This document shows, in pieces, positions 1 through 64,000 of a DNA stretch of 64,000 bases (within the stretch, counting starts at the first letter, position 1; each line of letters begins with the position of its first letter). This stretch comes from Macrostomum hystrix (Eukaryota > Animalia > Platyhelminthes), in NCBI GenBank assembly GCA_950097015.1, contig CATNEN010000007.1, positions 5,952,001-6,016,000 on the forward strand, in the 5' to 3' direction. The notes under the pieces are model-generated. The model was given only the letters and a program-made list of their open reading frames with translations, did not search any database and had not been told where the DNA came from. The translations under genes and the position numbers were made by a program.

Positions 1-1217
1 GACTTGCCGGCGCATGGCTTTGCCAGGTGCCCCAGGTTAATGGCCTTATTTACTTCGCGGGGCCGATGAAAATTCATGTTTCCAGCCGACTTCGCCCCGG
101 ATCCCATGGGAGCACAGATGCTCACAAAGCCAAATCCTTATCGATGTTGGACTTAGAGCAGTTATGCAGCGTGATCAGCCTCGAAATATCTCAGCTCGGG
201 CTCCCGACGCTTTTGTTTTTCCTCTGTCCGTCTCCGTGCCAGGTCATTAGCGCTGCAGTGCCCGCCACAATGGATATCTCTCAGTGGCTGAGAACGCCAT
301 GGGCGAGATCATTAGCAGTTGCTGAGGACCGGGCGGGCCAGGAGCTCACAGTTAGGCTTTCAAAGGCCGCATTAAAGTGCGGCTTTATAAGGAACTCGGA
401 GTTTCACAGGTTTATTTGACTTCTTAATCGTACTTCTTAGTTAGCGCCTAGGCTTTTCAAAATCACAATTTCTCAACAGCCTCGACTTGGGCTCTCAAAT
501 ATATGCACGAGAATCATCGCTCACTCGACCCCGGCCTCCAGAGAAGAGGCTGAAAGTGGAGCCCCGCGGACTTCAAACTGGTCGAATCCTTCCCCGAAAT
601 CCCTCCCGGAGGTCTGGGGGCGGGGGGGCACTCGGACTTGCCAAAATTTGCATTCAAGTCTCGGCCGCGCGCTGAACGAAACGTCAGGAATTAAGTGACC
701 ACGGCTGCACTTCTTTCAGTAGCTGGTCCTCGCCTGTGCCGGCATAATCTTCCATCAATTCTGCTGCTCAACTTTTATTAATGCTCTGTCTCGAAAAATT
801 GCTCTGGCATGCAGCTATTAGTTAGACTGAGCGAGCACCTGCGCATAATCACGAGCGGGCAGGCTGCTCAGTCGATGAGTGAGCTCAAAAAGTTGGCCAA
901 GCGCCTAGAGATTAGACTACATCAGTCCTGACTGGCACGGAGGTCTCAGCGTTGCACAGATCTTCAAGTGGCTGGCTGTATGTCAAGCTGCAGCAGTACA
1001 GAACCAAGCAGTAGGGCCTAGTACCTGTCGTACAGTCTCATGAAGACTAATTCGACATCAAGCACCAATATAGAACAAAGACTTTTGTCTTTGTTTAGTC
1101 ATTAAAATTATATTATTTTAATTGTTCTCCATCTTTTGAATCGAATCAAGAATTATGCTAAGCATCCAAGTTAATTAAATATACATCTGGCCCAGTTGCG
1201 CATGCTCCCCCGCGCAA

Positions 1218-1292
1218 ATCACTTCCCTTGGACTGGGATACGAACTCCCGACCTCTCAGTCAGAAGTTCGAAGCATAAAAATGTGAGCTATC
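1218..1292 (-). mobile_element. Degenerate tRNA-derived SINE head
   Basis: Minus strand TAGCTCA... (A-box remnant) followed by GAGGTCGGGAGTTCGTATCCC (B box); no full cloverleaf. Confidence 0.4.
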
Positions 1293-2240
1293 TATTTTAT
1301 AGTCTTAAAATTGCAGTCATGCACAGTACTGTACAGTACAGTAATGTACAACACCTTTAAGACGGCGTCTAATGCATAGTATGTTATACTCGTATATGAG
1401 CCTGCAGTAACTAATACAAGAGCACCTTTAGATAGGCTCGTCAAGGTTGCTTGTGCCTGACCGACCCGTGGCCCAGATGCTCAAGTCGATGGAGAAAAAG
1501 TGTAGAAGGACTCACATGAATTGAGCAGATAGACCAGTGTTTTTGATGCCGCGATGCCATGAGTCTGGTGGGAAATGGATTGATTACTAGGTGGTCGCAG
1601 GTGTACTCGCGATCGAATGCAATAAAAGAAGCCAAAGAAGCTACTCTCTGACAAAGAAGTGCTCGAGTGCTCCAAGGGCGGGAGAGAGAGAGAGAGAGTG
1701 AGCCGAAGACTCAGCGAAGCTATTGACGAATCGAGGCGCGGTGAGAAGGGACCGGGGTGTGGGCGGATGAGTCATCCAGTGGCATCGCCGACTTCGTCTC
1801 GCATCTCGCATCGTCAGGCAGCTGAGAGTCAATCACATTTAATTATTAAGCGATAGTAAATACGGAAGGCTGGCCGACACACCTGCTGTCCTTCGCGACC
1901 CTCTGTCCATCTTCTTGCTTAGGAAAACACTTGAATTCCACACGGAGCCGCCTCCCCGGAGATGATGGGGAAACAGAGCTGAGTTCTGGAGGAGTGGAAG
2001 CAGGAAGGGCCTTGTTATCTTCTCGCTGATTTAACAGTGCACTCGGCCTGACCGCCTCACGTGACTTCACGTGCCCGACTTCCTCACTTTACTAGCCGAT
2101 AGAAATACAATAATATTTGTCCAATCTGATCTTCCTCTGAGGTTGGAGACTCATTGACGGGTGTTGCCTGCTGGTTGCTGGTGGGTTTGGCTAGCTAATC
2201 AAGCTAATAAGCCTGCAAATCACGGAGAAGCAAAGTGCCC

Positions 2241-2286
2241 CTCACCTTTGCTCACCTTTGCTCACCTTTGCTCACCTTTGCTCACC
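2241..2286. repeat. 10-bp tandem repeat (ctcacctttg) x~4.5
   Basis: Read directly from the sequence. Confidence 0.9.
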
Positions 2287-2854
2287 AGTCCAGCTCTAAC
2301 CTCGGTGTCATCCTATCCTTTGGCTGCGGTGGCAGGATAACACACAATGCCTCTGCTAGCAACCACCCCACCATGATGTTCGGAACGATGCGCGGCTTGT
2401 TCCTTCATTGTCTGACGGCCTCGCTGGGGAGCGAGTGGCGTGCAGCCTCCCACGGCTGAGGCTGCATCAACAACAACAATAGCCGCAGCAGCAGCTAACC
2501 CACTGTCTGCTCACTCTCACCTGTCTCTCAATAAAGTGTACTATAAAGAAGGTTCCCACCAATAGCCAATAGCAACTTCTACTGCCTCGCATCTCGCCAG
2601 GTGTCGCCAGTCCAAGTGAGACAGAAGCAGAAGAGCAGGTTAAATGGGACAATGTTCAGACTGGCTTCATCTTTCAAGTTTTTCTGTGCTCATAGATTTT
2701 TCTGTCTTAAAAATTCAAGGCGTTCTTGAGTGAACTGAATGCGAGTGACTCCAGTACTAAGCACTTCAAAGGTGCTAGGTACATTTTAGGTTAAAATTAG
2801 TTGAATGCCAGCCAACATGAGTCTTTCATTCCGCGACCGAATTCACCATTCCAG

Positions 2855-5082
2855 AGCGTATCCAACTATCTGATCGTGAGCCTGGCCGTGGCAGACCTAA
2901 TGGTAGCCACCCTGGTCATGCCCATCAGCGCGCTGAACGAGCTGTCAAAGTTCTGGTGGCTAGGTAAGACCCACCCCCTCTCCGCTTTTGATGACGCCTT
3001 AATGCTTTCCCCCCTAAGCGAGGCAGGCGCTTGAACTTGTGGGCCCAGTTCCCAGCGGGATCAGACCTGTCTCTGCTCAACTGGGCCTGCTCACTTGCAT
3101 GCCAAAGCCTTTGCGCTAGATTCTCCTCACTCGCTCCCATTCCCTCCAACGTCGCATATGCTCTGCTCTGCTCTGCTCCTCCGCATTCGTCTCATGACAT
3201 TTGGGGCTTTTCGCCACCCCGCCCCACCCCGCTCAGTGCCTCTGGTTCCGCTGTCCCGCTCTCACTCGCCGGGGCAAAGTAAGGCCCTCTCCGGGATTAG
3301 CGGGCACAAAATTTATCTGGCTCTCTTGCGGGAGGCTCTGCGCAAAATAGGGAGTGGCGGACCCATCTGGAAATTGGTAGCCCAAGGCTCCTCCCTGCCC
3401 CGCTTGGCCCCTCCGTTTGATCGGTCGGAGCCGCTTCTCACTGGGGTCGGCGCGCCGCCATGGCCATAGGCGAGTTGCCGCGGAGTTCCTCTCGCCAGGC
3501 CTTTTGGCATGGCGGACCAGTGGCGCGTGCGTGTCCCGCCGGCTTTGAAGTCGCGGCTCGGGCTGTGCGGACCAGCGGGCGGGACCGGTTTCCTGTTGCT
3601 TGCTCGGCTAAATACTGCCGCTGGTGAGAGCAGAAGCAGATAATGGAAATAAAGTGGAGCGAAACAGAGAATAAGAAATTGCTCATCACGAGGCCCCTCA
3701 AGCGGAGCTATCCGCGTTGACAGTGTCTAGCGACCCGCCATCAGCGCGGAACTCAACTGCGCATTTCCTTCTCTGCTTTGTCGACATCTGCTCCAGCAAC
3801 TTCTCTCCCCAGTCTTTCTGCCTCTCCTTCTCTGTCCCTGCATGTCTGAGTTCCTTCAACACGACTGCCTAACGACTGCAATAGGTGTCACTTTGGCTAA
3901 ATTAGATGCTCTTGGCACACCCTTCCTGCGCTTTTTGATCCAATAGATCCATCTAATTTGAAACGAAATTATTTTAAGCAAGTCGATGTTCGGCTTTGAG
4001 TTACTCTCCGCGAGTACAAAGGAATCAGAGGACAGTAAGGATCGTAACAGTAGCACCCAAAACCAGTGTTTGTACGTTACTCCTATGCAAAGCCTAATAG
4101 AATATTTTCGATTTAACCTCTCTCAGGCATCCATCTGTGCGACCTGTGGACCTGCTTCGACATTCTCTGCTGCACGGCCTCCATCCTGCACCTGGTGGGC
4201 ATTGCCGTGGATCGCTACTGGGCCGTCACAAACGTCGACTACGTGCGAGTGCGCAGCGGCAAGCGCATCGGCCTGATGATTGGCGCCATGTGGGCCATCA
4301 GCATGGCCATCAGCATTCCGGCCAGGTATATGGACGACGCCAAGCGGCACCGGGCGATCCGCAAAGGTGAATGCAACATCAACGACGGCTGGCTCTATAC
4401 GGTGTTCAGCACGGTGGGCGCCTTCTACCTGCCCATGCTGTTCATGATTGCCATCTACATTCGCATCTACCAGGCTGCTAGGAAGCGCATTCGAAAGAAG
4501 GCATTTAAGCATCCTCCGTCTTCCACCGCCACCGCCACCGCCATTCCGATGTCCGTCAGCGGTGCTGGCCACGATTGCGACCACGCAGCAGACGATGACG
4601 CCGATGTTGCAGAAGCCGACGACGATGTTGACGCAGACGCTACGGAAGACTGCGGCGGCGATGGTAGAGGTCACAGCAGCAGAGGAGGCAGCAAAAGTGG
4701 CGGCAGCAGAGGCGGCGGGGGTGGCGGTCACAACGGCCGTCAGGCGTTGCTAATGACGCCACAGACGCCACAGTCGCGAGCCGCCCAGCGACGGGAGCGG
4801 CTGGAACAGAAGCGAGAGAGGAAGGCGGCGCGGACTCTGGCCATCATCACGGGCTGCTTCCTGGTGTGCTGGATCCCATTCTTCCTTCGGGCGGCGATCT
4901 GCCCGTTCTACAGCGGCCAGTGCCGGGCCCTCATTCCTGACTATGGCCACTCGCTGATCCTGTGGCTGGGCTACATGAACAGCCTGCTCAATCCAGTGAT
5001 TTACACCATCTTCTCGCCAGACTTTCGGAATGCGTTCAGCAAGATCCTTTTCGGCAAGTACCGAAGACGGGGCTATCGATGA
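2855..5082 (+). CDS. 5-HT1-like serotonin receptor (class A aminergic GPCR), 5'-partial; exons 2855-2963 and 4127-5082
   Basis: Exon ccag|AGC..CTA G|gtaaga encodes TM2 (NYLIVSLAVADLMVATLVMP). It joins in phase to tctcag|GC ATC.., giving TM3 CDLWTCFDILCCTASILHLVGIAVDRYW (amine-binding Asp, DRY), TM5 FSTVGAFYLP, KRERKAARTL, CWIPFF and NSLLNPVIY. I found no TM1 exon in the window. Confidence 0.9.
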
Positions 5083-6564
5083 CTCGCTCGCCGACTAAGA
5101 ACATGACTCAGCGTCGGCCCTGATGACCAGGGAAGCGGCGGAGTATCATTGATGTTTTGCTTCTGCTTTCTGAGAAACTAGCGAAATCTCTAATCTGGAT
5201 CAGAAGATGCGCCAGAGCTTGTATCAGTCCAGCTCCAATTTCCCCTTTCTCTCCCTCAGTTTGAGTTCCTCGCGCTTTATCTTCTCTTGTGTGATTTTCC
5301 CGACCGCTCATTTCCCAGCTATGCCTCGTCAGCGGGTCTGGATGGGCCATAAAGCCCGACAAACTTGGGCCCAGAAGGCAGGACGGGGCTTAGCCGGCTG
5401 GGAAGGACCAGCAGCCATCATTCCTTCGATCCCCCGGGCGAGGAATTAAGCGCCGATCAGCAATCACGCGACGGGAAAATGCGCAGGAGATCCCCAAGTT
5501 CTGAACGAGTTCCAAAACATTGAGGCGAGTGGGATAACCGCTTGGGGAAAAGGATAATTGGGACGCGAATCCAGGCTCCCTTTGCGCGCTCGGCAGTGTA
5601 GGTTTTGACAGTCGGGCGCGGGAATGTCAGAGAGACTTTGCGGCAGAAAGTATGCGCAGAGTCGGCACGCGGGCCGAGTGCTGTCGCCACTGAGTGCCGG
5701 GACGCCTCTGCTAATTTCCTGTGCTCGCTGGGGACTGGCAATGAGAGAACTCTCGGCCCGATCACTTGACTGACAACTGCGCTAAGCAGTTCTTGCTTTG
5801 TCTCGCTTTCATTCTGTGTTTTCCTGCCCTGTCCGTGCCCGTGTCTCTGACAGGGGAAGCGGGCGGGAATACCTTTGCCGGTAGAATAAATTGGACAGGT
5901 CTGACAATGCCGGGTCTGTGCGGGTTGGGGGGCCTTTGATTAGTCAAACTTGGATAGTTCACAGCGGAGTGTTATTCCTGCAATCTATACTACTCGTTCA
6001 GTAGTATTTTTACTCGTTCAGGAGTGGTTTCACATCTCTGGTTCTCGTAATAAACCTTTTTCATTATCTTGAACTAGACAAATGATTTATTTTGAGTAAA
6101 ATTGCAAGCCCAAGTCGCAGTAAATTTTGTTATTTTCTCTTGTACACACAATGGTTGCGCTTTACACTGGACAAAACCAACGTGGACTAAACCTTCGCTT
6201 TTAAACACTGCTCCATGCAACTCAGCTGCGGGCACGCGACCCGCTGAGTAGTATGAGCACTTGCTGATCCTAGAGCTGAACTTGCTAGCCCTGTAGCCTT
6301 GCTGACCGCTAGTAGCTCAGCTTTGCTCTGCTCAGCTACAGCTAAATTACGAATTACTGAGCACTTATTTCAGCGTTCCTGCGGCGACCTGCCTGCTTGT
6401 AATCATTCATTTGACAGCTTCATTTACCTTTGCCACAGTTTTCATTATTGATCAATTAAAACTGACAAGAATATTTTCATTGCTTGTGCCGAGCCTCTCA
6501 ACATTGAAGCCTTGACTGTACTATTCAGATGAGCTTGTAAACCTGTTTGAGTGTTACTTTGTAC

Positions 6565-6843
6565 TGTTAAAGGACGTCCCAGGTTGGATTCCCCCCTCTT
6601 GGTGTCCCGTTTGAGATTCCTTGCTGGGATTTCCCCACCGGGATTTCCCAGCCAGGACTTCTGTCTGTCTGTCTTATTTAGAAGAATTAAACACTTTGTT
6701 ACTCTGAAATCGTATTTTATTGACGAAAATCTACCTATACTACTACCAGTATTATTTCATATGGAATGGCTGCACAAACAGCAAAGACGAAAAGAAAAAC
6801 GTTTTAAAATCAAAACAATAAATAGGTGATCTGCGCTGTAACA
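6565..6843. mobile_element. Possible solo LTR (~279 bp)
   Basis: Termini TGTTAAAG...CTGTAACA (7/8 inverted match), flanks tgtac/ggtac (4/5 TSD-like), internal AATTAAA and AATAAA. Confidence 0.35.
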
Positions 6844-7495
6844 GGTACTTTTAGAGTCGTATTTCTAAACGAATCTCATGGGGAATATCAACTCTGATAT
6901 GATAAAGTAGAAAAATATGAAAAGTCTCCCAGCAAGCTAATTTAAACAGAAGATAAATAATATGTGTGAGCATTTCAAGCGAGAAAATCTCTCACGGTAG
7001 ATCTGAAGGGAAATCTGGACAGGAGAGTCTCCGTGTGGAAATTTATGGAGGGAAATCCCTTGAAGAGGCGATCCTAAACTAAGAAAAATCACTAGTGGGC
7101 AATTCTGGAGCTGCCAAATTACACAATACACAAACACTGACGACAAAATCCATAGACGCTTAATGAAAACAGGTGGACTCGGAGCACAGAGATAACAGGT
7201 GTCAAATGTATAGCTCTGGCTGCGGCACTGTGACGGACAACGATGCGAAATCTGCATAAAAAGGTAATTAATTTGGACAAAAAATGACTTACAGAATTTC
7301 ATGACGCGTGATGAAACAACCTGAGTGTCAAATTATGAAAAATTAACTCGCTCTTTGCTGACTTAGACAATTATCAGGATGACCTCGTAGCGATCGCCAC
7401 AATGATCTCTTTAATTGTTTCGTTCTACCTCAACCTCTGTCTCCAAGCCCTGCTGTGCATGCATCCGGTCAACCTCCAGGAGCGCAACGTCGCGC

Positions 7496-10284
7496 TCAGT
7501 CGTCAGGAATTTCTCCGACTAGCGGAATGCCTCGGTGGTGACGCCACGGCTGCCGCACGCGCCACTCTGGCGGCTGCACCACCAGCATTACGGCCGGCGG
7601 GGTGGCAGCGGCCTCGCCACCCGCTGCCGCGGGCGACATTCGACGGCGCCGGCGCTGACGCTGCCGCCTGCCGGCCGGTAGGAATTTACGCGCCACCGCA
7701 GGGCAGCAAAGGCGGTAGAGAGCGGCGCGAAACTGCCTACTGAACGAGTAGTATAGCAGGATGTTGCAGGCCGAGTTGAGAATCACCAGCAGGTTGGCCA
7801 CATCGCCGAAGCAGACGAAGCCGGGACTGAGCCGCGATCGGACTGGAGCCGGCGTCTGCAGCCAGGACAGATTGGCGAGGGGCAGGATGATGTGATGCAG
7901 CGCAGCCGGCGTCTCTGGTACCGACAGGTTGGACATTGGCCACAGCACGTGATGCGCCGGCGTCGGCGCGTCAGGCTCGGACAGGTTGGCGAAGGGCCAC
8001 AGGATGTGGTGCACGGCTGCAGGCGTCTGGCACAGGATGAAGAAGAATACTACCGCCACCAGCATCCGGTTGGTGTCTCGCCGGCCAGAGGAGACCCCGC
8101 CGCCGCCGCTGCCGCCTCCGTGACCAGCTCTGGCGCGGCTCCTGATGCGGCCGACCGCGGCGGGGCCTGTCTGGATGGCGCTGGCGCGCCGCATCTCGCA
8201 CATCAGCAGAAGGTTCATGACGCCAATACAGAGCAGCGGGCCCAGCACCACCAGCAGCAGCCAAATCACCAGGTGGTAGGCGATGCGGAAGGCCTCTGAC
8301 GAACCGACTGGCGAGATAATGTACCAGTGCAGCTTGGACACCGACAGCGGCTCCATCACCTGAGTGGGCGGCAGCTGCTGACTACCATTGTCCTGCTGCG
8401 TGCTGTTCAGATAAAAAAGCTTCAAGTCATTGGTGAACAGTGTGTACTCGAAGAAGCGCGGAAAGCCAATCAGAAGCGAGCCGGCCACAATCAGGGCCAC
8501 AACCACATGGGTGGTGCGCCGCGTGCAGTGCCGGTCTCCTGCCAGCCGATGGCAGATCATCACGTAGCGGTCGGCCGTCAGGGCAACCGTCAGCCAGTTC
8601 GACATCACCTTGAAGAGTCGGGGGGTTGATGGCTACTTGTTAATTTGGTGAAGTGTGGCAGTTGTAAAAAAATACAAATTGTATATCAACGCGTGACGAA
8701 TTTGTTCTCCAAGCTTTAGAGTGGGAGAGCAAGTCCTGACCGTGGCATCCTGGCTCCTGGCTTGATTATTAGGTGACAAAAAAATTATCGTTTCAGTTCC
8801 AGCTGTTTTTCTAAGCCCAAGTCAACAGGCGAGAATCCTCGCCAGTGATTCGACGGGGATTTTGAGCACTCAAATTGAGTGCCACTGCTTGGGATTCCCA
8901 GCTGGAGTGGCTCATTTTAGGCTTCAGTTTGTGGGGCTTTCCTGGCATCTGTCAACACCTAAGAGGTACCTGAGAAAAAGTTGTTCCACAGTCTCAGTTT
9001 CATTGTCAAAAGTCACCTCGACAGCTGCCAACTGAAGTATCCGAAATTTCATAATCTTCACCAGGAGCCGCCAGCTCACAATGGACTTCTTGGGGATCTT
9101 GGTCGCAAGGCCGAGCGGTCTCTTGATTCAATTTCCCAGTCGCTGAGCAAACGGTTCGGGGCGAAAATGATGGCTTGTATACCAAAACTGTACGCCCTTA
9201 TGCATGCATGTTTGCCAAGGACTTACTAAGTCCCACACAGCCTGTCCCCTGGCAAACTATCTGCTTGCCTGTCTGAACCCCTGACTGCGTCTGTGAGGGG
9301 GGAAGCGAATAAATGCGAGGGAAGTTTGCCCAGCGGAGAAGGGGATCATGACTTTCCGGCCTCTGGACAGCGGGATTGGGAGGCTGCATCGCGGAGGTCT
9401 GGGGCTTTCTTCCGCTGGCTGAATTCCCAGCTCATCGGAGGCGTCCGTCGCACGCGTCGTCAGCCGGGCTGGCTGCTAAATTGCTGTGACGTTTGGCTCG
9501 AAAGGCCTGAAGCGGGAGGCCCCGCTCACCGCTGTCTGCCAATTTCGCCCCGGGGGTGAAAACTGGCTGGACTCGGGGGATCCATATCCACAACTCAAAT
9601 AAGAAGGCTCGGAAAGTCACGAATTCATTATATTGCAGCTTACCGAAATGATTAAAGGCTTCATGGATGCTATAATTATGGGATCATAAAGACTAATCCT
9701 GGGCAGAGCCTTCTACTGCACAGAAGGGGATTGAAATAAGTTATCGAAAGTAGAGTTTCAACTCAAAGCATGACTTCTTAATCACTGCCAAAGTACTCAA
9801 GATCAGAGGCAGTTTTCTCTTGAGAAGCGCTCCAGGTCCAGACCCATCGACCGGGTTGTCAGTGGAATGGCATGACAATCTCTGCACACATTCTCGCACT
9901 TTCCATAGCAACTCCGTAGCAACTCTCGTGTCTTATAAAAACTTAACATCCGCTCACCTGAAACACCTGGCTGAGAGCATGAACGTAAATGTAAGCATGC
10001 GGCAGCGCGGACCAGCCCAGCCACACAAACGGCTCGGCCACGTGGAACTCCGTCGATGTGTCCTTGATGAAGATGACCAAGGAGGACAACAGCACCAGGC
10101 TGTCAGCAATGGCCAGGGCGCATAGGTAAAAGCGGGTGTTGTACCGAATCCGGGAGCGCTGGACCAGCACTATCAGGGCGGTGAGGTTGGCCAGGATTCC
10201 TGCGCAGCTCACGGAGGTGCCCGTGACGCCCAGCAGGGCGAAACTGATGCGGCGTTGCTGCAGCTCATAAGGTGTGGCCTGCAT
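7496..10284 (-). CDS. FMRFamide/neuropeptide receptor-like class A GPCR; exons 10284-9958 and 8608-7496
   Basis: TM1 GILANLTALIVL and TM2 YLCALAIADSLVL. The splice FQ|gtgagc...caag|VMSNWLTVALTADRY is in phase. Also PRFFEY, TM6 FFILCQTPAA and TM7 NSACNILLY, typical of the FMRFa-receptor-like group. An acceptor-like site just upstream of the ATG means an extra 5' exon is possible. Confidence 0.85.
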
Positions 10285-10660
10285 GGCAACTTCCTGAGCA
10301 CCTGCTGCGAGCGAGATTGGCAGCCTTCGAGTCGCAAGCGAATAACGTTTGACAAACTTGATCCCAAAACCATTTTATTTTTCCCGAAACCAAATCAGCA
10401 TTTATTCGCTGATCAAATATGAGTAAAAAATTGTGAGAAAATTGGCGGTGCGCTCAATAAGCTCAACGCCCACTGTTTTTCTCATTTTCTTTAGTGCCGA
10501 CAACTTTCCCAACAGAAAATAATGACCTTTCAAAAACGATTTATCACCTAACTGCAACAAAAGCCATGTTGTCTTCCTTTCATTTTAACTGAAATTTGTA
10601 AATTGCACTAATTGAAGAGCATTCGAAGTTCACTGTGTAAAAGGCTCATTCATCCTGCCA

Positions 10661-10941
10661 GTAGGGACAGTCATTGGATGGTACAATGCTACCCATAGGG
10701 ACAGTCATTGGATGGTACAATGCTACCCGTAGGGACAGTCGTTGGATGGTACAATGCTACCCGTAGGGACAGTCGTTGGATGGTACAATGCTACCCGTAG
10801 GGACAGTCGTTGGATGGTACAATGCTACCCGTAGGGACAGTCGTAGGATGGTACAATGCTACCCGTAAGGACAGTCGTTGGATGGTACAATGCTACCCGT
10901 AGGGACAGTCATTGGATGGTACAAAGCTACCCGTAGGGACA
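10661..10941. repeat. 34-bp minisatellite (gtagggacagtcRttggatggtacaatgctaccc) x~8
   Basis: Read directly; no spacers between units. Confidence 0.95.
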
Positions 10942-11562
10942 ACCGTGGATTGAACTTCTGTCTGTAGGGATGCTTGTCTGTCGTGTCGATTCCGTTTGTA
11001 GATATTTTTGGCCTTTATTCTGTCAACTTAGCAGTGGAAACTCGATATTTGCATTTTTAGTAACTCGTTTGCTTTTAGGTCACAATGCTGTACAGAAATG
11101 GCGCATTTTAGAAATGGCTCGCGGCAAACAAGAAACTTCGCAGCAGAAGTAGCAGCAGCATCAGCCGGGGTAACTCACGGAATAACTCACGGCTAGTAGC
11201 GATGGGCTTGAGTCGAGCTGAGTGGGACTCTGTCGGAGAGAATCAACCAGACGGTCGGAACTCGGAATTCCACTTCCCCGCCTGGGCGGCCGCAGGGGCA
11301 AGCAAATTTTTATACGGGCTTCGCTGCCACAATGGGGAAGTCGACTTTGGCAGAGAGTGAGCCCAGCCAATCAGGGCGCTCGATGGCCATGGCAACTTAG
11401 CCAGATGCTCCGCTTATCAGAGGGAGGATGCACGACTAGCCTACTCATGATGCCATTGTCACGCCGTGTTGGCCAGGCCCTGTCACGACAAATTTAGCCA
11501 TTCAGTGCTAAAAAACTGTGCAATAAATGCATAATCAATCTAATCATACGCAAGTTTCGTTA

Positions 11563-11792
11563 GCCGCAACCCAGCCGCATCACTTTTCGAAATCACTTGT
11601 ACCACTTGCAAAATCCGTCTTTTCTAATAGATTTTGACTATATTTAATTTGAAGGCTTCAAAAGTGACATGATTAGCAATATGAAGATAATTTAACGTGT
11701 GGTACAATTAAATCTAGTCAAAATCTATTAGAAAAGACGGATTTTGCAAGTGGTACAAGTGATTTTAAAAAGTGATGCGGCCGGGTTGCGGC
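11563..11792. mobile_element. MITE with ~87-bp terminal inverted repeats and TA target-site duplication
   Basis: ta|gccgcaacccagccgcatcacttttcgaaatcacttgtaccacttgcaaaatccgtcttttctaatagattttgacta... is the reverse complement (about 4 mismatches) of ...tagtcaaaatctattagaaaagacggattttgcaagtggtacaagtgattttaaaaagtgatgcggccgggttgcggc|ta. Confidence 0.85.
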
Positions 11793-11867
11793 TAGAGACA
11801 CGTCGGTCTAATCATGGGCGCGTGATTTGGCATGCATGAGCAAAATTCGAGAGACAGAATCATTACG

Positions 11868-14800
11868 TCATTCACTTAAATGCAGGAACTGGTCATTCAC
11901 TTAACTACAGGAACTGGTCATTCACTTAACTACAGGAACTGGTCATTCACTTAACTACAGGAACTGGTCATTCACTTAACTGCAGGAACTGGTCATTCAC
12001 TTAACTGCAGGAACTGGTCATTCACTTAACTACAGGAACTGGTCATTCACTTAACTGCAGGAACTGGTCATTCACTTAACTGCAGGAACTGGTCATTCAC
12101 TTAACTACAGGAACTGGTCATTCACTTAACTACAGGAACTGGTCATTCACTTAACTGCAGGAACTGGTCATTCACTTAACTACAGGAACTGGTCATTCAC
12201 TTAACTGCAGGAACTGGTCATTCACTTAACTACAGGAACTGGTCATTCACTTAACTGCAGGAACTGGTCATTCACTTAACTGCAGGAACTGGTCATTCAC
12301 TTAACTGCAGGAACTGGTCATTCACTTAACTGCAGTAACTGGTCAATCAGCTAACTGCAGGAACTGGTCAATCAGCTAACTGCAGGAACTGGTCAATCAG
12401 CTAACTGCAGGAATACCGTCAATCAGCTAACTGCAGGAACTGGTCAATCAGCTAACTGCAGGAACTGGTCATTCAGTTAACTGCAGTAACTGGTCATTCA
12501 CTTAACTGCAGTAACTGGTCATTCACTTAACTGCAGGAACTGGTCAATCAGCTAACTGCAGGAACTGGTCATTCACTTAACTGCAGGAACTGGTCATTCA
12601 GTTAACTGCAGGAACTGGTCATTCACTTAACTGCAGGAACTGGTCATTCAGCTAACTGCAGGAACTGGTCATTCAGCTAACTGCAGGAACTGGTCAATCA
12701 GCTAACTGCAGGAACTGGTAATTCACTTAACTGCAGGAACTGGTCATTCAGCTAACTGCAGGAACTGGTCAATCAGCTAACTGCAGGAATACCGTCAATC
12801 AGCTAACTGCAGGAACTGGTCAATCAGCTAACTGCAGGAACTGGTCATTCAGTTAACTGCAGGAACTGGTCATTCAGCTAACTGCAGGAACTGGTCAATC
12901 AGCTAACTGCAGGAACTGGTCAATCAGCTAACTGCAGGAACTGGTCAATCAGCTAACTGCAGGAATACCGTCAATCAGCTAACTGCAGGAACTGGTCAAT
13001 CAGCTAACTGCAGGAACTGGTCATTCAGTTAACTGCAGGAACTGGTCATTCACTTAACTGCAGTAACTGGTCAATCAGCTAACTGCAGGAACTGGTCATT
13101 CAGTTAACTGCAGGAACTGGTCATTCAGCTAACTGCAGGAACTGGTCATTCACTTAACTGCAGTAACTGGTCAATCAGCTAACTGCAGGAACTGGTCATT
13201 CACTTAACTGCAGGAACTGGTCAATCAGCTAACTGCAGGAACTGGTCAATCAGCTAACTGCAGGAACTGGTCATTCAGTTAACTGCAGGAACTGGTCATT
13301 CACTTAACTGCAGTAACTGGTCAATCAGCTAACTGCAGGAACTGGTCATTCACTTAACTGCAGGAACTGGTCAATCAGCTAACTGCAGGAACTGGTCATT
13401 CACTTAACTGCAGGAACTGGTCAATCAGCTAACTGCAGGAACTGGTCATTCACTTAACTGCAGGAACTGGTCATTCAGTTAACTGCAGGAACTGGTCATT
13501 CACTTAACTGCAGGAACTGGTCATTCAGCCAACTGCAGGAACTGGTCATTCAGCTAACTGCAGGAACTGGTCATTCACTTAACTGCAGGAACTGGTCATT
13601 CACTTAACTGCAGGAACTGGTCATTCACTTAACTACAGGAACTGGTCATTCACTTAACTACAGGAACTGGTCATTCACTTAACTGCAGGAACTGGTCATT
13701 CACTTAACTACAGGAACTGGTCATTCACTTAACTGCAGGAACTGGTCATTCACTTAACTGCAGGAACTGGTCATTCACTTAACTGCAGGAACTGGTCATT
13801 CACTTAACTGCAGTAACTGGTCAATCAGCTAACTGCAGGAACTGGTCAATCAGCTAACTGCAGGAACTGGTCAATCAGCTAACTGCAGGAACTGGTCAAT
13901 CAGCTAACTGCAGGAACTGGTCAATCAGCTAACTGCAGGAACTGGTCAATCAGCTAACTGCAGGAACTGGTCAATCAGCTAACTTTAGGAGCTGGTCATT
14001 CACTTAACTGCAGGAACTGGTCAATCAGCTAACTGCAGGAACTGGTCATTCACTTAACTGCAGGAACTGGTCATTCAGTTAACTGCAGGAACTGGTCATT
14101 CACTTAACTACAGGAACTGGTCATTCACTTAACTACAGGAACTGGTCATTCACTTAACTGCAGGAACTGGTCATTCACTTAACTGCAGTAACTGGTCAAT
14201 CAGCTAACTGCAGGAACTGGTCAATCAGCTAACTGCAGGAACTGGTCAATCAGCTAACTGCAGGAATACCGTCAATCAGCTAACTGCAGAAACTGGTCAA
14301 TCAGCTAACTGCAGGAACTGGTCATTCACTTAACTACAGGAACTGGTCATTCACTTAACTACAGGAACTGGTCATTCACTTAACTGCAGGAACTGGTCAT
14401 TCACTTAACTACAGGAACTGGTCATTCACTTAACTGCAGGAACTGGTCATTCACTTAACTGCAGGAACTGGTCATTCACTTAACTGCAGGAACTGGTCAT
14501 TCACTTAACTGCAGTAACTGGTCAATCAGCTAACTGCAGGAACTGGTCAATCAGCTAACTGCAGGAACTGGTCAATCAGCTAACTGCAGGAACTGGTCAA
14601 TCAGCTAACTGCAGGAACTGGTCAATCAGCTAACTGCAGGAACTGGTCAATCAGCTAACTGCAGGAACTGGTCAATCAGCTAACTTTAGGAGCTGGTCAT
14701 TCACTTAACTGCAGGAACTGGTCAATCAGCTAACTGCAGGAACTGGTCATTCACTTAACTGCAGGAACTGGTCATTCAGTTAACTGCAGGAACTGGTCAT

Positions 14801-16421
14801 TCACTTAACTACAGGAACTGGTCATTCACTTAACTACAGGAACTGGTCATTCACTTAACTGCAGGAACTGGTCATTCACTTAACTGCAGTAACTGGTCAA
14901 TCAGCTAACTGCAGGAACTGGTCAATCAGCTAACTGCAGGAACTGGTCAATCAGCTAACTGCAGGAATACCGTCAATCAGCTAACTGCAGGAACTGGTCA
15001 ATCAGCTAACTGCAGGAACTGGTCATTCAGTTAACTGCAGTAACTGGTCATTCACTTAACTGCAGTAACTGGTCATTCACTTAACTGCAGGAACTGGTCA
15101 ATCAGCTAACTGCAGGAACTGGTCATTCACTTAACTGCAGGAACTGGTCATTCAGTTAACTGCAGGAACTGGTCATTCACTTAACTGCAGGAACTGGTCA
15201 TTCAGCTAACTGCAGGAACTGGTCATTCAGCTAACTGCAGGAACTGGTCAATCAGCTAACTGCAGGAACTGGTAATTCACTTAACTGCAGGAACTGGTCA
15301 TTCAGCTAACTGCAGGAACTGGTCAATCAGCTAACTGCAGGAATACCGTCAATCAGCTAACTGCAGGAACTGGTCAATCAGCTAACTGCAGGAACTGGTC
15401 ATTCAGTTAACTGCAGGAACTGGTCATTCAGCTAACTGCAGGAACTGGTCAATCAGCTAACTGCAGGAACTGGTCAATCAGCTAACTGCAGGAACTGGTC
15501 AATCAGCTAACTGCAGGAATACCGTCAATCAGCTAACTGCAGGAACTGGTCAATCAGCTAACTGCAGGAACTGGTCATTCAGTTAACTGCAGGAACTGGT
15601 CATTCACTTAACTGCAGTAACTGGTCAATCAGCTAACTGCAGGAACTGGTCATTCAGTTAACTGCAGGAACTGGTCATTCAGCTAACTGCAGGAACTGGT
15701 CATTCACTTAACTGCAGTAACTGGTCAATCAGCTAACTGCAGGAACTGGTCATTCACTTAACTGCAGGAACTGGTCAATCAGCTAACTGCAGGAACTGGT
15801 CAATCAGCTAACTGCAGGAACTGGTCATTCAGTTAACTGCAGGAACTGGTCATTCACTTAACTGCAGTAACTGGTCAATCAGCTAACTGCAGGAACTGGT
15901 CATTCACTTAACTGCAGGAACTGGTCAATCAGCTAACTGCAGGAACTGGTCATTCACTTAACTGCAGGAACTGGTCATTCAGTTAACTGCAGGAACTGGT
16001 CATTCACTTAACTGCAGGAACTGGTCATTCAGCCAACTGCAGGAACTGGTCATTCAGCTTACTGCAGGAACTGGTCATTCACTTAACTGCAGGAACTGGT
16101 CATTCAGCTAACTGCAGGAACTGGTCATTCACTTAACGGCAGGAACTGGTCATTCAGCTAACTGCAGGAACTGGTCATTCAGCTAACTGCAGGAACTGGT
16201 CATTCACTTAACTGCAGGAACTGGTCATTCAGCTAACTGCAGGAACTGGTCATTCACTTAACTGCAGGAACTGGTCATTCACTTAACTGCAGGAACTGGT
16301 CAATCAGCTAACTGCAGGAACTGGTCATTCACTTAACTGCAGGAACTGGTCAATCAGCTAACTGCAGGAACTGGTCATTCAGCTAACTGCAGGAACTGGT
16401 CAATCAGCTAACTGCAGGAAC
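11868..16421. repeat. 25-bp satellite (ggtcaWtcaSYtaactRcaggaact), ~180 copies
   Basis: Period 25 (ggtca at 11891, 11916, ...) with a small set of recurring variants. Confidence 0.97.
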
Positions 16422-16919
16422 AGGAAAGTTTTTAAGCTTACATGGGAAACCTGCAAACATTTTAGTTCGTTCACATTTAAATTATGCGATGCCAGAGCAT
16501 ATTATTCGACATTAATTTTAATGACCATCATGAAAGCATCAAAATGCACACAAAAAACTAGTTATTTTATGGCAGTGTAAGTGAGTCTTTAGTTTGACAG
16601 TAATTTATCACTGTAAGCAACGTGTAAGCTTTCTCAGCCAGCAGTCGGCATGTTGGATGCCCGCGAGTCGTAGGCCAATAGGCCCTGAGAAAACTCGTCC
16701 ACAGCCACCCCCTGGGAGATATGCTGTGGCTAAATAAGGTCAAAGCCTATTGGCATGCAGCTATCAATATTTTCGTCTGCGTTGCGAGTGCAATGGCTGA
16801 ATCAAATACACGAGAAGGTTGCCTCATCTGAGAACTTAACGACAGGCATGAGTGGGCCTTTTCGATGACAACTTCACGACGGAAGTCCATTCGCGATGAA
16901 TAAAAATAATATAATAAAT

Positions 16920-17115
16920 GCTGAAGGGCTGCGGGCACAGGAACATGATTTGGGGACACTTGACCTGCAGCCAGCGACGATGCAATTCTGCCCGTTTTGA
17001 GCTCCAGAGCACACACGCACATAGATATTGTACGCAGGCACACGCTCACACAGAAGTGTACATCTGCCCTGACTTACTCATCGTCAGGCAGTGTACAACT
17101 TCACTGTGCCTTGGA
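16920..17115 (-). repeat. Dispersed hairpin-containing repeat family, copy 1
   Basis: Reverse complement aligns to 33620-33820 and 48375-48566 (ctgcctgacgatgagWaagtcagggcag...cagaat...ggctgcRgg...tgtcaccaaatgatgtgcc..cccgcag). Partial copies at 17965-18030, 24665-24740 (-) and 45560-45670. Confidence 0.75.
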
Positions 17116-20100
17116 GGTGGGCCCCTCAAGGGCGTAAATTGCACGACAAGCCCCCCAGCTATCTCTCCACGGCTGCGCACCAAATTAATGTGGCCTCGCC
17201 GCGGAATCGAGCTCAGGGACCTTGGTGGGAGAGGCAAACGCGATGGATGAAGTAAAGGCACTAGCTCGAATCTGCAGCGTCTTCAAAAACAAACTTCACG
17301 CAAACAAAAATAGGCAGCAGATGCAATCTGATTGCACTTACTCAGTCTTTTGATGTAGGGTCCGGTGATACCCTTGAAAAACAAGACTGCGTGGCGCGTG
17401 AACGCTCAGGCACTCATCTACTGACAGGTACCTGAAGCAGCAGATCTGCTGGATTATTCCGCTGCGATGGGCAAATGGCCCTGGTAAATAGGGCCACAAC
17501 ACACCTGCGCGTTCTAAGCTCGGCAAACATCTACCCAGGGCGCTATACACTTGTTGATCGAACAACAGTCTCGTATTCTGCTATCGCAGGCAAACGTCAC
17601 ACGAGAGCTAAAAAACACGACCTGATGGGCGGTGTGACAGCGGCGCGGGGCCTACTGCTGCTGCTGACCCTGAAGATTAGCGGGCTGTAAGGAGAGACAT
17701 CAGCTCGATCGCGTGCCGTGCCAGCACGCAAGTAGGAGTTCGGCGGAGGAAACGAGGTGAAAGTTGTTCTCGAAACTGAGATCCTGTGTACCGAAATAAC
17801 CTGGATTGAGGCGCTTATCGCTGTTAATTCACTTTCTTTTCACAGGTGATCCATTTTTAAGGAATGCTAACTGGATAAGAGCCGAATCGCATGTACATAA
17901 CGACGTCACTGGTGAGGGCGAGGCTCTGGATGATGATGTTTCAGGCATTCTTTGCTGAGACTATGCTGAGACAGAATTGCCTCCTCGCTGGCTGCAGGTC
18001 TAGTGTCACCAAATCATGTGTCAGTGCCAACAGCACTTCTGCAATTATTGTTATTCATCGCGAATGGACTTCCGTTGTGAAGTTGTCATCGAAAAAGCCC
18101 GCTCAAGCATTTCGATCTGAACGCAACTTAGCAACGGCTCAGCTTCAGTTGAGCTGCCTGTCATTAAGTTCTAGAATTAGATGAGGCTAGGCTAGTATAA
18201 TACGGGGAGCCAATATCGTGGTTGAGACTCAGCGTGGATACGCTCCGTAGATGAGAAAAAATCTGATTGAAGAAGACTGAAGGAAGATTTGTTCCTAGGC
18301 ACCCAGACCTGGGTTCGCTCGCCAATAGATCATTCGCATGCTCATTTCCTCAAGACTCAAATCACACTCGGCTGTACAGCAAGGGCATCATTGGGCTTGG
18401 TACTCGACGCAGCTCACTGCAATCAAAAGGGAAATGAATTCAGCTGCCAGACTGCAATGTGACACTGCGTGGCTGCACCGAATGAAACTCAGAAGGGAAG
18501 GAAAGCAAAAAAGGGAATTAGCTCGGATTCGCTGACGATCAAGGCATAGAGAACGGAAATGATGAGAGTGGTACTTTGAAACGGGTAAAATGAGACTACG
18601 AGCGTATCACGATTGATCACGAATTCCCTTTTTACTAAAAAAAGCAATTGAAATACCTTGTCGCAGTAACGGTGAACCTGGCTTATTGACTTGAAACTTT
18701 TAGTTTTATTAAATCATCTTTGGCCACGAGAAAGTATAATTCCTACGGATCAATCGTTAGTGAGTTGGGGTGTTTTAACAGCTCAATGGAGCAAGGGCGA
18801 TGCAGCGGCAAGCTGTGAAGCGGGGGTACAAACAAAGGTCGTTTGAGTGCAACGAAACGATTGCGACAATGATGTCCCTTGAAACGGTTTCATGGCCCCT
18901 CCATGTGGATGAGGCAAATAGAAGAAACACCGAAGCGATCAAAATGATCAGGACTGTACAGCAGGAAAATGTTTATTTTCTCAAAAACTCTGCTAGACAA
19001 AACAATCCAGCTGCAGTTCAGAACAGGTAAATAAAAATAAACAGGCTTTTAGAGTAGGAAATAGCCATTTGAGTAGCCAGGCGAATTGAAAAGCTTCTCA
19101 GTACAAGCGGAAACTGTATTTGCCAGTGGAGTGGCGAGTTCCAGCGCTGAGTGAGCGTCAGCTTCAAGGGCGATGCACTTTTTCTGTCAGGCGAAAACAC
19201 AATCCGGAATGAGTAAGAGTAAGGACAGATAACAGAATAGAACTGCCTGGGTAGCCGACATCTCAGGCGGTTAATTGCATATTCGGAGCTGGCGCAAACA
19301 GCAAAGCATGCGATTTTCGAAACTCGGCAACAGAATATCTTCAGTTTCAATACAATGCTATTGCTGACAATGAGGGTGCAATTAGAACAGCCCCACCTTA
19401 CAGGGGAAACCTGGAATTATCTGAATATCTGAATTAGTCCGTACTTTGACTCCACTAAACTGGAAATTCCCGTTTGTTGTTTACATCCGAGTTCTGGGTC
19501 AACTTTGGATTCAGACGTTTGCCTTTGCCACTTCTGCCTACACATCTGCCTACTCCATACACATATGGAATACTTCAACCCGACTCAGATTAAGCTAAGG
19601 ATTACCTAAACATTACCTAGTCTCCACAACACTCCTAGGTCAGTTTACCTGCCCTCAGTCTACTCACCTCAAATCATTTGCCTAATCTCTATTCCGTTGT
19701 TCAATCCCTAACTCAGTTGTTAAATTACCATTCAGTTGTGTAATCCCTATTCAGTTGTCTCATCCCTATTCAGTTGCTTAATTAATATTCACTAATATAA
19801 TCCCAATTAAGTTGTTTAATTTCTATTCAGCTGTTTAATCTGAATTCAGATGCGTAATCCCCATTATATTAACTTCTGTTTTCGCCCAGATGAAATTAAT
19901 TATAAATCTGATTTCTGCCTTGGTTTCACAGCTGTCCCTGTCACAATGACCAGATTTTTGTCTCAAATGAAGGGTTGAAGTACAGCTGGCAAAAGTCTGT
20001 ATTTGTCAATCGGATTGACGTCAGCATGGCCGAAATCCTATTTTAGGATAATGATTTCCCACTAGTTAACAAATATTCGCTTTTGTGTGATGTTTTCATT

Positions 20101-20882
20101 TCTAGAAGCTGGAAAAACACAAATTCTGAGCCGCTAGTCTCATACAAAAACAGTTTCTGGCCAAAATCAATTGCTACAACTGCTTCAAGCGCTTACTCAG
20201 CTGCTGTTTGCCAATTGCTACAGACGAAGCTCAACCTTGCCTTGTTGCTTTTTTGTTATTTTGTTTTCTGCCTTATTCAACTGCATAGACAATGGCTAAA
20301 GTTCTGCTCATTGCTAGGAATCATTATTTTCATGACAATTATTCCACTTTAATCAGTCAATCAACCTGTCAATCAGCTACCCAAATGTAAAAGCATACTT
20401 TACGAGTGATGGGCGATGCAAAAAGAAAAAGTAGTTTCATCTCACAGAAGTCAGAACATCTCTCTCAATAACGTTTGATTCAATTATCTCGATGAGAAAA
20501 ATCTTTGAATAAACAAAACTTTTTCCCTTATGTTTTTAAAAGCAAAAATGCCAACGAAGCAATAAACTAGCCACTGTTGCCATAGCAACAGGAAACATTT
20601 AATGAGAGCAACAAATGGCAGCAAAAATAAATGTAAACTGCCTACTGTCAGTAGCCTGTGAGGCGGATTTTGAAGCCAGAAGTAAAAACATCTGTACGCG
20701 TTGTCAAGCAAGCCAGAATTCGAAGAAATTCGAAGAATGTGAATCGAATCAATCAAAGAGTCACGAGAAATTTCTGTGTACGCTTTCGCACCAGCCAACA
20801 CCCTCTTGATTTTCTCGTGACTCTTCGAATTCCCTGCAGTTGAGTTGAAAGAATGCCTTCAATGGGAATGAGAGAGTCAGTC

Positions 20883-23800
20883 CTAGTTGCCATTGTCGCA
20901 GCCTGTTGAATGCTGCTGCTGCTGCTTGTGCTTCTTCTGCACCGAGCGAACATTCCAGTGGAAGCAGTCGGCGAGGCCGCTGAACCAGTCCTGCAGCGGG
21001 CTCCGCGCCGATATGGAGGGCACCATGAACTCCGAGGTGGTGATGCTGACTGAGTCACCGGGCTGAAGCTCCTGCCGGTCCCGGCCGTCGAAGCTCACCC
21101 AGGCGTTGCCGCGGGCCGCGTCAGCCAAGCGCACCTGCGGGGGGAGATTCGGGAAATACTGAAGAACTGCTTCTGTCACCTATTGGGCTTAAGCTTCTGA
21201 CAGGTGAGTGCAACTGCTATAAACTGATTACAGCCTGGGTCACAGGTGAGTGCAACTGCTATAAACTGATTACAGCCTCGGTCACAGGTGAGTGCAACTG
21301 CTATAAACTGATTACAGCCTGGGTCACAGGTGAGTGCAACTGCTAAAAACTGATTACAGCCTCAGTCACAGGTGAGTGCAACTGCTAAAAACTGATTACA
21401 GCCTCAGTCACAGGTGAGTGCAACTGCTAAAAACTGATTACAGCCTCAGTCACAGGTGAGTGCAACTGCTATTAACTGATTACAGCCTCGGTCACAGGTG
21501 AGTGCAACTGCTATAAACTGATTACAGCCTGAGTCACAGGTGAGTGCAACTGCTATAAACTGATTACAGCCTCAGTCACAGGTGAGTGCAACTGCTATAA
21601 ACTGATTACAGCCTGAGTCACAGGTGAGTGCAACTGCTATAAACTGATTACAGCCTCAGTCACAGGTGAGTGCAACTGCTATAAACTGATTACAGCCTGG
21701 GTCACAGGTGAGTGCAACTGCTAAAAACTGATTACAGCCTCAGTCACAGGTGAGTGCAACTGCTATAAACTGATTACAGCCTCAGTCACAGGTGAGTGCA
21801 ACTGCTAAAAACTGATTACAGCCTCAGTCACAGGTGAGTGCAACTGCTATAAACTGATTACAGCCTGGGTCACAGGTGAGTGCAACTGCTATAAACTGAT
21901 TACAGCCTCAGTCACAGGTGAGTGCAACTGCTAAAAACTGATTACAGCCTCAGTCACAGGTGAGTGCAACTGCTAAAAACTGATTACAGCCTCAGTCACA
22001 GGTGAGTGCAACTGCTAAAAACTGATTACAGCCTCAGTCACAGGTGAGTGCAACTGCTAAAAACTGATTACAGCCTCAGTCACAGGTGAGTGCAACTGCT
22101 AAAAACTGATTACAGCCTCAGTCACAGGTGAGTGCAACTGCTAAAAACTGATTACAGCCTCAGTCACAGGTGAGTGCAACTGCTAAAAACTGATTACAGC
22201 CTCAGTCACAGGTGAGTGCAACTGCTAAAAACTGATTACAGCCTCAGTCACAGGTGAGTGCAACTGCTAAAAACTGATTACAGCCTCAGTCACAGGTGAG
22301 TGCAACTGCTAAAAACTGATTACAGCCTCAGTCACAGGTGAGTGCAACTGCTAAAAACAGATTACAGCCTCAGTCACAGGTGAGTGCAACTGCTAAAAAC
22401 TGATTACAGCCTCAGTCACAGGTGAGTGCAACTGCTAAAAACTGATTACAGCCTCAGTCACAGGTGAGTGCAACTGCTATTAACTGATTACAGCCTCGGT
22501 CACAGGTGAGTGCAACTGCTATAAACTGATTACAGCCTGAGTCACAGGTGAGTGCAACTGCTATAAACTGATTACAGCCTCAGTCACAGGTGAGTGCAAC
22601 TGCTATAAACTGATTACAGCCTGAGTCACAGGTGAGTGCAACTGCTATAAACTGATTACAGCCTCAGTCACAGGTGAGTGCAACTGCTATAAACTGATTA
22701 CAGCCTCAGTTACAGGTGAGTGCAACTGCTATAAACTGATTACAGCCTCAGTCACAGGTGAGTGCAACTGCTATAAACTGATTACAGCCTCAGTCACAGG
22801 TGAGTGCAACTGCTATAAACTGATTACAGCCTCAGTCACAGGTGAGTGCAACTGCTATAAACTGATTACAGCCTCAGTTACAGGTGAGTGCAACTGCTAT
22901 AAACTGATTACAGCCTCAGTCACAGGTGAGTGCAACTGCTATAAACTGATTACAGCCTCGGTCACAGGTGAGTGCAACTCCCACAGCGGTTCGCAGCGAA
23001 CCTTGATGCTAGTGCTGGCCGGCAAGACCACGGGACGGAAGCTGAGCGAGTGCGGACACACGGGAGCCACCAGCAGAGCTGGCACTGAGGGATGCAGCAT
23101 GTTTGCACCTGCAGCCATGGCGTAGGCGGTGCTGCCAGTGGGGCTGCTCACAATGAGGCCGTCGCCCTGCACCGTAGTCACCGTGCGCTCCTCGATGAGC
23201 ACGTCTAGAATGCACAGGTTGCCTGAGGGACCGCGATCGATCACAACTTCGTTTAGCACCTGCGAAGAGAACAAAATTGTTTGAAATGTAGCTCACACGA
23301 TCAGATAAACTTAAGCTCATAATCTTGAGGTAGATTAAAATCGATATACGAACTAGCCTACTTAGAAAAAATAATAAAATGTTAGTATCAGGAATCAAGA
23401 GTGACAAGTAGGATTCCAGAGTTACAGGTAGGATTCCAGAGTGACAGGTAGGATTCCAGAGTTACAGGTAGGATTCCAGAGTGACAGGTAGGATTCCTAA
23501 GTGACAGGTAGGATTCCAGAGTGACAGGTATGATTCCAGAGTTACAGGTAGGATTCCAGAGTGACAGGTAGGATTCCAGAGTTACAGGTAGGATTCCAGA
23601 GTGACAGGTAGGATTCCAGAGTGACAGGTAGGATTCCAGAGTTACAGGTAGGATTCCAGAGTGACAGGTAGGATCCGGATTCCAGAGTGACAGGTAGGAT
23701 CCGGATTCCAGAGTGACAGGTAGGATCCGGATTCCAGAGTGACAGGTAGGATCCGGATTCCAGAGTGACAGGTTGGATCCGGATTCCAGAGTGACAGGTT

Positions 23801-26800
23801 GGATCCGGATTCCAGAGTGACAGGTAGGATCCGGATTCCAGAGTGACAGGTTGGATCCGGATTCCAGAGTGACAGGTAGGATCCGGATTCCAGAGTGACA
23901 GGTTGGATCCAGATTCCAGAGTGACAGGTAGGATCCGGATTCCAGAGTGACAGGTAGGATTCCAGAGTGACAGGTAGGATCCGGATTCCAGAGTGACAGG
24001 TAGGATCTAAGCACCTGAGGATCCCATCCGTGAGAGCAAAAGAACGCACCTGTTTGTACTCGTGAGCCCCGCTGGCAGCGTGCGACAGACGGCAGGCCAG
24101 GCGGGACCGCATAGTGAAATAGCTGCGGCTGTCCAGCACAGAGCGCAGGTCGGCACGGAAGTTCTCAAATCGATGCGGCGACAGCAGGCCGAGGCTATTG
24201 TGATGGTGAAAGGCCAGAATAGGCGGCACGTCAGCCTGGAACAGGTTGCTGGCGTACAGGAGGCTGCCATCGCCGCCGATGCACACAATGAGGTCGACAG
24301 CGCGGTCGCTGCAGAAGCTAAACTCTTGGTAGACAAAGGTGTGCAGCCGGCTGACCACGTGGGACAGCGAGTTGCTAGCGGGGTCTTCAGCTGAACCGGC
24401 GTCAGCGTCGATGGCGGCGGCGGCTGCGCTCAGCTCTGCGGCAGCGTTGATTTCAACCAGAACTACAAGGTTGAGATCCTATGCGAATGGAAGGAGATAG
24501 AAAGGAGAATAAGGAATGCAGCATGCATAGACAGCATTGGTAGCCGATTTTTCTGTGTTAACTTTATGAAAATAAATTTGCATTCGCATTTTGAAACCTG
24601 ATATTTGCCACTGGCGGTGGTCCCCAACGCATCAGTTTCACACGCCAATTCCACCGACCCGTGAGCTCACACACACTCACACAGTACATCTGCCATGACT
24701 TTCTCATAGTCAGGCATTCTCACTGTGCATTGGGCCTCAGGGGAGTAAAATACAAGACAAGCTCTAAGCCTCTCTGTCTGAGACTGCAGTCCGTATATAT
24801 TGAACTGTTATTTAACTCTACAACAACAAAATCTGGAAAAGGAGTTCTCACAGTCACTTTTTGTGCTCTGTATTCCGCTACAAGCAGAAACCGAGAATAC
24901 AAAACTCATGCCTTGTCTCCGGTGACACAGGGTCGAGGTGGAGCGAGCCGCCAGCCACTAGCTTCTCACACTGATAAGCAAGCACTGTTATAAGCACTGA
25001 TCGGGTATGCACTGTTACTACTGGGACTCACTGTGACTAACTGAATAAGAACATGCTCTAGTTACATTTAGATCTGGTAGTCTGTTAGATTAGCTAACAA
25101 TTGACTGAGAATATTACTGTAGTTCAAAAGTCCAATACCATACAGAAAGGGACCCGAAACAAAAACTGTGGGACAGGAGAAAGACATGAGACATGAGAAG
25201 TTGAACTTCGTTCTCTACTTCGACTCTACACTTTGGACATGTTCGATTTTCACTGGCAATTCTTGGTCTTGCAGTTCTCAATGTCTCGCAGGCCAGTTTG
25301 TGGTTTCACAGATGAAATCGGGACATTGTGTGCCTTTGTTCTGGTTTAGAGATTACTGTTAGGTACTTTTCCTTAGAGAAATCTCTCTTATAGACGTGTA
25401 AAAAATCCGTCACCATGCCGGACTCACCGTCACCAGATGCGTGAGCAGTTCCACAAAGTCAGGCAGCAGCGTCGGATCCGGCTTCTTGATGGCCATGACC
25501 CGCCTAGGCAGATTGTCGGCCCACTTCAGCAGGTGATTGTCCAGCTTGCTGTCCTTCAGACCCCTGCCAGATGAATTGTTGACTCACTTTAGTGCCTATC
25601 GAGATACTAAGTCTAGAGCATTAGATAAGCTATTGCCACTAGTAATAAGTTCATTTAAGTACAGTGCACACTTCGATTAAGACGAAAAGTAAAAATCTGT
25701 TAAAATAAAAGACTGTTGTAAGCAGTAATAGACTGATATTAAAAGGAAATCTTTATTGCCAACAGGCGAGTTACGATTTAATCCAACCTGAAATTCGATG
25801 CAGATTTAGTACATCGAGTCCCCAGTACTGGTCCAATCCACCCACCCTCCACCCATATGCAGCCCCAAGTTGTAGGTCGATTGACCATTTGACTCGCTGT
25901 TATTTCTCTCTGCTAAGCGTGGCTCTGCCTCTACATTGAGCCAATCAGCTCTACGCAGATTTGTCCTTTATGCTACTAATTCAAATTCAAATTCTAATCC
26001 TAATCCCAGTTCTAATTCTAAAGGAGAGATGAGACAGGGAGAGATGAGACAGGGAGAGATGAGACACGGGAGAGATGAGACAGGGGAGAGATGAGACAGG
26101 GAAGAGATGAGACACGGGAGAAATGAGACAGGGGAGAGATGAGACAGGGGAGAGAAAAGACACGGGAGAGATGAGACACGGGAGAGATGAGACAGGGGAG
26201 AGATGAGACAGGGGAGAGATGAGACAGACGAGAGATGAGACAGGGGAGAGATGAGACAGGGGAGAGATGAGACAGACGAGAGATGAGACAGGGGAGAGAT
26301 TAGACAGGGGAGAGATGAGACAGGGGAGAGATGAGACAGGGAGAGATGAGACAGGGGAGAGATGAGACAGGGAGAGATGAGACAGTGAGAGATGAGACAG
26401 GGAGAGATGAGACAGGGAGAGATGAGACAGGGAGAGATAAGACAGGGAGAGATAAGACAGGGAGAGATGAGACAGGGGAGGAATGAGACAGGGAGAGATG
26501 AGACAGGGAGAGATAAGACAGTGAGAGATGAGACAGGGGAGAGATGAGACAGACGAGAGATGAGACAGGGGAGAGATGAGACAGGGGAGAGATGAGACAG
26601 ACGAGAGATGAGACAGGGGAGAGATTAGACAGGGGAGAGATGAGACAGGGAGAGATGAGACACGGGAGAGATGAGACAGGGGAGAGATGAGACAGGGAAG
26701 AGATGAGACACGGGAGAAATGAGACAGGGGAGAGATGAGACAGGGGAGAGATGAGACAGACGAGAGATGAGACAGACGAGAGATGAGACAGGGGAGAGAT

Positions 26801-27851
26801 GAGACAGGGGAGAGATGAGACAGACGAGAGATGAGACAGGGGAGAGATGAGACAGGGGAGAGATGAGACAGACGAGAGATGAGACAGGGGAGAGATTAGA
26901 CAGGGGAGAGATGAGACAGGGGAGAGATGAGACAGGGAGAGATGAGACAGGGGAGAGATGAGACAGGGAGAGATGAGACAGTGAGAGATGAGACAGGGAG
27001 AGATGAGACAGGGAGAGATGAGACAGGGAGAGATAAGACAGGGAGAGATAAGACAGGGAGAGATGAGACAGGGGAGGAATGAGACAGGGAGAGATGAGAC
27101 AGGGAGAGATAAGACAGTGAGAGATGAGACAGTGAGAGATGAGACAGGGAGAGATAAGACAAAGAGAGATGAGACAGGGAGAGATAAGACAGGGAGAGAT
27201 GAGACGGAGAGATGAGACAGGGAGAGATGGGAGAAGGGGAGATGGAACAAGGGAGAGATGAGACACTGACAGATGGGAGAAGGGGAGATGGAACAAGGGA
27301 GAGATGAGACAGGGAGAGATAAGACAAGGAGAGATGAGACGGAGAGATGAGACAGGGAGAGATGGAAGAATGGGAGATGGAACAAGGGAGAGATGAGATA
27401 CTGACAGATGGGAGAAGGGGAGATGATACAAGGGAGAGATGAGACAGGGAGAGATGAGACGAGACGAGCATCTGTAAAAAGGGAAGGGAAAAGATACGGT
27501 GGTAAAAAAACAAAGGAGAGATGAGACTCAGAATCCTACCTAGCCACATCAGCTGGTCACTAGTCCCGTTTGATTTCTTGCAGGTCTTTCATACTCACAA
27601 TTTCCTATTCTCAAACTCTGCCCAACAAGGCGTGCAGTAATCAAACTAAATAGGCTTCCTAACCCGACCCCAAGACTCTGTCTAAAAATCAAATTCATTC
27701 AAATTTCTGAAGTTTTATCGATTGCAGCGTTTCGCTTGATTGCTCACCGCTGAAAGTAGGGCTTCCATCGCAGAGTGATGCTGCTCCTGGCGCTGTCTAA
27801 TTCACCTGCGTCAATCGCGCTAGACACGTGAAATCGGCCGTTGCATGACAT
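20883..27851 (-). CDS. NADK: NAD kinase, 5 exons (27851-27748, 25563-25428, 24478-24050, 23259-23002, 21134-20883), ~392 aa
   Basis: Exons join in frame with GT-AG boundaries (total 1179 nt). Motifs: LKWADNLPRRVMAIKKP, DLIVCIGGDGS, VLNEVVIDRG, VQGDGLIVSSPTGSTAYAMAAG, PVCPHSLSFRP, AWVSFDGR, DWFSGLADCFHWN. Confidence 0.92.
21199..22979. repeat. 42-bp minisatellite (cacaggtgagtgcaactgctaWaaactgattacagcctcagt) x~42, filling NADK intron 4
   Basis: Period 42 (21241, 21283, ...). Confidence 0.97.
23395..24006. repeat. 20-bp/26-bp minisatellite (gagtgacaggtaggat[ccggat]tcca) in NADK intron 3
   Basis: 20-bp units up to ~23660, then mostly 26-bp units carrying a ccggat duplication. Confidence 0.95.
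26023..27480. repeat. Purine-rich 15-16-bp minisatellite (gggagagatgagaca) in NADK intron 1
   Basis: Read directly; accounts for the spurious S/L/P/H-rich ORFs. Confidence 0.95.
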
Positions 27852-27989
27852 GGCTTCTGCTTTTTAAGAGCCGACAGTTGGTGTGACAAGTTTCAACTAA
27901 ATGCAAACCGAGAGTAGTATTTAGTCGGCTGCACCCGCACCACTGAGTGGCTTCTTGATAGCGCGATAACCTAGCCAGGCTTCAAGCTC

Positions 27990-28043
27990 AGCTATTGGCT
28001 GGAGCTGCAGTGACCCCAACCTGTGCTTGGCCACGATTGGCTG
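27990..28043 (-). promoter_or_regulatory. Two CCAAT (NF-Y-like) boxes upstream of NADK
   Basis: Minus-strand AGCCAATAG (core 27994-27998) and AGCCAATCG (core 28036-28040), 42 bp apart, ~145-190 bp upstream of the ATG. Confidence 0.4.
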
Positions 28044-30285
28044 CAATGAGTTTTAATGCCAGTTGGTCCGTTGGTACAAGTGCACAACTAGGGCTAGAAA
28101 TAATTCGTTATCGGACCACATATTAACGAGTTTAATTTGGTTAAGAGCCAGAGTGATGTCCAAATCTAACATTTAAGGTCAGAGTTCTATTTCACAGTAA
28201 GACCACATTAGTTTGTGAGCAGCTGTAGGGGCCAGGGGGAGCTGTAGGCTTGGGGATTTGCCATGAAATGATGCTAACAAAGTTCAGTCTTAGATTTACA
28301 CACTTAGATCAGTCTATCTATGCCAGAATAATATTTGCTTGTGTGTGCTTAGGTGTCAGCAGAATGGGTATGCAAAATTTCCGCCATATTGGCAAAAGGC
28401 TTAACTGTGGCCACATTGTGTCAGAGCCCGTGGCCCTTGTTGAATACAAGTATTTTTCAAGTAATTTCTAGTAATAACAATTATAAGGATTAAATTACTA
28501 AAAAAATTGCTAGCTACATCAATATAGAAGTTAAAATAAAATTTAGACAATAAATTGTATATATATAATAAGATATTAGTAATAAATATTTTTGTACAAA
28601 AAACACCCAAAAATGTACAATCATAAAAATTCATCACTATTTCTTCATTTTCCCTTAAAGTTAAGGAATTTATACCAGAAGTATCAGAAATCTTGCCAAT
28701 AAAAAGAAAGCCACATTGTTTCAAACTAACATTGACCCAAGCTCCAAATTTAAAACAAAGCAACAAATTTAAAAGTAAAAATTTTGTTTTTTTGTTATTC
28801 TTTATCAGAATACAAAGAAAAGTTTTAGTAGAAAAAAAATACTACAATATATTTTATTTTATAACAGAAATCATATTTTGCTAGCTTGGTTAGCACATTA
28901 AGCCTATATCAAAGGAAAGACACAACATATCACAGATACCATACAATATAACATGGGGATAGCAGAATAAATCAAGGACATAGCATGATTTAATGAAGGT
29001 CTCTACAAAGAGGGGGAATTACTGCCAGGGTGGAGACTAATTAATTGTTTGCTGAGAATATTGATTGCCTACTGGGGGATATTAGTCGCTAGCAAGGGGG
29101 CAGGACATGTGTTCCTTGCTACTTTAGGGGCATTATCTAGTTCTATGCTACTATGGGAGCATTTGTTTTTGCTGCTAGGGGCAATGAATTCTCTAATACT
29201 ATAGGGACATTTCTCAACTTTTCATCAATTTTTTTCAAATTTGTCTACTAATGAGAGCGTTGGCTCATCTATTACTAGTAAAGCAGATTGTGTTTATGCC
29301 ACCTTATGGGGCTAAATGATTAATAAGTCACAGTATAGATTTGTGAGGAACTTAAGAAGCTTTTATTTAATTTGAGTGGGTTTTGATATAGCCAGCAATC
29401 ACTATATATTGACTTAAAAAGCTGCATTAGGCTAGATAGTTGCAAAAATTATAAAAGCATGTTAATTCTACCATAGACACTTCTTAAGCTTCATTGACAA
29501 TGCCACACCAGTTATGCATATTTAAAATTCCCATGTGTTGCGAGTGCAAATTCAAATAAAAAATTGTAAATGGAACTGTAATATTTATTAACTATTGCAG
29601 TGTACTTATATTTGAAATCTTAAATAATTTTAAAGTCACTAAATGCGTAATAGCCATGAGAGCAGTCTTTTCTTTATCCTCAGATAGAATTTAGACTAGT
29701 CTAAATTGAAATTGGATCTATTTTCTAGATTTTCTAGATTTTTCATAGATTTTCCAGGTTTTTCTAGTTTTTTTTCTAGACTAAATATAATCTAAAGCAT
29801 GGGAAACAATTCCTAATCCAAGAAATTACTTTAAAAGGCTTGGGTGTAATCACGCGTGTAAGCAGGATTTTGTTTCGTGGTAGGGTTACAAAATTTTTGT
29901 AACTATAGCTGCTATACAGGTAACGTGTCTATGTTTATGTATATGTGAATGTGTAGATAAAAATGTATCATTTACGTTTAAGAAGAAGAAATTTAAATGA
30001 CACTTCTTGGAAAGATTTGACTGCTTTTTTCGTTTTCTTTTTTTCACATGTTAACAAATGTACTAATTTATTGCTGCGTAAAGTTTCTGCTTAAAATAAT
30101 TTAAGCAGTTTGGGTAAAGACATTTTTGCTAGGATATCTTCTGGGCGCGTTTAGACATCGAATATTAAAATACTCAGTAAAATATCGTGCAATTTCAAGG
30201 TTGCTAAAGTGCGCCTTGCTATTAAAGGACCTTGCTAAAGTTGCTAAATACTATTAGTACAATCTGTTTCGCTGTGCTTCTTAGA

Positions 30286-30472
30286 GTTTGTGTCCTTTAG
30301 CAAGACACTTAACTCTGCATTGCTTCAGTTCACCCGGCTGTTAATGGGTACCAGCATCAGCTGGGGTAGTTGAGGGTGGGTGTGGCGTCCCCCCAGTCCA
30401 TGGACTGAACAGCTGTATGCAGCCTTCAGATGCACCGCGCAATAGCTGCGGCTGCGGCTGGATATCGGGCCC
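30286..30472 (+). mobile_element. 5'-truncated CORE-type SINE
   Basis: Body matches 44455-44646; the tRNA head is missing. Confidence 0.8.
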
Positions 30473-30760
30473 AATTTCATGGTGCAGGTGTAATCAGTTA
30501 TTTGTGCATGTTATACTCAAATACGACTGATACTACTAATTACTCCTACTACTCCTAGGCATTGTTATTGAACTCTTCTCTTGCCACACTGATCACCAAA
30601 TCTTCAGGTATTAGAAATATTTATAAAAATTTGACGCATATGCCCAGTACTTAAGAAAGCAATCGAACAAAGCACGTAGATCGAACGAACTTGTAAATAG
30701 AGAATTTTGCACCTTTTGAAACTCATGACTTCTGTATTGTACGAGTAGTTAATAGTGACT

Positions 30761-30837
30761 CCGTACCGGAGTTGGACAGGCTCGGCAGCTGCCTGTTCAT
30801 CGGTGCGCACGAGGGCGTGTCTTCCGTGTCGATGTTC
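30761..30837 (+). pseudogene. Orphan ~75-bp fragment of iGluR A/B exon 3
   Basis: gagttggacaggctcggcagctgcctgttcatcggtgcgcacgagggcgtgtcttccgtgtcgatgttc is identical to 32029-32097. The acceptor ccag is mutated to ccgg. Confidence 0.8.
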
Positions 30838-31229
30838 ACTCTTAGTTCGCTACTGACCTGTGCTGACCGGAACAAATCAACTAATTCTCTACTATATGTC
30901 TCTCTAAATTTACATCTTCTGGTGCTATGCGCTTTGAACTGGTAACTTCTTGGGAGCCTCTCCTTCTGAGTCTCTATAATGAGCCGTGTGATACTGCTGC
31001 ACTCCTTGCAAAACTTATCGTAGAAATTTCGATCGCGACGGGGGGCTGAGTGTCACGCCCGTCACTCTATGAGCTGAGACTAGTTGTGATTCTATTGTTC
31101 CAACTCTGCTTAGTTAAGTTGCTAGGTTTAAAAGGCTGCTGTAATAATACTGCAGTGCTTTATTTCTTGAGCCTCGATGAATGAGACAACGTCTCACGTG
31201 TCTCGTTATGGGCTTGTTAATTTTCCAAA

Positions 31230-34200
31230 ATGCAAACAATAACTTTCACTAGCCTTTTATGGACTACAGCCTACTATGTGCTTGTGATCATCAGTAGCAG
31301 AAGCGTTCTAGTTTGTCGCTGCGACATCACACTCGGTAAGCCTGCATAATAATGCAAGAAATGTCGAGAGATTTGCTTTTAAAAACTTCAGGTAATCGCT
31401 ACTTGAAATTAGTGCCAATCGTTGATTTTTAACAAGGATCATTAGTTTTGTCCCATATCCTCAAATCAGTTAGTGTTGTGAGACGCGAGAATGTTTGGAA
31501 ACCCTTGCGCGCACGCGATTACGGAAAAGCTCGTGAAGGTCGGGCCACAGTGGACCAATTAGGTCTGCAAGTCAGCTATCAGCGTGTCAGTTTGGGAAAC
31601 AGTGGGTCCTTATCCTAGGCGCCACAGTTCCGTCAGCTAGTTCACGAGTAACTGGATGTATATATCTATTGGATCAATCAAAATATAAATCAAGAATTTC
31701 TGCCTATCTGTGCAGGAACTCAGGCTGTGCAAAAATAGCTGATTCTAAGAAAAAACAGCTTTGACTCGTAATTTTAGCCTTCTTATGGAACGAGGAGGGC
31801 GTGGCTGCAATCGCCAAGAGTATGTTCGCGAAGAAGTTTCTACCTGGCATTCTGGACGCCTGCCCGTCTGTGTCTGGTGCCAGGGAAACTCGTTTCAACT
31901 TTGTGGAGATTGTGCAAGCCAAGCTTCTTGACATACCTGCAGCATTGGAGGGTAAGGAATCAATCCTCCTTGCTGTCTGCTGTTTAGGTGGGAAAGTGAA
32001 AGTGAAAACTCATTTGTAAACCGTGCCAGAGTTGGACAGGCTCGGCAGCTGCCTGTTCATCGGTGCGCACGAGGGCGTGTCTTCCGTGTCGATGTTCGCT
32101 CAGGCGAACTTGTCAAGCGGCCTGACGCCGGGCTCCGCTGCTGCCCGACGGTACCCCAGCATGCAGCTGCACCGGGTGGCGCCGATCACAGTGCCGTTGG
32201 CTACGGATGGCGTACTGCGGGCCCTCACACTGGCGATGGGCGGCAGCCTGGTCGCGGGCACCGAGTTGAGCATAGTGCTCGGCAGCGGCTACGATGCCTA
32301 CGACGTGGAGCTGTTGGCAGCCCAGTTCGCCGGCTCAGTCCAGATCTACCGACTCGAGCCGGGTGATGAGTACGATCTGCTTGGGGCGCTGATTGCAGAA
32401 TCGTCCACAGACATCCTTCTTATCGCGCGCCCTGACGAAGCCGAAGTTTTCTTGGCGGCCGCCTTCAATAGCCAGATGCTGATTCCTAGTTACCGTTGGT
32501 TTCTGTTCAATACGGTAAGGCTTAGTTTGCTTTGGAACTTAGCCATATTTAGGACCATTGATTTATAAGTTTCCGGAATCGCTGAAAATCACTCCAGCTT
32601 CTGGTTGAAAAGAACAACTTTGATGGCTTCACAGTTATCTCCAGGAACATCACCTCCATGGACTTTGGACCAATATCCAAGCTTATCGACAATGACCTCA
32701 AAACAACTGTGTCTGTCTATATATACGATATACTGTCCATATGGTCGATATATTTAAGAAACATAGTTTGCGACGAGGTAAGTGGCTCTACGTGTTGAAG
32801 TGTTAATTGTGCGATTAAAGTGGAAAGCTGTCATAAATCAAATCGTATACAACTGCAGTCAGGTGAGGTGAGCACCGCATTTGAAGGCCTGACTGGCTTC
32901 TTTCGATTGGCACCGGACGGAAGTGTTTCTAGGCAGGACTGGTTTATGTACTTTTATGCGGGTCTCGGCGAGCAGCGTGAACGGGTGAGCAGGCCATCTG
33001 GTTGATATTAGTTAATTCAAAGAAACAGAAAATCATCACATTGATATACTCACTAACTAAATTATCAAATTAAACCGTATATACTTGACTTTTCGCCTAC
33101 CAAAGATCGGCAACTGGTCTAGCACTGGCACATTTCACTTCGACCCACCTAAAGTTCGCATACCTACGGACGAGCTACTGAAAAGCGAGCTCAACTTGAA
33201 CGTGTTCAAGGTTGTCACCGTGCTGGTAAATTACAATTTATCATATTCGTTAAAGCGTTCGTGATTTTTGACTGGATCTCTGAGAACCAGTTTCGTTCCT
33301 GTGCACAATGCGCCTTGCTCTCTCGCTTCAGGCACCGCCCTTTGTTCAGTTTAAGAAGGGCTATGAAAACCGGACAAATGTCTCTCTCTACGATCGTCTA
33401 GAGGGCTTCGCAATGGACATGTGCAAACTAATTTTGGAGAACATGTCGGTGAGTCGATTTGGTTTTCGTTGGTTAAGAAAAATTTTGCAATGTCGAAAAT
33501 TACGGCTCTGAAAATTTTCAGAGTTTTCAAATTAGGTTTCAACGTTGAGTTGCCAGAACTCTAGGAGTTGATATCGAAATGGCAGAGACAAGCAACACGT
33601 GAAAATTAGTACCGCAAATTAGTACAAGGCCAAGTGATAGTGTATGCACTGTCTGACGATGAGAAAGTCAGGGCAGTTGTACAAACCTGTGAGAGAGTGT
33701 GTCTGCGTACGGTATCTTTGTGTACACGTGTGCTCAGGAGTCAGCGAAATGGGCAGAATTGGTTCCTCGCTGGCTGCGGGTTTATACTGTCACCAAATGA
33801 TGTGCCATTGCCCGCAGTCGGCAGTTATTATAATATTATTGTTTCTTACGCTCCTGAAATTATCTACCCCGAGCAGTTGAGTTCGGTGGAAGTGTTTCTA
33901 CAATCCGACGGTGGCTACGGCTCGCGCGAACCAACCTCGGGCTGGAACGGCATGGTGCTAACTCTGATTGAAGGCTCCGCCAACATGGCCTGTGCTCCAC
34001 TGTCCGACAGCGTGGACCGCCGCTCTGTAATCAAGTTCACCAAGCCAATCAAGTCGTATCAGCTGTCTATTCTGTACTCCAAGCCGGAGCCGAACCCGCT
34101 GACCCGCATGTTTGAGTTTCTCTCGCCGCTGCATCTTTACACCTGGATGGCCCTGCTCGGCTCAGTTCTAGCCTCAGCCCTGGTGATAGCTTTGTTGCAT

Positions 34201-35553
34201 CGACTGAGCCGCAACGAGCACTGCTTTAGCCTGTACGAGACTGTCTTCATTTCGTTCGCGTCATTGATACAAGGCTTAAACGCCTCAATACCAAATCGAC
34301 CATCCGGACAGCTCGTAAGATTTAAAAGTCTGTTTTAACTCGAGCTGTTTCCGATACTAGTTTGGCATATTAAAGTAATTTTGTACTGCCATGCTCAATA
34401 TACTCAATCGATATTTGGCATTATCTATTCTTTTTATTTCCCAACAGGTGACCGCAGTCTACTGGCTGTTCGCGTTCGTCATCCTGGTTGCCTACGTCAC
34501 CAACTACGCAGCGAAGCGGACTCTGGAGCGAGTGCAGGCGGAGATAACAGGCCTGGACAGCCTGCCAGTACAGACGGCCTATCAATATGGCACAATTTCC
34601 GGCTCCGTTTATCTGGACTTTCTGGTGAATTCCAATGACCCGATGCAGCAGGCGGCCTACAGGTACATTTCCAGTGACCCTAAGCAGAGGCAGCCTCCCA
34701 ACGTGAGCCAGGCGCTGGAGAAAGTGCGGAGCGGCAAATTCGCCTTCATCTATAGCTCAGTCATGAATGACTATTTCGCCCAGATCAACTGCAACTTCTA
34801 CGCTGTTGGCAGCTTCGGGCAGGACAACGCAATGCTGGGACTGCCGGAAACCGCCGAATACGACGAGATGATCAACCGGATTATCGACTACCTGGTGAGC
34901 ACTGGAGAGCGCGATCGGATCTTTAATCGGTGAGTGCTTTTGCTTATATGGACATAATTTATTAGCCAGACATAATTTTATCCCGCACAACAGGCAGGAA
35001 AGTACTTTATGAAAAAATCTTCTTCGAGAGAAATTTAGAATGCAGCTGTAGTAAGTGTATTGTTTCTTCTGCTGGTGCGCTAGGAAATTTCTAATTACGA
35101 ATCGAAGTCAGTTTGCGAAGGGATCGCGAATGAAATTTAGTGAAATTTAAATCACTTGGAATTGAGCTCTCGATAAACTTTTCTCACCATTTCAGATATT
35201 TTGAACCACCAGAGAGCGCACTGCCCGACTGCTCAAACAAATCGATGCCCTACGCTATCAGCAATTGGATACCACAAGAGCCAGATTTCTTCAACACTCG
35301 ACCAGGTGCTTTGACCCTCGGCAACACCCTGGGCATCGCCTTAATTAACCTGGCTGGCTGCCTTCTCACTCTGCTAATGGCTGCAGCTGAGATGGCCTAC
35401 CTGAAATTCAAGCATAGGTTTGTTCATCTGCGCGACAGCGCTCACAGGGACAAGCAGCTGCGCCTGGGCGGGATCGCGCTTGGTGCCGCGGCTGCAACTG
35501 ATGCGAAAGGCGAGGATAGTCACACAGATGAGACAATGGAATCACATGTTTAA
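31230..35553 (+). CDS. Divergent ionotropic glutamate receptor-family subunit A, 10 exons, ~861 aa
   Basis: Exons 31230-31335, 31778-31951, 32030-32514, 32598-32777, 32859-32984, 33106-33225, 33332-33448, 33877-34314, 34448-34929 and 35196-35553; all GT-AG and in phase (2586 nt). Signal peptide, ATD end FEGLTG/IGNW, S1 VVTVLAPPFV, EGFAMD, DGGYG..WNGMV, RRSVIKFTKP, FLSPL-M1, M2, M3, S2 YGT, M4, C-terminal ESHV. Confidence 0.88.
33620..33820 (+). repeat. Dispersed hairpin-containing repeat family, copy in iGluR A intron 7
   Basis: Visual alignment to 48375-48566 and to the reverse complement of 16920-17115. Confidence 0.75.
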
Positions 35554-35589
35554 CAATAGAAAGACTACGGGGAGATGTTTAATAAGCTA

Positions 35590-36010
35590 ACTGCCCACTT
35601 CACGATAGCTCCCCAACCAAATGACCGATTTTCGTGAAAGTGCACCATTGGGATCAATATTTTCACACTTTAGCCGTCAGACGTCAGCATCGTTGAGATA
35701 TTCATTGATTCTTGTTGACAAGGACAACTGACATTGCTATGTAAGCTTATGGCGAATCCAAAACGGTTCAATAATGTAATAATAAACAATATACTCAGCA
35801 AAAGTAGCCCACATGCTTGCATGATGACATTTTCTGAGCAGACAATTTATGACTATATTGGTGGATTTTGCCACCAGGCACCTCGACGAGAATCGTCGAA
35901 TATCTCGACGTTGCTAATGTTTTGTGATTCTGGAAGTTGTTTGATCGGATAGTGCGTAAAATTTTAGCTTGAGTTCTGCATTTTCATGACGATTGGTTAA
36001 TTATTTTGGG
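35590..36010 (+). mobile_element. Old non-autonomous element with degenerate inverted ends, copy 1 (3' of iGluR A)
   Basis: Aligns along its length to the reverse complement of 44120-44870 once the SINE is removed. Confidence 0.65.
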
Positions 36011-36373
36011 AGATACAGTAAAAAGAGAACTGTGCGTATTTGAAAACCCCGTGGTCTATCTTAACGGTTCTGCCATATCTACGATGCTATCTACGCCTCC
36101 TGTTGACTTTCAGTCCATGGACTAAAAGGGCGGCCTCACAAACCAAAATTTCTAGCCCAGCTAATTCTCGTACAAGAGGCGAATCTGATTTTCTAGGAAG
36201 GAAGTTTCTAGCTTAAGGACGCGAGATTCGAACTCAGTGTGGTACCATTCAACTACGAGAGGTGTTCCAAAGTCCTTTCCCTTTTGAGCATAGCTCAGGA
36301 TGTAGGATTGCAAAGCGGTTTTCGATGGCTTATAGAACTTCTTCTGTGCTTCTTTTGACACCAAGCTTATGCT

Positions 36374-36429
36374 CAAGGACTTCTATATAATAGCATCTAT
36401 TATAGGATGCTATTATATAGAAGTCCTTG
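36374..36429. mobile_element. 56-bp palindromic mini-MITE with 8-bp TSD (hAT-like)
   Basis: Perfect 24-bp arms caaggacttctatataatagcatc / gatgctattatatagaagtccttg; cttatgct at 36366-36373 and 36430-36437. Confidence 0.85.
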
Positions 36430-37047
36430 CTTATGCTAAACGGTAAAGCTGTTTCTGAGATATATGGTCATTGGCCATAGACACCTACCATTAGGTTTAC
36501 AAAGATTGATTTTTCTGCCTAAAACCAAGTCTTGTGTTGTGTTGACTTTAATTTTAAAGCCCAAGAAAGGAAATGTTAGCCATATGAAACATTACAAGAG
36601 TCTTTCTGCAAGTATTGTGTTTTCAAATGCCTTACTTCTTGTCAACAAGTTTGCTGTCTCTTTTGACATCTGGAGTTTGGATCACCTCCATGGATGCCCA
36701 CAGTGTCGAAGCACAGCGAGCTGCGATCTTTTCACTGTGGAAAAATTGTCAGTCGGCTATTCAAATTCATCAAGCCTTGGTCACCGCATACCAGGATCAA
36801 GCAGTGACTCTTCGCACCGTTCGCAATTGGATTGAGCGCTTTGAAGCAGGTCGAGAGCAACTGAGTGATCAACCTCGTTGTTTCTGTAAACCTTTCACTA
36901 GATCTCCATAGTAAAACGCCTAGCGTTTTGTGAAAAGTAGGCCTTTTTTAATAAGCTTGGTGTCAAAAGCAGCACAGAAAAAAGTTCTATAAGCCATCAA
37001 AAACCGCTTTGCAATCAGACTTCTACCTCCTGAGCTATGCTTAATAG

Positions 37048-37768
37048 TGTTGTGTCCCGAGACGGGCCACCCGGCTTCGCCTCTCGCTCAGGACGAGCAG
37101 GGAGGTTCAGCACTTCCGTCCTACTATGTGTCGGCCTACTGTCGCACTAGACGCACAGGCAGTAAGCCGGCAACCAAGGTCGCAACGAATGCACAGGCCC
37201 TGGCGACAAAGTCCTAGTGACTGAACCCGAAAAGACAGAGACAGAACGACACTTACGTAGGCTAGCAGTGCGGGTTTGCGCTCGGGAGAGCTGGCTGAGT
37301 GGATGTATTTTTTCTGGTAGGCGGTGGTTGGGGTGCTCAACAAAACAAAACCGTCACGTCAGAGGGGGGACGAGCGCGCGCACGCCAATAAATAAGACCT
37401 GCTCACCCAGGGTGAGCAGGGTAATACCCGATCACGGCTAAGCTGCAGGGTAGAGAGAGAAAGTAAGAGACAGTAAGAGAGAGAACCAGTCGCAGCCTCG
37501 CCAATCACGCAGGGTCAATAAGACAACTGGGCGAGCCGCGAACCAATGAGAGGGCAGGAACGGAAGATGACAATAACCGGGGGTACGCAACGTCTTAGCT
37601 CAACCAATCAGACGCCAGGGGTGAGAGAAATTGATAGGCAGGCAGGCGCAGAGCAAGAAAGGGGCAGGGGGGGCGACTCAAAGTGCAACGCGACAGTGAA
37701 AGTGCACCGAAAAATACAGTACATAGAAACTATTAAATACAGTACATAGAAACTATTAAATCACAACA
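37048..37768. mobile_element. Solo LTR (721 bp) inserted in the right TIR of the mariner element
   Basis: Termini TGTTGTG...CACAACA, 4-bp TSD atag (37044-37047 and 37769-37772); removing it restores the TIR. Confidence 0.88.
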
Positions 37769-38705
37769 ATAGGGAAAGGACTTTTGGAACTCCCCTCGTA
37801 CTCGTATATTTACAGTATCATTTTCATTTGACTTTACAGATCAACTACTGTCAGACACTAGACTGCTAAACACTACTAGACAGATAATTCTACTGTCACA
37901 ATCAACTACTTTGCGGTACTGCCATACTATAGTGTTCAGTGTGTAATGGTAGCGTTATTTACTGATCACCTATATTAATTTATCAGGTATGTAAAAGTGT
38001 GCGGTTAGAATAATGACAATCAATTATTTTTATTCTCTGAGTATTCGAATGCGAAAATGTAAATAAACTGATCAAATAAATATTAAAAATCGTCATTAAG
38101 TCTTGTGCCATAGGATCGGAAAGGCACTGTATATATTTGCTTTAAAAGGCCTGTCACTCTTGTAATGACCTCAGAGCCAGATTCGAGGAGTAATTAAAAT
38201 AGTCTGTGCTGTACACTGCATGTCTGAAACAATAGCAGGCTTTTTCAAGCTAATTGTCAACAGAGTGGGTCGCTTTGTGTTCTCGTGAGTCGCATTGCAA
38301 AGCATGCGCAGCGCTGTGAGAATCTCACCTTTTTGTTCCTTCAAGAGCTGAGAACTTGCATTTCCTAGCTGGGGTCCCTTCGCTGAGTCGCAGGCAGGAA
38401 TGTGTGGGCTAGCAAACAAGCGAAGGCAAATAAGCCTTGACTGCTGGAGGCATCTGGTCCCCAACCAATTCGTTTCCTGAACTGCTCCGTTAGAGCAACA
38501 GGCGCCACCTGTTTGCTGCAGTCTCGCATTGAGTAACTATTAAACAAATGCTGAGACAGCTTTGGATTGTCGTTGACCCATCCGAATTTAGAATGACAAA
38601 CATTCTGTCAGAGTCGTGATTTATTCTCACCGATCCAACCCACTTAAATAGCTCATAGTTCTCATTTTATTGGCAGTTGGAAACTAGCAGCACAGGGTAA
38701 TAATA

Positions 38706-41700
38706 ATGCAGTCCGCAACTTTCCCAGATAGTTCGTTGCGAACGTTGCTTCTCATTCTGACGGTCTTCAGCCAGGTGATGAGAATCTGCTGCGGCAACAT
38801 CACTCTAGGTACGGAAATTAATCTGCTATAAAGTGTTGTCGATGCATTTTAGTACATAAAAAAATTACACGATTAATACAAAAGTTTACCCCAGTACTTT
38901 CTGGAGTATAATTCTCACGTAGGAGGAGGGTAAGTGGCAAAGTGGTTAACGCGTTTGCCAACTCCTAAGGCACTGTCTAAAAAATGAAAAAACAGTTCTG
39001 ATGTACACCATGTGTGCCTTCGTACTGTTTCAGTGTGCGTGTGTTCAGGTGTCAGCTGATGTACATATTATTATCTGAAATGCATCCATCTTAAAGAATG
39101 CTCACGATTCGCTTCTTCCAGCTCTACTATGGAATCAGGAGGGCACAGCTGTTATCGCCCGGGAAATGTTTAACAGTAAATTTCTGCCCGCCATTCTGGG
39201 TGCGTGTCCTTCGCAGCCTGGCATCAACGAGACTCACTTTGACTTTGTGGAAATCGTGCACAACCGACTGCTGGACATTCCGGACGCTTTCCAGAGTGAG
39301 AATCAAAACTTATTCGAAGGGATGTTCGCAGATCAGGCTCGGAGCTGTTCTTCTGTGGTGCCTGTCAATTCGAACCGTTCATTTTTGGTAGCTTATGACG
39401 CATCATGACGCACCACAATCTATTAAATCAAATTTTCACATTGAGTTCATTACATCGGGACTTTTTATCATCTACTCTATCATAGAAATTGTCAGTCTTG
39501 CCAGTGTTACTCTCACTCTGCTTCTCACGATTTGTGAAACCGTGCCAGAGTTGGACAGGCTCAGCAGCTGCCTGTTCATCGGTGCGCACGAGGGCGTGTC
39601 TTCCGTGTCGATGTTCGCTCAGGCGAACTTGTCAAGCGGCCTGACGCCGAGCTCCGCTGCTGCCCGACGGTACCCCAGCATGCAGCTGCACCGGGTGGCG
39701 CCGATCACAGTGCCGTTGGCTACGGATGGCGTACTGCGGGCCCTCACACTGGCGATGGGCGGCAGCCTCGTCGCGGGCACCGAGTTGAGCATAGTGCTCG
39801 GCAGCGGCTACGACGCCTACGACGTGGAGCTGTTGGCAGCCCAGTTCGCCGGCTCAGTCCAGATCTACCGACTCGAGCCGGGCAAAGAGTACGATTTGGT
39901 CATGGCGCTTCGGTCCAAGTTTGCCAAAGAATTTTTTCTTGCGGCATCGTCCATCGAAGCTGAGAACTTGCTGTCCGCAGCTTTCAAAAGCGAAATGCTT
40001 CATCCGTCCTACCGGTGGTTTCTGTTTAACACGGTGAGACCATGTGAAGTGCCTGCCCGTTTAACAATGAGACCAACCAACTCACGAGACAGGCGGCTTC
40101 AATCTATAGCCGGGTTGAATTTCCAGACAAATGTCGATAGTGTTTTGTGCCGAAGGCCACCCTCAACTGGACCTTGGTAGTTAGAGCTAGGGGATTAAAG
40201 TATATTAGAATGGGGTTCAAACAGGTCCTTAACAGGTACTCAGGCACACACCAAATGGAACAGCAAATTAAAATATGGGAAATCGGAAAACAGTTAAAAA
40301 CTTGGGAAATGTAAACCCTCTTGTTTCTGCCTTAGCGGGGCACTGATAATCAGATGCATCTCGTGGTTTCTATAAATAGAAACTGACGTCAGATAAACAA
40401 GGCAGCAGATGTTACTAAAAATAGATATGAGTTAGAAGTACAAGTAAACAGGCAGTGTCCTCTAAGGATCACGTGAGGAAGGCAATTAACGGGCAGATAA
40501 AATGATTACACGTCATAGGCACTCACAATAGGTCCCTCCCCACCTCCTCCCCAGCTCCCCTTCACATGCTTGACTGATCCAAGCGCTTAGTTTATGCTCT
40601 TTTCGACGTTACGCGCTATTTTTTGCTGTTTTAATTAACTTTCATGATTACTCCACAATAATTCGCACGGCACAATGTGAATTAACAAAATTGCCGGCAT
40701 TGCAGCAAGTTGTGGAAAAGAACAATTTCTATGGCTTCCGAGTAGTTTCCTACAATATTACGTCAATGGATTTCGGACCGATTACAGTCGCTATCAACAA
40801 TGGCCTGAACTCGGCAAGAAAAATTTACCTGTTTGACCTCCTATCGATTTGGTCCGTCTATCTGAAGAATATTCTTTGCAATGAGGTAGGAGTTTAACTT
40901 TTTCTGTAGCTTTCACTCAAGCACAAGCGCTAAAATGAATGCCGAAAACACAAAGCCTTCACAAAAAACCTTAGTCAGCTGAGGTCAGCACAACTTTCAG
41001 CGGCATGACAGGCTCCTTTCGACTGGCCCCGAACGGCGCAGTTTCCAGACTGAACTGGTTCATGCACTTCTTCAAGGGGCTCGGAGAGCAGCGCCAAAGG
41101 GTGAGGACCATTGTGTAGTCAGTTTCAGTCACTTCCTGAGTCAAATTGTTGAAGCTGAGAATTGAGAGTGTAGAACTTCAAGGGCAAGTTCTGTGGTCTA
41201 GCAGGTGATCAATTAAAATATATTAGAAAACTAAATTGGTTATGTTTATCTAAACTATCATAAATACATTGAAATGCAGATCGGCAACTGGTCCAGCACA
41301 GGTGGTTTTTCATTTGAGCCGGCCAATCCGAGAATTCCAACCGATGAAGTGCTCATGCGAGAGCTCAACATGAATGTGTTTAAAGTAGTCACCGTGCTGG
41401 TATGATGTTTTGATTGAGAATGTCTCGAGAATTTTGCTACTGTCAGATGCTGCCACAAAGCCTGTTCAAATGGTTTCAGGATCCGCCCTTTGTGCAGTTC
41501 AAGAAGGGCTACGAGAATTTGACCAACGTATCACTGCACGACCGTCTGGAAGGGTTTGCCATGGACATATGCAAGCTAGTACTGGCTAACATGTCGGTGA
41601 GTCTCTGGCCTTGCTTGCATGCTGATAATTGACAGTACCACAGAGTCTGCTCACACAAGCCAATGTTCAACTAGTGTAATTATGTTGGTCTGTGTATCTT

Positions 41701-43988
41701 AGTATGATCAAGCTTGTAGAGATTTAATGTTATTTTTTAATTTCACGCAAACAAGAGTTAATCAAATAGCTCGTAATATATTTGTAGGAAATATGCCACT
41801 CGTCCAACTTAACAATGTCAGTAGTTTAGTTAGAATTGTATTTTATAATTTAAATGGAATCTAAAAACCAACGTAGCCCATTTACGTAAACCAAATGTAC
41901 GTGTAAAATGTATGTGGCCGTAGAACTGTGGCATATACGCCAGGAATACCATTTTTGGTTGATCACATACAATGGGATAGGGAAGTCATTTTGAAGTCAA
42001 TGAAGATAATGACGTCATAGTGACGATCATGCGACGCGAAAACTTTCTTCATGAATAAGACAATTAAATACATGAAATCCACAGAATTCTCCGATGAAGG
42101 GAACTTTGGGAAGACTCTGACAGGTCTAGACTTATGAGCTTGCTCAACCAGTGTGGACTTCCCAGGTGTGCGCAGGGTGCCCAGTTGTTAAACTTGTTTA
42201 ACTGTCCGGTCTTTTCGGCCTCCGCACTAGGTAGCTCAAGAATATTTTATAGGAGGAACCAATTATAGGTCGGATTAGCTTCTAAATGATCTACCTATTC
42301 TCAAGATTGCACTGACCAGTGTCAATAAACATTCAAGAAAAGTCTTAGGAAGGATTGTCGTGAATAACACGATACTGATAGTACGCCACGCATACGTTGC
42401 AAACCTATTAAAAAAGAATGACTTCGTCGTCTTACTAATTTGAGAAGAGAACTATCGCGAATTCAGCTCAGCGCCGAATACAAATCTACAAGCTGTCTCG
42501 TATGCATAAACTACTACCTGCCTGAACCACCCATTTTGCAGCTGAATTCCGTTGAGGTCTTTCTCCAGCCGGACGGTCTCTACGGCTCTTACGACCCAGT
42601 CAACGGCTGGAGAGGCATGGTGTCAACGCTGATGCAGAGCGGCGCGGGTCTGGCCTGTGCCTCCATGTCCGACACGGATATCCGTCGGAGCGTAGTGAAG
42701 TTCACGCAGCCAATCAAGTCCAATCAGCTGAACATTTTGTTTTCGAAACTCAAGCACGACCCATTCATCGTGATGTTTGAATTTCTTTCTCCACTGCATC
42801 TCTTCACCTGGCTGACCCTGCTCGGCTCCGGGGTGGTTTTGGCCCTAGTGCTCGCTGTCTTGCATCGCGTGAGCCGCAACGACCGACGAATCAGCCTATA
42901 CGACGCTCTCTACATTTCCTTCTCAATGCTGATCCAGGGCGTGAGGGTGTTCACACCGGATCGACCATCGTCACAGTTGGTAATTCATTCGATCAGCTAT
43001 TTTTAGACAGTTTAGTTTCATGATTTATTAAAAACCAGAAAACCAAACCCTATCAGGTGACCGGGATGTACTGGCTGTTCGCTCTGATCTTCCTTATCCT
43101 GTATTCAACTAACTACGCAGCCATGCGCACCTTGGAGCGAATTCAGACGGAGATCACGGGCCTAGAAAGTCTCACATTGCAGGCAGTTTATGACTACGGC
43201 ACAATTTATGACTCCGTGTATCTGGACTTCTTGAAAAAGTCTCCCGACCCATTACAACAAGCCACCTTCGCGCACATCGACAGCGATCCGCAGCACAGGC
43301 AGCCGATGAACATTAGCCAGGCGATCAGCATGATCAGGAATGGCACTTTCGCCTTCATCTACAGCTCCGTCATGAACGAGTACTACGCCAAGACGAACTG
43401 CGACCTTTCTGTGTCCGGAAGCTTCGGGCAAGAAAGCACGCGATTCGGTCTGCCGAGCAGCGCCGAATATGACGGCCTGATCAACCGGATCATCGACCAG
43501 CTGGTGCGCAGCGGTGTTGCGGACCGGATCTTCAAGCAGTGAGTGGAGCATGCATTCCTGTATAAAATGTTACTCGTGCAGAGTCAAAGACGGAAAAATT
43601 CAATCGATAAATGATTTCCCCCATCGCAACCAGATACTTCAACCCGCCGAAGAGTGAGTTGCCTGACTGCTCAAACAAGACCATGCCGTACGCCATCAAC
43701 GATTGGATACCCTCGGAGCCGGAGTTCTTCAACACTCGGCTAGGCGCACTGACCCTGAACAACACCCTGGGTATCACCGTCGTCAACCTGGCTGGCTGTC
43801 TGCTCACTCTGCTGCTGGCTGCCTTGGAGTTGGCCTACCAGGCCTTCAAAAAGCGGTTGAGGCGTTTCAAGGCGCGCCTGCAAGAAGACATCGCCATGGC
43901 AGCGGCGGCGGCAGCGGCGGCTGCGGCGGATTCTAATCCTCCGACTGATGAGAATCTTCCGGAACAGGCGTGGGAGTCTACTGTTTAG
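38706..43988 (+). CDS. Divergent ionotropic glutamate receptor-family subunit B (tandem paralog of A), 10 exons, ~859 aa
   Basis: Exons 38706-38808, 39122-39295, 39549-40033, 40706-40885, 40975-41100, 41280-41399, 41480-41596, 42542-42979, 43057-43538 and 43634-43988 (2580 nt). Internal exon lengths are identical to gene A, with the same domain motifs and C-terminal ESTV. Confidence 0.88.
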
Positions 43989-44119
43989 CAGCTGTACATG
44001 ACAGGATAACGGAGGGCACATTCAGAGTTTTTCAATGCCTTGTTTTTCACATAGGTGTCTGTAAATTCTGAGCCTGTTGAGTTTCGATCGCACTGCGATT
44101 TTACTACCCACAATTTTTT

Positions 44120-44870
44120 TATGAATCCCTTAAAATATTCAACCAATCGCCATGAAAATCCAGAACGCGGGATAAAATTCTCCGCTCCATCCGATCAAAA
44201 ACTTCCAGAATAACAAAACATCGGCATCGTCCAGATATTCATGGATTCTCGTCGGGGTATTTGGTGGCAAAAACCACTAATATTTTCTGCTCACAAAATG
44301 TCATCAAGTAATCACATCGGCTATTTTATTGTTAATTATATTTGTATTGTTAATTATTTAATAATTTTATCAACAGAGGTTGTAGCCTAGTGGTTAGGGT
44401 GTCGGACTCACGACTTGAAGGTCGGGGTATGATTCCCGACTCCACTGAAACAATTTGTGTCCTTTAGCAAGACACTTAACTCTGCATTGCTTCAGTTCAC
44501 CCAGCTGTTAAATGGGTACCAGCATTAGCTGGGATAATTGAAGGTGGGTGTGGCGTCCCCCTAGTCCATGGACTGAACAGCTGTATGCAGCCTTTAGCTG
44601 CACCGCGCAATAGCTGCGACTGTCTGTCGGCTGCACATCTGGCCCAATTAATTATATCAATTATTTTATCATAGAAAAAATATGGATTCGCCAAAGAGGT
44701 TTTCACATAGCAATGTTACTTGTCCTTCTCACCAGGGTCTCCGACAAGAACCGCTGAATATCTCGACGATTCTGACGTTAGACGGCTTTGAAAGTTAGTT
44801 CAGAGCGGAAATTTTGATCCAAATGGTGGAATTTCACGAGAATCGGTCATAAGGGAGACTTATCTTCAAT
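44120..44870 (-). mobile_element. Old non-autonomous element, copy 2 (between the 3' ends of iGluR B and C), interrupted by a SINE
   Basis: 44145-44310 and 44680-44865 are reverse complements of segments of 35590-36010. Confidence 0.65.
44374..44646 (+). mobile_element. tRNA-derived SINE with CORE-like central domain
   Basis: A box TAGCCTAGTGG and degenerate B box GGTATGATTCC, then TGTGTCCTTTAGCAAGACACTTAACTCTGCATTGCTTCAGTTCACCCAGCTGTTAAATGGG, which resembles the MIR CORE consensus. At least 4 copies in the window. Confidence 0.85.
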
Positions 44871-45043
44871 GCAAGAAATATTACGCAAAATAAAAAAGCT
44901 ATTGGCTTGTTAATTTGCATTCAACAGAAATGAAGATTGTCTGCCAGTCACTTGTATTTGCCTTCAGTATCAACTAGTAATTTGAGAGGAGAAATTGATT
45001 TGGTCGCAGGCAGAGTGAGAAAGTAATTTAGCCATACCAGGGA

Positions 45044-48000
45044 TCAGACGGCAGTTTCATCCTGCTGAGTCAGCACCAGAGTGCTCCGGCGGCGGCGGCT
45101 CATAGACGCTGCGCGCACGCTGTCCTCCCGGTCCACGAGGTTGCGACGCCAGCGGCCTCGGCAGCGGTCGAAGCCGTGCTCGAGGCCAGCCGCTAAGAGT
45201 GCCAGCGCGCAGCTGAGCAGGTTCAGCAGCAGCAGGCCGAAAGTCTCGCGCAGAGTCAGCGCACCCGGCCTCGGCGCTAGGCTGGGCGGTTCTTCGGGGG
45301 CCAGGCGCGACAGAATGGCGCCGATACCGCCTCTGTCCTCGGCGCTGCATAGCGGGCGTTGGCTTGCCGGAGCTTCAAAGTACCTGCGCAAGGATGGGTC
45401 ACGTGCGGCAGCTTAATGATGGTTCTTGGAGTTTCTCGAAGACGAGCGCAATTAGTCCGGCTCTCGCAACAATGGCCCAAAGCGAGGCTACGCTCGTAAT
45501 TTTTGGTGCAGCCCCTGAGAGAAGGCTTGTGCATGGGCCAACCGAAAAGGTACAGTACGAGTACACTGCGAGGCGATGAAAAAGTTATGACAGCTATACA
45601 CCTGTGTGTGCGCGCGCTCAGGATTAGTTCAGGATGGGCAGAATTGCCTCCTCCCTGGCTGCGGGTCGACGGAGTAAAATGATCTTTTTTCGCATCAGGT
45701 ACTTCAAAGAGAATTAAATCGAAACAGCTGATCGCTTTGTCGCCAAATGACGCTACCGTGTTTGTGATCGGCAGCCCCGTAAAAATGATAACATTCTGTA
45801 TTGTCGACAAAAAATGCGATCAACAATGCGATTTCAACCTCCAACGTGAGCGGAAGCGCCAAACCTCTGCTCCAGCTGATTCAACCAGTCGTCCGTCTGG
45901 TTAAGAGCAGTCGCGGCTGCCAGCTCCTCATTCAGCAGTGGCAGCAGTTCGGAGCCGCTTGGCAGGGCCAAAGCGAGGCCGATGGGGATTTCGTTGAAGA
46001 CAATGAGCTTGGCGTCGCAGGTCAGCTGGCTCCAGTAGGCGTTCCTCTTCGCGTCGTAGACAAGAGCGAATTCGCGGGTCTCCATTGCGACGCGGCCGGT
46101 TGAAGCGTCTCGGAACAGGTTGCGGTTGCGCTCCATTTGCTGGTACATTGCGCGGAGGCGTTGAAACGACGACTCCCTGAAGTAGGCGGAGTAGCTGGAG
46201 TTGGCCAGAGTGCCAAACTGGTAGGTCCTCTGGTCCATCAGGCTCGTCAGCTTGCTACCGATTGGCACCTGCAGCCTGGCGAGGGAGCGCCGGCCAGCCA
46301 TGTTGGACACGAAAGCCGCCATCAGCAGCAGCACCGCCAGGCGGAAGGTGCACACGGCGAACCGGCCGGAGGGTCGAGGTGGCTGCAACCTCCCGCCCTG
46401 AAAGTTTGCATGAAATTTCAGAAACTGACATCCTTAACACCCGTTCTCTGACACCTGTGACCTGTCTTCCAGGAGTATGCTTATTGAGACCCGATCGGTG
46501 GCACCTGTTGCCTGAAACCTGTTCCTTGACACTTGTTCTCTTAAATCTTTTCTTAGACCCCTATTCTCTGTGCACTACCATTTTTTCTCTCTAACACCTG
46601 TTCCCTGATACATTTTCTCTGACACCTGTCGCCTGACTTATTGTCTCTGACACCTGTTCCTGACAGATTTTCTCTGACACCTGTTCCCTGACTTATTTTC
46701 TCTGACACCTGTTCCCTGACTCATTGTCTGTGACACCTGTTCCCTGACTCATTGTCTCTGACACCTGTTCCCTGACTCATTGTCTCTGACACCTGTTCCC
46801 TGACTCATTGTCTCTGACACCTGTTCCCTGACTCATTGTCTCTGACACCTGTTCCCTGACTCATTGTCTCTGACACCTGCTCCTGAAACATGTTCCTTTA
46901 CATCTCTCCTCTGACACCTGTTCTGTATTCCTATTCTCTGACTCCTATTCTCTGCAAAAAAATCATTTTGACACGTGTTCTGCGACTACAGTTTACATTT
47001 TCTTAGGACCAGATATCTGACTCTATGAGGTCTTTCTAATAAGAAAATTTCCTGTTTAAACTGTTTTAATATTCTTCAAAAAATATATATTAGCTTCTGC
47101 CAAAGGACCTGGAGCAATTCGGCCAGGGCTGCGTAGACAGTGAAGACCACGTGAAAACGGCTGCGGTCCGGGTGCGCCCGGTGCAGGCCGGTCAGAACCA
47201 ACGCCAGGAGGCCGGCGGATGCCAGCGCCGTCAGCCAGACGTAGAGATCCATCGCCGCTATGAACTGGAAGGCGGACTCCACCGGATCCTCGCGCGGCTG
47301 ACGAAACAGCACCGACAGGTTGGTGCTGATGAAAGGCCGGGTCAAGGTCACAGTGTCGCCCAGCTGCCGGGACAACGATGGTGACGGCGGCGTCATGGCT
47401 GAGCAGGCGATGTCAGCGCGACCTTCGGCGAGTGCGGCAGCTACGCGGATCCAGGCGGCGTTGTTGACTGCCGTTGCCAGAGGCAACAGCTCCAGACTTA
47501 AGTTGGTCAGCTGCGAGTGCGATATTTGCAGTTCTCCTTTACTATTTCGTTTGCGCCTCCCGATCCTAGGACAAATCCTAGGAAAATTCTCAAATAATCC
47601 TCAATTTATTATCATGAGACAAATCCGATTGTTCGTCAGCAGAAAAAAATCCATTTTTTCCATTTATAATCTGACTTGGAATCAAACTGGGTCAGGATCC
47701 TCATTCCATTGCTTCTTGCACCTTCCCTAATGAAGCTTTGTGTGCGGCCGACAGCACAGCCGCAGCTATTGCGCGGCGCAGCTGAAGGCTGCGTACAGCT
47801 GTTCAGTCCATGGACTGGGGGGACGCCACACACACCTTCACTTATCCCGGCTAATACTATTACCCATTTAACAGCTGGGTGAACTGAAGCAATGCAGAGC
47901 TAAGTGTCTTGCTAAAGGACACAAATAGTTCCAGTGGAGCCAAGAATCGAACCTCCGACCTTCAAGTCACGAGTCCGACCCTCTAATTACATGGCTGCAA

Positions 48001-51000
48001 CACCTTCCATTCTATGATCCCTGGAAAAATTTCAACTGGTTTAGGATGAAGTCGCACCCCAAGTCGCTGCCTGAGCAGCAGCATGCACAGGTCGAATGCC
48101 AGGCCCTCCAGGCGCCGCTCCATCGGCTGGTCTATCCGGCCCTCCATGCCCGCTTTGAATCGCACATACGGCTCGTCCTGCAGCGGCGAGTGAGGAAGGA
48201 ATGAAGGAAGGAATATAAGGAGCTCAAGACGAACTCCGAAATGACTGCCAAATTTTTATTTCAGACTACTTTTGAGAGTGCAAGGTACATCTAACTCAAA
48301 CAAAGTGTGTGTGCATAAAAAATCTCAGGCTAGACGTGGAGAGAAGTCGTGCGACTTACGCCCTTGAGGGCCAAGATCCAAGGCACAGTTACCATGTACA
48401 CTGCCTGACGATGAGAAAGTCAGGGCAGCTGTACACACCTGTGTGAGTCTGCGTTCAGTATCTGTGTGAGTGTGTGCTGTGTGAGTGAGTGTGGAGTCAG
48501 CGAAATGAGCAGAATCGCCAGCGGGTCTAGTGTCACCGAATGATGTGCCACTGCCCGCAGCCCTCCTCGTTACGGTGGCAAGGAGCACAACAATAATGCT
48601 TTTGTTCAAAAACACTTGCCAGCACCAGCAGGACTTTCAGCGGCGCCAGTCGATAGTGCCGAAGGACGGCCTCGCGCGAGGTGTCCCGCGTCCTCGTTGG
48701 GGTCAGGCTGAACCTGCCGGCTGTTGAGAACTCGCCCACCTGTTTGTCAGGTGAAGCAGAGGGTATTCAAGATATTATTTTTGTTAGAATGTTTAGTCAA
48801 CAAGTTAATCAGCTGAAACTCGCCAGCTCCGGAGCAATCGGCAGGTTGCGGTAGATCAGCAAGCGCCAGTCCTCGCGCAGAGCCGCACCGTCTGGTAGCA
48901 GGCGGAAGGAACCCGTTAGGCCGGTGACGACGCGCTCCTCCTTGCTCTGCGAAGCAAATGGCTGCCGCCTGTACTGGACTCGCCTTATCCGATCCTTCCC
49001 ATCCTTCAATGATGTCTCCTTCGCAAATCTCAACTTCTCTAATATCTTTCAACCTCCAATCTCACACCTATGAGATATATTTCTCCCTTATCTTTCACTC
49101 CCAGCCTCGCTCGCTAATACCTCCCCAATCTTCCCTCCATCATATTCCTCACTTAAGTCCTCCCAGATTAAATCCTCTAATCTCTCCCAAACTAATCCCA
49201 TCTTCTTCCTCCCTCAATCTCCAATCCCATTAATAAATTGGATGTGACTCTCGCTACTTATAGTAGTTGGTAGAATACGCTAATAATATTAGACTTAGGC
49301 TTGACACGCACCCCGTTGCCGCAGGCGAGCTGCCTGACGAACTCCGTCCAGACGGTCAGCAGGTCGAACAGCATGGCGTGCCGGCTGCTTGGGAGCTGCT
49401 CGGCCAGCCAGCCAGGCAGCGGCCCGAACTCCAGCCCGGTGACGTTCTCCGCCTCGCTGGCAAACGGCGACTTTGGGGCACCGTCGACAGCTGCGGCGTC
49501 CTTCACAGCCAGGCCCTGCGATTGGGCGAAGGTAGAGGGGGCACCTGAGAGGGCTTTTTGTTGAGCGGCTTGGAGATGCAAGGATTCCTGGAAATCGCCT
49601 CTACAACCTGTCCTCTCTCCGCTGCCCCATCTCTCCCCTGTCCCATATCCCATATCCGCTTTCTTATCTCTCCCCTGTTCCATCTCTCCCCTGTCCCATC
49701 TCTCCCCTTTCTCATCTCTCCCCTTTCCCATCTCTCCCCTATCCCATCTCTCCCCTGTCCCATCTCTCCCCTGTCTCATCTCCCCCCTGTCTCATCTCTC
49801 CCCTGTCTCATCTTTCCCCTGTCCCATCTCTCCCCTTTCTCATCCGTCCCCTGTCCCATCTCTCCCCTTTCCCATCTCTCCCCCTTTCCCATCTCTCCCC
49901 TGTCTCATCCGTCCCCTGTCCCATCTCTCCCCTTTCCCATCTCTCCCCTTTCCCATCTCTCCCCTATCTCATACATCCCCTGTCTCATCTCTCTCCTGTC
50001 CCATCTCTCTCCTGTCTCATCCCACCCCTGTCTCGACCCAGCAGTCCACTGTTACACTGGCGGCTCTCTGATGAACGGTAAATCGGGATTCGGAGTGTGC
50101 GTCGCCTCGGGTGGTGAGGTCCTCTGGACCCACTCCCAGCACTGTGGCAAGAGCTCAAGCGTTTTCAAAAACGAAATGCTCGCCATCAGTCTCTGTGCGG
50201 CTGAACTGCGCCAGAGGCAGCTGACTGGACGGAGGATCTTTTTTCACTCCGACAGTCAAGCAGCCCTCAAGGCCCTCAGCCGCTGCACCTCTCGCTCCAG
50301 AACCACCTTGGACTGCAACACCCAGTTAAACGGGTTGGCGCAGTCTAACAAGGTGGAGCTGATATGGATCCCTGGACACGCCGGGCTCACAGGAATGAGA
50401 TGGCGGACCAGCTTGCTAAGGCTGGAGCAGCCAGCTCCCTGATGGGCCCGGGCCCGGAGTCCCCGATCCCCATCTCAGTTGTCAACTCCAGCATCAACTG
50501 CTGGATGGAGACCCAGCACCGGAGGAGGTGGTCCAGCACCCTGAACTGTCGCCAGTCCAGGGCTGCGGTGCCAACCCCCTCTAGTAACCTGCGTAAGGCC
50601 TTACTCAGGCTTAACCGCAGAGACCTAAGAGCAGTCACTATGGCTCTTTCGGGACATGGCTGCTTCACCAGACACCGTTACCTCCAAGGCCACGTGCCTG
50701 AGGAAACATGTCCTTTCTGCTGCTCCGGACGTGAAAACGCCGAGCACTTCATCTGCCATTGCCCGGCCTTCACCCGGGCTAGGCTAAAACATCTCGGGCC
50801 GGCGCCGACCCTAGTCGAAGCCTGCTCGCCCGAAAACATTCCACAACTAGCCCACTTCCTCCGGGATACCGGCCGAGCTGATTTCTTCCCAGCCTACGAG
50901 GAGGATCGCGCGGCGGGACCGACCGACGGACCACCCTGAGTGGCACCGCCTCGCTGGAGGCCGTCTGGCTGCCAGGGGTTAGCGATATGGGCGGCATCGG

Positions 51001-53903
51001 CCGCCTCCTCGCTGCGTCCGTCATGGAGGCTCCCTGCCGCTAAGTCAAGTAAGTCAAGCCCACCCCTGTCCCATCTCTCCCCTGTCTCATCCCTCCCGTC
51101 TCATCTCTCCCTTGTCTGTTCTATCCCCTCTCTGATCTCTTCCCTGCCTCATATCCCCAATCGCGAAATATGCTGGCCCTGGTTCAGAATCTTGACGATG
51201 TCTAGAATCTGCGAAGACATTTTATTAATATTGCCATTAACATTTTCCATTTTTTAGCTACTAACTTGCTTTTCGCAGTCTTTCTCATTCCCAATTGATG
51301 AGTTGTGCCCCTCTTCTTAAAACTGATTTCTTTCAGGCAAGAAGCTTCAAAGTTATTTTGGTCCAGAGTATGGTCCAGAAGCAGTTTGTCTGGCCAGTTT
51401 CAACAATCAGATCTGATTTCCGCAGCTCCAATTCTTGTAAACAAGCCGATCTTTAAAGACTTTACCTTGCGGCGTAACTAGAGCCGCTATCAGCGGAAAC
51501 CCTTGAAATGGACAAAGTGTACCAAGAAAAAAATACATAAAATGCGTTTGACAATTTATTTACAAAGCCCTGTAGCTGATGACAGGCTCCATGACGCAGG
51601 TGGGTCACTATTTGAATTGTTTGTGTTGGATTCCCCCCTCCTGGCAGATCTCAACAAAAGATCGAAGAAGCCCTTTGCGTGAGCATTATTGTCATAGACG
51701 TTTGTGATCTCCAGGTGTCAACCCAGATGTGACCCGACAGACCCGATGTCACATTCCTTTTTCCTCAACAGTTCTTAGATATTCTTCTTATGTTTCTTTG
51801 ATATTCCAAATATTTGCAATCAGTCTCGACCACCAAACAGTCATGCTAGACTAAGCTTGATCATGCTTGATCAAGAGCTGGGTCAAAATCGATCAAGAGC
51901 TGGGTCAAGCTTGATCAAGAGCTGGGTCAGTCTGGATCAAGAGCTGGGCCAAGCTTGATCAAGAGCTGGGTCAAGCTTGATCAAGAGCTGGGTGAAGCTG
52001 GATAAAGAGCTGGGTCGAGCTGGGTCGAGCTGGGTCAAGCTGAGTCAAGCTGGGTCAATCTGGGTCAAGCTGGGTCAAGCTGGGTCAAGCTGGGTCAAGC
52101 TGGGTCAAGCTGGGAATGGCTCATGGCTTACCGTATCAAAGAGCAGCCACCGCTGGTCGGGGTCCCACAGGCTGGTGTTGGCGGCCAGCCGCAGCAGCCG
52201 CAAAGTCAGCGGTCGCGGCGCCACCACCAGCAGCAGCCGACCGGGTCGCAGGGGGTGGAGCAGCTGGTCCACTATGCTAGCAGCGTTGCCACCGTCGGCG
52301 TTCAGCTGGTAGTAGACAACGCCACCTCGTCCTGCGCCATCGTCTTCGTCGGCAAAAAGCGGCATCAGATCGCGAGCCATGTACGGCGTAGCCAGGACTA
52401 CGGAGATCACGGAGGTACCGGCCGTGGCCGAGACGGTCAATGCCAGGCCGGGCGCCAGCTGCAAAAGGGGCGGCACCGGCAGTACCACCGACGAGTGCCA
52501 GCGGAGCGACGTCGGGGCCGCAGCGCGTAGCAGCCGGTGCCAGGCGCTTCGGCCCTCGCTTTCGATGCCATCTTCGAGTTCAGCGTCGGCTTCGGTATCG
52601 GCCGCGAAGAGGAAGGAGGAATTTGACAGCCGCTTGGCGTCTGCCATTTTGAAATTGGAACTGGGTTAGTTAAAAGCCACAAACCCGAACTCCGAACCCA
52701 AATAACAAACCCGAATCACAAACCCGAATCACAAATCCGAAACACAAACCCGAATAACAAACCCGAATCACAAACCCGAATCACAACCCCGAAAACACAA
52801 ACCCGAATAACAAACCCAAAAACACAAACCCAAATCACAAACCCGAAACACAAACCCGAATCACAAACCCGAAACAAAAACCCGAATTACAAACCCGAAT
52901 AACAAACCCGAATAACAAACCCGAATAACAAAACCGAATAACAAACCCGAAAACACAAGCCCGAATCACAAACCCGAAACACAAGCCCGAATCACAAACC
53001 CGAAACACAAACCCGAATCACAAACCCGAACCAAAACCACGAAACACAAACCCAAACCCGAATCACAACCCCGAAAACACAAACCCGAATCACAAACCCG
53101 AAACACAAACCCGAATCACAAACCCGAATAACAAACCCGAAAACACAAACCCGAATCACAAACCCGAATCACAAACCCGAAACACAAATCCGAATTAAAA
53201 ACCTGAATTACAAACCCGAAAACACAAACCCGAATCAAAAACCCGAAACACAAACCCGAATCACAACCCCGAAAACACAAACCCGAAACACAAACCCGAA
53301 ACACAAATCCGAATTAAAAACCCGAATCACAAACCCGAATAACAAACCCGAATAACAAACCCGAAAACACAAACCCGAATAACAAACCCGAAACACAAAC
53401 CCGAAACACAAACCCAAATTTACAAATCTGAACTTCCAATCTGAAAAACATGATAAAATTTCGAATCCGAACGTCACAGTCGGACAAAAGCCTCGGCAGG
53501 TAACTCAACGCCTGTAAAACTAGAATTCGGAATCGTCACGCGCCGAACCCCAGAAAGCCCCCCAAACTTACACAGCTCGGCCAGGTCAAATGACGTCCAT
53601 TTCGGCAGGATGAAATCCTCGAAGTTGAGTCGCAGGTTGGCCGCCGTGGAGCACTGGGCCCGCAGTCGCGACTCGAACAGGCCGCGGTAGAGCTGGCCCA
53701 GCTCGGCTGCCAGCCCAGGCTCCGGTCCGAACAGCGCTGCGAATCGAAGGGACGACCTTGAGACTCAATCTAGGTATGCAACAATTCAATATTCTCACAA
53801 TTGTATTGGCATACTCACCAAATGAGTAGTTTGTGTCAGTGTGAGCACTCGCGATCAGGCTAATCGCAATTTGCAACTGAAATAGTGCAAATTTTCCAAT
53901 CAT
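45044..53903 (-). CDS. Highly divergent ionotropic glutamate receptor-family subunit C, 10 exons, ~866 aa
   Basis: Exons 53903-53819, 53736-53572, 52640-52132, 49515-49312, 48946-48824, 48739-48620, 48177-48058, 47510-47109, 46397-45865 and 45383-45044 (2601 nt, in frame). Exon-by-exon homology to A/B: [57 protein letters not shown]-terminal ETAV. The model needs two GC donors and one weak GT donor; the 5' exons are less certain. Confidence 0.78.
46590..46925. repeat. 28-bp minisatellite (gacacctgttccctgactcattgtctct) in iGluR C intron 8
   Basis: Read directly; the flanking units are degenerate. Confidence 0.9.
47741..47987 (-). mobile_element. CORE-type SINE copy
   Basis: Reverse complement of the 44374-44646 family; B box GGTTCGATTC. 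Confidence 0.85.
48375..48566 (+). repeat. Dispersed hairpin-containing repeat family, copy in iGluR C intron 6
   Basis: Visual alignment to 33620-33820. Confidence 0.75.
49612..50032. repeat. Pyrimidine-rich 16-bp minisatellite (tctcccctgtcYcatc), same family as 26023-27480 but inverted; resumes at 51059-51140
   Basis: Read directly. Confidence 0.9.
50033..51058 (+). mobile_element. 5'-truncated non-LTR retrotransposon (RNase H plus C-terminal zinc knuckle; I/R1/LOA-like group), defective
   Basis: RNase H motifs YTGGS (normally YTDGS), SDSQAAL and WIPGHAG, a frameshift at ~50395 into NEMADQLAK, then LSGHG and [14 protein letters not shown] with a stop at 50939. 3' tail (taagtcaag)2 at 51041-51058; 12-bp TSD cccacccctgtc (50021-50032 and 51059-51070). 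Confidence 0.9.
51853..52115. repeat. 22-bp (caagagctgggtcaagcttgat) grading into 10-bp (agctgggtca) minisatellite
   Basis: Read directly; lies next to the exon 3 donor of iGluR C. Confidence 0.9.
52678..53420. repeat. 12-13-bp minisatellite (acaaacccgaaWc) in iGluR C intron 2
   Basis: Read directly. Confidence 0.93.
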
Positions 53904-55354
53904 CTTGCAAAATATAAAGTTAAGCTGCTTTTTTTTGAGTAAGTCGCGCTCTCAAATACCAGTGCTCGAGCAAGCTCGGAGAAATTTGAGCTCGCAATGT
54001 ACACTCTGGCCAGAACAATAGCCTCCGCTAAAGGCGGACAATGCTACACTGCATAGCCTGCTCATAAGGCTAATGCCAGGGTCTGAGAACTGACGCCAAG
54101 TGGTGTCGCACAAATCCATGATCTGCCTGATTGCCTGAGCAGGTGGGAGTGCTTCAACCTGCAACTGCTCGCACATCAGGGTTTTCAGTGATACGAACTT
54201 GAAAGATACCATTTTAATGCTATGGGCAGCATTGCAAGCTTTGCATTCGACCGATAACTTTTTTTTCTCAGCTCGTCGCTGCCTTTGAGTCCTCGAGAAT
54301 TGACAATTTCATTTCAGGGAATTCTAATTTCAGGACAGAATCCCGCGATCCCGCCTAGCAATTATTTCCCCACCCCTCATCAACCTATAGCTGGGCAACT
54401 TAGCTGCGTCAAATTGAGCGGGAATCGGCGGCCTGGGCCTCAGCTGCGCGAGCCGCACCGGGAAGCGTGACTTGAGAAGCTCGAGAAGTCAACGGAACCC
54501 CGTGGGAGATAATGATACGGTGGCGACCCACCCCACCCCTCTGGGTGCTGATTACAGCGCAGTTTGACTGTTAATTCGTTTGAATTAGCCATGGGAGAAG
54601 CAGGAATGAATAATAAAGAGGAGATCAGGATTTGGGATGACAAGGGAAAGGGGAAAAAGATTAAAACATCCCATTAAGCCCGGCCCGAAGGGGTGGTCGC
54701 CGCCAGCGACGGCTATTCATTACCGCCGGCTGCGGACAACAGGCCCGTGAGAAGCCCCTGTCATTAATCTCCGCTCACGGTCGATATCCCGGTGGATTAC
54801 CAGCTCCCGCCTCCCCCCGCCATCACAGAGCGATTTCAACTGAACACGCGGCGGCGCTTCCGCAGCATCTATTAATCGCAACAGCCACTGCCCGCTAAAA
54901 ACCTTCGCGACATCGAATTAGTCTGGATAATGTCACTCCTGCTCTCATTTCAAAACTGCCGATGTCACTCTTTTTCATATTTGTAGTTTTAATGCAATTT
55001 CAGTCCAACTCCAATGTCACTCGGAATGGTACATTTTCAAGCCGTATTTCTGTTGCATTCTCCCCAACCATATTCTTACTCCCATTCTCATCCCATTCCT
55101 AGTCCCACTCTCAGTCCGGTTCTCACCCAAATTCTCATCCTAATCCCACTGCCATTCTTATCCCAATCTCACTGCCATTCTCATACCAATCTCACTGCCA
55201 TTCTCATCCTAATCTTACTGGCCTTCTTATCTCAATCTCACTGCCTTTTCCATCCAAATCTTGCTGCCTTTTTTATCCCAATCGCACTCCTATTGTCACT
55301 CGCATTCTGACTCACAATCTCACTCACAATCTCACTCTTTTTTTCACTTTTTTA

Positions 55355-55712
55355 TGTCACTCATATTGTCAATCTTATTGTCACTCTTATTGTCACTCTT
55401 ATTGCCACTTTTATTGCCACTCTTATGGTCACTCTTATTGTCACTCTAATTGTCACTCTTATTGTCACTCTTATTGTCACTCTTATTGTCACTCTTATTG
55501 CCACTTTTATTGCCACTCTTATGGTCACTCTTATTGTCACTCTAATTGTCACTCTTATTGCCACTTTTATTGCCACTCTTATGGTCACTCTTATTGTCAC
55601 TCTTATGGTCACTCTTATTGTCACTCTTATTGTTACTCTTATTGTCACTCTTATTGTCACTCTTATTGTCACTCTTATTGTCACTCTTATTGTCACTCTT
55701 ATTGTCACTCGC
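55355..55712. repeat. 12-bp minisatellite (tcactcttattg) x~29
   Basis: Read directly; accounts for the VTIR/VTLI ORFs. Confidence 0.95.
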
Positions 55713-58646
55713 ATTCTTATCTTTGCTGCTTGCTCTAATTGCAGGCCTCACAAATATAATTCGAGTTTGCTGCTGTCGGCTTTCTAAGATGGCCAAACTG
55801 TGAAGTATGTTTGCAACACACAGCGTGAAATTAGAGCAGGCAGGTGGGTGCCGTTATGCCGCCAGCAGCCCACTGATCAGGTAAGAGAAATGCCTTTCAA
55901 TGCCTCTCTGCAGCAGATGGCCTTATTAGCTGGGCGATTTCACAACTTATTTTTATTAATCCTCTTAGGAGATAGGAGCCCTTAGCCCGGTGAAATCAGT
56001 TCAATCCCTTAGTGCACTTTACATCGAAAGCGTTTTAGGCGGCCAGCCTGACAGCCACCTCCCTCCTCTTCCTCTCTCCGAGGCCAGGAAAGCATTTTTT
56101 GCGGAGACACTTTCGATAGAAAGAATAAAACTGCAGTGCGGTGAGTGACGCTGATTCAATATCAGGTAAGAGCACTTCCCCCCACCCAAGCCATTCATTA
56201 CAGTCGTTTGCCACATCTGCTGGCCTAGTCTTCACTTTTTATCTTTACAGTCAACAGGTTACGCAAATTGTCCATAGCTATGATAGTTGCAACACAATCC
56301 CCATCCCTGCAGAGCATCTTGAGCCCCCCCTTGGCAACAGGAAATTGTGCCAAGCGTACGCGGCCATAGACGGCTCGGTGAGAGAATAAATTCGCGAATC
56401 TGCCGCAACTGTCCGGCTGGGAGGGGGAGTGGGGTGGGCGCGCGGCGGCAGCTGACGCGGAAAAATATCGCAGAACAAGAAGCCAGACGGCTGGACTGGA
56501 GCCTCAATCTGGTGGAGTTGAATGTCCCGCGAAGCAGATGATGATGATGATGCGGATGATGACGCCACCCCGAATCCCATTTCACTGAGATACCATTTCA
56601 ATTTCTCCCCTCCGTCCATGGGACAGGCAGGGGAAGCGCCTGTCGGGTGTAGGCTTGCATCATTATCTGGCTGGCAACAATTCGTCCGATTCTAACATGC
56701 GAGTCGATGCGATCCGTGGGACAGTGGACACAGCTGTCCTGATGCATCATTTGGCCATTAAACTAACTACCCCCCTACTTGGTCGCTTAACCGATTCATC
56801 TCCGTCCAATTCAGCTTTTTTGCTTTGTTTATTTGCCAAGTTCTGGCACTGTGTCTCATTCAGCGTCTCATTTCACATGCTATCTTTTTCGTGTTTGCCG
56901 CATCGCATGCCTTGAGTCCCGACTCAACTGTTCTCAGTCAGTCTGTTCATGAGGCATCTGGGTTGGTGGCTGCAGCAGCAGCAGCAGCAGCAGCAGCTGA
57001 CCGGAGTGCTCAGCTCAAGTGAGGCTGCAGGGTCAGGATGAAGAGGACAGGCTGAAGGGTCACTCACTCTGCCGTATGCCTTGCTCCCATCGCGGCAGCG
57101 AAATATCCCACTGGTTGAATTCGGGAAGATCTTTGGGATATCTGGGGGTGGGGCACACCTGGCTCTAGGACCATCATGACAAATGGCCTTACCAGCGGGT
57201 GAGGGATTATCCACAACAGAAATGGCAACCGCTATTAATAATTCAGTTTATTGGCGAATCCATTTCAACCCAAGTGGGATCCGCAATCCATTATCAGTGG
57301 CTAGAGCGGCTAATCTGCGAGATACGAGTAGTTGGGATGCGAGGGGCTCACAGTTCTCTCACTCTGTTTTAGAGGCTTGGGATTTACTTACAATCTGAGG
57401 GGCTCTTCATTCCTCGCGTCACACACACACTCTCTCTCTCTGTTTCTCACCATCTCCTATCTGTCTCTCTCTGTCACCGCCAAGGCTAGCAAAACAAAGT
57501 GCCAGGCAGATAGGCAGCAGCAGGGCCTGATCTAATTAAATCACCGCATGTCTCTCATTTCCAGTGTTATATCTATATTTTTCTATCTATCGAATGCGAC
57601 AGTCTTCGACCTGAATTTATGATTAACTTTTGCCGGATTTCGGCTCTCAGGTGCGACAGTTGCGGCATTCCCGCATTTGATGGACAGGTGAGATAGCGGC
57701 CTGTCAATTTCGCTGGCTGGCGGGCCATAAAATTCGCATTGTGCAGATTTTTATGTCAACTTTTTCAGTGCAAATCGATGGAATCCGTGGCACCTGTTCA
57801 GATTCGTTCGAATTCAAATTCGAGTTTTTTGTCATCTCCGACAGCCTCCCGCGCAGCAGTTTGACAGCCGGGGGCCAGCGCATGGTTCGAGTCTCAATAA
57901 ATCAAAGCTGAAACTAGTGTTAAAAGCTTTGATTCAGTTCATTCTAGCTGATGCGGAATGCATTATAGAAGGGGCACTTAATGCGAAAACAGCCGCCGCC
58001 TCACCTGTCAATTGAGGATTTGAGACTGGAGTAAGAGTGGGAGAAAAAAGAGATGGACATGGAAGAATGAATTTGTAAGGCCTGGGGAACCAGCACCTGG
58101 ACCATTTTCTTTTACCTGCCCCTCACCTCAATCCCACTACTCACATAGTGGAGCGGCTTCCCCGCGTGCGAGATGGAATATCAAAGTGTTTCGAGGATGA
58201 GTGGGGCGAGACGGAGGGGATAAAGCTGAGGGAAATCTAGCCGGGGAGGAGGCTGGATTCGCCACCTTCAAAGCTGCAGGAGAGAAGTGTGCGCGGACCC
58301 GAGTCCATTAAGGCATTCGGGCCGTTGCTTCGATCCGCGCGAAACTCGACAGCCGCTGCGGAAGACTGAAGGGGGAGCGGCGGTGGAGACCCGATTTTAT
58401 TGGGATCCGGTCGATGGCAGATCAATGCCTGCCGGGTCCATCAGGCTGCGCGTGGAGTGGGCCAGCGTAGATTTGGAGACGGATTTTACACCAACAAAAT
58501 CTATCCTGACAGCCTGACAGGAAGTTCGTTTCCTGAAGCCACTGCAACCCTTTGTGTCCTTTAGCAGTTGGTGTGCCCACCCAGTCCATGGACTGTACAG
58601 CCGTACGCAACCTTCAGGTGCGCACATGGGATCATGTAGTGCATAT

Positions 58647-58912
58647 GGGTTGAAGCCATTTGGTTAGAGCATCTGACTCACGACTTGAAGGTCGGGGGTT
58701 CGATTCCCGACTCCACTGGAACTATTTGTGTCCTTTAGCAAGACGCTTAACTCTGCGTTGCTTCAGTTCACCCCAGCTGTTTAATTTGTAGCAGCATAAG
58801 TGGGGGGAATTAGGGGTGGGTGTGGCGTCCGTCAAGTCCATGGACTGAACAGCCGTACGCAGCCTTCACATGCGCCGCACAATAGCTGCGGCTGTGCTGT
58901 CGGTTGGCCCTG
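58647..58912 (+). mobile_element. CORE-type SINE copy, preceded by a deleted partial copy at ~58550-58625
   Basis: Intact B box GGTTCGATTCC; body matches 44374-44646. Confidence 0.85.
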
Positions 58913-60033
58913 TTGGGGCTGGTTTAATAGATTATTGTTACTTTTGAAAAGCTACAGGCTTCAAAAAACCCATTTGAATTTTTTCCTGAAACTTTAAAAC
59001 TAGAAAGCAGCATTGAAGTTGTTCGAACCGATTTGCCAATTAGACCGGACCAGTTAATGAAAAGTGAACTTCGATTCCACCTCGGAACCGCGACCGCCCT
59101 CTCTGTCCTCCACCGCACAGAAAAGACTAAAATTGCTAAATTGTCATTTCCCAACATGTGGCGCGACAGGATCACTGCAGAATCCCATTCCCTGACTTCC
59201 CCCCCCAGCTCCATCTCGCTCCCCCGCCAATGGGATCAGTCCAGATGGCTGGGGTGGCGGCGTGATCAGACGGGGCGGCTATCAACCTTTTTCCTCAATC
59301 TGCGCATCCCCAGCCGAATCCTCCCATCGCCAATCCACAATTGGCATTCCGCATCGGCCGCCGCCGCCCCTCCCCGACCTCCGCCACCTCCGCCAAGTTT
59401 TTATATCGGCAAGCGGCGGCAGTCAGCCCGGATCGTACACAACTGACCCGCAGCACTGAAGCACACACCAGCTGATCCGACTTCGCCAAGAATAACTGCT
59501 AACAGGACTTCAAGGTAGGCTGTCTGTCGAGCCTGTGATAAATTTTATTCCCCAATATTCCCCGATTGCTCTCGTATCCCCACCGGCTTTGTATCCCAGC
59601 TGCGCAATAGCTAAATCGCTGCAATCATATCTAGGGGGGGTGCCTCTGGCGTTGTTATTTCACGCGATGAAGCTAGTTATTGTTTTTCTACGTTTCTGGG
59701 CCCTGTCTCTCGGCCTGCTTCTTAACAACTGACCCCCCCCAGCCATGTCCCGCGAGGATTATTCCAGCAGTCTCCGAGAATAACTCGGAATTGTTTTTTA
59801 TAGATAGATTTCTGTCAGGGGCGGCTTGATATGCAGCGGAAAGAATGAGGTGAAAATTGCTAAGAGAGTCGGATGGTGAGGGAACCGCCAAATTGTCTCC
59901 GGGGCGCACCGCAGATGACTCACCAGCTGGGCCGATCTAATCGAAATTAGGCAGCGGCCGACATTGTGAAAACAGAAAAGCCTCGGAATAAAGAAAAAGC
60001 TGCAAAAATTAACGCTTGACAACCGCCCCAGAC

Positions 60034-60888
60034 ATGACGGCAGTGCCAGCAACCGCTGCGGCCAGCCAGCCGCTCATCTCTGACGCGTCGCAGCGCCGCC
60101 CCGTCCCCGACGATGAAGCCGATGAGCGCAGCAACAACGACCCTCTGGACGACGGGCCGGCATCAAGAGCCGAGCCCGATGCTGACGAAGACATGACGGA
60201 GGCTGAGGATGCTGACGAGGGACTTCGGGAGAATGGCTGTTGCGGCGAAGCTGATGAAGTGCCAGACGAGCAGCTCGACCTTCGCCTGCCGAAGCTGCGC
60301 CGAGCTGCAGAGGCGCCAGCCCAGCCGCCGTCGCCTCCACCGTCGCCGCTTCAGCAGCACCAGCAGAGGCAGCAGCTCATCCTACCGCATCAGCTGCAGA
60401 TGCCTCAACATTTGCGACAGAACCTGCCACCGCAGCCGATGCCGCCAACGTCGCTGCCGATGCCGCCGAGGGACTTTTTAGCCCAGCGGGAGTTCCTGCT
60501 AGCCCAGCAGGAGTTCTTTGCGCACCATCATCAGCAGCTGCTGGCCCGAGAGGCCGCCGCGGCTGCCGCAGCCGCCGCCGTCTCCGTGCCCTTCCTGCAC
60601 GCCAGGCCAGGAGGCCTGCCGCTGCCGCTGGGCCTTGGCCGCCCGCCGCCACAGCCGCCGCACCTATCGATGCCGCCGCCTCCTTCGTCGGCGTCCTCGC
60701 TAATGCCACCGACTTCGGTTGCGGCTGCTGCAATGCTCGGCCGGTCCGACTGCGAGGACGAGCCGCGCGACGGGACGCCAGAGAGCATGACGCCGCCGCC
60801 GTCGGAGAAGGGCGGCATCGGCGAAGACGGCACGCCGGACGGCAGCGAAGCAGGGCATCACTGGACCTTCGAGGAGCAGTTCAAACAG
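60034..60888 (+). CDS. dri: ARID3/dead ringer (retained) transcription factor, N-terminal coding exon; 3'-partial
   Basis: Acidic, Pro/Gln- and poly-Ala-rich N-terminus ending HHWTFEEQFKQ|gtgcga. This is the W(T/S)(F/Y)EEQFKQ motif that precedes the extended ARID domain in ARID3 proteins. I found no ARID exon in the rest of the window. A possible non-coding upstream exon ends at 59514 (caag|gtaggc). Confidence 0.8.
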
Positions 60889-63564
60889 GTGCGAGATTTG
60901 TTTTACTTTCAGCCTATTCCATATTGTTTATCATATAATTCGATAGCACATTAAGCTATTTAGTGTAGGTTTAGTTCTGCACTTTAAAATAGGCGAGCGA
61001 GGATCATAGGAGCATCTGCAGGGATCATTTCTGTTTCTGCAACCTAATTTGATGAATTCAAGGCATAAGTTTTCTTCTATGCAGTTATTAGCAAAGCGCA
61101 GACGCTGACTGCCGGATCACAATTAGGCTTGGCGGGCGCGCAGGCAGCTGTGGTTGTTGGGCAATGCGGCCCCGCTGCCTCTCTCAATGGCTTAGGGTAG
61201 TGTGGCCTAATTTGCCTTGTCTCTCAGGTCATGGAGATTGAAAGCCAGCGGGCCCAGCCGATAATTCGGATGCTAATTTCGGATCTAGATCCGACGCCTG
61301 TCGGCACATTCAACCATGGAGGTATATTTGACACGCGGATTTTGGCTGGAAACACACAGGAGAGAGAGAGAGCCGGGGAGGTCCAAGATCCCAACAGAAT
61401 CGGGGAGGGCGGGCCCTGCCAAATCTGGGCTGTGAAATCAGCAACTTGGGAACGCAAAGAGATCAGACAACCCAAGCTAGCGGCTGACTGGGGGTTCGAA
61501 AGATCCATCGAAACGACCGCCAAGGATTGGGAAGTTAGAAAGGCCAGAAGGGCGTGTTATTGCAGCATAACGCGACTCGGTAATTGGGATAATTCGCGCT
61601 GTAAATAATCCTACACCGCCAGTTTTCAGGGGAGGGGTGGGGGCGGGGCACCGCTCGATGCGAAGCCGAGCCCGAAGCCGTCGCCAGATCCCTGACTGAT
61701 CACTGCGGGCTAGCAGAAGTCTGCTACAAGTCCCGGGGAAAAACAGCCCTTTTTCACTTATCCTTCTCCGCTTCCGCACCCATCCCCACCCTTCCACTTC
61801 TTCCCCATGTCACACCTCCGCATCCCATATTCACGCGACCCGCTGGGAATGGAAAATAAATAAGATAATTATCTTGGTGAGGGGCGCCACCTCATCCTGA
61901 ATCCCATAGTATTTTTTGCTTTTCCTTGGCATTTCCTTCTGGCTCCCCCTGGCCTGGCTGGCAGAGTGATAATCTGTGTTTCTGGGGTCCTCGGCACCTC
62001 TGGTGGATAGGGATGTCACAAAGTCGAGCTCATGCAGCATCGGGTGCCGCGGCGGGGCGCGGGCGTCAAGCTGACCCGGAACCATGTAATGAGCCGATGC
62101 AGGGCCAAATGCGAACAACGACCACGCGGGGCCGATGATGCAGAACTCCCAGCAAGCGTGCCCGCCGCCATCAATATGGCATCCCCCCGCAATGCTTTTT
62201 GTGGAGAAGCTGCAGGCAGCTCAGCTGCAGCCGAAATCGCATGCGCAGAGGCGCAGGGGGCGGGGAGACGCGACCGCCGAGGCGTCTCTGCGGGGCCCGG
62301 CCGGATTATCCCTAGCCAGGGGGGGGGCGCCTAAATAATCCCAAACAATGAGGAGAAATTCCCCGCGATCCATTCCTACTCTTTTTTCTTCCCGCGCAAT
62401 GAAGCCTCTTCTTTAGTAAGTCGCTTTTTCTAAATTCTTTTTTTCACTCAAACAGAGACATTGTGAAAAAGCTGCCCGATCTCAACTACTGGAGCCCCTG
62501 CTCTTCAACTGCAGCAATTCTGCAAATAAATGGGAGAATTTGGAATAAAGAGAGGGGAGGGGAAAGCATCCCAATTCAGCCGCCGCAGCCACGCATGAGT
62601 GCTGAGCTAATCCCCTCACATCTCAGGCCCAGGTAAAAACAGATTTGCTCTTCCCATCCGCAATTCTTGTTCCCACTTGGTGCGGCGGCCATGCGCGACC
62701 CGCATTCATTGATTTTGCTGCTTGAATCTCCCAATCTCCCGATTCCCCAATTTCCTAATCTCCCAATTGCAGCCGCCCCTCAACCTGTGGGCCACCCGTT
62801 GCGCTTGCCTGATTCTTGAACAAATTCCACAACTTCAATCCGCATCGGGCAGGTGGCCGGGCGGGGGTTGTCCGGGGCGCCATCCAGCGCGATTCCCATG
62901 GCATGGAGATAGGCCGCCCACCTCACTCCTCGCCTCCTCACCCGCATTGTGATGCGGCCGGCCACTGCCGCCGACTTGCCGCCGCATTCCGCGCTGTCCC
63001 ACCGGACAAGAAATGCAAGAGGAAAATTGGCAAAATTGGCTTCAGCTTTGGGGGGGATTTCACCTCTCACTCATCCCGCGCCATCCATCTATTGATTGGG
63101 CACCCATGGGAAGCATTGCTAGCTAAAGCAAAATGGAATGCGGAAGCAATCTCGAATAGGTGAGCGGCACTCGTTCAATTGTGTCGGAGAGGCAGAGAGA
63201 CAAGGAGAGTTAATTGAAGCGGATTCCGATTGTCAGCGCTCAGGTATGTTATATGTCTAGATAAGGCCAGATAAGATGGCACGATCCATCCAGCTGGCTA
63301 ATCAGCTGCTGAGAGGCGCATCAAACTGCTTGGCAAGTTATGAACTGCGGCTGAAATGCCTTTTAAATTAGCTTAACAAAGACGGACAGTTGCAAGGCTG
63401 TGATGAGTGGAATTGGACAGATTTATGTCAGATATCAAGGATAGAGACAAAGAGATGAGCGAATAGTGGAGCCGTATGGAGTGAGCCATTGTCAATTTTT
63501 TATCTAAAGAGTATCGACTGACGGATAAGGTAAGAACGCGAGTGAAAAACAGAGTGACGGAAAG

Positions 63565-63628
63565 AAAGACAGAGACAAAGTAAGAGAGAGAGAGACAGAG
63601 AGAAGGACAGAGAGAGACAGAGAGAGAC

Positions 63629-63662
<34 letters not shown>

Positions 63663-64000
63663 GGGCAGAGAGAGACAGAGAGAAGGACAGAGAGAGACAG
63701 AGAGAAGGACAGAGAGAGACAGAGAGACAGAGAGAGAGAAGGACAGAGAGAGACAGAGAGACAGAGAGAGAAGGACAGAGAGAGACAGAGAGAGACAGAG
63801 GGAAGGGCAGAGAGACAGAGAGAGAGAAGGACAGAGAGAGACAGAGAGAGAAGGACAGAGAGACAGAGAGAGACAGAGTGAGAGAAAGACAGAGAGAGAC
63901 AGAGAGAGACAAGGAGAAGGACAGAGAGAGACAGAGAGAGACAGAGAGAGACAGAGAGAGACAGAGAGAGACAGAGAGAGACAGAGAGAGACAGAGAGAG
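63565..64000. repeat. Compound (GA)n/(GACA) microsatellite
   Basis: Read directly; runs to the window end. Confidence 0.95.

Follow-up and report, generated by a model that had tools for sequence, protein, structure and literature searches.

Three divergent ionotropic glutamate receptor-type genes, probably intact, clustered in the flatworm Macrostomum hystrix

Gene models and sequence exchange at the locus

We studied three genes of the ionotropic glutamate receptor (iGluR) type, named A, B and C, in a window of 64,000 nucleotides on contig 7 of the Macrostomum hystrix genome (the whole stretch of DNA that was analysed). A and B follow each other in tandem and C converges on them from the opposite strand. 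The models of A and B were derived from the conservation between these two genes and from GT-AG splice sites; the model of C has the same series of intron phases:

Gene A: 31230-35553, plus strand, 10 exons, 861 aa
Gene A, exons 1-5: 31230-31335, 31778-31951, 32030-32514, 32598-32777, 32859-32984, plus strand
Gene A, exons 6-10: 33106-33225, 33332-33448, 33877-34314, 34448-34929, 35196-35553 (including the stop), plus strand
Gene B: 38706-43988, plus strand, 10 exons, 859 aa
Gene B, exons 1-5: 38706-38808, 39122-39295, 39549-40033, 40706-40885, 40975-41100, plus strand
Gene B, exons 6-10: 41280-41399, 41480-41596, 42542-42979, 43057-43538, 43634-43988, plus strand
Gene C: 53903-45044, minus strand, 10 exons, 843 aa
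Gene C, exons 1-5: 53903-53819, 53519-53424 (tentative), 52640-52132, 49515-49312, 48946-48824, minus strand
Gene C, exons 6-10: 48739-48620, 48177-48058, 47510-47109, 46397-45865, 45383-45044, minus strand

These models bear out the preliminary description of three open genes of ten exons and about 860 residues, two in tandem and one convergent. Each starts with ATG and ends in a single stop codon, with zero internal stops in the frame check (862 codons in A, stop included), and the intron phases 1,1,0,0,0,0,0,0,2 are common to the three. Every intron of A and B has GT-AG borders, and the exon junctions predicted here are crossed colinearly by transcript-derived proteins of M. lignano, a species whose GenBank gene models were built from an RNA-seq transcriptome assembly (PMC5730564). 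In gene C, introns 5 and 6 begin with donors of the GC type (GCAAGT and GCGAGT), and several weak GT donors occur, among them GTCCTT and GTTTGG; its exon 2 is tentative (profile E-value 1.2), its exon 8/9 boundary lies 11 codons upstream of that in A and B, and its introns are rich in tandem arrays and include a fragment of a retroelement RNase H. Exons were used one by one as search queries, with M. lignano database proteins as full-length stand-ins, and neighbouring exons were concatenated solely for frame continuity and codon counts.

A and B are about 60% identical and are under purifying selection, with dN/dS values of 0.14-0.39 in each exon with an estimable dS (0.20-0.29 in exons 8-10, which cover M1-M4 and the pore loop). 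On the strength of these A/B ratios, the gene models, the shared phase series and the open frames, A, B and C are predicted to be intact. Comparison of A with B also brought out two features around exon 3:

32012-32361 (A), partner at about 39530-39879 (B), plus strand: putative A/B gene-conversion tract, covering the end of intron 2 and the first ~110 codons of exon 3
30761-30841, plus strand: orphan 81-nt copy of the exon 3 start, ~390 bp before the start codon of A

Within the tract 345 of 350 nucleotides are identical, against ~60% across the remaining exon 3, and dS is 0.27 in exon 3 as compared with at least 1 in the other exons; the tract appears to result from recent gene conversion between A and B. 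The orphan copy is 96% identical to positions 32021-32101 in A and 93% identical to positions 39534-39620 in B.

Protein architecture and the M3 gate

The predicted architecture of A, B and C comprises an amino-terminal domain (ATD), a two-lobed ligand-binding domain, M1, a pore loop, M3 and M4. Searches of Pfam located Lig_chan-Glu_bd (PF10613) and Lig_chan (PF00060) in exons 8 and 9 of A and B, and a weak PF00060 match alone in C (E 0.005); the full-length M. lignano orthologs exceed the curated cut-offs for both families. The closest solved structures were GluA1, GluK5 and GluD2, with E-values of ~1e-17 for A and 1e-3 for exon 8 of C, which HMMER aligned to the S1-M1 region of GluA1, and the top 60 PDB matches were all AMPA, kainate or delta receptors. 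Both S2 cysteines are kept in the three proteins, one in exon 9 and the other in exon 10 (within PDCS in A and B, PLCS in C), and YFE is kept at the start of exon 10 of C. The S2 disulfide cysteines and M3 are seen in the alignments, and the S1-M1-M2-M3-S2-M4 layout reported at first sight holds.

Each protein has a signal-like N-terminus, by our visual judgement, and exons 1-6 encode ~397 residues ahead of S1, close to the ~390 residues initially proposed for an N-terminal domain. Pfam gave no match to this domain, either in the window exons or in the full-length orthologs, and a profile-profile comparison was therefore needed, which recognised it as an ATD (hhalign 97.9%, E 3.9e-13). Exons 3-6 of C match the N-terminal (ATD) profile of the family in the correct order, with E-values from 1e-6 to 9e-15, and the domain is also present in all the M. 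lignano relatives. For structural comparison an AlphaFold2 model was obtained of P0167, a B-like M. lignano protein standing in for the window proteins (pLDDT 82); its transmembrane helices were confident, and Foldseek matched it to full-length GluK2 and GluA2 over 730-870 alignment columns.

The segment just ahead of M4 reads [14 protein letters not shown] in all three proteins and includes the motif RPGALTL in A and C, RLGALTL in B. We considered RPGALTL as a motif special to these proteins and rejected the idea: we take it to be the counterpart of the usual S-A-L-S-L motif of iGluRs, preceded by a longer linker, which presumably exceeds that of GluA2 by ~15 residues.

The M3 gate was located at these positions:

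34493-34519, plus strand: M3 gate of A, YVTNYAAKR replacing YTANLAAFL (AYVTNYAAKR with the preceding residue)
43102-43128, plus strand: M3 gate of B, YSTNYAAMR (LYSTNYAAMR with the preceding residue)
46287-46313, minus strand: M3 gate of C, FVSNMAGRR ([10 protein letters not shown] in its longer form)

The conserved SYTANLAAF gate of the AMPA and kainate classes is kept in none of the three; the family has Y..N(Y/M)A(A/G).R instead, with Leu624 changed to Arg in all members. The pore loop has (I/L)QG at its tip and lacks an acidic residue at the +4 position.

Extent and placement of the family

A maximum-likelihood tree was built (LG+C20 PMSF) in which exons 8 and 9 of the window genes entered as separate rows, and whose rows were chosen from a full-length FastTree version of 73 rows. 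The tree was roughly rooted with GluN1 of the same genome, represented by one 129-aa exon (contig 39, 17.048 Mb); the row of the 52-aa GluN1 exon A was too short and was misplaced. A Macrostomum clade was recovered with 100/100 support, containing six M. lignano protein clusters and at least 9-10 M. hystrix genes, which answers the call for a genome-wide paralog count made in the preliminary description. Within it, the A-type subclade had 100/100 support, and C grouped with Mlig022707 and a contig-1 gene at 8.208 Mb (89/83), C being on a very long branch. The family lay outside the kainate clade (100/99) and apart from the AMPA-like rows, where AMPA and kainate class labels derive from automatic names and PDB similarity, and it was sister (99/92) to a mollusc/nemertean "kainate 2-like" clade. 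This last grouping joins two long branches, so it could be due to long-branch attraction.

As judged from these sequence comparisons, the family appears to belong on the AMPA/kainate/delta side (AKDF in the broad sense) rather than with NMDA receptors, and it is best read as a probable member of a spiralian group, of which it would form a fast-evolving branch in flatworms. The earlier suggestion that the proteins fit neither the AMPA, kainate, delta and NMDA subunits nor the IRs stands in part: the ATD is kept and the family falls outside AMPA and kainate receptors, but the placement on the AKDF side, as sister to ATD-bearing mollusc and nemertean receptors, makes "neither" too strong. Of the phylogeny that had been proposed, the comparison with AMPA-like, kainate and GluN1 rows was run.

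Among the best 150 matches from 1.84 billion proteins, the gate signature was present in six M. lignano representatives only, and among the AMPA-like, kainate and GluN1 rows of the tree the family did not nest within a described clade carrying the same motifs. Only three protein-library clusters reached E < 1e-30, all the close relatives found were M. lignano proteins, and a homolog search with P0002 gave two matches. A search from P0071, of the mollusc clade, returned gastropod relatives and one moth protein (P0191), nothing else; its identification as IR25a was ruled out, as it is a kainate-type receptor of the CG5621 group.

The M. lignano set consists of Mlig034115 (P0167/P0002), A0A1I8J5F7 (P0001), Mlig005297 (P0003), Mlig022707 (P0004), Mlig015771 (P0059) and Mlig025413 (P0085), which share the clade, the gate signature and the architecture with A, B and C. 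P0001 is 72% identical to exon 9 of A, and Mlig034115 (P0167) is the closest full-length relative of B, with 53-76% identity per exon. They are from a different species, with automatic annotation only (PBPe domain-containing, hypothetical protein and, in one case, kainate 2), and through them the family is already represented in public databases, where these proteins are uncharacterised. No description of the family or of its M. lignano orthologs was found in the literature searched. With the clade support and a gate signature of its own, this upholds the idea of a divergent, lineage-specific and undescribed expansion. The family is a real, lineage-specific branch within a well-known superfamily rather than a novel type of protein, and A, B and C are probably intact paralogs within a fast-evolving subfamily of iGluR-type channels known, so far, only from Macrostomum.

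Subunit pairing, function and comparison with known systems

B and C lie tail to tail, with their stop codons 1.05 kb apart, and the same layout, with a distance of ~0.95 kb, occurs at 8.208/8.212 Mb of contig 1. In M. lignano, the contig-1 pair has its counterpart in the neighbouring genes Mlig022707 and Mlig005297; these have consecutive accessions on four contigs, and their synteny was judged from consecutive accessions and shared contigs alone. The tail-to-tail pairing of an A-type with a C-type gene is conserved between the window, contig 1 and M. lignano.

The presence of Arg485 together with an acidic residue at position 705 has been used as the criterion for amino-acid binding by iGluRs (PMC6307864). 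Both are found in C, which keeps Arg485 (from the HMMER alignment), Thr480 and Asp705; the C-type genes share Ser653, a non-polar or aromatic residue at 655, Arg485 and Asp705. A and B have only the Arg: they keep Arg485 and Tyr450, with Ser and not Glu/Asp at position 705 and Val/Tyr rather than Ser/Thr at 654/655. By the above criterion, loss of the acidic residue should prevent amino-acid binding in A and B. The two subunit types thus seem complementary in their ligand-binding residues and, given also the conserved gene pair, the heteromeric association of an A- or B-type with a C-type subunit, as first suggested from the locus, is plausible.

We propose that an ancestral tail-to-tail pair, formed by one A-type and one C-type gene, would have been duplicated as a unit before the split between M. 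hystrix and M. lignano; the A-type copy at the window locus would then have been duplicated in tandem, giving rise to A and B, between which gene conversion would later have exchanged ~350 bp of exon 3. The subunits may assemble as tetrameric ligand-gated cation channels, where the C-type, with Arg, Thr and Asp for the amino-acid backbone and a glycine-type Ser653, could be an amino-acid-binding or structural partner, and A and B, with the carboxylate-binding Arg but no acidic residue, could sense a ligand other than an alpha-amino acid. That the pair constitutes an obligate two-component receptor of macrostomids, in which the C-type is a glycine-like co-receptor and a rapidly diversifying A-type, having lost the acidic residue that binds the alpha-amine, sets a non-amino-acid specificity, is a speculation that we think has some chance of being right, though not a large one. 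If true, macrostomids would have evolved on their own an equivalent of the co-receptor/tuning scheme of insect IRs and of the GluN1/GluN2 scheme of NMDA receptors, with the ATD retained and a new M3 gate.

Other readings of these proteins were weighed. Membership of the IR lineage of protostomes, with its origin in IR25a/IR8a-like co-receptors, and a role as olfactory or gustatory IRs would account for the IR-level divergence (the best PDB E-value of P0167 is 1.4e-33, versus 4e-177 for a canonical kainate-type gene of M. hystrix), for the clustered lineage-specific expansion, for the remodelled ligand pocket that lost its acidic residue in A and B, and for a triad-keeping subunit next to triad-losing ones, similar to the co-receptor/tuning logic. 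It is nonetheless unlikely, as the ATD was found in every member examined and the sole insect sequence drawn in by the sister mollusc clade was the kainate-type moth receptor, not IR25a. Among insect IRs, only IR25a and IR8a are known to keep this domain; its loss, the mark of insect-type tuning IRs, was not seen in A, B or C. The rewritten gate with Arg in place of Leu624, the lost acidic site of the pore loop, and Asp705 in all members outside the A/B lineage, as in delta and glycine-binding subunits, might suggest instead that the proteins are no longer ligand-gated channels and act through their extracellular domains, like delta receptors in synapse organisation. We find this very unlikely: by our reading of the alignment, A and B have conserved Ala621 and Thr625 at the bundle crossing, together with the (T/S)LER stretch that comes after them, M1-M4 and the pore loop are under purifying selection, and the transmembrane helices of the P0167 model are confident. 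As for ordinary homomeric glutamate-gated receptors, divergent in looks alone, the conserved Arg485 and Tyr450 of A and B and the canonical overall fold would agree with them, yet Val/Tyr at 654/655, Ser705 and the failure to bind amino acids expected from the latter under the PMC6307864 criteria make this reading highly improbable.

A separate question is whether C is a decaying or dead copy, with A and B as the only functional subunits. Its terminal branch measures 2.25-2.5 changes per site versus 0.2-0.4 in relatives (about ten times its nearest paralogs), its amino-acid composition is deviant, its Pfam and PDB matches are marginal, and no ortholog of it was found among the M. lignano relatives; the two GC donors, the weak donors GTCCTT and GTTTGG and the introns full of tandem arrays with a retroelement fragment point the same way. 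Against decay, 843 codons in ten exons are free of internal stops, with phases identical to those of A and B, and by our own estimate the chance that a neutral reading frame as long as this remains free of stops is ~e^-36 at ~53% G+C. Furthermore, both S2 cysteines, Arg485, Thr480, Asp705, RPGALTL and YFE are all kept, exons 3-6 still fit the ATD profile, and GC-AG introns with GCAAGT or GCGAGT donors are a type known to be used. A dead C is, on this balance, quite unlikely, and we favour a set of three intact paralogs.

Flatworms are absent from the metazoan iGluR classifications of PMC6307864 and PMC12226733. The Macrostomum family indicates that they hold deep, fast-evolving iGluR branches, in which the three receptor layers are kept and the most conserved gating motif has been rewritten, and it offers a natural experiment on how far SYTANLAAF, the pore tip and the ligand triad may change in a working iGluR. 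It is still one more lineage-specific expansion, of a sort common in the iGluR superfamily. The conserved A-type/C-type pair provides a concrete, testable hypothesis of subunit partnership, and M. lignano, a species ready for transgenesis in which both the A-type genes and the contig-1 pair have orthologs, would allow function to be tested directly.

Among known systems, the mollusc and nemertean receptors of ~810 aa, automatically named "glutamate receptor ionotropic, kainate 2-like" (e.g., Haliotis rubra XP_046580373, Octopus sinensis XP_036360172 and Lineus longissimus XP_064632989), resemble the trio in having an ATD (PF01094 in the mollusc members looked up) and non-canonical ligand residues. 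They differ in their near-canonical YTANLAA(F/Y/H)LT gate and, in most cases, in lacking Arg485; identity with the Macrostomum family is ~20%, and as both are long branches their sisterhood is only tentative. AMPA and kainate receptors (GluA1-4, GluK1-5) are the best structural matches to the family by sequence and fold and share the ATD-LBD-TMD order, the S2 disulfide, Arg485 and a pre-M4 motif of the ALTL type, whereas their SYTANLAAF gate, MQQG tip with the acidic +4 residue, Ser654/Thr655 and Glu705 are not kept in the family; the PDB match of P0167 scored 119 bits, versus 594 bits for the canonical kainate gene of M. hystrix. NMDA receptors, obligate GluN1/GluN2 heteromers, offer an analogy only, that of a glycine-type subunit paired with a second type, and are not related at the class level; in the tree, GluN1 from M. 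hystrix lies outside, as the outgroup. Insect IRs with IR25a/IR8a are similar in the strong divergence of pocket and gate and in their clustered lineage-specific expansion, and possibly in having one triad-keeping subunit beside others with partial loss of the triad; unlike them, all the Macrostomum members keep the amino-terminal domain.

Gene models and domain architecture

Three ionotropic glutamate receptor (iGluR) genes were modelled in the window:

31230-35553, plus strand: gene A, 10 exons, 861 residues
38706-43988, plus strand: gene B, 10 exons, 859 residues
53903-45044, minus strand: gene C, 10 exons, 843 residues

A tblastx comparison of the A and B regions gave nine conserved blocks, and the models of both genes were completed by splice-site enumeration limited by reading frame and A/B agreement; C was modelled by the same approach, guided by its similarity to A and by reading of frames. 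Searches were run exon by exon, and full-length statements on these genes use Macrostomum lignano database proteins as proxies. A codon-by-codon frame check found an ATG and a single terminal stop in each gene, and the intron phases (1,1,0,0,0,0,0,0,2) were common to all three, confirming the three intact 10-exon genes of the preliminary description. The M. lignano GenBank gene models come from an RNA-seq genome-guided transcriptome (PMC5730564), and the M. lignano relatives are colinear with the window genes over the modelled exon junctions.

Splice sites of A and B were exclusively GT-AG; C presented GC donors after exon 5 (GCGAGT) and exon 6 (GCAAGT), plus some weak GT donors. Exon 2 of C (53519-53424) is the best candidate fitting the frame and has a family-like motif by eye, unsupported by the family profile (E 1.2). 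The intron at the exon 8/9 boundary, between the M2 and M3 exons, lies in C (intron 8, 47109/46397) 11 codons upstream of its position in A and B (A 34314/34448), and the contig 1 gene that is its nearest C-type paralog (stretch L001, 8009-9076) lacks an intron at the position used in C, a pattern indicating that an intron was lost, gained or moved by sliding in the family.

Several repeats occupy the C introns: tandem arrays at 52678-53419 (13-nt x57), abutting the tentative exon 2, 51854-52114 (22-nt x12) and 46588-46883 (28-nt x10.6). Intron 3 (49558-50939, plus strand) contains open frames with retroelement-type RNase H (PF00075, E 3.9e-5), antisense to C and just upstream of the exon 4 acceptor, with a C-rich 16-nt tandem array (49614-50032) flanking them. 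At 26023-27460 there is a related 16-nt array, GGAGAGATGAGACAGG x93, in which both GC skew and AT skew are extreme. Elsewhere, two divergently oriented rhodopsin-family GPCR open frames (4195-5082, plus strand, and 7496-8608, minus strand; 7tm_1 E 4e-37 and 4e-16) lie upstream of the iGluR cluster, and the open frame at 23642-24358 (minus strand) encodes an ATP-NAD kinase N-terminal domain (PF01513, E 1e-8).

Pfam recognised Lig_chan-Glu_bd and Lig_chan in A and B; in C the Lig_chan match was weak. The best solved relative of A exon 8 was GluA1 (E 7e-18) and those of exon 9 were GluK5, GluD2 and GluK3 (E 7e-17 to 3e-13); NMDA chains were absent among the best 60 solved-structure matches of the A exons. 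C exon 8 aligned with GluA1 S1-M1 at E 1.5e-3. Ahead of S1 there are ~397 residues from exons 1-6, where Pfam recognised no domain, either in the window exons or in full-length orthologs. The full N-terminal domain claimed in the preliminary description nevertheless holds on three results: the family N-terminal profile aligned with a canonical ANF_receptor-type amino-terminal domain (ATD) profile (hhalign probability 97.9%, E 3.9e-13, 195 columns); the AlphaFold2 model of P0167, the B-like M. lignano Mlig034115 protein (mean pLDDT 82; residues 30-95 modelled poorly), was matched by Foldseek to the structures of full-length GluK2 and GluA2 (lowest E 5e-39, 730-870 alignment columns); and C exons 3, 4, 5 and 6 matched consecutive stretches of the family ATD profile (E 1e-6 to 9e-15).

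Phylogeny and distribution of the family

The tree was built with IQ-TREE (LG+C20+F+G4 PMSF; bootstrap short of full convergence) from 49 rows and 409 columns of the ligand-binding and transmembrane domains, window exons 8 and 9 being separate rows. Rows comprised same-genome paralogs and M. lignano, spiralian, insect, tunicate and vertebrate receptors, with a same-genome GluN1 exon (identity checked at E 6e-48 to GluN1) as outgroup; class labels of reference rows derive from automatic names and PDB similarity, and the set is without Epsilon, Lambda and IR25a/IR8a references.

Clades recovered in the tree, with members and support
Macrostomum family; support 100/100
Subclade i: Mlig015771, Mlig025413, contig 1 9.776 Mb, contig 7 5.937 Mb; support 100/99
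Subclade ii: C, contig 1 8.208 Mb, Mlig022707; support 89/83
Subclade iii: A, B, contig 1 18.03 Mb, Mlig034115, P0001 (M. lignano A0A1I8J5F7), contig 1 8.212 Mb with Mlig005297; support 100/100
Family as sister to a mollusc/nemertean ~810-aa clade; support 99/92

A paired with P0001 and B with Mlig034115, so the A/B duplication is older than the M. hystrix/M. lignano split. The family and its mollusc/nemertean sister clade fell outside the kainate clade and apart from the AMPA-like rows. Their grouping, supported at 99/92, may reflect long-branch attraction, since both stand on long branches. With these caveats, the family would belong to the AMPA/kainate/delta side of the iGluRs, as a fast-evolving flatworm branch beside a spiralian group. 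The earlier proposal of an undescribed lineage-specific family is thus kept as to the Macrostomum-restricted clade and revised as to its isolation, given this placement.

In a search of 1.84 billion cluster representatives with A exon 9, E values below 1e-30 were limited to three proteins, all from M. lignano, as was the fourth match (E 6e-15); every close protein relative was from M. lignano (46-72% identity). The M3 gate signature Y..N(Y/M)A(A/G/V).R is common to A, B, C and all M. lignano relatives; among the best 150 matches to A exon 9 it was carried only by six M. lignano representatives, the canonical motif being present in 118. M. hystrix loci with the signature or clear family similarity were, besides A, B and C, those on contig 1 (8.208, 8.212, 9.776 and 18.03 Mb), contig 7 (5.937 Mb) and contig 38 (9.627 and probably 9.659 Mb). 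The 5.937 Mb gene lies ~15 kb upstream of the window, hence at least four members occupy this part of contig 7. A literature search found no paper mentioning the family or its M. lignano gene names, and flatworms are absent from two broad iGluR phylogenies (PMC6307864, PMC12226733).

Gene pairs, gene conversion and selection

B and C are convergent, with 1.05 kb between their stops (43988 and 45044). A C-type gene (plus strand, end near 8,209,635) and an A-type gene (minus strand, end near 8,210,583) on contig 1 are likewise convergent and ~0.95 kb apart; the M. lignano orthologs of this pair, Mlig022707 and Mlig005297, occur together on four contigs, with consecutive GenBank accessions. The subtree of the A-type genes is congruent with that of the C-type genes, and the simplest history would be an ancestral tail-to-tail A-type/C-type pair duplicated as a unit.

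Exon by exon, A versus B gave dN/dS values of 0.14-0.39 (Nei-Gojobori), with synonymous sites saturated in several exons; exon 3 was the exception, at dS 0.27. Positions 32012-32361 of A and 39530-39879 of B are identical at 345 of 350 nt, dropping then to ~60%, and the rest of the genes is about 60-70% identical. Confined to the last part of intron 2 and the initial ~110 ATD codons of exon 3, this tract is a recent gene conversion. The exon 3 start also occurs as an orphan 81-nt copy at 30761-30841, which precedes the A start codon by ~390 bp, shows 96% identity with A and 93% with B, and is probably a relic of similar ectopic recombination.

The dN/dS estimates cover A and B only, C being without a close partner. 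C has a skewed composition and stands on a terminal branch roughly ten times the length of its relatives' branches. However, chance cannot account for an open frame of 843 codons spread over ten exons whose phases are those of the family (neutral probability ~e^-36 at this base composition, by our estimate), so selection has maintained C throughout most or all of its existence.

Ligand pocket, gate and comparison with canonical receptors

Pocket residues, at positions in GluA2 numbering, were obtained by aligning with GluA1 and GluK5 in HMMER and from a MAFFT table.

Ligand-pocket residues of A, B and C
Tyr450: A and B Tyr; C aligned as Leu, uncertain, with the DG.YG motif missing
Thr480: A and B Ser; C Thr
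Arg485: A and B Arg; C Arg
653: A and B Ser; C Ser
654: A and B Val; C Ser
655: A and B Tyr; C Tyr
705: A and B Ser; C Asp

The contig 1 C-type gene and Mlig022707 presented Thr, Arg, Ser653, Leu655 and Asp, and Asp705 occurred in all family members except the A/B/Mlig034115 lineage. Arg485 and an acidic 705 hold the amino-acid backbone, and Ser653 with a non-polar 655 marks glycine-type sites (PMC6307864). By these criteria, C-type subunits seem capable of binding a small amino acid; A and B seem incapable of binding an alpha-amino acid and may retain carboxylate binding. We hypothesize that family subunits pair as heteromers and that the family is chemosensory.

Aligned to SYTANLAAFLT, the M3 gate reads AYVTNYAAKRT in A and LYSTNYAAMRT in B; in C the nine residues at YTANLAAFL are FVSNMAGRR. 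Read by eye, A and B keep the bundle-crossing Ala621 and Thr625, followed by LER; Thr617, Leu620, Phe623 and Leu624 are altered, the last to Arg in all members. The pore tip is (I/L)QG versus MQQG, and the +4 position is non-acidic (Asn in A, Arg in B and C), in an alignment ambiguous there by one residue.

The subfamily is real, intact and Macrostomum-restricted; its members have a full ATD, their gate is rewritten, and it includes a two-gene module that is conserved. Against PDB chains, the best score of P0167 was 119 bits (E 1.4e-33), compared with 594 bits (E 4e-177) for a canonical kainate-type gene on contig 38 (33.42 Mb; intronless, 1012-aa ORF). Well-conserved exons of a GluN1-type NMDA subunit lie on contig 39 (17,047,487-17,048,478; E 6e-48 to GluN1). 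With these and the AMPA-like genes, M. hystrix therefore has canonical iGluRs beside the divergent family.
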